Below, piece after piece: positions 1 to 64,000 of a stretch of DNA of 64,000 nucleotides (within the stretch, counting starts at the first letter, position 1; each line of letters opens with the position of its first letter). The stretch is from the NCBI RefSeq assembly GCF_963921235.1, contig NC_086108.1, positions 31,870,001-31,934,000 of the forward strand, read 5' to 3'. A model generated the notes under the pieces. It saw nothing but the letters and a program-made list of their open reading frames with translations, made no database searches and was not told where the DNA came from. The stretch comes from Mobula hypostoma. Lineage: Eukaryota. The position numbers were made by a program, and so were the translations under genes.

Positions 1-3000
1 CGGTCCTAAAAGGCTTCCCCTTTATCCTCAAACTGTGACCCCTTGTTCTGGACTTCCCCAACATCGGGAACAATCTTCCTGCATCTAGCCTGTCCAATCC
101 CTTTAGGATTTTATACGTTTCAATCAGATCCCCTCTCAATCTTCTAAATTCCAACGAGTACAAGCCCAGTTCATCCAGTCTTTCTTCATATGAAAGTCCT
201 GCCATCCCAGGAATCAATCTGGTGAACCTTCTTTGTACTCCCTCTATGGCAAGGATGTCTTCCCTCAGATTAGGGAACCAAAACTGCACATAATACTCCA
301 GGTGTGGTCTCACCAAGGCCTTGTACAACTGCAGTAGTACCTCCCTGCTCCTGTACTCGAATCCTCTCGCTATAACTGCCAGCATACCATTCGCCTTTTT
401 CACCGCCTGCTGTACCTGCATGCCCACTTTCAATGACTGGTGTATAATGACACCCAGGTCTCGTTGCACCTCCCCTTTTCCTAATCGGCCACCATTCAGA
501 TAATAATCTGTTTTCCTATTTTTGCCACCAAAGTGGATAACTTCACATTTATCCACATTAAATTGCATCTGCCATGAATTTGCCCACTCATCCAACCTAT
601 CCAAGTCACTCTGCATCCTCTCAGCATCCTCCTCACAGCTAACACTGCCACCCAGCTTCATGTCATCCGCAAACTTGGAGATGCTGCATTTAATTCCCTC
701 ATCCAAGTCATTAATATATATTGTAAACAACTGGGGTCCCAGCACTGAGCCTTGCGGTACCCCACTAGTCACCGCCTGCCATTCTGAAAAGATCCCGTTT
801 ATTCCCACTCTTTGCTTCCTGTCTGCTAACCAATTCTCCATCCACATCAATACCTTACCCCCAATACCGTGTGCTTTAAGTTTGCACACTAATCTCCTGT
901 GTGGGATCTTGTCAAAAGCCTTTTGAAAATCCAAATATACCACATCCACTGGTTCTCCCCTATCCACTCTACTAGTTACATCCTCAAAAAATTCTATGAG
1001 ATTCATCGGACACGATTTTCCTTTCACAAATCCATGCTGACTTTGTCCGATGATTTCACCGCTTTCCAAATGTGCTGTTATCACATCTTTGGTAACTGAC
1101 TCCAGCAGTTTCCCCACCGCCGACGTTAGGCTAACCGGTCTATAATTCCCCGGTTTCTCTCTCCCTCCTTTTTTAAAAAGTGGAGTTACATTAGCCACCC
1201 TCCAATCTTCAGGAACTAGTCCAGAATCTAACGAGTTTTGAAAAATTATCACTAATGCATCCACTATTTCTTGGGCTACTTCCTTAAGCACTCTAGGATG
1301 CAGACCATCTGGCCCTGGGGATTTATCTGCCTTCAATCCCTTCAATTTACCTAACACCACTTCCCTACTAACATGTATTTCACTCAGTTCCTCCATCTCA
1401 CCTGACCCTCTGTCCCCTACTATTTCTGGAAGATTATTTATGCCCTCCTTAGTGAAGACAGAACCAAAGTAATTATTCAATTGGTCTGCCATGTCCTTGC
1501 TCCCCATAATCAATTCACCTGTTTCTGTCTGTAGGGGACCTACATTTGTCTTTACCAGTCTTTTCCTTTTTACATATCTATAAAAGCTTTTACAGTCAGT
1601 TTTTATGTTCCCTGCCAGTTTTTTCTCATAATCTTTTTTCCCCTTCCTAATTAAGCCCTTTGTCCTCCTCTGCTGAACTCTGAATTTCTCCCAGTCCTCA
1701 GGTGAGCCACTTTCTCTGGCTAATTTGTATGCTTCTTCTTGGAATTGATACTATCCCTAATTTCTCTTGTCAGCCACAGGTGCACTACCTTCCTTGATTT
1801 ATTCTTTTGCCAAACTGGGATGAACAATTGTTGTAGTTCATCCATGCAACCTTTAAATGCTAGCCACTGCATATCCAACGTCAATCCTTTAAGTGTCATT
1901 TGCCAGTCTATCTTAGCTAATTCACGTCTCATACCTTCAAAGTTACCCTTCTTTAAGTTCAGAACCTTTGTTTCTGAATTAACTATGTCACTCTCCATCT
2001 TAATGAAGAATTCCACCATATTATGGTCACTCTTACCCAAGGGGCCTCTCACGACAAGATCGCTAATTAACCCTTCCTCATTGCTCAAAACCCAGTCCAG
2101 AATAGCCTGCTCTCTAGTTGGTTCCTCGACATGTTGGTTCAAAAAACCATCCCGCATACATTCCAAGAAATCCTCTTCCTCAGCACCTTTACCAATTTGG
2201 TTCACCCAATCTACATGTAGATTGAAGTCACCCATTATAACTGCTGTTCCTTTATTGCACACATTTCTAATTTCCTGTTTAATACCATCTCCGACCTCAC
2301 TACTACTGTTAGGTGGCCTGTACACAACTCCCACCAGCGTTTTCTGCCCCTTAGTGTTACGCAGCTCTACCCATATCAATTCCACATCTTCCCGGCTTAT
2401 GTCCTTCCTTTCTATTGTGTTAATCTCTTCTTTAACCAGCAACGCCACCCCACCTCCCCTTCCTTCATGTCTATCCCTCCTGAATATTGAATATCCCTGA
2501 ACGTTGAGCTCCCATCCCTGGTCACCCTGGAGCCATGTCTCTGTGATCCCAACTATATCATAATCATTAATAACAATCTGCACTTTCAATTCATCCACCT
2601 TATTACGAATGCTCTTTGCATTGACTCACAAAGCCTTCAGGCGCTCTTTTACAACTCTCTTAGCCCTTATACAATTATGTTGAAAAGTGGCCCTTTTTAA
2701 TGCTTGCCCTGGATTTGTCAGCCTGCCACTTTTACTTTTCTCCGAAGTACTTTTTGCTTCTACCCTCACTTTACACCCCTCTGTCTCTCTCTGCACTGGT
2801 TCCCATCCCCCTGTTGTGAACTAACCTCCTCACGCCTAGCCTCTTTAATTTGATTCCCACCCCCCAACCATTCTAGTTTAAAGTCACCTCAGTAGCCCTC
2901 GCTAATCTCTCTGCCAGGATATTGGTCCCCCTAGGATTCAAGTGTAACCCATCCTTTTTGTACAGGTCACGCCTGCGCCAAAAGAGGTCCCAATGATCCA

Positions 3001-3010
3001 AAAACTTGAA
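1..3010 (-). mobile_element. CR1 LINE (young family A), 5'-truncated, runs off the window; end of ORF1 (SGNH esterase-like), APE endonuclease and RT
   Basis: Minus-strand 2870-3010 translates as FLDHWDLFWRRRDLYKKDGLHLNPRGTNILA (CR1 ORF1 esterase C-terminus). ORF 1720-2598 has APE motifs (GITETW, VYRPP, MGDFN, SDHN). RT sequence is nearly identical to the 40403-42631 ORF. There is a 1-bp frameshift near 1738. Confidence 0.95.
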
Positions 3011-3293
3011 TATTCAGTGATAATGAGGGTAAATACTAATTTGTTACTTCCATCAATACTTATTGTTCAATTGACTTTTTAAAAGATTGGTATTCATACT
3101 TTTTGAACATATTTTCTAAAATGCTTCATTTATTTAAATGTTTGTTGTACTTTTATTAATAGTAAAACATGAATACCCATAAATAAGCAACATGATACAT
3201 CCTTCTTCCTTAAAAGTCTTGGTGCAAAATTACCATGGCCTGCGAGAAAATTTTTGAGATTATCGCCAATTGAGCATACGCTCTCAAATAGTA

Positions 3294-3580
3294 ACATAGA
3301 AACATAGAAAACCTACAGCACAATACAGGTCCTTCGGCCCACAAAGCTGTGCCGAACATGTCCTTACCTTAGAACTGCCTAGGCTTACCCATAGCCCTCT
3401 ATTTTTCTAACCTCCATGTGTCCATCTAGGAGTCTCTTAGAAGACCCTATCGTATCCGCCTCCACCACCGCTGCCAGCAGCCCATTCCATGCACTCACCT
3501 CTCTGCGTTTAAAAAAAACTTACCCCATGACATCTCCTCTGTCCCTACTTCCAAGCACCTTAAAACTATGCCTTCTCGTC
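3294..3580 (-). mobile_element. CR1 LINE 3' fragment (family C)
   Basis: (acatagaa)n tail; reverse complement of the 3' end of the 47890-48920 element. Confidence 0.85.
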
Positions 3581-3749
3581 TTAATGTCATCCTTGACGTT
3601 ATCAATTTCAAAGATCCAAGTGCTCTTCCAAATCCTTCAGAAGCTTTAAGAGTATGCCTCAACTACCTCTTCGCAGTGAATTCCAGATTGCAACTACCTT
3701 CTAAATAGAAAGAAAAATCTTACCTAAAAGCCCTCTGACATACGAAAGG

Positions 3750-4145
3750 ACCATGGCCTTGCTGTAAGGTTTGGAAGCTTGTGTGCTTCGATGACCCAGG
3801 GAGTAATGTTGGCTGGAGTCAGGGCCTTGTGCTTTAGCTCTTGGTAGTGTTACCCATGCCAAACAGGTCAAAAGGGTAGAGGCCAGACTGAGTACTCCAT
3901 CAGGCCTCCAGGTTCAGGGGTTCAGGGGTTCTGCTCAGGGCTAACAACTCTATCCGGTAAAACAAGACTTACAGAAACAGCAATGAAAAACCCTCCTACA
4001 TCTGAGTGTGATGGTATTCCTGATTCTCCACCCAGAACTTACATGACTGACAGTAGTGAAATCCCAACTACAGACACAATGAAGGAAGCCCACCAGAGAT
4101 GGAGGACCTTTATTGCTGTCTTAAACGCCAGTGCATAACAGGCAG
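3750..4145 (+). mobile_element. RTE-like retroposon remnant
   Basis: Resembles RTE-derived short elements; degenerate, recognised by pattern only. Confidence 0.4.
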
Positions 4146-5159
4146 TGCGTAGGTCAAAGCTACCTAAATCTCTTATCCTTGATCTTGAACCTCTGCCCTT
4201 TGATCATAGTCAATCTTGTCAAGGAAAAGGTTTTCACCATCTACCCAATCATAATTTTGTGTGCATCAAAATGTTTCCCACCCACTTAGCCTTCCCGTTC
4301 CAAAGAAAACAAAAACCAGCCTGTCCAGTCTTCCTACATGGCTGAACAGGTGACATCCTGGTGAATTTCTTCCGTATCCTGTATGACGCAGTCCCTTTTT
4401 TTTACATAGTATGATAATCAGAATTGTAAATGAAACTCCAGCCTTGGCCTCACTTTTGTTCCATCATAACTTTGATGCTGTTGTGTTTTATCTACTGGTT
4501 AATAAGGACAAGTATCCTTTGTGCTGTCTCAGTGGCTCTTCACGTGGCCTTGGATCACCTGGACAATACAAACACCTATGTCAGGATGCTGTTTGTTGAC
4601 TATAGCTCAACATTTTAACACCATCATTCCCACAGTCCGGATCTGGGGCTCTGTACCTGTCTCTGCAATTGCATCTTCGATTTCCTAACCAGAAGACAAT
4701 CTATGCGGATTGGTGATAGTATCTCCTCCTTGTTGACAGACAACAATGGCGGCACCCCTCGGGTGTGTGCTTAGCTCACTGCTGTACGCCGTCTATACCC
4801 ATGACTGTGTAGTGATTACAACCATTGTTGGTAGAATCTTAGATGGAGATGAGAGGGTGTACAGGGGCGAGATATACCAGCTAGTTAAGTGGCGTCACAG
4901 CAACAACCTGGCACTCAACGTCAGTAAGACCAAAGAGCTGATTGTGACTTCAGGAATGGTAAACTAATCCTTGTAAGAGAAGTCAAGTGGAGAGAGTGAG
5001 CAATTTCAAGTTGCTGGGTGTCAAGATCTCTGAGGATCTAACCTGGTCCCAACCGATCGATGCAGTGAAAAGAAGGCAAGACAATGGCTATATTTGATTA
5101 GGAGTGTGAAAAGATTTGTTTTGTCAACCAAAACACTCAAACTTCTATAGGTGTACCGA

Positions 5160-8100
5160 AGGGAGCATTCTGACAGGCTTCATCACTGTCTGGTATGGGG
5201 GGTGCGAGCAGAGAACATTCTGACAGGCTACATCACTGTCTGGTATGGGGGGTGGGGGGAGAGAGAGCATTCTGACAGGCTTCATCACTGTCTGGTATGG
5301 GGGGTGGGGGGCATCTGACAGGCTGCGAGAGGAGAGAGCATTCTGACAGGCTGCATCACTGTCTGGTATGGGGGGTGGGGGGAGAGAGCATTCTGACAGG
5401 CTTCATCACTGTCTGGTATGGGGGTGGGGGGTGAGAGCATTCTGACAGGCTACATCACTGTCTGGTATGGGGGGTGGGGGGAGAGAGAGCATTCTGACAG
5501 GCTGCATCACTGTCTGGTATGGGGGTGGGGGAGAGAGAGCATTCTGACAGGCTGCATCACTGTCTGGTGTGGGGGTAGGGGAGAGAGAACTGGGGGTCTG
5601 GTATGGGGGGTGCGAGGAGAGAGCATTCTGACAGGCTGCATCACTGTCTGGTATGGGGGGTGGGGGGGAGAGCATTCTGACAGGCTACATCACTGTCGCA
5701 TTCTGACAGGCTGCATCACTGTCTGGTATGGGGGGTGGGGGGAGAGAGCATTCTGACAGGCTGCATCATCACTGTCTGGTATGGGGGGTGGGGGGAGAGA
5801 GCATTCTGACAGGCTACACTGGGTATGGGGGGTGGGGAGAGAGCATTCTGAAGGCTACACTGTCTGGTATGGGGGTGGGGGAGAGAGCATGGGGGGTGGG
5901 GGGAGAGAGCATTCTGACAGGCTGCATCACTGTCTGGTATGGGGGGTGGGGGGAGAGAGCATTCTGACAGGCTCATCACTGTCTGGTATGGGGGGTGGGG
6001 GGAGAGAGCATTCTGACAGGCTGCATCACTGTCTGGTATGGGGGGTGGGGGGAGAGAGCATTCTGACAGGCTGCATCACTGTCTGGTATGGGGGGTGTGG
6101 GGGGAGAGAGCATTCTGACAGGCTGCATCACTGTCTGGTATGGGGGGTGGGGGGAGAGAGCATTCTGACAGGCTGCATCACTGTCTGGTATGGGGGGTGG
6201 GGGGAGAGAGAGCATTCTGACAGGCTGCATCACTGTCTGGTATGGGGGGTGGGGGGAGAGAGCATTCTGACAGGCTGCATCACTGTCTGGTATGGGGGGT
6301 GGGGGGAGAGAGCATTCTGACAGGCTGCATCACTGTCTGGTATGTGGGGGGTGGGGGGAGAGAGCATTCTGACAGGCTGCATCACTGTCTGGTATGGGGG
6401 GTGGGGGGAGAGAGCATTCTGACAGGCTGCATCACTGTCTGGTATGGGGGGTGGGGGGAGAGAGAGCATTCTGACAGGCTAGCATCACTGTCTGGTATGG
6501 GGGGTGGGGGGAGGAGAGCATTCTGACAGGCTGCATCACTGTCTGGTATGGGGGGTGGGGGGAGAGAGCATTCTGACAGGCTGCATCACTGTCTGGTATG
6601 GGGGGTGGGGGAGAGAGAGAGCATTCTGACAGGCTGCATCACTGTCTGGTATGGGGGGTGGGGGGAGAGAGCATTCTGACAGGCTGCATCACTGTCTGGT
6701 ATGGGGGGTGGGGGGAGAGAGCATTCTGACAGGCTGCATCACTGTCTGGTATGGGGGGTGGGGGTTCTGACAGGCTGCATACTGTCTGGTATGGGGGTGG
6801 GGGAGAGAGCATTCTGACAGGCTGCATCACTGTCTGGTATGGGGGGTGGGGGGAGAGAGACGGCTGCATACTGTCTGAGCTGCATCACTGTCTGGTATGG
6901 GGGGTGGGGGAGAGAGCATTCTGACAGGCTGCATCACTGTCTGGTATGGGGGGTGGGGGAGAGAGAGCATTCTGACAGGCTGCATCACTGTCTGGTATGG
7001 GGGGGTGGGGGGAGAGAGAGCATTCTGACAGGCTGCATCACTGTCTGGTATGGGGGGTGGGGGGAGAGAGAGCATTCTGACAGGCTGCATCACTGTCTGG
7101 TATGGGGGGTGGGGGAGAGAGCATTCTGACAGGCTGCATCACTGTCTGGTATGGGGGGTGGGGGGAGAGAGAGCATTCTGACAGGCTGCATCACTGTCTG
7201 GTATGGGGGGTGGGGGGAGAGAGCATTCTGACAGGCTGCATCACTGTCTGGTATGGGGGGTGGGGGGAGAGAGCATTCTGACAGGCTGCATCACTGTCTG
7301 GTATGGGGGGTGGGGGGAGAGAGCATTCTGACAGGCTGCATCACTGTCTGGTATGGGGGGTGGGGGGAGAGAGCATTCTGACAGGCTGCATCACTGTCTG
7401 GTATGGGGGGTGGGGGGAGAGAGAGCATTCTGACAGGCTGCATCACTGTCTGGTATGGGGGGTGGGGGGAGAGAGCATTCTGACAGGCTGCATCACTGTC
7501 TGGTATGGGGGGTGGGGGGAGAGAGCATTCTGACAGGCTGCATCACTGTCTGGTATGGGGGGTGGGGGGAGAGAGCATTCTGACAGGCTGCATCACTGTC
7601 TGGTGGGGGATGGGGGGTGGGGGTGGGGAGAGAGCATTCTGACAGGCTGCATCACTGTCTGGTATGGGGGGTGGGGGGAGAGAGCATTCTGACAGGCTGC
7701 ATCACTGTCTGGTATGGGGGGTGGGGGAGAGAGAGCATTCTGACAGGCTGCATCACTGTCTGGTATGGGGGGTGGGGGGAGAGAGCATTCTGACAGGCTG
7801 CATCACTGTCTGGTATGGGGGGTGGGGGGAGAGAGCATTCTGACAGGCTGCATCACTGTCTGGTATGGGGGGTGGGGGAGAGAGCATTCTGACAGGCTGC
7901 ATCACTGTCTGGTATGGGGGGTGGGGGGAGAGAGCATTCTGACAGGCTGCATCACTGTCTGGTATGGGGGGTGGGGGGAGAGAGACAGGCATCACTGTCT
8001 GGTATGGGGGTGGGGGGAGAGGCTGCATCATCACTGTCTGGTATGGGGGGTGGGGGGAGAGAGAGCATTCTGACAGGCTGCATCACTGTCTGGTATGGGG

Positions 8101-11095
8101 GGTGGGGGGAGAGAGCATTCTGACAGGCTGCATCACTGTCTGGTATGGGGGGTGGGGGGAGAGAGCATTCTGACAGGCTGCATCACTGTCTGGTATGGGG
8201 GGTGGGGGAGAGAGAGCATTCTGACAGGCTGCATCACTGTCTGGTATGGGGGGTGGGGGGAGAGAGAGCATTCTGACAGGCTGCATCACTGTCTGGTATG
8301 GGGGGTGGGGGGAGAGAGCATTCTGACAGGCTGCATCACTGTCTGGTATGGGGGGTGGGGGAGAGAGAGCATTCTGACAGGCTGCATCACTGTCTGGTAT
8401 GGGGGGTGGGGGGAGAGAGCATCTGACAGGCTGCATCACTGTCTGGTATGGGGGGTGGGGGGAGAGAGAGCATTCTGACTGACAGGCTCATACTGTCTGG
8501 TAGGGGGTGGGGGGAGAGCATTCTGACAGGCTCATCACTGTCTGGTATGGGGGGTGGGGGGAGAGAGAGCATTCTGACAGGCTGCATCACTGTCTGGTAT
8601 GGGGGGTGGGGGGAGAGAGCATTCTGACAGGCTGCATCACTGTCTGGTATGGGGGGTGGGGGGAGAGAGCATTCTGACAGGCTGCATCACTGTCTGGTAT
8701 GGGGGGTGGGGAGAGAGAGCTGACAGGCTGCATCACTGTCTGGTATGGGGGTGGGGGAGAGAGCATTCTGACAGGCTGCATCACTGTCTGGTATGGGGGG
8801 TGGGGGGAGAGAGCATTCTGACAGGCTACATCACTGTCTGGTATGGGGGGTGGGGGGAGAGAGCATTCTGACAGGCTGCATCACTGTCTGGTATGGGGGG
8901 TGGGGGGAGAGAGAGCATTCTGACAGGCTGCATCACTGTCTGGTATGGGGGGTGGGGGGAGAGAGCATTCTGACAGGCTGCATCACTGTCTGGTATGGGG
9001 GGTGGGGGGAGAGAGAGCATTCTGACAGGCTGCATCACTGTCTGGTATGGGGGGGTGGGGGGAGAGAGCATTCTGACAGGCTGCATCACTGTCTGGTATG
9101 GGGGGTGGGGGGAGAGAGCATTCTGACAGGCTGCATTACTGTCTGGTATGGGGGGTGGGGGGAGAGAGAGCATTCTGACAGGCTGCATCACTGTCTGGTA
9201 TGGGGGGTGGGGGGAGAGAGAGCATTCTGACAGGCTGCATCACTGTCTGGTATGGGGGGTGGGGGGAGAGAGCATTCTGACAGGCTACATCACTGATGGG
9301 GGGTGGGGGGAGAGAGCATTCTGACAGGCTGCATCACTGTCTGGTATGGGGGGTGGGGGGAGAGAGAGCATTCTGACAGGCTGCATCACTGTCTGGTATG
9401 GGGGGTGGGGGGAGAGAGAGCATTCTGACAGGCTACATCACTGTCTGGTATGGGGGGTGGGGGGAGAGAGCATTCTGACAGGCTGCATCACTGTCTGGTA
9501 TGGGGGGTGGGGGGAGAGAGCATTCTGACAGGCTGCATCACTGTCTGGTATGGGGGGTGGGGGAGAGAGAGAGCATTCTGACAGGCTGCATCACTGTCTG
9601 GTATGGGGGGTGGGGGGAGAGAGAGCATTCTGACAGGCTGCATCACTGTCTGGTATGGGGGGTGGGGGGAGAGAGAGCATTCTGACAGGCTGCATCACTG
9701 TCTGGTATGGGGGGGTGGGGGGAGAGAGAGCATTCTGACAGGCTGCATCACTGTCAGGTATGGGGGGTGGGGGGAGAGAGAGCATTCTGACAGGCTGCAT
9801 TACTGTCTGGTATGGGGGGTGGGGGAGAGCATTCTGACAGGCTGCATCACTGTCTGGTATGGGGGGTGGGGGGAGAGAGAGCATTCTGACAGGCTGCATC
9901 ACTGTCTGGTATGGGGGGTGGGGGGAGAGAGAGCATTCTGACAGGCTGCATTACTGTCTGGTATGGGGGGTGGGGGGAGAGCATTCTGACAGGCTGCATT
10001 ACTGTCTGGTATGGGGGGTGGGGGGAGAGAGAGCATTCTGACAGGCTACATCACTGTCTGGTATGGGGGGTGGGGGGAGAGAGAGCATTCTGACAGGCTG
10101 CATCACTGTCTGGTATGGGGGGTGGGGGGAGAGAGAGCATTCTGACAGGCTGCATCACTGTCTGGTATGGGGGGTGGGGGGAGAGCATTCTGACAGGCTG
10201 CATCACTGTCTGGTATGGGGGGTGGGGGGAGAGAGCATTCTGACAGGCTACATCACTGTCTGGTATGGGGGTGGGGGGAGAGAGAGCATTCTGACAGGCT
10301 GCATCACTGTCTGGTATGGGGGGTGGGGGGAGAGAGAGCATTCTGACAGGCTGCATCACTGTCTGGTATGGGGGGTGGGGGGAGAGAGCATTCTGACAGG
10401 CTGCATCACTGTCTGGTATGGCGGGTGGGGGGAGAGAGCATTCTGACAGGCTGCATTACTGTCTGGTATGGGGGGTGGGGGGAGAGCATTCTGACAGGCT
10501 GCATCACTGTCTGGTATGGGGGGTGGGGGGAGAGAGTATTCTGACAGGCTACATTACTGTCTGGTATGGGGGGGTGGAGGGAGAGAGCATTCTGACAGGC
10601 TGCATCACTGTCTGGTATGGGGGGTGGGGGGAGAGAGCATTCTGACAGGCTGCATCACTGTCTGGTATGGGGGGTGGGGGGAGAGAGAGCATTCTGACAG
10701 GCTGCATTACTGTCTTGTATGGGGGGTGGGGGGAGAGAGCATTCTGACAGGCTACATCACTGTCTGGTATGGGGAGTGGGGGGAGAGTGCATTCTGACAG
10801 GCTACATCACTGTCTGGTATGGGGGGTGGGGGGAGAGAGCATTCTGCCAGGCTGCATCACTGTCTGGTATGGGGGGTGGGGGACAGAGAGAGCATTCTGC
10901 CAGGCTGCATCACTGTCTGGTATGGGGGGTGGGGGAGAGAGAGAGCATTCTGACAGGCTGCATCACTGTCTGGTATGGGGGGTGGGGGGAGAGAGAGCAT
11001 TCTGACAGGCTGCATCACTGTCTGGTATGGAGGGTGGGGGGAGAGAGCATTCTGACAGGCTGCATCACTGTCTGATATGGGGGGTGGGAGGGGAG
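5160..11095. repeat. G-rich minisatellite, ~50 bp unit, roughly 115-120 copies
   Basis: Unit (GA)n-GCATTCTGACAGGCTGCATCACTGTCTGGTAT-GGGGGGTGGGGGG in tandem; copy number estimated as length divided by unit size. Confidence 0.98.
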
Positions 11096-13368
11096 GGAGC
11101 CACAGTAAGTGGTAAAATTCGTCACCTCCATCTTGGGTACTAGCCTCCGTATTACCCAAGACATCTTCAAGGAGCGGTACCTCAGAAAGACAATGTCCAT
11201 TATCAAGGGCCCCCAGCACCCAGGACATAGAAACATAGAAAATAGGTGCAGGAGTAGGCCATTTGGCCCTTCGAGCCTGCACCGCCATTTATTATGATCA
11301 TGGCTGATCATCCAACTCAGAACCCCGCCCCAGCCTTCCCTCCATACCCCCTGATCCCCGTAGCCACAAGGGCCATATCTAACTCCCTCTTAAATATAGC
11401 CAATGAACTGGCCTCAACAGTTTCCTGTGGCAGAGAATTCCACAGATTCACCACTCTCTGTGTGAAGAAGTTTTTCCTAATCTCGGTCCTGAAAGGCTAC
11501 CCCTCTATCCTCAAACTGTGACCCTTCGTTCTGGACTTCCCCAACATCGGGAACAATCTTCCTGCATCTAGCCTGTCCAATCCCTTTAGGATCTTATACG
11601 TTTCAATCAGATCCCCCCTCAATCTTCTAAATTCCAGCGAGTACAAGCCCAATTCATCCATTCTTTCTTCATATGAAAGTCCCGCCATCCCAGGAATCAA
11701 TCTGGTGAACCTTCTTTGTACTCCCTCTATGGCAAAGATGTCTTTCCTCAGATTAGGGGACCAAAACTGCACACAATACTCCAGGTGTGGTCTCACCAAG
11801 GCCTTGTACAACTGCAGTAGTACGTCCCTGCTCCTGTACTTGAATCCTCTCGCTATAAATGCCAGCATACCATTCGCCTTTTTAACCGCCTGCTGTACCT
11901 GCATGCCCACTTTCAATGACTGGTGTATAATGACACCCAGGTCTCGTTGCACCTCTCCTTTTCCTAATCGGCCACCATTCAGATAATAATCTGTTTTCCT
12001 ATTTTTGCCACCAAAGTGGATAACTTCACATTTATCCACATTAAATTGCATCTGCCATGAGTTTGCCCACTCACCCAACCTATCCAAGTCACCCTGCATC
12101 CTCTTAGCATCCTCCTCACTGCTAACACTGCCACCCAGCTTCGTGTCATCTGCAAACTTGGAGATGCTGCATTTAATTCCCTCATCCAAGTCATTAATAT
12201 ATATTGTGAACAACTGGGGTCCCAGCACTGAGCCTTGCGGTACCCCACTAGTCACCGCCTGCCATTCTGAAAAGGTCCCGTTTATTCCCACTCTTTGCTT
12301 CCTGTCTGCTAACCAATTCTCCACCCACACCAATACCTTACCCCCAATACCGTGTGCTTTAAGTTTGCACACTAATCTCCTGTGTGGGACCTTGTCAAAA
12401 GCCTTTTGAAAATCCAAATATACCACATCCACTGGTTCTCCCCTATCCACTCTACTAGTTACATCCTCAAAAAATTCTATGAGATTCGTCAGACATGATT
12501 TTCCTTTCACAAATCCATGCTGACTTTGTCCGATCATTTCACCGCTTTCCAAATGTGCTGTTATCACATCCTTGATAACTGACTCCAGCAGTTTCCCCAC
12601 CACCGACGTTAGGCTAACCGGTCTATAATTCCCCGGTTTCTCTCTCCATCCTTTTTTAAAAAGTGGGGTTACATTAGCCACCCTCCAATCCTCAGGAACT
12701 AGTCCAGAATCTAACGAGTTTTGAAAAATTATCACTAATGCATCCACTATTTCTTGGGCTACTTCTTTAAGCACTCTAGGATGCAGACCATCTGGCCCTG
12801 GGGATTTATCTGCCTTCAATCCCTTCAATTTACCTAACACCACTTCCCTACTAACATGTATTTCGCTCAGTTCCTCCATCCCACTGGACCCTCTGTCCCT
12901 TACTATTTCTGGAAGATTATTTATGTCCTCCTTAGTGAAGACAGAACCAAAGTAACTTTTCAATTGGTCTGCCACGTCCTTGCTCCCCATAATCAATTCA
13001 CCTGTTTCTGTCTGTAGGGGACCTACATTTGTCTTTACCAGTCTTTTCCTTTTTACATATCTATAAAAGCTTTTACAGTCCATTTTTATGTTCCCTGCCA
13101 GTTTTCTCTCATAATCTTTTTTCCCCTTCCTAATTAAGCCCTTTGTCCTCCTCTGCTGAACTCTGAATATCTCCCAGTCCTCAGGTGAGCCACTTTCTCT
13201 GGCTAATTTGTATGCTTCTTCTTGGAATTGATACTATCCCTAATTTCTCTTGTCAGCCACGGGTGCACTACCTTCCTTGATTTATTCTTTTGCCAAACTG
13301 GGATGAACAATTGTTGTAGTTCATCCATGCAACCTTTAAATGCTTGCCATTGCATATCCACCGTCAAT

Positions 13369-13479
13369 TCTTCCTTCAGTTAGTCCTGACGAAGGGTCTC
13401 GGCCTGAAACGTCGACTGCGCCTCTTCCTATAGATGCTGCTTGGCCTGCTGCGTTCACCAGCAACTTTGATGTGTGTTG
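13369..13479 (+). mobile_element. Short Penelope-like 3' fragment inserted in CR1
   Basis: Nearly identical to the right arm of the 39710-40199 hairpin element; flanked by the duplication cgtcaat (13362-13368 and 13480-13486). Confidence 0.85.
13381..13418 (+). ncRNA. Minimal type I hammerhead ribozyme motif (PLE type)
   Basis: tagtc-CTGACGA-agg(gtctcgg)cct-GAAAC-GTC-gactg: stem I, intact core boxes, stem II, palindromic ACGU helix III and a GUC cleavage triplet. Confidence 0.7.
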
Positions 13480-15777
13480 CGTCAATCCTTTAAGTGTCAT
13501 TTGCCAGTCCTCCTCTTATTGTTACTGTCAGACATGCCCTCTTCCTATTGTTACTGTCAGGAAGGAGGTACAGAAGCCTGAAAGCACACACTCAGTGATT
13601 CAGGAACAGCTTCTTTCCCTCTGCCGTATGATTCCTGAATGGGCATTGAACCCATGAGCACTACTTGCCCCTTTTTTTAAAACCTATATTATTTCTGTTT
13701 TTGCACTAATTTTAATCTGTTCTATATACATATACTGTAATTGATTTACAACTTCATTTTGTTTTTTCTTTCTGTATTACCACATATTACACTGTACTGC
13801 TGCTACTAAGTTAGCACATTTCACGACACATGCTGCTAATAATAAACCTACTTCTGATTTCTAAACCCTTGTGTACCTGTGCTGCTGCCTCCAGAAATCT
13901 GTTGAATGTTCCCCAGTACTTCCTGGATCATTATCATCCATTGTGCATGTCATGCTCTTATTAGTCCTCCCAACCTTGCAGTCATTTCCAATCCATTTCA
14001 TTTGTTACTCTTCATTTTGATTTCTTAATATTTATTGGTTATTTATTTATTTATTATTTTTATCTTTTGTATTTGAGCAGCTTGTTGACTTTTACACACT
14101 GATTGTTCGCCCTGTTGGGTGCGGTCTTTCATTGATCCTATTATGGTTGTAGGATTTATTGAGTATGCTCACAATAAAACAGATCTCAGGGTTTTTACAT
14201 GTTGACGTATACGTACTTTGAACTTTAATATGGTCTCTCCACTGGAGAAAACAAATACAGATAGGATAACTGCTTTGCGGGCCATTTTTGTTTTGTTCAG
14301 TCTGCAAGTATGACCTTAAGCTTCTATTGCCTGTCACTTGTTCTGCTTTTCATCCCTACCTGTAGTTTCCTGCATTGTTCTAACAAGGCACAACACAAGC
14401 AGTTTGCGTTTCGTGTGAGCACAGTGCAGTTACTGTATGACCTGAGTGTTTCCATAATTTTCTGTTTTTATTTGAGTTCCAATATTCTCTTGTCTGTAAC
14501 ACTTCCTTTTGTTTTACCATTTTTACCACAGAACTCTCATTATTACTTTATTATTTTGAACTAAATCTAATTATGCCTTGAGTTAGTAAATTAGCTTAAG
14601 AAATAAAAGTGCAGCCTGATTTCTCAGTTCTCATTTACTTCCAACTTACAAGCCTCATTCCCACACAAACCCATTGCTCCTTGGCATGCAAAACTTTATC
14701 AGTTTCATTTGAATATTTCTGTCAGTAACCAGTCATGCATGCATATATGTTACTCATCTGTAACCTTTTGTTCCAATATAATAAGATGAATTATTCAATT
14801 TTATATGTTTATACCTCAGCCACAATTACAGTCACACATCTATATCTGGGCCTTGTAAAATAAACTCAAAATATGCATGCTGTGAATCTATGAAAGTGTA
14901 TGTTTCTGGAAAATGTGCCGGTTGATGAAGGGAAATCTCCATAGATAATTTATAAATCTCCAAGGTATGCAGTCACATAATGATGATGAAGAAGCAGGGC
15001 CCTTAACGTGAGAGAGCAAAACATTTTCTTAAAAATGGGATTAGCAATATATCCCATATGGTGTCAGTGGATTGCTTCAAATATCATAAATGCTCCAGAT
15101 GCTAATAAGGATGCCTTTTGGAAGACCACAACCAATAAACACAGAAGTAATGTCGTTGTTAAGAAACGTCAAATTAAAGAACAATGATTCCATGCCTGGT
15201 ACTCATTGCAGTCCCTCAACGTGAACTCTTCACAGAAGACTTCAATAAGGAATCCCCTCAGGTAGCCAAAAAACCACGGAGTAGAGACAGGAAGCAAAAA
15301 TGATTGCCCCTGTGGTTAGATCCAGCCTGAACTTGCGAATGGTGGTATTATACTTCATAATTTAATGGATCATTATGACCTAATCACCCATTGCAAGTTC
15401 AAAGTAAATATTGCTGGCCCAGTAGTTCAAAGGTTTTCTCACATTGAACTCTGATAATTAGTTTGCAATATGTTGTGGCCACAAAATTTAACAACCTGTA
15501 TCCACCTGGCAGGTGGATTTTAAAAATGATGTGTCAAAGTTCTATTTGACTACTAATACAGTACACCATCTCTGAACTTATCAAAGATATCTTAAACAAT
15601 GATTTGTCATACATATTGATATATTTCTGTCTGCTCACTCAGACATTTGGGACTGGATAACAGTAATATTGGTTGGGTTTGTGCTTCTTTCTTTTTGACA
15701 ATACTCTTCATTTTGCTCTGCTAAAGCAGGGTGGATTTCAATCCTGAGTGATTTTCAAAATTTTGGGCAGAAGTTCT

Positions 15778-17615
15778 TACAGATGCTGGAAATCCAGAGC
15801 CACATGCATAAAGTGCTGGAGGAACTCAGAAGATCAGGCAGCTGATGTTTCCAACTGAGACACTTCATCAGGTTGGAGAGGAATGGGGAAGATGCAGAAA
15901 TAGGTGGGGGGGTGGGAAGGAAGGACATATTAGGAGGTGATCGGTGAACCCCGGTGAGTGGGGAAGGGGAGAATAAAGTAAAAATCTGGGAGGTGATAGG
16001 TCTTCCTCTCAGATGCCTTCTCTAGCTATTTGCCTTTTCCATCCATCACCTCCCAGCTTCTTACTTCATACCCCCTTCCCCACGCACCTGGATTCACCTA
16101 TCACTTTCTAGCTCAGGGATAGGCAACCTACGGCCCGTGGGCCAGATCCGGCCCACGAGCAAATATTGGGATACTATGCTTATCCGGCCCACAAATTATT
16201 TTTCCTTATTCTGAGTGTTTCACACAACCACACCAATGGACATGCACATGAACCTGGGGCCTGTGTCTTGTTACACTGGCCCCAGGTTCCGTTTTGTTCC
16301 ACACCAAACACTGGTATATACGAATGACGGGAAGGCAGACTACCTTATTAATATGTATTAGATATCTCCGTGCGCAGGTTTTCAGATGGGATCGTTCAAA
16401 TTTGTAAACAAAAACAGTGTCACTGTTCTAACAAGAAATCCATGCTAAATATCCAGATATTTACATGAGCTATGATACTTGTTGAATAACTCTCGTTTTG
16501 AAATAAAATCGAAGAAAAAAATTCCAATGGCAATGAATGCAAAACGCAGGAAGGTGGACACTGAGTTCCGAAATTTCCAAGATACTTGGACACGAGATTA
16601 CTTCTTCATCGAGCAAGCTTGGAAACCAGTTTGCCTTATTTGCCTAGAAAATGAGACAAAGATCCAAAATTGAGAAAAGAGTTTTCATCTCGTTTTGCTG
16701 ATTTTCGCTTGCGTGCAAATGAGTTCAAGCTGTTTGCTACTCCATTTGATGTGGAAGTGGACACTGCATCAGAAATTTTTCAAATGGAATTGATTGAGAT
16801 GCAGTGTGATGACATATTGAGATCAAAATTTCATTCTGAAGGTGTGTCAGTGCTTGACTTCTATAGAAACTATATTCATCCAAGCGGGAAGTATCCTAAC
16901 TTAGTGGACCATGCAAAAAAGATGGCCTCATTGTTTGGCATCACTTATCTGTGTGAGCAATTATTTTCAAAAATGAAGCACACCAAGAACCATTTGAGAA
17001 CAAGATTGACTGATGCCCATCTGGATAATGTCTTCCGCTGGGCATCAACAAGTCTGACACCCAATATTGAGAAGCTTTCAAGCAACAAACAGCATCAAGT
17101 TTCACATTGATTTATTGACTGTTTGCATTAAAATTTTCTTTTTTATTATACTTAATTTACCACCATTCAGTGCATCATGTTCATACATTTTATGTTTAAA
17201 GGTTCTTTGTGTCCCTTTAATAGATTCAAAAGATGCCTTGATTGAAATAAATTGCAAGTAAACTGAGTTCTTTAATTACTAATTGGCATCCTTGGTTAAG
17301 CACAAATGATTTTCTAGCATGCGTTATTCATTAATTTGAGGCAAAACATAAATGGATGTATTTAAATGGATAATTCCCATATTTCAAGTTCTTTTATGGC
17401 ATTTATCTGGCCCACAGAAGCAAAAAGGTTGCCGACCCCTGTTCTCGCTTGTCCTCCTCCCCCTCTCCCCCCCCCCCATCAGCGTCTTTTTATTCTGGCA
17501 TCTTCCCCCTTCCTTTTCAGTCCTGATGAATGGTCTTGCCCCAAAATGGCAACTGTTTATTCATTTCCATAGATGGTACCTGACCTGAGTTCCTCCAGCA
17601 TTTTGTATGTTGACT
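15778..17615. mobile_element. Older Penelope-like fold-back element, interrupted by a hAT
   Basis: Minus arm 15778-16000 (agatgctggaaatcc...ggaggaactcag). Plus arm 16000-16113 and 17442-17615, ending gacctgagttcctccagcattttg. Decayed hammerhead at ~17518-17555. Confidence 0.7.
16114..17441 (+). mobile_element. hAT (Charlie/SPIN-like) DNA transposon, internally deleted
   Basis: Terminal inverted repeats (TIRs) cagggataggcaacct / aggttgccgacccctg; 8-bp TSD ttctagct / ttctcgct. Transposase N-terminus (KRRKVDTEFRNFQDTW...KPVCLIC) directly abuts the C-terminal dimerisation region (LFGITYLCEQLFSKMK...RTRLTD). Confidence 0.9.
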
Positions 17616-18429
17616 TGCAAAATTGTTTCTTTGGCCAATTCTTTTTTGTGTGTCCTCACACACTATTTAATTTGCCTTGCTTCTTTTAAGTCATATTTAT
17701 AAAGGTTGGAACATATCAACCACTTAAAATTTAGCAGAAAAAGGTGGCACATTTCTCACTGTTTGGTATCCAAATCTGTTGATTCTGCCAGAGTTCATCA
17801 ATACAAAAAAAAATGAGAGCAGTCCAAACCTCTCAAGTGTGCCCAGCTGTTCACTGTGGTCAGGACTGATTTGACTCGGGCCAATCTTTTGAAAACTTCT
17901 CTTTTTCTCAAAGAGTGTTCAAAATGGAGAATTGTAGAAATTCACTACCTCTTGGGGAACAAATTCTTAGGCATCTGTTTTAAATAACTATCCCTTTATT
18001 TGAGACTCACAAGGTCACAGCATTAGTATCCTGCCTCCTGAAAGGACTCTTTTATTCTGACTTGTCTTCTGTGGAGTTACCAATTCTAAAATGCACATTA
18101 ATGCACTTCTCTCAAAACTGTGAGCTCTTTTGTATTTAAAGATGACCTGGATAAGGGGATAAAATCCAAACAATTACACATTCTCCAATCAGGCAGAGAT
18201 AAAGCAGCTTTATACAGTTTTCCATTAGCAACATTAAATGACAGAGGTATTAATAAGGTGAGGTCATGGACAGTGTTTGCGTAAAACAAGTTTAAATGTG
18301 AGTAAATATGGTCATTAACTTTGCACCAAAATAGGATAGAACAGAAAGCATCTTTAAATCTTTGAATATCATAAATGTTTGAAGATTATCTATCTTTAAA
18401 AATAAGCTTTAGCTTTATTTGTCACACTA

Positions 18430-18810
18430 GGGCTTTTCTCTTTGGAGTGAAGTAGGATGAGAGTAACTTGATAGATGTATACAAGATGATAAGAGGCATA
18501 GAGTGATTAGCCAGAGACAGTTTTTCCAGAGCATAAATAGCTAATACAAGGGGGCATAATTTTGAGGTGATTGGAGGGAAGTGTAGGGGGGACGTGTCTT
18601 TACACAGAGTGGTGGGTGTGTGGAATGCCCTGTTGGGTGCTGGTAGAGGCAGATACATTAGGGGCATATAGGGAACTCTTATTAAGGCACAAGGGTTTTA
18701 GAAAAATGAAGGGCTATGTAGGAGGCAAGAGTTTGATTGATCTTAGAGTAGGTTAAAAGGTCAGCATGACATCATGGGCCGAAGGGCCTGTATTGTGCTG
18801 TAATATTCTA
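18430..18810 (+). mobile_element. CR1 LINE 3' fragment
   Basis: Similar to CR1 3' ends (ttacacagagtggtgggtgtgtggaatg...gggccgaagggcctgtattgtgctgta). Confidence 0.75.
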
Positions 18811-19579
18811 TCTTCTGTGTACATTGAAACATACAGTGAATTGTGTCATTTACATCAATGACTAACACAGTCCAAGATGTGCAGCCCACAATTGTTGCCG
18901 CGCTTCCATAGCCAAAATAACATGCCCACAACTTGACAACCCTAACCCATACATCTTTTGGTGTGTGGGAGAAAACTGGAGCACCAGGAGGAAACCAAAA
19001 GAAAAGTAATGAAATACTGGCCTTTATATTTAAAATTGTTCTGCAGATGCATTGTATAAAGCCCAAGGTAAATTACACTTGGACAGTTTGAGCAGATCTA
19101 TGCACCACAGCTTAGGGAGGATGTATTGGCTTTGGAAATGCAGCACTGATTTACTGTAATGATACCTGGTCTTGGAGGTCAGGTTTCGAGAAAAGTTTGT
19201 ACAAACTGGAGTTCAAATTTAGAAGACTGAGATTTGTTTCTAAAGATTTTAATTGAAACTGGCAGGGAAGATGGAGCGAAACTGTTTTCATTTATTGGAA
19301 AACCTAGAAATGAAGATATAATTGAAAAGTAATACTGAAGCTGGGAAACCTTTCAAAATAGTTGTTGAAGAAATTTAGAAAACTCAAAAATCACCGTTTA
19401 TTCTAGATTAGCTTTATATGTGAAATGAATATATTTAGTTAGCCATAGCTATATTTGTCAATGTAGAAAAGAGGGACTTGTGGAGTTTGTTCACAGATCC
19501 ACTGTATTAAATGGTGGAACAAGCGTAAAGGGGTTGGATAATTTCCTGTTCCTTTGCTATTCATCCTGGATTCAAATAT

Positions 19580-20075
19580 AAATTGGCAAAAAATGCGGGA
19601 AGAACTTGGCAGGCCAGGCCACATCTATAAAAAAGAGTAAACAGTTGACATTTTGGGCCGAGACTCTTCATCAGGACAGGGGAAAAAGAGATGAGAAGTC
19701 AAGAGTCAGAAGGTGTAGGGAGGAGAGGAAGAAAAACAAACAAAAAGGTGTAGCCATGGGAACTTGCTTAGGTCCCAGCTATAACTGGCTTTTTGTCGGC
19801 CACTTGGAACAGTCTATGCTCCAAGCCTACATCGGTATCACTCCCTAATTCTTCCATCGCTACATGGACAACTGCATTGGTTCTGCTTCCTGCACCCATA
19901 CCGAGCTCATCGACTTCATCAACTTTGCCTCCAACTCCCACCCTGCCCTCAAATTTACCTGTGCGTTTCCGACACCTCGCTTCCCTTTCTCAATCTCTTA
20001 CTCTATCTTAGGAGACAGAATATCCACTGATATGCTTTATTAAGTGCAGTGATTCTCACAGCTGCTTGGACTATA
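19580..20075. mobile_element. Penelope-like element fragment with RT motifs
   Basis: Plus strand 19740-20075 reads QKGVAMGTCLGPSY...RYMDNCIG...FINFASNSHPALKFT (PLE RT). An inverted terminal piece with a decayed hammerhead lies at 19642-19678. Confidence 0.8.
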
Positions 20076-20079
20076 CGGG

Positions 20080-21908
20080 ACTGGTATACACCTCGCTGTG
20101 GTCAGAGAGTAGGGCATCACTCCTGACCTCAGTTGGATATGGTACTCTTCTTTCTGTACCCCCAGTCCTGTGAACACTCTGGGTACTTCTGTCACTGAAC
20201 ATCATTTAGTGAATCCAACCTTACAATGAGGTTTAGCTTCTTGATGGCATGCCGTCCCAGTAGTGGTGAGAAGAGATTTTGAACAACATGAGCATCCTCT
20301 TTTTTTACGGATGGAAGTAGTAAGCATTCCTTTCACACTGAGGTTGTGTTTCCCTGGCCACATGGGCATTTTCTTTGTTGGGTTTAGTGTAATATCTGTT
20401 TTCTTCACCTGGGGATGGCTGTGACATCTGTCCCAAGTCCAGTTTGAACGTCACCACCTCATTTTGTAACTGAACCGTAGTACACCAGCCTTATCTATTT
20501 GAATCTAGAGCCCCAAGAAAAGCTCTCTCTTCATCTGAATCATGTTCTTCATGAACAGTTTTTGAGTGACAGTGGCTTTTATCATGGATGGCATTTCACT
20601 TCTTGTGCTTTTCAGAGCTCTTTGATTTGTAGAATGAAGACTTACCACATCTGCAGTATTCTATTTTACCTGTTCTTTGTTTCACTTATCTGATTTGTTT
20701 GAGCTGAGCTCTATTGTAACCTCTTTCTGTAGTCTTTGACTGAATCTTGTTTGTACCCTTCTATTTTGGACAGCTTTCTAGCCTTACCTCAGCATTGTTT
20801 TTGTGCCTGAGTTCTGCCGGTTGCTGACAAACATGCCCACTGTGCCTGACTATAGTAATACCTTTCTCTGGTGTGAGATTTGCCTGCAACTGATGTCTCT
20901 GACAATTTAGTGTATAGTAGCCCAACAACAATCCCGTCTATTGAGCTCATCGCTCAGATTTCGAAATGCACAGTCATCTGATAGGCCCATATAATGCTAT
21001 GAATAAGTCATTTGCACTTTCATCTGGCTCCTGTTTTCTGGAATTGAACTTTGCCCTCTCGAAGTACATTTTGCTTTCCTGTGAAATATTCTTTGAATTT
21101 GCCCTGTACTGTTTTATACTCCTTTTTCTGAACACCTGCCAGTCCTAGTCCACCCATGATGTCATCTGCTTTATCACACATGCAGTTTATCAGTGTGCTC
21201 ACTTTATGCTCTTCTGAAACCTGAGCGAGTTTACTTGCAACCCTAAATCTCTCAAAGCATCTGAGCCATCTCAAAGTCCTCTGGTTTAGAGAAATCAAAT
21301 GTCCTGGATGGAGGCAGGGGTTTTATTAGATAGTAGATGTAGGTACTAAACTGCAAGTATTTACTCCATTTTCCTGCTTTGTTGTTTAATATTTTCTTTA
21401 TTTGGACTACAAAAGTCTTTCTTTGCTCTCCTTGAGAGTTTGACTACCCGGCTGAGTCTGTGTCTCTGTGCGCTTCCCCAGGCTAGTGGCCCACAAATTA
21501 TTACAATGCATCCACTTTCGGATGTAGCTTGAAGTTGTTGCCTAGCAACTCTGGCCCTTTCTCAGCTCAGTCTCATGGTGGATGCGCTTAGCAAACTAGC
21601 ATAGGCAGTTTAGGTTGATAAGTCTCTGGATATTTTTCATAGATATATGTGAACAAGAACAGTCTTACTGTAAGTTGTTTCTTGTTGGGGATCTCACTTG
21701 GTCTGTAGCACCAATTCATTGATGATCAACCACTTCTGACATCATGGTGTTCAGTATTGAGGGAGAGTGCAGAGCGCACCAGGACACCAGCATGCAGGAC
21801 ACTCAACTGAACTTTATTGATAATCCTGCTTGTATAGTATATGAATTCCTCCCATGTGGGAGTGGCACAGGAATGACGCTATGAACTACCTCTTCAGGTA
21901 CTTGTACA
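20080..21908 (-). mobile_element. Gypsy LTR retrotransposon remnant (gag, PBS, 5' LTR)
   Basis: Minus ORF 21020-21298 is gag-like (FERFRVASKL...KVSTLINCMCDKADDI). Primer binding site (PBS)-like tgatgtcagaagtgg at 21730-21744 lies next to a putative LTR at ~21745-21908. Confidence 0.65.
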
Positions 21909-22092
21909 GAACTGAAATTGCTACATTTTGAAAGACCAGCCACTTTCACCAAGTATACAAAGTCAAAGATGCTAATCATAGGCCAAGCACCCACTGCAGC
22001 TTTTAAATTTCCTCTGCTCAGCTCTTGGGCTGTGATGTGGAATGCAGAGTACTGTTGGTGAGCAGGGTTTCAACCCAATTTTAGCTGAATCT

Positions 22093-22317
22093 AGCAACAC
22101 ACATCAAAGTTGCTGGTGAACGCAGCAGGCCAAGCAGCATCTGTAGGAAGAGGTGCAGTCGACGTTTCAGGCCGAGACCCTTCGTCAGGACTAACGAAGG
22201 GTCTCGGCCTGAAACGTCGACTGCACCTCTTCCTACAGATGCTGCTTGGCCTGCTGCGTTCACCAGCAACTTTGATGTGTGTTGCTTGAATTTCCAGCAT
22301 CTGCAGAATTCCTGTTG
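22093..22317. mobile_element. Penelope-derived fold-back insertion: perfect 93-bp inverted repeat plus ~31-nt tail
   Basis: Arms 22093-22185 and 22194-22286 are exact reverse complements around an 8-nt loop. 15-bp TSD tttagctgaatctag at 22080-22094 and 22318-22332. Confidence 0.92.
22156..22193 (-). ncRNA. Minimal type I hammerhead ribozyme motif
   Basis: Reverse complement reads tagtc-CTGACGA-agggtctcggcct-GAAAC-GTC-gactg. Confidence 0.65.
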
Positions 22318-23143
22318 TTTAGCTGAATCTAGTTGACTTTGCACAAATGAATCTGCTGTGCCTTGTAAAAAGTTCATGTAATGTACATTCTTTGAGTTAG
22401 TTTATCTTTCTGATTGATGGAGCACTCGTATAATGGAAAGAAAAGCCTTGTATTTGTACAAGTGAGGAGAAGAACTTTTTTAAGTCTGTAATCTCTAGAT
22501 GTTGTACAGTATTCATGTGCTCACTTTAATAGATGTAACTTACTGCAATGCAGATAGATCTATACGTGGTCTGTGCCTAATCCACCGAAAAATCCCATCA
22601 GTCCATTTTTCCTCTTATTTTCCCGTAGCCCTGCAACATGTTCTCTCACATATGCCCACCAACATCCTTCTGATTCTTTTGTCTCTTCATTTACTAAGAG
22701 GTACTTCTACCCTTGTTGAGGGGTGCCTTTACAGTAGCCAATTGACTTATTGACTTAACAGCACTTATTTAGGATTTTGGAACTGGAGCACCAAATATGG
22801 AGTAGAAATCCATATTTGCAGGGAAATCCACTCTCCAAAGCTTGGGTCTTTGAAGCAATGAGACAACAATACTGAATACTGTTGCTATTGCCTTTACCAC
22901 AAGCTTTTGAAACCTACCGGTTGCATTGGCTGATGGATCTTCCACAAGTAATTTGATCGATAGTATTTGTTGAATGAAATAGTATATTAATAAGACACTA
23001 GTAAATTACTCTTGCTTTCAGTAATGTTGTATTATTTTAAGCTGATATGGGGGAAAAAAGTATCAAGAAAGGTCAATCTAACAGTGTAATCCTGTAATCA
23101 TTGTATCATTTTGAACGAAAATATTTTGTCTCCTACCCTCTAG

Positions 23144-23241
23144 GTGATTGACGGAGCAGGATTAGATGTGGATTTCTATATTTCATCTCCAAATGGAAAC
23201 ATTCTGTACTTTGATCAGAGAAAATCTGATGGCGTGCACAG
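23144..23241 (+). CDS. TMED5: TMED5 (p24 gamma) coding exon 2
   Basis: Acceptor ccctctag and donor gtaagt; 98 nt; [32 protein letters not shown] matches the TMED5 GOLD domain. Confidence 0.93.
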
Positions 23242-25444
23242 GTAAGTGACAGACACTGTAACATTATTCATCTTGGAAGTTTGTCTTGTCAAAAACATTA
23301 AATGTACTTTGTCATTGAATTCAGTTTGAACTTTAAACTGAGTAACTCATTTAATTATTTTATACCACATACATTTTGTCTTCTGTGACACATGGGGAGT
23401 GCAGACTGAGCGATAAGTATAAGACCATAAGACACTGGAGCTGAATTAGGCCATCAGCCCATCAAGCCTGCTCCCCCATTCCATCATACCTGATTTCTAT
23501 CCTACACCAGCCTTCTCCCCATAACCTTTGATGCCATTCTAATCAAGAATCTATCAAGTTCTGCTTACCTAAACATAGTAATTTGTATCTCACTTAGAAC
23601 TCAGGGTGTGGATGTAGAAATAAATGTTCAAAATGACACCTAATGAGTATCAGCAGCCACTTTCCTTTGAAACCATTAGATGCTGGCTGTCAGGTGCTGG
23701 GGGCAATGTCCTGTTGCCCCATTGGTTAGCTTGTAGTTTTTTTTTCTTCTAATGAAAGATAGTTCCACATTCTTCATCATTGGGACTTAGTGTCTTCCCT
23801 GCCATTTCTGTTTTCTATTAATTCCCCAGCTTATTTAATATAACCAATGGTTCCCAGTCCTGTTGCTTATCACATTGTATGCCTTTTCTTTCAGTCAATA
23901 GCATCTTTAACTTTTTACCCTCTTTCTAGAACCTTTGGTGAGATTTGTGAAATGCCTCCATAAATGTCTGCCTCTGCTGTCTTACATTTTAATTTATTTT
24001 CCAAACTGCTTGTCAATTCTATCCTTGTGACATTTCAAGCTTTTCTCCTAACCTGTCTAAAGATCTTTCAGATCAATTTATATGTCATGGAGCTAATATC
24101 AGATGATTCCAGTAGATAGTTTCATTATCTCCAGTTTAAAGTTAATGCCATAATCGATTAAATTCAAACCAAGGTAAAATATCCAGCACTCCCAAAATAC
24201 ATTTTACCAATTTATGAAATGGTATGAATGTTGCAAAACATTGCTTAATATATCACATAGTTCCAAGTTACAGAACAATGAACTTCAAAGCTTAATTGAC
24301 AGTTATAATTGTGAATCTTTCTCAAGTAGGCTACAGATATCATTTCCAAATTTTTTCTGCCCTCCTAAATCCTTTTTTTTAAAAAAAAATGGATTTCCAG
24401 CTGGTGCTGGAAATTTGGAATTAAAAACAGAAATTGCTGGTCAGGTAGCATCTATGGAAAAACAGTTAAGTTTCAGATAATCACACAACAGGTGTTTGCT
24501 TGAGGTATTAACTCTTTATCCATTTCTAGAGATGCTTCCTGACCTAAGTCTTTACAGTGTTTTCTGTTTATAGTTGCTCTCTGTTCCGAGTTCTTTGAAT
24601 AGTAAATAACTGTTTGCAGTGCATACATGACATTGGTGTACATTTACATGGTTTCTGATCCCAGTGATGTTTACCATCAGATGGTAGGGAAGGTGTGGCA
24701 CCATATAGAAATATAGCACAAATTATGGAAACAGGTTTGCAAATGGCATGCTCCCAGAATTATCTGAATTTTAAAGTGAGTAAAGAGAGGTTTTCAAAGC
24801 TTCATACATTCCCAAGGATTCCATAGTCCTAATGTAAGAAACACAGCTACCAATTTGTGCAAAACTGTTCTGCGGATGCCAAGGAGTCAAATGCTTAGGA
24901 AATAAGTCAATGAAATAAATTCCAGGAGCTGAATGGTGGGGATTAGCATCTAGAATCTGAGTGAAAATATTAACACTGTTAATTGTATTGATTTGACTTG
25001 TACCTGTTTTGTACCAAGAGATATCATGTGATTTAATAATACATTTATGAAACGGCAAGTATTTGTTTTGGCAGGGATTTGTGGGGAAAAAAACTTGAGT
25101 GGTTGAAAAGTTGATCACCAGCTAACATCACCCCACAAACCAACCTTATCCAACAGTTTTCTATACATGACTAGCCAGAGCGCCATCTTTGGCAGATTTC
25201 ATTTTTTTACAAATGTGCACATAATATATTAAAAGCAACTCATTGAAGTTTAATTTTGCTTTTAAATCAAAATAGTCTATAAGCAGCAGTGTATTTTTGA
25301 CACATGTGAGATATATTGATCTGCATTATGATGCAGGATTTAGTGTTTGAATGTTTGTTCTGCACAGTTTGATACACATTCCATATTATAATACCCACCA
25401 AAGCTTTTTAAAAAATTAATTAAGTTTGAAGTGACAGGCAAGAG

Positions 25445-26010
25445 TGAGTGATGGCCTCCTTCAGTCAGAGCTGACCATGGAGATTGCATCCTAGCTGTCT
25501 GGATCTGCAAGCCTAGACAGTATGATATGGAGAGCAAGTAAACTCCCTCTCCACGCAACTGATGAACCTAAAGGAACAGCAGGGATCTTTACATTTTGGT
25601 ACCAGCAGCGTCGCAGGAGTTGCCAGTCAGCATTGAACTCAGTGTAGGACTGCCTTAAGGACTCCAGCTCTGGATTTTCCCTCTGGGTCTACTGTCAAAG
25701 CCTTCCCCGTGAGTGGGTATAGCTACAAGGCAGTGGAAGTTTGAGATCAGAGTTTTCCTTCTAAGTGAGCTGCCAACCACGGCTGTCGAGCCCCATCTGC
25801 CCAAAGTGACTCGTTTTAAGGCGCCAGTAATCTGCCTTTGCGCCTTCTCCTGTCAATAGAAACTGTTCCACTGGGCTTAGTAGCTAAGCCACACATGAAG
25901 GCCGGGAGCTGGACTTGGTTGTATGAGGCTATTTCAGGCACATGCCATGTGGAGCATTTAATAGGTTGTAGGATCATGCCTGTTACCACCCCAGCTTATA
26001 ACAACCTTAA
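25445..26010 (-). mobile_element. RTE-like retroposon remnant
   Basis: Degenerate; resemblance by pattern only. Confidence 0.35.
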
Positions 26011-26874
26011 GGACAATCAAGAATGGAGGAGGAATTAGTGCAATTTATATTTGTGGCTATGTGTACTCTGGATCTAACCTTTAATGCAGTCTGTTTGCAG
26101 AGTGCTTGAGATAAAAGATCAGGGTGGGTGTGTGAACTCAAAACATAAAACTAATCAAAATAAAAACAAGGGAGTCTGGAATGTGTGTACATTGGTTTCG
26201 TTTTTATTTTTAGCGAGACGTCCACATAGGATATGGTGATGTGATGACATGCCATTTACATATAACTGGTAATGAATTATTTAAACAAGAATGCTTAATC
26301 AAATGATATATTTACAGTGTTACTCAAATATTACTGAAATACATAACACTCATCCCTGCTTAGCTATAAACTCCAACTCAGAGTACAGTATGTGCAAAAG
26401 TGTGGGGTACACGTACTGTGTAGCTAGGGTGCCTAAGACACAGTGCACAGTGCTGTATTTGTCAATGTGGAATGGCGAGAGTTTATAAATCTGGCAGGAG
26501 CAAAAGATGTTGGGAATGGCGAGGGTGGAGCAGGTGTGGGACAGGTGGCAGAGAGGGAATGCCGGGGTGGTGGCTGGCATAGGTGCAAGCACACCCAGCT
26601 TTGATATCTGGCAAAATCATTTAATTCCAAACAATTGGTTTATTGATCATCACAGAATGTGTCTCTAGTGCTTCCCGCTCCCCACTTCCCCTTTTCACAA
26701 CCATGATTTCCCTCTCCCTGCCCCCTTCCCACTCAGTGCATAACAAAGACTCATATCAGAATCAGGTTTCTCATTATTCACATATGTCATGAACTTTCTT
26801 TTTGCAACAGCCATACAGTGCAATATATGAAATTACTACAGTACTGTGCAAAAGTCTTAGGTACCCTTGCTATA

Positions 26875-29484
26875 CAGCGCTGATAAAAAGTATTTGCCCT
26901 CCCCACCACCCCCCCCCCAGAAGTTTTCATGTTTTATCGTTTTACAACATTGAATCACAGTTGGTTTAATTTGGCTTTTTTTGACACTGAACACAAGAAA
27001 AGGACTCTTTTGTGTCGATGTGAAAACATACTTCTACAAAGTGATCTTAATTAATTACAGATATAGAACACAAAATAATTGATCGCATAAGTATTCACCC
27101 CCTTTAATATGACATGCCAAATCATCGCTGGTGCAACCTATTGATTTTAGAATTCACATAATTTGTTAAATGGAGATATGTTTTTTGAGGCCTGTGTGCA
27201 GTCGAGGTGTTTCAATTGATTGTAGTAAAAATACACCTGTATCTGGAAGGTCCAACGACTGGTGAGTCAGTATGCTGGCAAAAACTACATGATGAAGAGA
27301 AAAGAACAGTCCAAGTAACTCCACGAAAAGGTTATTGAAAAGCACAACTCAGCAGATAGATACAAAAAAATTTCCAAGTCACTGAATATCCCTTGGAGTA
27401 CAGTTAAGTCACTCATCAAGAAATGGAAAGAAGATCACACAGCTGTTAATCTCCCTAGAGCAGGCCATCTTCAAACACTGAGTGACCGTGCAGGAAGGGG
27501 ACTAGTGAGGGAGGCCACTAAGAAACCTATGACAACTCTGGAGGAGTTACAAGATTCAGTGACTGAGATGGGAGAGAATATGTGCATACAACAACTGTTG
27601 CCCGAGTGCTTCACCAGTCACTGCCTTATGAGAGAACAGCAAAGAGAAAGCCACTGATGGGGGGGAGAAAACTCTTATGAAGTCTTGGCTAGAGTTTGCC
27701 AGGAGGCATGTGGGAGACTCTGAAGTCAGCTGGAAGAAGATTCTGGTCTGATGAAACCAAAATTTTTGGCTATGGACTAAATGCTATGTTTGGCATAAAC
27801 CAAACACCACGTATCATCAAAAACACATCATCCCCTATCATGAAGCATGGTGATGGCTACATCATGCTGTTGGGATGCTTCACTGCAGCAGGCCCTGGAA
27901 GGCTCGTGAAGGTAGAGGGTGAAATGAATACAGCAAAATGCAGAGAATTCCTGGTGGAAAACCTGATGCAGTCTGCAAGAGTACTGAGACTTTAAAGAAG
28001 ATTAGTTTTCCAACAAGACAATGACCGTAAGCATAAAGCCAATACACAGAAGTGGCTTAAAAACAACAAGGTTAATGTTCTGGAGTGGCCAAGTCAGAGT
28101 TCAGACCTCAATCCAATTGAGAATTTGTGGCTGGACTTGAAAAGTGCTGTTCACTCACAATCGCCATGCAATCTGACAGAGCTTGACCAGTTTTGTAAAG
28201 AAGATTTGGGAAAATTGGCTTGTCCAGATGTGCAAAGCTGATAGAGACCTATCCACACAGACTCGAGGCTGTAATTGCTGCCAAAGGTGCATCTACTAGA
28301 AGGGGGTGAATATTTATGCACCCAATTATTTTGCGTTTAATAACACTCGACAACAAAGATTTTGCTTCCTGAATACCTTTAGGTGTATCTTAAGAATTTT
28401 GGGCTACTGATGATGAAAATCACCATGAAATTTCCCTATCACGCACTTTTTTTAAATAAACTTATGTTTATTGTTTCAATTCACAATTCAAGTCAATTAA
28501 AATGTTGCCTACAGTGTAAGCTGGAAAGTTTCCTGTCTTGTCCAGGCATGTTTGGGCATGCTTAGCACAGCTGCTGCATGGCAGGACATGTTTTAGTAAT
28601 AATTATTGGATTCAGGACTGTAAAGATGGAATTTACTATCACCAAGCACAAAAACTTCTATGAAGGATTTTGATATTTGAGACACATGCTTCCCAGAATA
28701 ACTGATGCTGAGATTAAGGAAAGCATTTTTGTTGGTCCACAAATCAAACAGGTCATCAATGGCAGGCAATTTGAAGAATTTCTAGTGGGACCGGAGAAGT
28801 TGTTGAAATTTTTCTCGGCATCTACAGAGCACTAAACTACATGCAGCTGGTTGAAAGCATGCTTCAAGCATATAAAACCATGAAATGTAACATGTCACTA
28901 AAGATTCATTTTCTGCATTCCCACTTAGACTTCTTCCCTGCAAATCTTGGTGCTGTTAGTGACGAGCATGGTGAAAGGTCTTACCAGGACATTGCGGTCA
29001 TGGAGAAAAGATACCAGGGCATCTGGAATCCATCAATGCTGGCGAATTATTGTCGGACACTTAAGCGAGAAGCCTCAGACACTGAGTACAAATGAAAATC
29101 ATTAACAAAATATTTTTAACTCAGTTGAACTATTGCAAAGCATCGGCACCATTATGCATTTAAACACATAATTTAATTTGTTGTTTCTCCAAATTCTTAC
29201 GTGATGCAAGTAGTCTGAAATTATATTTGTGTTCATCTTCAAGCAGTCTGTCATAAACAAAAAAAATTCTGAGGAAGCAACACTTTTGTAAAAAATTGTT
29301 GTCCAGTGTAATTGTAACAAATTTAGACCAATTTGTAGGAACTCGTTTTCACTTTGATACGAAAGAGGCTTTTCTATTGATCGGTGTCAAAAAAGCCAAG
29401 TTAAATCCACTGTGCTTCAATGTTGTAAAACAATAAAACATAAAAGCTTCCAAGGGGAGGTGAATAATTTCTATAGAGGCACTG
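26875..29484 (+). mobile_element. Tc1/mariner transposon (IR-DR type), degenerate transposase
   Basis: TA flanks and ~200 bp TIRs. Motifs WSDETK, KHGDGYIMLLGCF, FQQDND.KH and LEWPSQSSDLNPIENLW; multiple stops and frameshifts. Confidence 0.9.
28344..29308 (+). mobile_element. Chapaev3-like (CMC) DNA transposon, deleted, inside the right TIR of Tc1
   Basis: TIRs cactcgacaacaa / ttgttgtccagtg and TAA TSD. ORF 28841-29095 reads MSLKIHFLHSHLDFFPANLGAVSDEHGE...QDIAVMEKRYQG. Confidence 0.75.
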
Positions 29485-32400
29485 TAATTATGTACCTAAG
29501 ACTTTTGCATGGTACTGTAGAATACATCTCAACATTTATAAAGGATATACTATATAATACAACTATAGACACCCACAGCATAGTATATTTTAAATTGTCC
29601 CATTCAGCCTAAAGATTTGATGGCTGTGGTAGTTTTCTTATTCTTGTGGGGTAACGTCTTTTCTGACAAGGGAGGTCCCTGCTTGGCAAGTAAGACTTGT
29701 GGCTGTAAAAACAACCTCAAGTTCTGAGGCCTCCTCTGTGATGGTTGTGGGAGTTGACTCTGGGACTGCAGAAGTGTTTCTGACAGCTCTGGAGTTAACT
29801 CTGGACACTTTTCTTCTGGACCTGTTGGCATCCCAAACAATGCATGGCAAGCTTTACTGGATGATGTGGATCATAATATGTGAGTACAAGGTCTAACTGT
29901 AGACCTTCCTTTACTTTTTGGAAAGTCATGTCACACTCCTGTGTCCAGTGCCATCTCTTCCCTATCTGTAGTAATGAGTTCAAGGGGTAGAGCACAGTAG
30001 CCAGGTGTGGCAGGAACCTATTATAATAATTGACAAATCTGAAAAAGGATTGCATCTGTGTCGTGTCTTTTGACCTTGGGCCATTCACCATTGTTTAAAT
30101 TTTCCCAACACATGTAATTTTTGTGCCATCAATGGTGTGAGCACATTAAATAATGCTTGGTTTAAAGAATTCATACATAACATGTCGTGCTTTGAGCCCA
30201 TGATCTAATCTTTTTAACAATATCCTGAGATTTTGGAGATGTTCCTTGCCATCCTCACCAGTAATCATGAGGTCATCCGGGTAACACTGAGTGCCTGGAC
30301 AGCCTTGCAGCACCTGGCCCATAGCTTTCTGGCAGAGTGCGGGTGCAGATGCTACTTCAAAATAAGCTTATTATAGCGATAAAGCCCTTTGTGAGGGTTT
30401 AAGGTGAAAAACCCTTTGGTCTCTTCTTCCATCTCCATCTGTTAGTCCTCAGCTAAGTCCACTTTGAAGTGTTTTCCACCTGAGAGGTTTGCAAAGATAT
30501 CCTCTATGCTGGGCAGATCATATTGATCCACTTTCAGTATAGGAATGATGTTGACCTTAAAATCACCACAGATCCTAACAGACCCATTCTTCTTGTCTAG
30601 TGGTGCTGCCCATGGACTCCACTCAACCTTGGAAAGAATTCATTCATTCTACATGTAATCTAGCTCACTGGCCACTTTATATGGTATAAGGGATCGGATG
30701 GGCTTTGTAAAACTTGTGTGTAGCACTTTAACACTTTTACCCTTGATATGTTTGAGATTTCCAATATCATCTGTGGCATCATCAAGTACCTTCCTTAATC
30801 CAGTTTCAGTTGACTCTGCAGGGGATGTGGCATGCAGATGGTGAATAGGTCTCCAATCAAGTTGTAGTTTTCTCAGCTGTTTCTGTCCCTACAACGCTGG
30901 CCCTCCTGTTTTACCACATACAGGGCCGATGTGGCTTGTTGTTTGTTGTATTTCACTGTTACAAATGTCATTTATACAGGAATTATCTTTCTCCAGTATA
31001 AATTCTTAGTTTGATATCTTCAGGCTTCAGTTCAGTTTCTTCGAAATGCCGTTCAAATTCATTTTGCAGAATGACAGAAACAGCCGAGCCGGTGTCCAAT
31101 TCCATTTTAAGTAATTTGCCATTCATTTCTAGTGCAAGCCATATTGCTTATCTATTGTTAGTTTTCACATTATAAATCCCAAAGCTACCCATACCTGCAT
31201 AACTCTCATCATTATCAAATTTTTCATCAACAGCATGCAGATTAGTGCTCTTTCTGAAACTACAACTTTTTTATCTTTTACTCTTCTATGTGCAATCCAT
31301 TTATTTTTGCCAACGTGTTCTTTGTATGTATCCTACATTATTGCTTTCTCTGCAAGTTTCACCTTTAAATCTGCATTGGTCTGGTCTCTTCGAGGCCCTG
31401 CCACAACAGTAGCTTTTGTTCAGCCAGGCAGGCCCCCATCTAGACCAGCAGTTCCCAACTTTTTTACGCCATGGAGCCTTAACATTAACTGAGGGGTTAG
31501 GCCTATATTCACTCAAATTCAGGTTGGGAACCCTGGTCTGGCTGCTGCAATTTTATTCGCCCTCACTTTCATTCCTGACTGCACCTCAATTGCATCTGTC
31601 TGCTGATACAGCTATTTCAACTGCTCCTTTAAATGTTAAGAATGCTTACTCAAACAATATGCTTACAATATTACTCAAATATTACTGAAGTATTTAACAT
31701 ACAACAGAGAATAGACAAGGTGCTAAGTGCATGCATCTGTGTACAAGCAAGTGTGTACCTTCTAGGTGACACCTATTCATGTGCCTACTGCATTTGTGTA
31801 TTAAATCCCATTCAACAGAGCTGGTCTCCGGTCTCCTTGGACCTCTTCAATGTTAGTTTTAAGGCTCCATGTGTGCTATTAAAGGAAACATTCTTAGGCA
31901 GGTTTCACTCCGCTTCAGGAAGTTCAGGGCCTGGAAGTCACAATCGTACTGGACAATCTCAGCAGTGACAGACCTGAATACTCATCAGCTATCACAGCCT
32001 GGGAACACCAACTCTTTGACATCAGTGCGATGTTGAAGATGTTTCTTTAAAGGGGGAAATAGTAGGTACACAGTTTCTGGATGGTCAAGCCAAAAGAAGC
32101 GCACCACCTTACAAATGTTCTACTGACCTGTGCCAGAAAGCATCTTCTCGATCTGTGGCTCCAATGTTGGTCTCATAAGCCCACTCAGACTCCACAAAAA
32201 TCAGCGTGGAAACAAGTTAACCTCAGTCCTAAGGAACTACCTTGGACGGGAAATAAGAAAGAAGGGAAATGCTAGGGTGAATTTCAGTAGATCCAAAGAG
32301 GGAGCAAGATGAGTTCTCTGAAACAGTTGAGGTTAATGTTCAACAGTGTTAGCTAAAAATTTAAGGCAGAAACTTGTTCATGACATACTTCAGCTCTGGA

Positions 32401-32764
32401 CTTCCAATGGCACTCATTACAAGGAATAGTAATCATGAGTGATAATATAAGATGCTTATGAATTGTGCACATATTGAGTGCTAACATTATATTCTATGAT
32501 TAAAGGTAGGTAGCTTTCAGAAATCAAACCTGTAGCAATGATAAAATAAGTCTGGGATTTTAATTATTTTGTTTTAAACTTTGCTGCTTTCTAACTTGGG
32601 ACAAATCCTCTATGACATTTATAGCCTATTTTATTTTATAAAGAGTTAAAAATGCAGAACCATCTAGCTGTTTCCTCCTTCACCATCTGCATTTATTTGT
32701 TATTTGTACATACAATGAACAAATTTACTATTTCTTTAAAAAAACATGTTTCTTTCATTTTTAG

Positions 32765-32945
32765 CATCGAAACTGAGAATGGAGACTACATGTTCTGTTT
32801 CGACAACTCATTTAGCTCTATATCAGAGAAGGTAGTGTTCTTTGAGCTTATTCTGGACAACATGGAACCTGAGGGTGACTCAGCCAAGTGGAATGATTTC
32901 CTACCAGGAGGGGAGTTGCTTGATATGAAACTGGAAGACATTCTA
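32765..32945 (+). CDS. TMED5: TMED5 coding exon 3
   Basis: Acceptor ttttag and donor gtacgt; phase matches exon 2 (AG+C = Ser); IETENGDYMFCFDNSFSSISEKVVFFELILDNM...LLDMKLEDIL. Confidence 0.95.
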
Positions 32946-33319
32946 GTACGTGTCAGCTTTCCTGTGGCTTTTATTCTGTTGCAAGTGTGCAAGAAAGTGG
33001 GTAATAGGGAACAAACAGCAATCAACCACTGTTTAACAGCCAGTAAACTCATAACTCTTATCTTGTTAGTCTGCTGAGTGATAAAATGGGTTGCTAAACC
33101 AATGCGTGGCAGAAATGATGTTGTCTTCCTTCCACTATGGGAATTAAACAAATTCAAAGTTGACTGTCTATTTGGATTTTCCTGGATAATGTGGTTTTAA
33201 AGATTAGGTGCAACATCCCCACTGATTCCTAAAACTTTCTCTGATTCATGCCAGTGAAAGTGAAGAAAACATTAGGAATGAAATCTTGGGTCCACTTTGG
33301 GAGCACAGACAAACTCTGT

Positions 33320-34115
33320 AGATAAGATATAGGAACGCAATTAGGCCTCTTGACCCATTGAGTCTGCCCCGCCATTTCATCGTGGCTGATCTAATTTTCC
33401 TCTCAGCCCCAATCAGCCTTCTCCCCATATCCCTTTATGCCCTGACCAATCAAGAATCTTATCAACCTCTGCCTTAAATATACATAAAGACTTGGCCTCC
33501 ACAGCTGCCTGTGGCAAAGAATTCCACAGACTCACTACTCTCTAGCTAAAGAAATTCCTCATCTCCATTCTAAAAGGATGCCCCTCTATTCTGAGGCTGT
33601 GTCCTCTTCTGCTAGACTCTCCCACCACAAGAAACATTCTCCCAACATCCACTCTATCAAAGCCTTTCACCATCTGATAGGTTTCAACGTGGTTACTCCT
33701 CATCTGAATTCGATTGAATATAGGCCCAGAGCCATCAAAAGCTCTTCATATGACAAGCCATTCAATCCTTGAATCATTTTCACGAACCTCCTTTGAACCA
33801 TCTTCAGTTTCAGTACATTCTTTTGAAGATAAGGGACCCAAACCTGCTCACGATACTCCAAGTAAAGTCTCACCAGTGCTTTATAAAGTCTCAGGATTAC
33901 ATCCTTGCTTTTATGTTCTGGACCTCTTGAAATTAATGCTAATATTGCAGTTGCCTTCCTCACCACAGACTTGACCTGCCAACTAACCTTTAGGCAATCT
34001 TAAACAAGGACTCTCAAGTCCCTATGCACCTCAGCTTTTTGTATTTTCTCTCCATTTAGAAAATAGTCAACCCTTTTATTTCTTCTACTAAAGTGCATGA
34101 CTATACACTTGCCGA
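33320..34115 (-). mobile_element. Older CR1 LINE 3' fragment
   Basis: Minus ORF 33700-33966 (LRLYKALVRLYLEY...VQRRF) with an (ataagat)n-like tail. Confidence 0.85.
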
Positions 34116-34384
34116 TAGATAGCGGGAGTAGTACAGTAACTCTCAAATTACTCAGCAACCAGCTTACCGGGCACCTCTTGTCCCATCTGCCAAACCCGCC
34201 CTCCCCGCCTCAGAGGAAATAAGTAATCCTCGTTATTGAGGTGCTGCCTGAAATGGAGAGAAACCACGCTTCTCTTGCTTTCGTACCCACCCTTTGCCCT
34301 TATTTTGATTTATCAAAAATTAAGCTATGTTCAATATTTGCTTTTCACTCTTCTGAAACTATCCTATTTTTCTGTTCGATTGCT

Positions 34385-35850
34385 AGAACATAGTACAACA
34401 GAGGTACAGGCCCTTCAGTCCACAGTGTTGTGCTGAACCATCTAAAAAGTAAATTAAAAATACTCAATTACCTCCTACCTACACAATGTCCATATCCCTC
34501 CATCTTGTTCACATTCACGTTCCTATCTAAACATCTCTTAAAAGCCTCTAATATATTTGCAGCACATTTCAGGCTTCCACCACTCTGAGTTTTAAAAAAA
34601 AACTACCCCTCCCATCCCCTTTGAACCTACCCCCTCTGCCTACCCTCTAGTATTAGACATTTCTACTTCGGGAAACAGATACTTCATGTCTGCGCTATCT
34701 ATGCCTCTCATAATATTCTAGACCTCTATCAGATCTCTCCTCAGCCTCCACCACTTCAAACAAAACAACCCAAGTTTGTCCAGCCTCTCATGATAGCACA
34801 TGCCCTCTAATGCAGGCAACACCCTGGTAAACCCCTTCTGCACCCTCCAAAGCCTCAACATACTTCCTATTGTGGGGCAACCAGAACTGTACATAATACT
34901 CCAGATGTGTTCTAATCAAAGTTTTATAAAGTTACAGCGTAACCTCTTGACTTTTGAACTCATTGCCTCAACTAATAAAAGCAAGCATGCTATAAGCCGC
35001 CTTAACCACTCTATTGGTCTGTGTAGCCACTTTCAAGGAGCTGTGAACTTGGATCCCAAGATTTTGCCCTTAACAGTGTACTGTCTCCTTGCATTTGCCC
35101 TACCAAGACGCAACACTTCACATTTATCTGGGTTAAACGCCGTCTACCATTTCGCAGCCCATATCTGCAACTGATCTGTATTGTTCTATAATCTTTGCCA
35201 GTCTTCTACACTATCCCCAACTCCACCAATCTTGGTATCATCCATAAATTTACCAATCCACCCGTGTACATTTACATCCAGGTCATTTATGTACATCACG
35301 AACAGTAGAGGTCCCAATACAGATCCCTGCGGAACACCACTAATTACAGACCTCCAGCCGGAAAAAGTTCATTCAACCACTACCCTCTGTCTTCTATGCG
35401 CAAGACTGTTCTGAATCCAAACAGCCAATGATAGACTTTTGTCGAACTTACTAAGATCTATGTTGGCAATATTCACTGCCGTACCTTCATCAATATCTCT
35501 TGTCACTGTCAAAAACTCAGGTTGGTAAGACACAACTTTAATACTCATTCGGAGGCCCTACACTTTCTCCTCCTCGACCTCTAAATGCCCTAACATATTT
35601 ATACAATCAGCACTGATCCTCTGGTCCTTTGTGTCCTTTTCCTTGGCAAATACTGAAACAAAGTACTGAGTTCCTCACTCAAGTTCTTCGCATCCAAGCA
35701 AATGTTCCCCTGTTTATCCTTGAGTGGTCCCACCCTCTCCCTTGGTATCCTCTTGCTCTTGGTACATGTATAGAATGCCTTGGGATTCACCTTAATCCTA
35801 CTTGCCAAAGACTTTACATAGCCTCTCCTGGTTTTCCTAATTCGCAATTA
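34385..35850 (-). mobile_element. Older CR1 LINE, degenerate
   Basis: Degenerate RT pieces (ggtgttccgcagggatctgtattgggacc; NPKAFY...RERVGPLKDKQGN). Confidence 0.8.
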
Positions 35851-36821
35851 CAAATTGGAATTCCTGATTTCTGCTATCCCAAATTCTCTCAGTATTTTCC
35901 CCTGGGCATTTATTTTTTCCCTCTGTGTACTCCCTGCTCTACAAATTGACTTTGCTATTATTTTCAGTAAGTATAACAATTCTAACAATGCAGTTTTACT
36001 TTGATTCTGCTTGAATAATCTGCAGGACAGAAGTACTTGCATTTATAAACATTTAAAGGTAGAAATAGAACAGGAAATAGCAACATTTTGATCCTACCTT
36101 GACATTTGGTGCATCGAAGGATACAGTACAGAATTGATATAATGCAAGACCCAGGTTACTTAATGCTGAGAACCACAAATGTCCTGACAATTTTAAATAG
36201 TATAAATAGGAGCATTGTATAGTACATTATGATAAAATGGTGCTTTTTAAAAATTCAAATTACTGTGTGTACATATCTGTAAAGACTCAGCTGAATGCTA
36301 TAGAATTTGGCTCCATTGATCTGCTTTCGGGCTGTACTCTGGGATTTGTGTGGGAGGAGGAGAAACTAAAGAAGTAGAAATTCCAGTATAGATTCTTTCT
36401 TCATATATTCACTTCCCTTTAGCTTTTTAACTTTTAGCCTTCCCTCCGGAGTTCATGGAGCCAAATCTCACTTGCTTGATAGCATAACCTGCCGGAGATT
36501 AATGATATGTCAACCATAATTAATTTTCTGTTTCCAACTACAAATGATTATGAGAATCTGAGGGAAAATACAAAAAATGGCAAATGTGGAAAACAGGTTT
36601 GCAAGCTGGGGAAAGTAGAGTTTGTTTTGGAGGGAATTTTTCCCCACTCGGAAACAAGTGCAATTGTGCAAATAATCTTGTTCCATGCACTTCATTTGGA
36701 GGATAACTGAGGTCACTACTAATTCATTTGTGGTTATGTTCATTATTGAAGGTGACAATCAGCCTGTCAAAAGTCGCACAGGAAGAATTGGGTCAGCTGA
36801 CAGAAACTTGTTCTGTGTAAT

Positions 36822-37085
36822 GCAGACACAAGAGACTACAGATGCTGGAATCTGAATAAACAAGCAATCTGCTGGAGAAACTCGGCAGATCGAGCAGCAT
36901 TTATGGCAGGGTGAGGGAGAGGAATAATGCAGGGTCCTAATGGCAGAATTTCAGACACCAGAACCCTGCATCATTCCTCCCCTGACCAAATCTCATAGGT
37001 GCTGCTCAACTTGAAATGTCAACAATTCCTCCCACCGCATCACAGACGCTGCTTGATTCACCGAGTTCCTCCAACAGTTTGTTAT
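36822..37085. mobile_element. Older Penelope-derived fold-back insertion
   Basis: Imperfect inverted arms; 14-bp TSD ttgttctgtgtaat at 36808-36821 and 37086-37099. Confidence 0.7.
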
Positions 37086-37270
37086 TTGTTCTGTGTAATA
37101 AACATGACTCTAAAAAGTATTTTAGATCATGTAAATTGTTGAATTAATATGAAATGTATGTTTAAAAAGTTTTGTTTTAAAATAGAATTGCATGCAGCTT
37201 TTCATTTGTAACTCGAACATCTGTATTCTGAAATGCAAATTTTTTTTTTCTTTTGCGGGGTGTTATTTAG

Positions 37271-37489
37271 GAAACTATAAACAGTGTGAAAGGAAGACTG
37301 AGTAAAAGCAACCAGATTCAGGGGCTGCTTCGGGCCTATGAGGCACGTGATCGGAACCTCCAAGAAGGCAATTATGATCGGGTGAATTTCTGGTCAGTTG
37401 TGAACCTGGCTGTGATGCTCATTGTTTCAGGTCTGCAGGTATACATGCTGAAAAATTTATTCAATGACAAGCGAAGAAGCCGAACGTAG
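37271..37489 (+). CDS. TMED5: TMED5 last coding exon
   Basis: Acceptor tatttag; ETINSVKGRLSKS...EARDRNLQEGNYDRVNFWSVVNLAVMLIVSGLQVYMLKNLFNDKRRSRT* (coiled coil, transmembrane helix, cytosolic tail). Confidence 0.95.
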   Translation, partial: ETINSVKGRLSKSNQIQGLLRAYEARDRNLQEGNYDRVNFWSVVNLAVMLIVSGLQVYMLKNLFNDKRRSRT

Positions 37490-39773
37490 TGGCTGAGAAG
37501 TGATTGTTGATTAAGAAGACAAGATGGTGTCTGGAAGGGCACTGTAGTTATTAAAAATCGTGTATGCAGGGATTTCCTTTACCGTAGACACTTATATTTA
37601 AAGATATTCTATAAGGCTTATAATTAAGCAACAAAATGGTCAGAAAAAGAGAAACGTCATGTTCTTTGGGAGAATAAATGGATACATTGAGCTTTAATAC
37701 TATTAGCGACACAAACTAAGAGCTTAAAGCCTTAAATTCACTGCCAAAACAAGCTGGTGATCTCTGCTAGCACATAAATAAAACAATTAATGCTGGATCC
37801 TCACCACTAGCCATCTGCCACATCCTGAAAGCTGCTTTGGACGGAGTCACCAGTTTTCAAGGTTGCGATATTATGACATTGAGTGTTGGTATCTGTCAAC
37901 ATTGTACTTGGACTTGAATGTCTGAGCCTTTTAAGTCAAGTATAATAGATTCTTCTAAAGTACAAAGGCTAGTGTGCTGTTGTATATGAGTAATGATGCT
38001 CTGGACATTTGTACCTGAACATTTCATAGCCCACAGCAGCAAAACATGCTGACTGGGGTCAAAGTACAAGTTGGCTTCCTACTCACTCGGTCTGCCTTTT
38101 TTTTTTGAAGAAGTTAATTAGTACATACTGCAGAAATTATGTAATAATATTTTTAAATTTTCATACATGACAAAGAGCAATGAATTCTTAACAGAAACTG
38201 TGATGGTACAATCTGTGAATATTCTGATGTAAAATTTCATCCATTTACTCTATCAATGTGTGCAGCAATTCAATAGATCTACTTGAAGCCAAAATATAAG
38301 GAAGCAACATCAAATTGATTTGCAAAGGTTGAACAATCTAGGAAATGCACTGTTCTCCAAAACCCTTCACCACAATACCCATAATAATCTGAGCTCATTT
38401 ATTTTATTATGGGCATTTTTTTTTGCTACTTTCTCTTGCACATTTGTGGTACAGTGTGAAGGTTATTAGTATTATAATCTGCCTTACTCATCATTTTAAG
38501 GTTGTCTCAGCCCCATTAATTGTGGCTTCAGTAGAATTATAGTTTCATGGAAAATCTTAAGTGTAGTTGCATATTATGAAAGCGGTTTTTACAAATGTTG
38601 TCAGTCTTGTTCCCTTGAAATATTGTTGTCTGGAGAACAATTCCCTTTGGATTCTTTAAAACATCACGTATAAATTTTGACATGGTTGAACCCATTTTTA
38701 CTTTTTTCCCCATGAATGATCTTATAATTGATTCGAACATTGGAAAAGGCTTGTATAACAATTAAAGATACTGGTTTAACAGATCTTTTAGGTACTTTTC
38801 ACTGGTTTCTTCTGTGTTACTGATCAAGGAAAGCAAGTGCAAACGGGAAGTTGACTATAGGCTACAAGTGTTTCACTTAATGTTGTTTAGAGCTGTACAA
38901 TGACAACTCTCAGAAATTTGCTTTGTGTCACACAAATTACAGCCATTCTATAAAGTACTTTTGTCCATAATATGATTTCCAAGTTTCATGTGCAGTGTTT
39001 TCTTGGGGGGAAATTGAGTCTCATTGTTCAAGGATCGATTACTCTACTGGAACTGCTGTATGTTTCCCCGACAAAAACTGATAACGAGAATATTTTTGTC
39101 TCTGAAACCTACCTTCCTTTACCTCCTATACAAGGGCAAGTTTGTGCCTTGTGTCAGATTAAGAAAAACCTTAACCCAGATTTTGGAGGATGTCTATCAT
39201 AACATTCTGTGGATAAAGTAATGTGATGGGCCTCCAACAATTCAGGTTATAAGCCCATGTTGACATTGGGTTCGGTCTTGTGTCTTCAGCATGACTTGCA
39301 AGATATTGTTTTTTCAGTGAAAAAAATGTTGCCTCATACAACAGTTAATAAATATTGTTTCCAGGACCAGTCTTGGCCTGAAAGCATAGGTATTAAGGGA
39401 AGTGTTGATGACAGCAGGATTGAGGAGGAGATGGGGGTGGGCGAGTGCTGATTGGGAAAATATTGAAGAAAGGGCAATAATGGTTGGAAGGGGTAAAGGT
39501 GGGGTTCATGGGGCAAGGCTGGGCTGTGTATTGGAAGAGGAGTGCACGCTGGACCCAGGGATCTGCCGAGGGTTTTGTGATTGTGACCTGTTATGAGACT
39601 TAAAGGTCAGACAGATATCTGGGGGAGGAGGTGGTTGTGTTCATTCCTTATAAGTTCTGTATGGGATACAAAAATATGTGGATACCATTAGCTGTTCCTG
39701 GAATAATATAAGCAACACACATCAAAGTTGCTGGTGAACGCAGCAGGCCAGGCAGCATCTGTAGGAAGAGGTG

Positions 39774-39811
39774 CAGTCGACGTTTCAGGCCGAGACCCTT
39801 CGTCAGGACTA
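39774..39811 (-). ncRNA. Minimal type I hammerhead ribozyme motif
   Basis: Mirror copy of 40098-40135. Confidence 0.65.
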
Positions 39812-40097
39812 ACTGAAGGAAGAGTGAGTAAGGGATTTGAAAGTTGGAGGGGGAGGGGGAGATCCAAAATGATAGGAGAAGACAGGAGGGGGAGGGATGG
39901 AACCAAGAGCTGGACAGGTGATTGGCAAAAGGGGATAGGAGAGGATCATGGAGTGTCCCATGATCCTCTCGTATCCCCTTTTGCCTATCACCTGTCCAGC
40001 TCTTGGCTCTATCCCTCCCCCTCCTGTCTTCTCCTATCATTTTGGATCTCCCCCTCCCCCTCCAACTTTAAAATCCCTTACTCACTCTTCCTTCAGT

Positions 40098-40135
40098 TAG
40101 TCCTGACGAAGGGTCTCGGCCTGAAACGTCGACTG
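40098..40135 (+). ncRNA. Minimal type I hammerhead ribozyme motif
   Basis: tagtc (40098) CTGACGA (40103-40109) agggtctcggcct GAAA (40123-40126) C GTC (40128-40130) gactg. Confidence 0.7.
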
Positions 40136-40302
40136 CACCTCTTCCTACAGATGCTGCCTGGCCTGCTGCGTTCACCAGCAACTTTGATGTGTGTTGCTTG
40201 AATTTCCAGCATCTGCAGAATTCCTGTTGTTTCCTGGAATAATATAACTCATTTTCCCAAAAAAATTGCTCATGAAATAAGCTTTATCAATTTCCACCGA
40301 TT

Positions 40303-42555
40303 ACATAGAAACATAGAAACATAGAAAATAGGTGCAGGAGTAGGCCATTCGGCCCTTCGAGCCTGCACCGCCATTTATTATGATCATGGCTGATCATCCA
40401 ACTCAGAACCCAGCCTTCCCTCCATACCCCGTGACCCCTGTAGCCACAAGGGCCATATCTAACTTCCTTTTAAACATAGCTAATGAACTGGCCTCAACAG
40501 TTTGCTGTGGCAGAGAATTCCACAGATTCACCACTCTCTGTGTGAAGAAGTTTTTCCTAACCTCGGTCCTAAAAGGCTTCCCCTCTATCCTCAAACTGTG
40601 ACCCCTCGTTCTAGACCTCCCCAACATCGGGAACAATCTTCCCGCATCTAGCCTGTCCAATCCCTTTAGGATCTTATACGTTTCAATCAGATCCCCCCTC
40701 AATCTTCTAAATTCCAACGAGTACAAGCCCAGTTCATCCAGTCTTTCTTCATATGAAAGACCTGCCATCCCAGGAATCAATCTGGTGAACCTTCTTTGTA
40801 CTCCCTCTATGGCAAGGATGTCTTTCCTCAGATTAGGGGACCAAAACTGCACACAATACTCCAGGTGTGGTCTCACCAAGGCCTTGTACAACTGCAGTAG
40901 TACCTCCCTGCTCCTGTACTCGAATCCTCTCGCTATAAATGCCAGCATACCATTCGCCTTTTTCACCGCCTGCTGTACCTGCATGCCCACTTTCAATGAC
41001 TGGTGTATAATGACACCCAGGTCTCGTTGCACCTCCCCTTTTCCTAATCGGCCACCATTCAGATAATAATCTGTTTTCCTATTTTTGCCACCAAAGTGGA
41101 TAACTTCACATTTATCCACATTAAATTGCATCTGCCATGAGTTTGCCCACTCACCCAACCTATCCAAGTCACCCTGCATCCTCTTAGCATCCTCCTCACT
41201 GCTAACACTGCCACCCAGCTTCGTGTCATCCGCAAACTTGGAGATGCTGCATTTAATTCCCTCATCCAAGTCATTAATATATATTGTAAACAACTGGGGT
41301 CCCAGCACTGAGCCTTGCGGTACCCCACTAGTCACCGCCTGCCATTCTGAAAAGGTCCCGTTTATTCCCACTCTTTGCTTCCTGTCTGCTAACCAATTCT
41401 CCACCCACACCAATACCTTACCCCCAATACCATGTGCTTTAAGTTTGCACACTAATCTCCTGTGTGGGACCTTGTCAAAAGCCTTTTGAAAATCCAAATA
41501 TACCACATCCACTGGTTCTCCCCTATCCACTCTACTAGTTACATCCTCAAAAAATTCTATGAGATTCGTCAGACATGATTTTCCTTTCACAAATCCATGC
41601 TGACTTTGTCCGATCATTTCACCGCTTTCCAAATGTGCTGTTATCACATCCTTGATAACTGACTCCAGCAGTTTCCCCACCACCGACGTTAGGCTAACCG
41701 GCCTATAATTCCCCGGTTTCTCTCTCCCTCCTTTTTTAAAAAGTGGGGTTACATTAGCCACCCTCCAATCCTCAGGAACTAGTCCAGAATCTAACGAGTT
41801 TTGAAAAATTATCACTAATGCATCCACTATTTCTTGGGCCACTTCCTTAAGCACTCTGGGATGCAGACCATCTGGCCCTGGGGATTTATCTGCCTTCAAT
41901 CCCTTCAATTTACCTAACACCACTTCCCTACTAACATGTATTTCGCTCAGTTCCTCCATCTCACTGGACCCTCTGTCCCTTACTATTTCTGGAAGATTAT
42001 TTATGTCCTCCTTAGTGAAGACAGAACCAAAGTAATTATTCAATTGGTCTGCCATGTCCTTGCTCCCCATAATCAATTCACCTGTTTCTGTCTGCAGGGG
42101 ACCTACATTTGTCTTTATCAGTCTTTTCCTTTTTACATATCTATAAAAGCTTTTACAGTCCGTTTTTATGTTCTCTGCCAGTTTTCTCTCATAATCTTTT
42201 TTCCCCTTCCTAATTAAGCCCTTTGTCCTCCTCTGCTGAACTCTGAATTTCTCCCAGTCCTCAGGTGAGCCACTTTCTCTGGCTAATTTGTATGCTACTT
42301 CTTTGGAATTGATACTATCCCTAATTTCTCTTGTCAGCCACGGGTGCACTACCTTCCTTGATTTATTCTTTTGCCAAACTGGGATGAACAATTGTTGTAG
42401 TTCATCCATGCAACCTTTAAATGCCTGCCATTGCATATCCACCGTCAATCCTTGAAGTGTCATTTGCCAGTCTATCTTAGCTAATTCATGTCTCATACCT
42501 TCAAAGTTACCCCTCTTTAAGTTCAGAACCTTTGTTTCTGAATTAACTACGTCAC
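40303..42555 (-). mobile_element. CR1 LINE (family A), 5'-truncated, uninterrupted RT frame
   Basis: 742-aa ORF 40403-42631 (the first ~25 aa come from flanking DNA) with full RT motifs; (acatagaa)n tail; attacat at both junctions. Confidence 0.95.
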
Positions 42556-43795
42556 ACATTACATGATTGGTGTGTGGATGTAAGATGGGAAGTACATCAA
42601 TGAACCTCCAGTCCAGCTGCCATTTTGCCACTTACAAGTCCACATTGGATTTTGTCAGCTTGATGGGATCCAGTAAGTTGGTTTATTATTGTCATATGTA
42701 TGGAGGTACAGTGTAAACTCTTGTTTTGCAAGCCAAATAGCTGACTCCTTTTTGATAAAATAAAATGGCAGCAAACATTTTAAAGATGCATGTAATCTTG
42801 GTTTTAGTGCTTAAGCTTAATGTGCTAATCCCTGCGTGTCTATTACAGACATTACTTGACTTCTGTCAGTATGTGACTAAATTTCAACAGTCATGATGTT
42901 TTATTATTTGAGCTAATCCTTTTTAAATAATACTGTTGTTGTTTTGAAACTAGATTGAATCCACTTTTCATTTGGTATTGGTTATTTTTCCAGGAGTCGA
43001 TAGAAGATTGCACATGTTAAAACTCATGATATTGTAGATTTATTCTAGAGATGCAATTTTATAGCATGCTGTGTTGATGCAACCTGTCCTGTAAATGACC
43101 AGCAAGCAAAAACCATGGTAGAACACAATTGTCAACTGAACATGACAGCAGTGAAATCATGTCAAATGTATTCAAGCAAGGGTAATGAAAGCTCTTTTAC
43201 AGTAAGTCTTCAGTGTAATTAGAATATCAAAGACTTTGTTTACATAGAATGAACTTATTCATAATATTTTAAAAATGTTCAAGTGGTACATCAGGCAATA
43301 ATCTCTCTGAACTGATAAGTGATTGGCCAAGTACTGTGATATTTAATAAATTTACTAGTAACCCCACAAATGATATTGTAGTTCTCTATTAATTCACACT
43401 TCTTGATTGAAAAAGAGGTTCTTGCATCTCATGCATAGTTTGCACGTTTTACACCAATAACTTTCAAAAACACAAAATGAATCAAAACCAGGCCATTTTT
43501 CTTCCATTAAAACTTTTAATTGCATAATATTATGTCTATATTTGCAGGTATGGATACGTATTGTAGTTTATGAAGCCATCTCCCCAAGCTCAGACTGTTT
43601 GTTTAAGAACATTTCTGATATTCTTCCATTATAAATACAAATGCACAGATTGCAGCTCTTTCCCTGAAGCATTGCAAATTAGACTGAGCCAAACAAAACA
43701 ATTTTGTTCTTCACTTCAGGTGCATATCTTTCAATGGTGTGCTTTGTGGGTATAAGAAAAAATGCACTGTTTGTAAGTTCAGTTCAAGCATTGGA

Positions 43796-43806
43796 AATAA
43801 AATAAA
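43796..43806 (+). promoter_or_regulatory. Candidate distal polyadenylation signal for TMED5
   Basis: Overlapping AATAAAATAAA followed by a GT/T-rich tract, at the end of a repeat-poor AT-rich stretch. More proximal AATAAA hexamers lie at 37673 and 37777. Confidence 0.35.
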
Positions 43807-44169
43807 CATAATCATGTTTGACTTTGTCCTTGTATAATTGTATCAAAATATTTTCAGAGCTAGAAGCTGGCTTATTGCACATTGGGTTCCTTGATTACAT
43901 GTACTTTATGTTCTTTATTGCTGTGGACAGCCTCTGTAGAGTAACTTCAATCATCTTGCTTTGCGTGGGAACAGCTGTGAAAAAGAGCCACTAAATGGTG
44001 CACAGCAGTTTCTTCTGGCCTTTATTTGCCATTTAACTAATGGCTGATATTTTCTGCTACTGGATAACATGCAGACTTTAAAGTTTGGACCTAATTAAAT
44101 CACAGGACAATCCACTGTAAAAGCTAAGTTACCTAGCATTTTACTAAGACACACTGAATCAGCATACAG

Positions 44170-44872
44170 GAGGGAGATTGAAAATTTGGCTGAGGGTCAG
44201 TGACTTTAAGTTCCTGGGTATCTTGGATCTATCATATACATATAATTGCAAGGAAAGCACAACAATGCCTCAACTTCTTCAGGAGTCTGTGGAAAATCGG
44301 CATATCATCAAAAATCTTGGCAAACTTCTATAGATGTGTGGTGGAAAGTGTGCTGACTGGCTACATTACGGCCTGGTATGGGAACACCAATGCCCTTGAG
44401 TGGAAAATCCTTCAAAAGGCAGTGGATTTGGCCTAGTATATCCCATGTAAAGCCCTCCCAACCATTGAGTACATCTACATGAAATGTTGCTGAAGGAAAG
44501 CAGTACTCATCATCAAAGATCCTCACCAACCAGGCCATGCTCTTTTCTTGCTGGTGTCACCAGGTAGAAGGTACAAGAGCCTCAGGACTCGCAACACCAG
44601 GTTCAGGAACAGTTGCTACCTTTCAACCATCAAGTTCTTGAACAAAAGGGGATAACTACACTCATTCTATTTCTGGTGTTCCCGCAACCGATGGTCTCAT
44701 TTAAAGGACTCTTTATCTTGTTATTTATTTGTATTTGCATTTGCACAGTTTGTTGTTCATTGATACTATTTACGGTTACTGTTCGAGGGACTTGCTAAGT
44801 ACACTCGCAGAGAAAGAATTTCAGGGTTGTCTGTGGTGACGTATGTACTCTGATAATAAATTTTGCTTTGAA
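44170..44872 (+). mobile_element. Rex/Babar LINE 3' fragment
   Basis: KAQQCLNFFRSL...NFYRCVVESVLTGYITAWYG; ends gataataaattttgctttgaac. Confidence 0.8.
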
Positions 44873-45457
44873 CCATAGGAGTACGATAATGAGAGCAAAA
44901 GAAGACCATTCTGTCCCCATATCTGCTGCCATTTAGTAAGCCCATGGCTGACCATTCTCAATGCCTTTTTTCTGACCTATCCCATATCCCTGATTTATTG
45001 AATATCCAGAAATCTATCAATCTCAGTTTTGAATGCAATCAATGATGCTGTTAATCCCCGGACCATCAGGGATTTGCCACTATTTGAGTTTTTAGTAAAA
45101 CTCATTGCAGTCCTAGATGGCCTTACTTTGATGTTGCAACTGTTGAACTTTTAAGAAATGTATATGTTTTGTATGCCCTACTATAGACTGATTTACAATT
45201 CATTTGTGGTAATAGCAATGCCTCAGTTAAACAGCTGTATTTCTAATTCTGGCTTGGACATATCACCTCTGGATGGACCGATCTTACTTCACTATTTTGT
45301 TCATTACTTGGATCGATCTCTTCAATAATACTATGTAGTCTATTCTCATCTCAAGGGAATATCTTCATCATGCTCAATGTTTGGTTATAATATAAAATAA
45401 AAAGAATGACAAGAAATATTCCACCAGTCATGCCATCTCTGTGATGGAAACAAATTT

Positions 45458-47352
45458 AATAGACAATAGATGCAGGAGTAGGCCATTCGGCCCTTCAAGC
45501 CAGCACCACCATTCACTGTGATCATGGCTGATCATCCACAATCAGTATCCAGTTCCTGCCTTATCCCCATAACCTTTGATTCCGCTATCTTTAAGAGCTC
45601 TATCCATCTTTTTCTTGAAAACATCCAGAGATTTGGCCTCCACTGCTTCTGGGGCAGAGCATTCCATACATCCACCACTCTGGGTGAAAAAGTTTTTTTC
45701 AACTCTGTTCTAAATGGCCTTATTCTTAAACTGTGGCCTCTGGTTCTGGACTCACCCATCGCAGGAACATGCTTCCTGCCTCCTGTGTGTCCAATCCCTT
45801 AATAATCTTATATGTTTCAATCAGGTCCCCTCTCATCCTTCTAAATTCCAGTGTATACAAGTCCAGTCGCTCCAATCTTTCAACATATGACAGTCATGCC
45901 ATCCCGGGAATTAACCTTGTGAACCTACGCTGCACTCCCTCAATAGTAAGAATGTCCTTCCTCAAATTTAGAGACAAAAACTGCACACAGTACTCCAGGT
46001 GTGGTCTCACCAGGGCCCTGTACAGCTGCAGAAGGACCTCTTTGCTCCTATACTCAATTTCCCTTGTTAGGAAGGCCAGCATGCCATTAGCTTTCTTCAC
46101 TGCCTGCTGTACCTGCATGCCTGCTTTCAGTGACTGATGTACAAGAACACCTAGATCTCATTGTACTTCCCCTTTTCCTAACTTGAGTCCATTTAGATAA
46201 TAATCTGCCTTCCTGTTCTTACCACCAAGGTGGATAACCTCACATTTATCCACATTAAACTGCATCTGCCCACTCACCCAGCCTGTCCAAGACACCCTGC
46301 TTTCTCATAAATCCTCCTCATATTTCACACTGCCACCCAGCTTTGTGTCATCTGCAAATTTGCTAATGTTACTTTTAATCCCTTCATCTAAATCATTAAT
46401 GTCTATTGTAAACAGCTGCGGCCCCAGCAGTGAACCCTGCGGTACCCCACTGGCCACCGCCTGCCATTCCGAAAGGGACCCATTAATTGCTACTCTTTGT
46501 TTTCTGTCAGCCAGCCAATTTTCAATCCATGTCAGTGCTCTGCCCCCAGTACCATGTGCCCTAATTTTGCCCACTAATCTCCTATGTGGGACTTCATCAA
46601 AGGCTTTCTGAAAGTCCAGGTACGCTACATCCACTGGCTTTCCCTTGTCCATTTTCATAGTTACATACTCAAAAAATTTCAGAAGATTAGTCAAGCACAA
46701 TTTCCCCTTCGTAAATCCATGCTGACTCGGACCTATCTTGTTACTGCCATCCAAGTGTGTCGTAATTTCAGTTTTTATAATTGACTCCAGCATCTTTCCC
46801 ACCACTGACGTCAGGCTAACTGCTCTATAATTCCCTGTTTTCTCATTCCCTCCTTTCTTGAAAAGTGGGACAATATTAGCCACCCTCCAATCCACAGGAA
46901 CTGATCCTGAATCTATAGAACATTGGAAAATGATCACCAATGCATCCACAATTTCTAAAGCCACCTCCTTAAGTACCCTGGGATGCAGACCATCAGGTCC
47001 CGTGGACTTATCAGCCTTCAGACCCAACAGTCTATTCAACACCATTTCCTGCCTAATATAAATTTCCTTCAGTTCATCCATTACCCTAGGTCCTTTGGCC
47101 ACTATTATATCTGGGAGATTGTTAGTGTCTTCCCGAGTGAAGACAGATCCAAAGTACCTGTTCAACTCGTCTGCCATTTCCTTGTTCCCCATAATAAATT
47201 CACCCTTTTCTGTCTTCAAGGGCCCAATTTTGGTCTTAACTATTTTCCTTTTCACATACCTAAAGAAGCTTTTACTATCCTCCTTTATATTCTTGGCTAG
47301 TTTACCTTCGTATCTCATTTTTTTCTCTGCATATTACCTTTTTAGTTATCTT
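45458..47352 (-). mobile_element. CR1 LINE (family B), frameshifted RT
   Basis: ORFs 46305-47318 and 45894-46118 with RT motifs; (aatagac)n tail. Confidence 0.92.
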
Positions 47353-47889
47353 CAATTAACATTTCAGAAGAGTGCCCTGATGGGATGTCTGATTTCCATT
47401 TTTTTGTGTTTTGATTAATATGCATGGAACTTGATGGAACTAGGTGCACGAGAGATTTGGGCTTCTTGCCATTCTAAATTATCGGTAAATGGTTTACTCA
47501 GACAGACTTAAGGCAGATATTGCCATTACCCAGTGTCTCTATGTGTAATCAGCCTAACTCTAGGGGTCCAGTAGACAGAGCAGTCAAGGTGATTGAACAA
47601 ACAAGTGTTACGATTTGGAAGATTATGAAGTTGTTTTGTGATGTATATTTAGGGACTCAAGTGTAAGAACAGATTATTCTTACAAACCAGCAGTCTAAAC
47701 CTGCAGCACTGTAAATAATGAATCAGTCTGTTTGCATGCAGCAATAGATGAAGTTCAAGGATGGGTTACAAGTATCTCACATGATTTCACAAAAACTTTC
47801 CATTATCCACAAGGCATAAGCCAGTGAAGGGAAGTTCTTTCCTTGGCCGTTCACATCCAGCTCCACACTTGGAATGCTCAAAACCATCC

Positions 47890-48920
47890 GAGTCATATTC
47901 TGCATGGAGGTCGGTGACCAGTGGTGTGCCTCAGGAATCTCTTCTGGGGCCCCTTCTTTTTCTGATTTTTATAAATGACCTGGATGAGGAAATGGAGGGA
48001 TGGTTAGTAAATTTGCTGATGACACAAAGGTTGGGGGTGTTGTGGATAGTGTGGAGGGCTGTCGAAAGTTACAGCAGGGCATCAATAAGACGCAAAACTG
48101 GGCTGAGAAGTGACAGATGGAGTTCAACCCAGATAATTGTAAGATGCAACAGATGGTTCATTTTGGAAGGTCACATATGATGCCACAATATAGTATCAAT
48201 GGTAAGACTCTGGGCAATGTGGAGGATCAGAGGAATCATGGAGTCTGAGTCCATAGGACACTCAAAGCTGCTGCACAGGTTGACTCTGTGGTTAAGGCAT
48301 ACAGTGCATTGGCCTTATCAACCATGGGATTGAGTTTAAGATCCGAGAGGTAATGTTGCAGCTAGATAGGTCAGACCCCACTTGGAGTACTGTGCTCAGA
48401 TCTGGTCACCTCACTACAGGAAGGATGTAGAAACTATAGAAAGGGTGCAGAGGAGATTTACAAGGATGTTGCCTGGATTGGGGAGCATGCCTTATGAGAA
48501 GAGGTTGAGTGAACTTGGCCTTTTCTCCTTGGAGCGACGGAGGATGAGAAGTGACCTGATAGAGGTGTATAAGATGATGAGAGGCATTGATGGTGTGGAG
48601 AGTCAGAGGCTTCTTCCCAGAGCTGAAATGGCTAACACAAGAGGGCACAGTTTTAAGGTACTTGGAAGTAGGTACAAAGGCGATGTCAAGGGTAAGTTTT
48701 TTATGCAGAGAGTGGTGAGTGCGTGGAATGGGCTGCCGGTGACTGTGTTGGAAGCGGATACAATAGGGTGCTTTAAGAGGCTCCTGGATAGGTACATGGA
48801 GCTTAGAAAAATAGAGGGCTATGGGTAACCCGAGGTAATTTCTAAAGTAAGTACATGTTCGGCACAGCATTGTGGGCCGAAGGGCCTGTATTGTGCTGTA
48901 GGTTTTCTATGTTCTATGTT
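47890..48920 (+). mobile_element. CR1 LINE 3' part (family C)
   Basis: [25 protein letters not shown] and EYCAQIWSPHYRKD; (ttctatg)n tail. Confidence 0.9.
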
Positions 48921-49889
48921 CATCCTCTTGGTATATTAACCTGACTTGCAACAGTGCCACCTTTCCTTCTTTGTTAGTGGTTGATAGTCCAGGACTCCCG
49001 ATCCTGAAATATATTTTCACCTTATCACTTTATCTGTACAGCAAGGTGGCTCATTTTCACCTTCTCAATGGCAGTTTAGCATGGGTAATAAATACTTGTG
49101 AAGTGAATTTTAAAGCATTTTGTTGCACCCACAAATTTGTACAGAACTTAATGTTCCCCTGGTGTGTGCACCATATAAAAATTGATCCTGTGATCCTTCC
49201 TTCTGAGTTCATTATCCCTCAGTCCCAAGTCAATGCTTTAGTCATGCATGATTCTGGAAATACAAAATGGAACTTGAGGGCTTCACCTCGTAATACGAAA
49301 CCCATTCAATGAATAGAAGCCTTTATTGTTGACTTACTTTTTTTTTTGTTGCACTATTTGTTTATTTTGTAATTTATAGTAAGTATGACTTTGTACTGTA
49401 CTGCAGCCATAAAAACACATTTCATGGCGTATAAATTGGTGATAATTTTAATTCTGATTCTGAGGTGAATGGATACATCGTAGTAACCCTTGAGTGAAGT
49501 CAATGGGTAGTGGGGAGCCAATAATGTTTCCCAATCCCATTGCCTAAGGTGCCACCAGTCCTTTAGTGGTCAAATCAGACAAAATAATTTCTTCAAGGAC
49601 ACAGTGAACCATCTGAGCAGCAAAGTGAGTGAAGTGTTGTGTTGTGGCCACTTGGAAAGGAAGATGAATGTCAACATGGTGCTGGTCTCCAGGAATGAGT
49701 GCAGTCCAAGTCTAAGAGTATGACCAAATGTCTTCCACTAGAACACCAGACTTGTGATGACACTCTAGAAAATTTGAGAAGGCTGCAGTATGTGAAGACT
49801 CACTTTAAATGATAGATAGTTTGTGCCCCTATTTGCTTCCTTCCCCAAATATCCCTGGTAGACCTGATGTTCCTGCTGAGATACCAATG

Positions 49890-50960
49890 TGAATCAGAAT
49901 CAGAAAAAGGTTTATTATCAGTAACATATGCCACAAAAATTGTTATTTGGCATGACATAAAAATTACTATGAGTTACAACAATAAATAAATAGAGTAGAA
50001 GACAAATAATGAGGTATTGTTCATGGGTTTGTGGACTGTTCCATGGCAGAGGGGAAGAATCCGCTCTTAAAATGTTGAGTGTGGGTCTTCAGGCTCCTGT
50101 ATCTTCTCTCTGGCTGTAGTAACAAGAAGAAGGGATGTCCCAGACAGTGTGTCCTTTATGATAGATGACACATTTTTCAGGCACCACCTCTTAAAGATGG
50201 TGGGAAGGGCTGTGCCCGTGATGAAAATGGTTGAGTCTTCAGCCTCTTATAATCTACGTTGGAGCCTCCATACCAGATGGTGATGCAAGCAGTCAGAATT
50301 CTCTCCACATCTACAAAAATTTGCAAGAGACTTTGGTGACATACAAAATCTCTTCAAACTTTTAACAAAGTAGAACTGCTGATATGCCGTCTTCTGATTT
50401 CATCAATGTGTTGGGCCAAGGTAGATGTTGACGTCCATGAACTTGAAGCCTTTCCACTGCTGACCCCTGAATGAGAACGGGTGTGTGTTCTCCCAACTTT
50501 CCCTTCCTGAAGTCCACAATCAGTTCTTTGGTCTTGCTGACATTGAGTGTGAGGATATTGTTGCAACTCCACTCAACCAGTCAAGCTATCTCACTTCTGT
50601 ACACCTCCTCATCGCAATCAAAGATTCTGCCCATGGCAGTGGTATTACCAGCAAATTTATAAATGGAGTTTGAGCCGTGCATGCCCACACGGTCATGTGT
50701 AGAGAGAAGTAGAGCAGTCAGCTAACCACACATCCTCGATGCACCTGTGTTGATTGTCAATGAAGAGGAGATTTTATTACCAATCTGCCTTGACTGTGGT
50801 TGTGAAGATAATGGATCCTCAACTTCATGTGATAATGAAGTTGAGGATCCAGTTGCAGAGGGAGCTACAGCGGTCCAGGTTTTGAAGCTCTTTATTAGCA
50901 CTGAGGTGGTGATGGTGTCGAATGCCAAGCTATTATCCATAAGCAGCTGTATATTTTACT
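49890..50960 (-). mobile_element. Rex/Babar LINE, degenerate
   Basis: (aatcag)n tail at 49892; minus-strand remnants of LNVSKTKELIVDFRK and ILTACITIWYG. Confidence 0.7.
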
Positions 50961-50999
50961 GTTCTCTAGGTGCATCGAAGTTGAAGCTAGAAGATCCAC

Positions 51000-51150
51000 T
51001 GCTTCACAGCACCAGAGACGTGGGTTCAATCCTGACTTTGAGGCGGTCTCTTATGACTTTGCACTTTCTTGACGACTACATGGGGTCCTTCTGGATGTTC
51101 AATTTTCTCCCACATTTTGACAATGAGCAGAGTGATAGGTTAACTGGCCT
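51000..51150 (+). mobile_element. tRNA-derived SINE remnant
   Basis: B-box-like gggttcaatcc followed by a V-SINE-like body. Confidence 0.45.
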
Positions 51151-51829
51151 CCAAGATGGTGATCACAGAGTTGCTGGATGCTGTGGGGATTCACACAGGT
51201 GTACCGTTATTCTCCCTTTGAAAGCATTGAGCTCATCAGGGAGTGAAGCACCTCTGCCCGTTCACCTCTGAACTGTCAAAGGTCTTTCAGCAATCTGCAA
51301 TCAGTCAGCGAGCTACCCTGTAAAGTCTCCCAGTGAAAGTGAACTGTCCTTTTAAATAGCAAGGAAAGCTCCTTGTTCTGAAACACCAATTGCTGACGGA
51401 ATTTAGCATGTCAGATGCATCTGTCGAGTGAAACTGTGGATATTTTGGGTCAAGACCTTTCAGCTGGACTCAAGTACGTAGTAACGATGAGAGAGCCAGA
51501 ATAAATATATGAGAGGAAGGGGTGGAGCAAGAGCTGGTGAGCACGGGGGACCTGAGTGCTTCATCAGAAACAGAAAGGGATGGGAGGGAAGCAGATGACC
51601 TAAAATTGGAGAATTCAATGTTCAAGCATTGTAGGCTACACTGGTAATCTTCTCCCCTCCGTCTAGTACTTGGAAAAGATCCAGCGTTGTGGGGAATTAG
51701 TGATTTGCAATTCACTTATGCAGTTTTTTCTAGGTTAAGTAGAATTCTGCACAAACAGAAAACATATGATGAGCAACCCGGTTCAAAGGCACCTTTGCAC
51801 AATAGACCAGAGTATCATTCTGATAGTAT

Positions 51830-54800
51830 AAACACAAGAAATTCTGCAGATGCTGGAAATCCAAAGCAACATACACAAGATGCTGGAGGAACTCAGCATC
51901 CACGGAAATAGACTAAGAGCTGATGTTTCAGGCCGAAACCCTTCTCCAGCATTGGAAAGGAAGGAGAAGTTGCCAGAATAAAAAGAATGAGGGGAGGGGA
52001 ATAAGGATAGCTGGAAGGTGATAGGTGAAGCCAGGTGAGTGGGAAGGGTAAAGGGCTGAAGAAGAAGGAACCTGATAGGAGAGGAGAGCGGACCATAGGA
52101 GAAAGGGAAGGAGGAGGGGCACCAGAGGGGGTGACAGGCAGGTGAGAAATGTTAAGTTGGAATATAAGATGTTGCTCATCCTCCCTGAGAGTGGTCTCAT
52201 TGTGGCACAAGAGGAGGCAATAGAGTGACATGTCAGAACTTGAATGGGAATTGGAATTAGAATATTGGGTCACTGGGAAGTTCCACTTTTGGTGGATGGA
52301 GCAGAAGTGCTCAATGAAGCAGTCCCCGAATTTACAACAGGTCTCACCAATGTAGGGGAAACTGCATCATAAGTACCAGATACAATAGACGAGACCAGCA
52401 GATTCGCAGATGAAGTGCTGCCTTCCCTGGAAGGACTATTTGGGGCCTTGAATGGAGGTGAGGAAGGAGGTGAATGGGCAGGTGTAGCACTTTGCCACTT
52501 GCAGATTAAGTGCCGGGAGGGAGATCATTGGAGAGGGACAAATGGAGGGAGCAATCGCTATGGAAAGCAGAAAGTGGGGAAGAAGTAAAAATGTGTTTAG
52601 TGGTAGGATCCCTTTGGAGATGGCGGAAGGTGCGGAGAATGATACGTTGGATACATAGAAACATAGGAAATAGGTGCAGGAGTAGGCCATTCGGCCCTTC
52701 GAGCCTGCACCGCCATTTATTATGATCATGGCTGATCCTCCAACTCAGAACCCCGCCCCAGCCTTCCCTCCATACCCACTGATCCCCGTAGCCACAAGGG
52801 CCATATCTAACTCCCTCTTAAATATAGCCAATGAACTGGCCTCAACTGTTACCTGTGGCAGAGAATTCCACAGATTCACCACTCTCTGTGTGAAGAAGTT
52901 TTTCCTAATCTCGGTCCTAAAAGGCTTCCCCTCTATCCTCAAACTGTGGCCCCTCGTTCTGGACTTCCCCAACATCGGGAACAATCTTCCTGCATCTAGC
53001 CTGTCCAATCCCTTTAGGATCTTATACGTTTCAATCAGGTCCCCCTCAATCTTCTAAATTCCAACGAGTACAAGCCCAGTTCATCCAGACTTTCTTCATA
53101 TGAAAGTCCTGCCATCCCAGGAATCAATCTGGTGAACCTTCTTTGTACTCCCTCTATGGCAAGGATGTCTTTCCTCAGATTAGGGGACCAAAACTGCACA
53201 CAATACTCCAGGTGTGGTCTCACCAAGGCCTTGTACAACTGCAGTAGTACCTCCCTGCTCCTGTACTCGAATCCTCTCGCTATAAATGCCAGCATACCAT
53301 TCGCCTTTTTCACCGCCTGCTGTACCTGCATGCCCACTTTCAATGACTGGTGTATAATGACACTCAGGTCTCGTTGCACCTCTCCTTTTCCTAATCGGCC
53401 ACCATTCAGATAATAATCTGTCTTCCTATTTTTGCCACCAAAGTGGATAACTTCACATTTATCCACATTAAATTGCATCTGCCATGAATTTGCCCACTCA
53501 CCCAACCTATCCAAGTCACCCTGCATCCTCTTAGCATCCTCCTCACAGCTAACACTGTCACCCAGCTTCGTGTCACCGCAAACTTGGAGGTGCTGCATTT
53601 AATTCCCTCATCCAAGTCATTAATATATATTGTAAAACAACTGGGGTCCCAGCACTGAGCCTTGCGGTACCCCACTAGTCACCGCCTGCCATTCTGAAAA
53701 GGTCCCGTTTATTCCCACTCTTTGCTTCCTGTCTGCTAACCAATTCTCCACCCACACCAATACCTTACCCCCAATACCGTGTGCTTTAAGTTTGCACACT
53801 AATCTCCTGTGTGGGACCTTGTCAAAAGCCTTTTGAAAATCCAAATATACCACATCCACTGGTTCTCCCCTATCCACCCTACTAGTTACATCCTCAAAAA
53901 ATTCTATGAGATTCGTCAGACATGATTTTCCTTTCACAAATCCATGCTGACTTTGTCCGATCATTTCACCGCTTTCCAAATGTGCTGTTATCACATCCTT
54001 GATAACTGACTCCAGCAGCTTCCCCACCACCGACGTTAGGCTAACCGGTCTATAATTCCCCGGTTTCTCTCTCACTCCTTTTTTAAAAAGTGGAGTTACA
54101 TTAGCCACCCTCCAATCCTCCAGAATCTAACGAGTTTTGAAAAATTATCACTAATGCATCCAGTATTTCTTGGGCTACTTCCTTAAGCACTCTAGGATGC
54201 AGACCATCTGGCCCTGGGGATTTATCTGCCTTCAATCCCTTCGATTTACCTAACACCACTTCCCTACTAACCTGTATTTCGCTCAGTTCCTCCATCTCAC
54301 TGGACCCTCTGTCCCCTACTATTTCTGGAAGATTATTTATGTCCTCCTTAGTGAAGACAGAACCAAAGTAATTATTCAATTGGTCTGCCATGTCCTTGCT
54401 CCCCATAATCAATTCACCTGTTTCTGTCTGTAGGGGACCTACATTTGTCTTTACCCGTCTTTTCCTTTTTACATATCTATAAAAGCTTTTACAGTCCGTT
54501 ATTATGTTCCCTGCCGGTTTTCTCTCATAATCTTTTTTCCCCTTCCTAATTAAGCCCTTTGTCCTCCTCTGCTGAACTCTGAATTTCTCCCAGTCCTCAG
54601 TTGAGCCACTTTCTCTGGCTAATTTGTATGCTTCTTCTTTGGAATTGATACTATCCCTAATTTCTCTTGTCAGCCACAGCTACAGATGCTCATGGGATGG
54701 TAGGTAAGGACAAGAGGAAGTCTATCACTGTTAAGGCGGCGAGAAGATGGGGTGGGCATGGGTGTCCAGGAAATGGAGGAGATGCGGGCGAAGGCAGCAT

Positions 54801-55320
54801 CATTGGTGAAGGAAAGTGACCGACATTTTAATTCTAATTCCCATTCCCATCTGACATGTTGGTCCAAGGCCTGCTCTTGTGTTCCAACAAGACCACCCAC
54901 AGATTGGAGGAGCAATACCTTTTATTTGTCTGGGTAGCCTCCAATGTGGTGGTATAAGTATCGATTTCTTCTTTCGGTAAAAATAAATTCCCTCCCCCTC
55001 CTCTCTTCTTCTATTCCACACTCTAGCCTCTCACCTCTTCTCACCTTCCTCTCATCTCCCCCTGGATCGCCTCCTCCTTCCCTTTCTCCTAAGGTCCATT
55101 CTCCTTTCTAATCAGATTCCTTGCTTTCCAGCCCTTTATCTTTCTCACCTACCTGGCTTCACCTATCACCTTCTAGTTATCCTCCTTTCCCTCCCCCCAA
55201 CTTTTTATTCTGCTATCTTCACCCCTTCCTTTCCAGTCCTGAAGAAGAATCTCAGTCCAAGATGTCGACTATTTATTCAATTCTGCCTGACCTGCTGAAT
55301 CCCTCCAGCATTCTGTGTTG
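51830..55320 (-). mobile_element. Larger Penelope-like element with GIY-YIG endonuclease remnant and inverted terminal arm, interrupted by CR1
   Basis: 13-bp TSD attctgatagtat at 51817-51829 and 55321-55333. Minus-strand KCYTCPFTS...IQGPK...LVYCIW...YIGET...FIEH (52270-52500). Inverted plus-strand arm at ~54815-55320. Confidence 0.85.
52652..54677 (-). mobile_element. CR1 LINE (family A), 5'-truncated, several indels
   Basis: Fragmented RT ORFs 52745-54412, nearly identical to the 40403-42631 ORF. Confidence 0.95.
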
Positions 55321-56289
55321 ATTCTGATAGTATTATCTTGCTCACTTTATTATTTATCTTGTGTGTGGATGCTCTTATCTCCCAATGTGACCCTCAGCCT
55401 TTTTAATTATCACCGCCTGTAGCAACTCTAGCTTCTGAGCTGAAGTTCTTTTGCTCCAATGCTTGAACATTCTTAGTTAACAATTACCACTGCCTGACCA
55501 CATGTATTGCAAAGTTTACCGCCAGCTGAGTGGATAAAATATAAACAGCTAAAAACATGCAGCATGTAGATAGTATCTTTGGATTGAGAAACAGGTCTGA
55601 GACCCTTTGTCAGAGCTGAGAAAGAGAAGAACAAATTGATTCTCAGTAGCTGAGAGGGTGGAGAAGGGATGGACAGAACAAAGGGAATATTCTTGTTAAG
55701 ACATGACCATCTGGGTTAATTGGGGCAGCTTGAGTAGAAAGTACACTCACATTATGCTTATTTTGTAGGATTTTATTTCCCTCAACTAATTTCATTTTGT
55801 TTATTTCTGTTTATTTTGTCGTGTAAGTTATGTAGATTTATATTCATTTAAGTTCATGTTAGTTATGTTGGTCATGTTTACTGTGCTGCTGCTGCAGAAA
55901 GCTAATTTTCATGACATTTATACCTTGGGTATGTATGCCCATGCCAATACACGTGAACTTGAACTCCGTCTTTGAAATGTGATGTCAACAGTAAGATGGT
56001 GAGACATACCTGGCAGGTCAGTCTAGAGAAACAGAAATAAAAACTGAGCCCAGATGTAGACAGACAGTAATGACCATTTCTGAAAAACACAGAGAGAGAG
56101 AGCTATCTAAAGTAGGGGAATTTGGCACTCAGTCTGAAAGGCTGAAACGTGACTAGGCAGAGGATGAGGTGCTATTCCTCAAACTTGCACTGACAGGAAG
56201 GTCAGAGTGGGACGGGGAAGGTGAATTAAAGTGACAAGAAACTAAAAGCTCAAGTTCCCTACTGCAGACTGAACACTGGTGCTCCTGGA

Positions 56290-57480
56290 ACACAGTGAAT
56301 GGGAGTGTGGGGTAATGCATTTTGGTAGGAAGAACATAGATGCAGCTTCTTACTTACTTAAGCCTATCACCATTACTGGGGCATAGGCCACCGACAGTAG
56401 TTCGCCAGAGTCTGCTGTTCTGGGCCAGACTTTCACATTGTCCCAAGATGTAGCCTATCTTCTTGATATATGCTTCCTCTCCCAGGGATGAACTCTTTGG
56501 AGATTGTTCACATTCCTGAAGCTTTGGGTTTTTTTTTATAGGATAGGGTTGCTAGCTCAATGACCAACCGTCCTCCTTTTGTAGCCAGGCTTGGGATGTT
56601 CAAGAGTTAATATAGGTGTGGACTAATTTCTAAATGGGGAGAAAAATCAGAAGTCAGAAGTGCAAAGGGTCCTGAGAGTTCTAGTGCATTATTCCCTTAA
56701 AGTCACCTTTGCAGGTTGAGTCAGTAGTAATTGTAAACACAAAATACTCTGCAGATGCTGGGGTCAAAGCAACACTCACAACACGCTGGAGGAACTCAGC
56801 AGGTCAGGCAGCATCCGTGGAAACGATCAGTCAACGTTTCCACAGATGCTGCCCGACCTGCTGAGTTCCTCCAGCGTGTTGTGAGAGTCAGTAGTAAAGA
56901 AGGCAAATACAATGTTAGAATTCATTTTGAGAGGACTAGAATATAAAAACAAGGAGGTAATGCTGAGGCTCTACATGGTATTGGTCAAAACGCATTGTAG
57001 TATTGTGAGCACTTTTGGGCCACATATCTAAGGAAGGTTGTGCTGCCCCTGGAGAAGGTCCAAAGTAGGTTGTGATCCCAGGAATGAAAGGCTTAAAATA
57101 TGAAGAGTGTCTGATGTCTCTGGGCCTGTACTCAATGGAGTTCAGAAGGGTTAGGAGGGATCTCATTGAAACCTACCATATACTGAAAGACTGAATAGAG
57201 TGGATTTTCCATTAGTAGGAGAAACTAGGATCCAAAAGATCAGAATAAAGGGACTTCCCTTTATAAATGACATGAGGAGGAATTTATTTGGTTAGAAACC
57301 GGTGAATCGGCAGAAATTGATAAGTTTGTGATTGGTAAGGGGGCAGGTTATGTGATACAAGAAGAAGGCAGGAAAATATATTGATAAAAAAATCAGTCAC
57401 AATTAATGGTGGAGAAAGATCAATGAGCTGAATGGCCTAATTCTGCTCCTATATCTTATTACCTTATGCCCTTATGGTTT
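56290..57480 (+). mobile_element. Old CR1 LINE with nested insertions
   Basis: Degenerate RT C-terminus (gaggactagaatataaaaacaaggaggtaatgctgagg...); ends cctatatcttat. Confidence 0.7.
56731..56884. mobile_element. Small Penelope-derived fold-back insertion
   Basis: Arms 56775-56825 and 56835-56885 (2 mismatches). 13-bp TSD gagtcagtagtaa at 56718-56730 and 56885-56897. Confidence 0.85.
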
Positions 57481-57504
57481 TATGGTTCTGCAAAAACAAT
57501 CACC

Positions 57505-57750
57505 CAAAAAAACATACTGGAGGAACTCAGCAGGTGAGGCAACATGTGGTGGAGGGGAATAAACAGTCAACGTTTCAGGGCAAGATCCTTCATCAGGGCT
57601 GGAAAAGAAGGGGGAAGAAGCCCGAATAAGAAGGTTGGGGGAGGGGAAGGAGTCCAAGCTGGCAGGTGATCGGTGAGGCCTGGTGAGGGAATAGGTAGTT
57701 GAGTGGGGGAGGGGAGATGAAATGAGAAGCAGGAAGGTGATAGGTGGACT
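57505..57750 (-). mobile_element. Penelope-like 3' fragment with hammerhead motif at 57564-57601
   Basis: Reverse complement: cagcc-CTGATGA-aggatcttgccct-GAAAC-GTT-gactg. Confidence 0.7.
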
Positions 57751-58699
57751 GCACTCTTAAAGTTGGAATAAGTATGAGTACTGTAATTTAATATTAATGG
57801 CACTAGGTGGCAGAACAATCCATATTTTCCCAAGTTTTACTGGCGTTTCTGTAGCTTTCTAAAGTTTTATAAACTCATAGAAACATTTTCTTGTCATCCA
57901 AGTTATACTTTAATGTTTTATTGTAATAATCATCACTCATATTGCTTTCCTCTGCTTTTGCAAACCCAACCATATTAGAATTTTTTTGTGAGAGAATTAA
58001 TCTGCCTTTGCTGTTGTCTTTGCTATGGATATATTCAATGGTATAGGATAAATTTTCCTGAAATTTGAATGAAATTATCAATCAAAATGCAAGTAGTCCA
58101 ACTCTATCCTGGTAATATTTCAATGGTTTTGCTATTCTAATTGCCTCTCGTCATTATTAGAAGTATCAAAGATTGTTAGTTATAAATCCAATCAATGATA
58201 TTCCCACAGTGAATGATAGATAGTCTAGCAAGATTGAATCAATAATTATTTAATTAATGACATACATTTATATAATGCCTTCAACAAATAAAATGTTTTG
58301 AGGTGTTTTACAGGAGCATAAAGTATCAAAAACTTGGTACTGTCAAAAAGCACGTTATGAGGACTGATGGCAAAGAATCACAAAGGAGCAGGAGAAGGCT
58401 ATTCAACCCTTGGAACCTGCTACACCTTTCAATATGATCATAACTGATCATCCAAATTCAGGAGTCTATTCCATCTTTCTTTCTGATCTCTTGATCCCTT
58501 TAGCTCTCAGAAAGATATCCAATACTTTCTTATGAATGATGTTTATATGATGCCATGTGCCTGTGAACCTTCAGCAAGTAAGATTTTCATTACACTCCCT
58601 GAGAAAAAGACTGTGCATATTCATTCTATCCACAGTACTGCACAAAAGTCTTAGGCATATTTATTTATATATATATATATAATATTCAATTATATATAG

Positions 58700-60232
58700 A
58701 AATCGTGGACGCATTGGTAATCATTTTCCAATGTTCTATAGATTCAAGATCAGTTCCTGTGGATTGGAGGGTGGCTAATGTTGTCCCTCTCTTCAAGAAG
58801 GAAGGAAGAGAGAAAACAGGGAATTATAGACCAGTTAGCCTGATGTCGGTGGAGGGAAAGATGCTGGAGTCAATTATAAAAGATGAAATTACGACACATC
58901 TGGATAGCAGTAACAGGATTGGTCCGAGTCAGCATGGATTTATGAAGGGGAAATCGTGATTGACTAATTTGGAATTTTTTGAGGATGTAACTATGAAAAT
59001 GGACAAGGGAGAGCCAGTGGATGTAGTGTACCTGGACTTCCAGAAAGCCTTTGATAAAGTCCCACATAGGAGATTAGTGGACAAAGTTAGGGCACATGGT
59101 ATTGGGGGCAGAGTACCGACATGGATTGAAAATTGGCTGGCTGACAGAAAACAAAGAGTAGCGATTAACGGGTCCCTTTCGGAATGGCAGGTGGTGACCA
59201 GTGGGGTACCGCAGGGTTCAGTGCTGGGACCGCAGCTGTTTACAATATATATTAATGATTTAGATGAGGGAATTAAAAGTAACATTAGCAACTTTGCCGA
59301 TGACACAAAGCTGGGTGGCAGTGTGAAAGGTGAGGAGGAGGATGTTACAAGAATGCAGGGTGACTTGGACAGGCTGGGTGAGTGGGCAGTTGCATGGCAG
59401 ATGCAGTTTAATGTAGATAAATGTGAGGTTATCCACTTTGGTGGTAAGAACAGGAAGGCAGATTATTATCTAAATGGACTCAAGTTAGGAAAAGAGGAAG
59501 TACAACGAGATCTAGGTGTTCTTGTACATCAGTCACTGAAAGCAAGCATGCAAGTACAGCAGGCAGTGAAGAAAGCTAATGGCATGCTGGCCTTCATAAC
59601 AAGGGGAATTGAGTATAAGAGCAAAGAGGTCCTTCTGCAGCTGTACAGGGCCCTGGTGAGATCACACCTGGAGTACTGTGTGCAGTTTTGGTCTCCAAAT
59701 TTGAGGAAGGACATTCTTACTATTGAGGGAGTGCAGCGTAGGTTCACAAAGTTAATTCCCGGGATGACGGGACTGTCATATGTCGAAAGATTGGAGCAAC
59801 TGGGCTTGTGTACTCTGGAATTTAGAAGGCTGAGAGGGGTCTTATTGAAACATATAAGATTATTAAGGGATTGGACACGCTGGAGGCAGGAAGCATGTTC
59901 CCGCTGATGGGTGAGTCCAGAACCAGAGGCCACAGCTTAAGAATAAAGGCTAGGCCATTTAGAACGGAGTTGAGGAAAAACCTTTTCACCCAGAGAGTGG
60001 TGGATATATGGAATACTCTGCCCCAGAAGGCTGTGGAGGCCAAGTCTCTGGATGCTTTCAGGAAAGAGATGAATAGAGCTCTTAAAGATAGCAGAATCAA
60101 AGGTTATGGGGATAAGGCAGGAACTGGATACTGATTGTGGATGATCAGCCATGATCACAGTGAATGGCGGTGCTGGCTCGAAGGGCCAAATGGCCTACTC
60201 CTGCACCTATTGTCTATTGTCTATTGTCTATT
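58700..60232 (+). mobile_element. CR1 LINE (family B), RT part
   Basis: ORFs 58705-59907 with [21 protein letters not shown] and NFADD; (ctattgt)n tail. Confidence 0.93.
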
Positions 60233-60939
60233 AACCTGTTCAGCCTTCATAACACAGTCCCTTAAGTCTTGGCAACATTGCATAAAACTCTACATACTTT
60301 CCAGACCTATAGCAGTGTGACTACAACTGAACACAATATTTCAAACACAGCCATCTTCTACATCTTGTAGAACTGCAACATAATATTCCATTTTCTATAC
60401 CTTTAAAAATTTTGAAGGGTTCTATGAGACCTCCCCTCAGCCTTCTAAAGTCTAGTGAATATATGTCTTATTGGCCCAACTTTCTTATTAGTCTGTCCCG
60501 TCCCAGGAATCTGTCTGGTGACCAAACACTTCTAAATGTGGTAGATTTTAAGCAGCATCTTCAAGGAACAAAATGCAGAGAAGAAAGGTGCTATAGATAG
60601 GGATTTCCATCAAATTCTATCCATTTCTCCTGCTTTAGATTAGTTATCAAAGATTAGTCAGGAATATTTAATTATCTTTAAAGGGTTTTGTCTAGATAAT
60701 TATTAAAATATCTGAATGAGATTCCTCCCTTCTTAAACTGTAAGGCATTACTACCATCTTTCATAGAATGTTGTCAATATGTGTGGTAAAAATCAATAAT
60801 TTTATTTGTTGCTACTGGAAACCCAGATGCCTTCATATGAAACAAATATGCAGAACTGACCATCGTATTCTGGTACATCTACGTGATCTGTTTGTTTAGG
60901 TTTGAGTTTATCATCAAGGGCATACATACCCTATTCACT

Positions 60940-61400
60940 GCCACCCCATTCCCACTCAGTGAGACAATGCAACCCTTTTTTTGCATTTGAGCCCAAAAGA
61001 GAGCCCCCATCTACATATCAGTCCATCAGCAAGGCCACTTCATTCTATCTCCATAATGTCACCCGCCGCTACTCCCACCACAGCTCATCTGACGCGGGAA
61101 CACTCGTGCACCTGCTTGTTCACTGTAGTTCACTATTGTGCCCAGCCTTTCAAGAATCACCTTCCTTAAATGTAAGGTCATCCAGAATTCGGTTCCATGT
61201 AGCTTGCATTAGAAACCATTCACCAAGTACTTCTGGGCCTGTTCCCTTACACAACTTTCCAGTCTGGCATGCTTCAATCTTAGCACCCTTGTGTCTATTT
61301 GTTAATTATTCCTCTGTTTTCCCACTCCCTGTAACCCTCTCCAACCTTACAAACATCCAAAATCCCTGCCCTTAGCCAATGTCGGTCTTTTGCATTTCTA
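60940..61400 (+). mobile_element. Old L2-like LINE remnant
   Basis: Degenerate HISKATSFYLHNV.R.......DAGTLVH motif typical of the L2 RT C-terminus. Confidence 0.5.
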
Positions 61401-61579
61401 GATTGCTGTGCATTCAGCTGTACGTGGGTAATGCGGAAGAGGATTTGAGGAGATCTGTGCAAGAATTTTATGATCCAAGGGTGGCTGGAATCTGGATAGC
61501 ATTGCCTGGGTGGGTGGTAGAGGCAGATACACTCCACAAAATTTAATAAGCATTTGGATTCAATGACCAGGGCATAGAT

Positions 61580-62912
61580 CGGTGGTTTCTAACGTGGGCG
61601 ATATCCCCTCCACTTCCCTGGCGCAATGAGAATTTCTAAGAGGACGATAAAGCTAAAGGGGGCAGAGGGACTTTGGGTAGCAAGAGGGGCCCCTGAAGGA
61701 TTACAGGCTTCATCAAAGAAATAAATTACTTATTATAAACATTTGATCCTCAGTGCCTCATAATTGATTACAATGATCACATAATCACCTCATCTCATGC
61801 TAACCTACCGATCTCAACTTTTCTTGAAGCATATCATAGTGGTTGAAAAGCAGTATGACACTTCTGTATTTGGCTTATCCTGAGCAATCTGGAGTGAAGA
61901 AATCATGTTATTTCCAGGCCTGACTTGTGCATTATTGCCATTCACTACTGTTAGCCAGTAAGATCCCCATACTCTAATCACGCTGTGACGCAGTTTTTGT
62001 GAATTAGGGTATGGTATGGCCTTCAGTATCTTCCCTTTTGAATGGTCTTGACCACATTTCTCTAACCCACGGCCCAACTGAGATATTGCTGCCCCACTTT
62101 ATGCACCTTCAGGCAGAGAGTCAGGTTTTGCCTGAGCTATTATGACATCATAACTTGCCCCTTTATCGATCACAGCATTTGAGGTCAGACTTAGCGAAAG
62201 GCTATTGACTGTGGACATTAATCCATAAATGGCAGAAGACCAAGAGAAAAAGAAGTTTGGACTTCACAAACTTGAGGTTGGACTTAGCAAAAGGCTATTG
62301 ACTGCGTGCATTAATCCATAAAGTAAAAGGTGGAGGCAGACCGAGAGAAAAAGAAGTGTAGACAGTATAGAGCGGAGTATCTACAATATGGATTTATACC
62401 AGCACCAAGCAGCCAACAATGTGTCTGTTGTGTGAACAAGTTTTTTCAAATGAGACAATGAAACTGTCCAGGTTCCTTGAACATTTAAAGATAACACACT
62501 CTGATAAAGCAAATAAGAACTTGCCTTATTTTCAGTCACTTTGTGAAAACTTTCAGAAACGGAAAATGCTTCAAAATATCTTTGCCAGCACTTCACAACA
62601 TGACAGTGATGGTTTGCGTGCTTCATACAACAATTCATTGCTCATTGCTTAATCTGAAAATCCGCATATAATTGGAGAAGAACTGATTGTGTCAGCAGTC
62701 AGGGAGGTTCTGAGTACAGAACTAAATAATCAAATTGATTCCACTCAGTGATAACTCTGTTGAAAGACAAATAGATAAAATGTCTGAGAGTGTGGAAGAC
62801 ACATTATATAACGTATTGTACTTACCACAACAGAATTTGCTCTGTAGTTGGATGAGTCAGCTTTACCAGGTAACACATCTTTGTTTCTTGGTTATGCTTG
62901 CTTCAAAAAAGC
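61580..62912 (+). mobile_element. hAT (Buster/Charlie-like) transposon, 5' part
   Basis: KKKCRQYRAEYLQYGFI...CLLCEQVFSNETMKLSRFLEHLK (BED-like finger), IPLSDNSVERQI and FAL.LDES; TIR-like cggtggtttctaac at 61580. Confidence 0.75.
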
Positions 62913-64000
62913 TGTAAGTATGACGAGAGTCCTTGAAGAGGATGGTTTGGACCCAAATGCTGGAGTATCCAAGGCTAACATTGAGATATGGATCAAGAAC
63001 TGAGCACAAAACAAACACTAGACAATATCATTAGTACAACTTACGATTGAGAACTGATGCTCTATTCAGGTGTTCTGTAAATACTCAGTTCTTTGCGCCC
63101 AAAACATGAATACCAATTAGCAGGATGATCCTGAATCTTTAAAAAGGCTGCTAAATCTCTATTCAAGAGATTTATTGTGTCTAAGCCCCGCAAGCTGGCG
63201 TGATTGGGTGCACGTTATAACAGGACCCCCTCCCCTATGGCCAACCCTTGGCTCCTCAGAGAGACAATGATCGTAGTCACAGTTGAGAGTCAGATCCAAG
63301 ATGTCCCTTTCAGAAACTTAGCACCTTTCTTCAGATCCAAAACCTTCCAGTCCATGAGGAACCTCCAAGCACCCTGAACAATTCGGGAATCCAAAACTCT
63401 TCTCATGGTGAAAACCTATTCCCATCGACAAACCTGGGCAGTAGTGGGACTGATGATGGTGGGGCTAAAGGGCTGGTGTTCACAGGTTTTAATTTGGAAA
63501 TATGGAAAGTGGAATTGATCTTGAGAGTCTTGGGGAGCTGTAAGGTGTAAGCCACTGGGCTACACCTACTTACTTTCCTGGGAATCTTGAAGGATCCAAT
63601 GAACTTGGGCGCCAATTTCCTGAACTTCGTTCAGACAGGCAAATCCTGTTGCCCAGGCCGCAAAACTGGTCCATGTTTTCTCTTGTGGTTAGCCTTTATT
63701 TCAACCTTCCAGGTCGAAGCTAACAAAATCTCCCTTGCCCGAGACCATTTCTCCTTGCAGCGTCAGGCTAGATCTTCAGTTGCAGGAACTCCAACCTCGG
63801 CCTCCTGCTTAGGGAAGAGTGGTGGAGAATACCCAAATAGGCATTCAAAATGGGACAACCTGTGCACTGAATGCTGTAAAGTGCTGTGGGTAACCTCTGC
63901 CCACACAAACAGTCATCCTGTCTTTCAGAGGCCATACACCTTAGGGTTTGTTCCAAATCTTGGTTCACCCGCTCCATCAGGCCATTGAACTGTGGGTGAA
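62913..64000 (-). mobile_element. Gypsy (chromovirus-like) 3' end: integrase C-terminus, polypurine tract (PPT) and 3' LTR 62913-63222
   Basis: TG...CA LTR; adjacent PPT ggggagggggtcc on the minus strand (63223-63235). Motifs ERVNQDLEQTLRC and APKFIGSFKI...AYTLQLP...TFHISKLKP. Confidence 0.85.

Follow-up and report, generated by a model that had tools for sequence, protein, structure and literature searches.

Minimal type I hammerhead motifs in a ray genome lie in short insertions that are likely truncated 3′ ends of an abundant Penelope-like element

Minimal hammerhead ribozymes (min-HHRs) of Penelope-like elements (PLEs) occur in thousands of copies in coelacanth and Xenopus, and single dispersed motifs and opposite-strand pairs 100-700 bp apart have been ascribed to truncated PLEs (PMC4209133). 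Among the names looked for in the PMC4209133 supplement, no cartilaginous fish appeared. PLE insertions follow a characteristic pattern, with an inverted truncated partner, a one-sided tail of 30-40 bp and a target-site duplication (TSD) of variable length (PMC8557442, PMC3846280, PMC11167929). Retrozymes are tandem repeats that give circular RNAs (PMC7229834; bioRxiv 10.64898/2026.07.22.740005), and non-LTR retrozymes, which are kin to PLE pseudo-LTRs, have been reported in the only cartilaginous fish sampled (bioRxiv 10.64898/2026.07.22.740005).

An earlier note on the window, the whole 64,000-nucleotide stretch of Mobula hypostoma DNA analysed here, had reported four identical 38-nt hammerhead motifs. 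Exact matching placed all four on the strands and at the positions given below, with no match at three or fewer mismatches in any of 100 dinucleotide shuffles.

13381..13418, + strand: hammerhead motif A, intact; predicted cut after 13413
22156..22193, - strand: hammerhead motif B, intact; folding predicts that it pairs with the opposite arm
39774..39811, - strand: hammerhead motif C-, intact
40098..40135, + strand: hammerhead motif C+, intact; predicted cut after 40130

In agreement with that note, the sequence contains stem I, the two catalytic boxes, a loopless ACGU and a GUC triplet, and the two cuts that the note predicted are correctly placed. Set against the consensus line of the PMC4209133 supplement, the young motif combines CUGANGA and GAAAN boxes, an NUH cut triplet and the type I order with an extra base (A) after A9; helix III is a loopless ACGU palindrome, there is no loop III and stem I does not extend. 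Stem II is also present, with a pairing other than the one first proposed: the published consensus favours an unpaired A followed by GGGU(CUCG)GCCU. So paired, stem II of the four copies closes with a G10.1-U11.1 wobble instead of the usual G-C, a closure also found in cichlid, Xenopus and coelacanth rows (PMC4209133). Their identification as minimal type I hammerheads of PLE origin is supported.

The earlier count of about eight intact or decayed motifs was too low: a gap-free scan of the window found seven decayed motifs besides the young ones, and a profile scan returned 19 matches, 12 from the training alignment and 7 new, against one in the reversed-window control. With Rfam, nothing in the window reached gathering score, the one match by E-value was a chance sRNA, and for 40040-40240 a cut-off as loose as E = 10 brought up no hammerhead family. 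Motif pattern scans gave nothing usable in viral contigs, metagenome contigs or prokaryote genomes; one viral-contig match (L001) was rejected as an isolated 20-nt match with unrelated flanks.

The four intact motifs derive from three insertion events, not four, which have TSDs of 7, 15 and 16 bp, differing 5′ ends, two inverted pairs and a tail confined to one arm.

13369..13479, + strand: insertion A, a single 5′-truncated young PLE 3′ end of 111 bp, without tail
13362-13368 and 13480-13486: TSD of insertion A, 7 bp
22095..22195, - strand: insertion B, arm without tail, beginning 0-2 nt upstream of stem I
22194..22317, + strand: insertion B, arm with tail, the fifth young arm, 5′-cut at motif position 9
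22080-22094 and 22318-22332: TSD of insertion B, 15 bp
39711..39951, - strand: insertion C, arm without tail
39958..40230, + strand: insertion C, arm with tail, comprising a 140-nt pyrimidine-rich stretch, the hammerhead, a further 64 nt up to the first 3′ end, and the tail
40200..40230, + strand: tail, ~31 nt
39695-39710 and 40231-40246: TSD of insertion C, 16 bp

When 1,500 randomly drawn sites were searched for TSDs in the same way (skipping a few that fell outside the window), 16 matches reached at least 7 bp and none reached 14 bp. Insertions B and C are head-to-head inverted pairs, each with the tail on only one arm, and the cut at motif position 9 leaves the + arm of B with an incomplete first catalytic box. 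Insertion A interrupts a CR1-type LINE copy, and paralogous LINE copies at ~1879 and ~42443 have the site once, without the insert; copies of this LINE family are ~97% identical, and the young arms are 97-99% identical over their shared aligned stretch. The two arms of insertion C show five differences, all within the upstream 140 nt, a distribution (p = 0.065) that gives no clear sign of two different templates.

Older relatives of the young 3′ end are scattered through the same window.

51830..52685, - strand: older PLE copy that keeps a decayed linker, a remnant of the GIY-YIG endonuclease, a pyrimidine-rich stretch at its 3′ end, a decayed hammerhead at 51917-51954 and a tail
54685..55329: older PLE copy whose + arm (54815-55329) contains a decayed hammerhead at 55234-55271 and adjoins an opposite-strand ORF remnant at 54685-54888
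19579..20040: older PLE copy whose - arm contains a decayed hammerhead at 19642-19679 and adjoins a + strand reverse-transcriptase remnant at 19747-20040
15790..15968, - strand: older PLE 3′ end, decayed hammerhead 15839-15876
17458..17616, + strand: older PLE 3′ end, decayed hammerhead 17518-17555
51372..51475, - strand: old PLE 3′ end, strongly decayed hammerhead 51434-51471
57498..57684, - strand: older PLE 3′ end, decayed hammerhead 57564-57601
56731..56884: inverted mini-insertion of another subfamily, one-arm tail, each arm cut off inside the motif or after it, with a TSD of 13 bp
56106..56290, - strand: third GIY-YIG remnant, with a weak 3′-end match downstream at 55558-55627

Aligned with three older copies, the young hammerhead-to-tail stretch beat all 300 shuffles each time, and the tail region of the 51830..52685 copy shares 82% identity with the young arm across 71 nt. 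The young 3′ end is homologous to older copies that bear a GIY-YIG remnant. The young 140-nt upstream stretch aligns only weakly with older copies, with 12, 0 and 13 of 300 shuffles scoring as well. A TSD search at five older loci found one clear case (13 bp) and none at two; candidates at two older loci were rejected, one a 14-bp match that overlaps the element and the other only 6 bp long.

In a full HMMER scan, the old copy at 52 kb matched 693 proteins at E up to 0.001, the best named matches being from sharks and rays. Among 12 matches scanned, nine contain a weak Pfam GIY-YIG domain (two of the nine pass the curated cut-off) and five of those nine also contain RVT_1. An ORF with reverse transcriptase and C-terminal GIY-YIG upstream of the 3′ repeat is found for older homologous copies and was not seen for the young subfamily. 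The 74-aa remnant returned nothing in a word-indexed protein search, and Pfam also misses the remnant itself. Of the CX2-5CxxC linker, the CxxC lies in frame in the 52-kb remnant and the first Cys in another frame, and the linker is complete in the homologues P0001 and P0004. The clade is probably Neptune, a call made from the linker motif in the homologues, and the linker also occurs in Nematis. Searches for sense or antisense read-through proteins joining the young end to an ORF gave only host-gene models. Separately, a Hypanus PLE-like protein model ends V-P-stop, and arm C+ reads the same at its 5′ edge; this is a likeness of three codons, noticed post hoc, and we record it as a hint.

Together, these results make it very likely that the four motifs are minimal type I hammerheads within three short insertions, the 5′-truncated pseudo-LTR 3′ ends of an abundant, probably Neptune-type PLE; in situ they are predicted to be inactive passengers. 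By analogy with PLEs of other species, the PLE reverse transcriptase/GIY-YIG protein would nick AT-rich DNA on both strands. Reverse transcription would start close to the pseudo-LTR of the RNA, at one or the other of two sites separated by ~30 nt, and its early stop would leave arms of 100-270 nt, one with a tail and one without. Selection would keep the ribozyme in source elements, in whose partial-tandem transcripts two motifs could pair by way of their ACGU palindromes and cleave at a slow rate, probably aided by protein. Dispersed copies have no same-strand partner nearby (17.6 and 26.7 kb separate the closest intact motifs on the same strand), and the motifs of insertions B and C would be buried by the antisense arm inside a long hairpin.

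For a family-wide comparison we used contigs from four public runs (the contigs alone, from runs without a record as RNA). Core conservation relative to the flanks and covariation in stems I and II had both been proposed as checks on the ribozyme. The first is present: 1 of 38 motif positions is variable against 16 of 76 in the near flanks (Fisher p = 0.010), indicating that the motif is conserved within the family, with a weaker contrast against the remainder of the element (26/209, p = 0.09). The sole motif variant restores G10.1-C11.1, a pair found in ~20-29% of contig depth and in several older copies, whereas the four young copies have G-U. The second check gave nothing above shuffles across nine window copies, with 72.7% paired cells against 74.2% and 2 double changes against 2.7. 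Loose ends of the contigs cluster at 40196-40198 and at 40232; contigs mostly stop at two 3′ positions, past which the sequence is AT-rich and of low agreement. Further loose ends at 40099 and 40135 imply that the motif alone is common to other subfamilies.

Seventeen ray gene models carry the antisense strand of the element in frame, 14 of them via one GT donor; models of N-PAC, FRRS1, SNTG2, MAGOH and AS3MT are among the candidates for exonisation.

The antisense strand of the young end is open for at least 46 codons and has, besides several AG acceptors, a single GTGAGT donor immediately beyond the complement of the ribozyme; on the sense strand, a pyrimidine tract with CAG abuts the foot of stem I, and a sense block starts there in two gene models. 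Alu exonisation in primates offers a comparison. We tentatively suggest that in devil and manta rays the young PLE end may be an Alu-like source of exons, its antisense strand spliced in frame into many host genes and its sense strand providing a 3′ splice site at the base of stem I; this is a possible reading that we hold with some doubt. If true, a ribozyme-bearing retroelement would be rewriting ray proteomes through exonisation. A literature search found no paper on PLE exonisation in rays.

Folding was predicted with a secondary-structure model that ignores core contacts, run without a known-active control. Bases paired outside the motif number 30 of 38 in B- and 38 of 38 in both C- and C+, and the prediction for these three, out of four motifs, is a lock imposed by the motif's own antisense arm; in motif A, stems I and II each have a modelled probability below 1%. 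The monomer is predicted to form a rod in which CGUC is base-paired to the first catalytic box (-11.0 kcal/mol); at -11.5, a double hammerhead would be far less stable than the best inactive dimer (-30.3). Such energies would suit a motif conserved in source elements for something other than cutting in vivo, such as protein binding or an overlap with a 3′ splice site or ORF start, and the splice-like sequence at stem I points the same way, as do Anolis PLE ribozyme mutants without effect on in vitro insertion and the lack of RNA-seq reads ending at the cut site (PMC11167929). However, catalytic boxes, cut triplet and both stems are conserved together, other subfamilies share precisely the motif, and related minimal motifs cut slowly as dimers or with protein (PMC4209133; PMC11167929). 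We consider a non-cleavage role unlikely; it is compatible with truncated PLE 3′ ends as the origin of the insertions.

The extent of the young copies bears on a different proposal, that the family is a short non-autonomous PLE derivative, with a pseudo-LTR-only master of a few hundred bases that a related PLE's protein disperses in trans. In the window, no young copy extends beyond 140 nt upstream of the motif (the longest arm is 273 bp) and no full-length copy was seen; the relationship between the upstream stretch and older copies with an ORF is weak, the frame running through the tail has no ATG to open it, and PLE derivatives of this kind are known (PMC8557442; bioRxiv 10.64898/2026.07.22.740005). 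Yet the 5′ ends vary among insertions, lying at -12, -2, +9, -140 and -140 relative to stem I, ORF remnants persist in older members of the same 3′-end lineage, and the Hypanus likeness is a further hint against it. We regard this proposal as improbable.

The earlier note's young, recently active PLE-derived family holds up, but its separate non-coding "retrozyme-like system" is not supported, because retrozymes are tandem and yield circular RNAs, whereas the copies here are dispersed and inverted with differing 5′ ends. A true non-LTR retrozyme, with transcribed, self-cleaving tandem monomers spread via small circular RNAs, would account for the type I motif and fit the report from cartilaginous fish and the kinship with PLE pseudo-LTRs (bioRxiv 10.64898/2026.07.22.740005), and a few contig joints do "go back" on the element. 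Those that reach the motif have a depth of 4-24, against ~10^5-10^6 across the element in the larger runs. No tandem repeat in the window contains the motif, and no head-to-tail monomers occur, copies being single or inverted. None of the five young arms begins at the cut site, as would be expected if ribozyme cleavage set the 5′ ends; neither the canonical helix III nor the loop 1-loop 2 contacts of the definition (PMC7229834) are present in the motif; and sequence past the tail is heterogeneous (agreement ~0.4). A retrozyme is accordingly very improbable.

A host gene was identified through Pfam EMP24_GP25L, with AG/GT at the exon borders and a single frame open for 165 codons.

23144..37489, + strand: host p24/TMED-family gene, exons 23144-23241, 32765-32945 and 37271-37489

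Its first exon was not found by motif search; insertions A and B, upstream of the first exon found, are probably in an intron, and insertion C lies 2.2 kb beyond the stop codon. Domestication of the motifs as regulators of this transcript, which such positions and the conserved intronic hammerheads of amniotes (PMC6155905) might suggest, is the least probable reading, given how young the insertions are (near-identical arms, and A within a near-identical LINE family), the incomplete first box of B on the gene strand, the predicted antisense lock on C+ and the low modelled stem probabilities of motif A.

The ray family of PLE hammerhead ends was not found in print; the kind of element is already well described. 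Truncated PLE 3′ ends, as we read these insertions, extend the known association of minimal hammerheads with PLE pseudo-LTRs to a very abundant, recently active ray family. Young and high in copy number, represented by both a G-U and a G-C allele of stem II and offering clean empty sites, it is suited to testing PLE hammerhead cutting in vivo and to studying how inverted arms arise.

One of the closest described systems is the min-HHR of metazoan PLE pseudo-LTRs (Cervera and De la Pena 2014, PMC4209133), with which the ray motif shares the U-rich 5′ flank, CUGANGA with the extra base, GAAAN-NUH without loop III and a 5-bp stem I, likewise occurring mostly as dispersed single copies and opposite-strand pairs; it differs in its short (4 bp) stem II with G-U closure. 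Endonuclease-positive Neptune-type PLEs share the 5′ truncation, the inverted truncated partner, the one-sided ~31-nt tail and the variable TSD, and their Cys-rich linker before a C-terminal GIY-YIG is shared by the older copy and its homologues; the difference is that the young ray subfamily is seen as 3′ ends only. Non-LTR retrozymes of animals have in common with the ray copies a type I hammerhead, short non-coding units and kinship with PLE pseudo-LTRs, whereas the ray copies in the window are without tandem monomers, a fixed unit, a canonical helix III or a start at the cut site.

The 38-nt motif occurs in the window as four exact copies with zero mismatches, at 13381-13418 (+), 22156-22193 (-), 39774-39811 (-) and 40098-40135 (+), and in none of 100 shuffles; the earlier note was correct both in placing these copies and in recognizing them as a type I hammerhead. 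Its parts are stem I (UAGUC/GACUG), CUGACGA, an extra A, stem II (GGGU(CUCG)GCCU), GAAAC and GUC, and no Rfam model picked it up. Beyond the four, a gap-free scan of the window turned up seven motifs that have decayed, plus a single palindromic junction copy, and a profile trained on 12 window copies gave 19 matches, seven of them new, against one in the reversed-window control.

The four motifs represent only three young insertions, each flanked by a target-site duplication (TSD):

13369-13479: insertion A, one arm, 7-bp TSD, within a CR1-type LINE
22095-22317: insertion B, head-to-head inverted pair, 15-bp TSD
39711-40230: insertion C, head-to-head inverted pair, 16-bp TSD

The same search applied to 1,500 random draws returned duplications of at least 7 bp in 16 and of at least 14 bp in none; because 16 draws reached at least 7 bp, the TSD of A rests on its empty site, which was seen in two paralogous LINE copies. 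A ~31-nt tail is confined to one arm each in B and C. Relative to stem I, the five young arms start at -12, -2, +9, -140 and -140, and none of the five begins at the predicted cut site (after 13413 and after 40130). Three of them (13369, 22194, 22195) are 5'-cut at -12 to +9 around the start of stem I, and several opposite-strand joints in contigs from public sequencing runs likewise fall at 40100-40109. An inverted joint between opposite strands, 40100/40142, reached a depth of 1673 in one run (X5) and 82 in another (X19), with other joints far lower, and may represent an amplified fold-back unit. The arms of C (39958-40097 vs 39812-39951) differ at five sites, every one upstream of the motif (p = 0.065) and one a common family polymorphism, reflecting either two templates or later mutation. 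The profile scan also placed two old inverted pairs of PLE (Penelope-like element) 3'-end relics at 24436-24546 and 36859-37097.

At the family level, contigs from four of 22 listed runs, which are not on record as RNA, were aligned onto 39955-40240. Between 471 and 10,107 contigs aligned per run, numbers that point to a large family and are no copy number. Loose contig ends after 40196-40198 and 40232 are AT-rich with agreement of ~0.4-0.5, the pattern that scattered insertions with two 3' ends would give, and those at 40099 and 40135 belong to contigs of other subfamilies, with the motif in common and different flanks. Counting positions listed at 5% or more as variable, the motif contains one, compared with 16 among the 76 bases that flank it (p = 0.010), and the difference is weaker when the comparison takes in the remaining element (1/38 vs 26/209, p = 0.09). 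The core conservation anticipated in the earlier note is supported against the near flanks and less firmly against the whole element. None of the four CpGs in the motif is listed as variable, and the sole motif variant brings back G10.1-C11.1. Contigs were aligned at 85% likeness, which is biased towards those that match, so this conservation supports constraint without proving it. The proposed stem covariation did not appear above shuffles in nine window copies, as expected because copies decay after insertion.

The young hammerhead-to-tail stretch aligned with each of three older window copies better than all 300 shuffles, and the young upstream 140 nt aligned weakly (12, 0 and 13 of 300 shuffles equal). 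In the older copy at 51830-52685, the upstream continuation is a broken ORF that, translated with X in place of stops, gave 693 protein matches at E <= 0.001. Among 12 of these, picked for domain scanning from the best and longest of 150 listed, nine had a Pfam GIY-YIG endonuclease match (above the curated cut-off in only two of the nine), five of which also carried the reverse-transcriptase domain RVT_1; shark or ray labels were borne by seven of ten matching proteins looked up. The Cys-rich linker of the older copy and its homologues points to the Neptune type. The matched proteins also located the following remnants:

19747-20040: reverse-transcriptase remnant, opposite strand to the neighbouring hammerhead-bearing arm
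54685-54888: PLE ORF remnant, opposite strand to the neighbouring hammerhead-bearing arm
56106-56290: PLE ORF remnant

This ORF evidence comes from older copies, the young subfamily being known here by its 3' ends; translations of the young element reached as much as 100% identity with gene models of Mobula, and the host is therefore probably Mobula or a close ray.

Other features of the window are as follows:

1-1991, 11225-13509, 40305-42555, 52650-54679, 45458-47303, 58698-60231: CR1-type LINE copies, reverse-transcriptase and endonuclease domains (Pfam)
23144-37489 (+): p24/TMED-family gene, three exons, single open frame
16476-17110 (+): decayed piece of a hAT-type transposase, its dimerisation domain weakly matched by Pfam
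27319-28241 (+), 28674-29095 (+), 20202-21322 (-), 29795-31147 (-): broken ORF pieces

Four LINE copies are mutually ~97% identical and two come from an older subfamily, and the first exon of the p24/TMED-family gene was not found in the window. By eye, the four broken-ORF regions resemble transposases (Tc1-type and others) and LTR-retroelement pol. Directly upstream of a LINE copy, at 5163-11095, lies a G-rich 50-bp minisatellite repeated over 100 times, and the flank of this minisatellite resembles ~50498-50631.

Source elements would be transcribed as partial tandems, in whose RNA two motifs could pair through ACGU into a double hammerhead; such motifs are described as having low activity and needing a dimer or protein (PMC4209133, PMC11167929, review PMC6765202). 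The monomer is predicted to fold into a rod burying the first box (-11.0 kcal/mol, with stems I and II alone at -7.0), and at -11.5 the double hammerhead is much less favourable than the top-scoring inactive dimer (-30.3), in a model that disregards core contacts and was run without a known-active control. Pairing with the antisense arm is predicted in context for 30/38 motif bases in B- and 38/38 in both C- and C+ (the motifs of B and C by strand), the stems of motif A have a predicted probability below 1%, and same-strand intact motifs are separated by 17.6 and 26.7 kb. Given this antisense pairing, the improbable stems in A and the distant same-strand partners, the models indicate that the window copies are most likely inactive end pieces.

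When arm C, read in antisense, served as the query, the search retrieved 17 named gene models from rays, 16 of Mobula and one of Hemitrygon (P0167-P0183), in which a block corresponding to 40232-40080 (-) lies in frame. Fourteen of the 17 share the same final block codons, after which the window has the splice-donor match GTGAGT (40085-40080, -), and blocks start near AG sites at 40223, 40212, 40196 and 40181. Seven genes were set beside their sister isoforms or orthologues: in N-PAC, SNTG2 and FRRS1 the block is, in whole or in part, a clean insertion; two of the other four have no block-lacking isoform and two are confounded by further differences. Alu-like exonisation is possible at the level of gene models, and since these are computed and the search selected in-frame cases, block-bearing models may instead be annotation artefacts. 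The sense reading occurs in two further models, from a pyrimidine tract and CAG adjoining stem I. On the + strand, 3' splice site-like pyrimidine tracts with AG lie at 40066-40100, at the foot of stem I, and at 40132-40153, 20 nt past the cut site and immediately followed by ATG, the latter present in older subfamilies too. The end of the Drosophila virilis Penelope intron coincides with helix I's 5' end (PMC4209133); our literature search found no paper on PLE exonisation in sharks.

Non-LTR retrozymes are described as ~150-450 bp tandem monomers that have the canonical type I motif and yield circular RNAs (PMC7229834), and a 2026 preprint (bioRxiv 10.64898/2026.07.22.740005) defines them by at least two consecutive hammerhead-bearing units, derives them from PLE pseudo-LTRs and reports them in its single cartilaginous fish. 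No tandem hammerhead-bearing units occur within the window, and the 'retrozyme-like system' of the earlier note is unsupported, the window elements failing the retrozyme tests that were applied. The literature search found no account of this PLE family in rays; the preprint's fish tables may cover a related family, and the PMC4209133 supplement may list more species than the part searched.

By the structural features tested, the window elements belong to the PLE pseudo-LTR class, and they work like its members. The motif matches the minimal PLE hammerhead consensus in the PMC4209133 supplement bar one stem II pair, the closing pair being G-U here and G-C there. The same work reports scattered single motifs as well as pairs on opposite strands, 100-700 bp from each other, and attributes both to truncated PLEs. 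In vitro work on the Anolis PLE attributes the tail to two internal reverse-transcription start sites together with both strands being nicked at AT-rich DNA (PMC11167929). PLE insertions are described as heavily 5'-truncated, next to a truncated copy in inverted orientation and with a 30-40-bp tail on one side (PMC8557442, PMC3846280), and B and C show this same arrangement.
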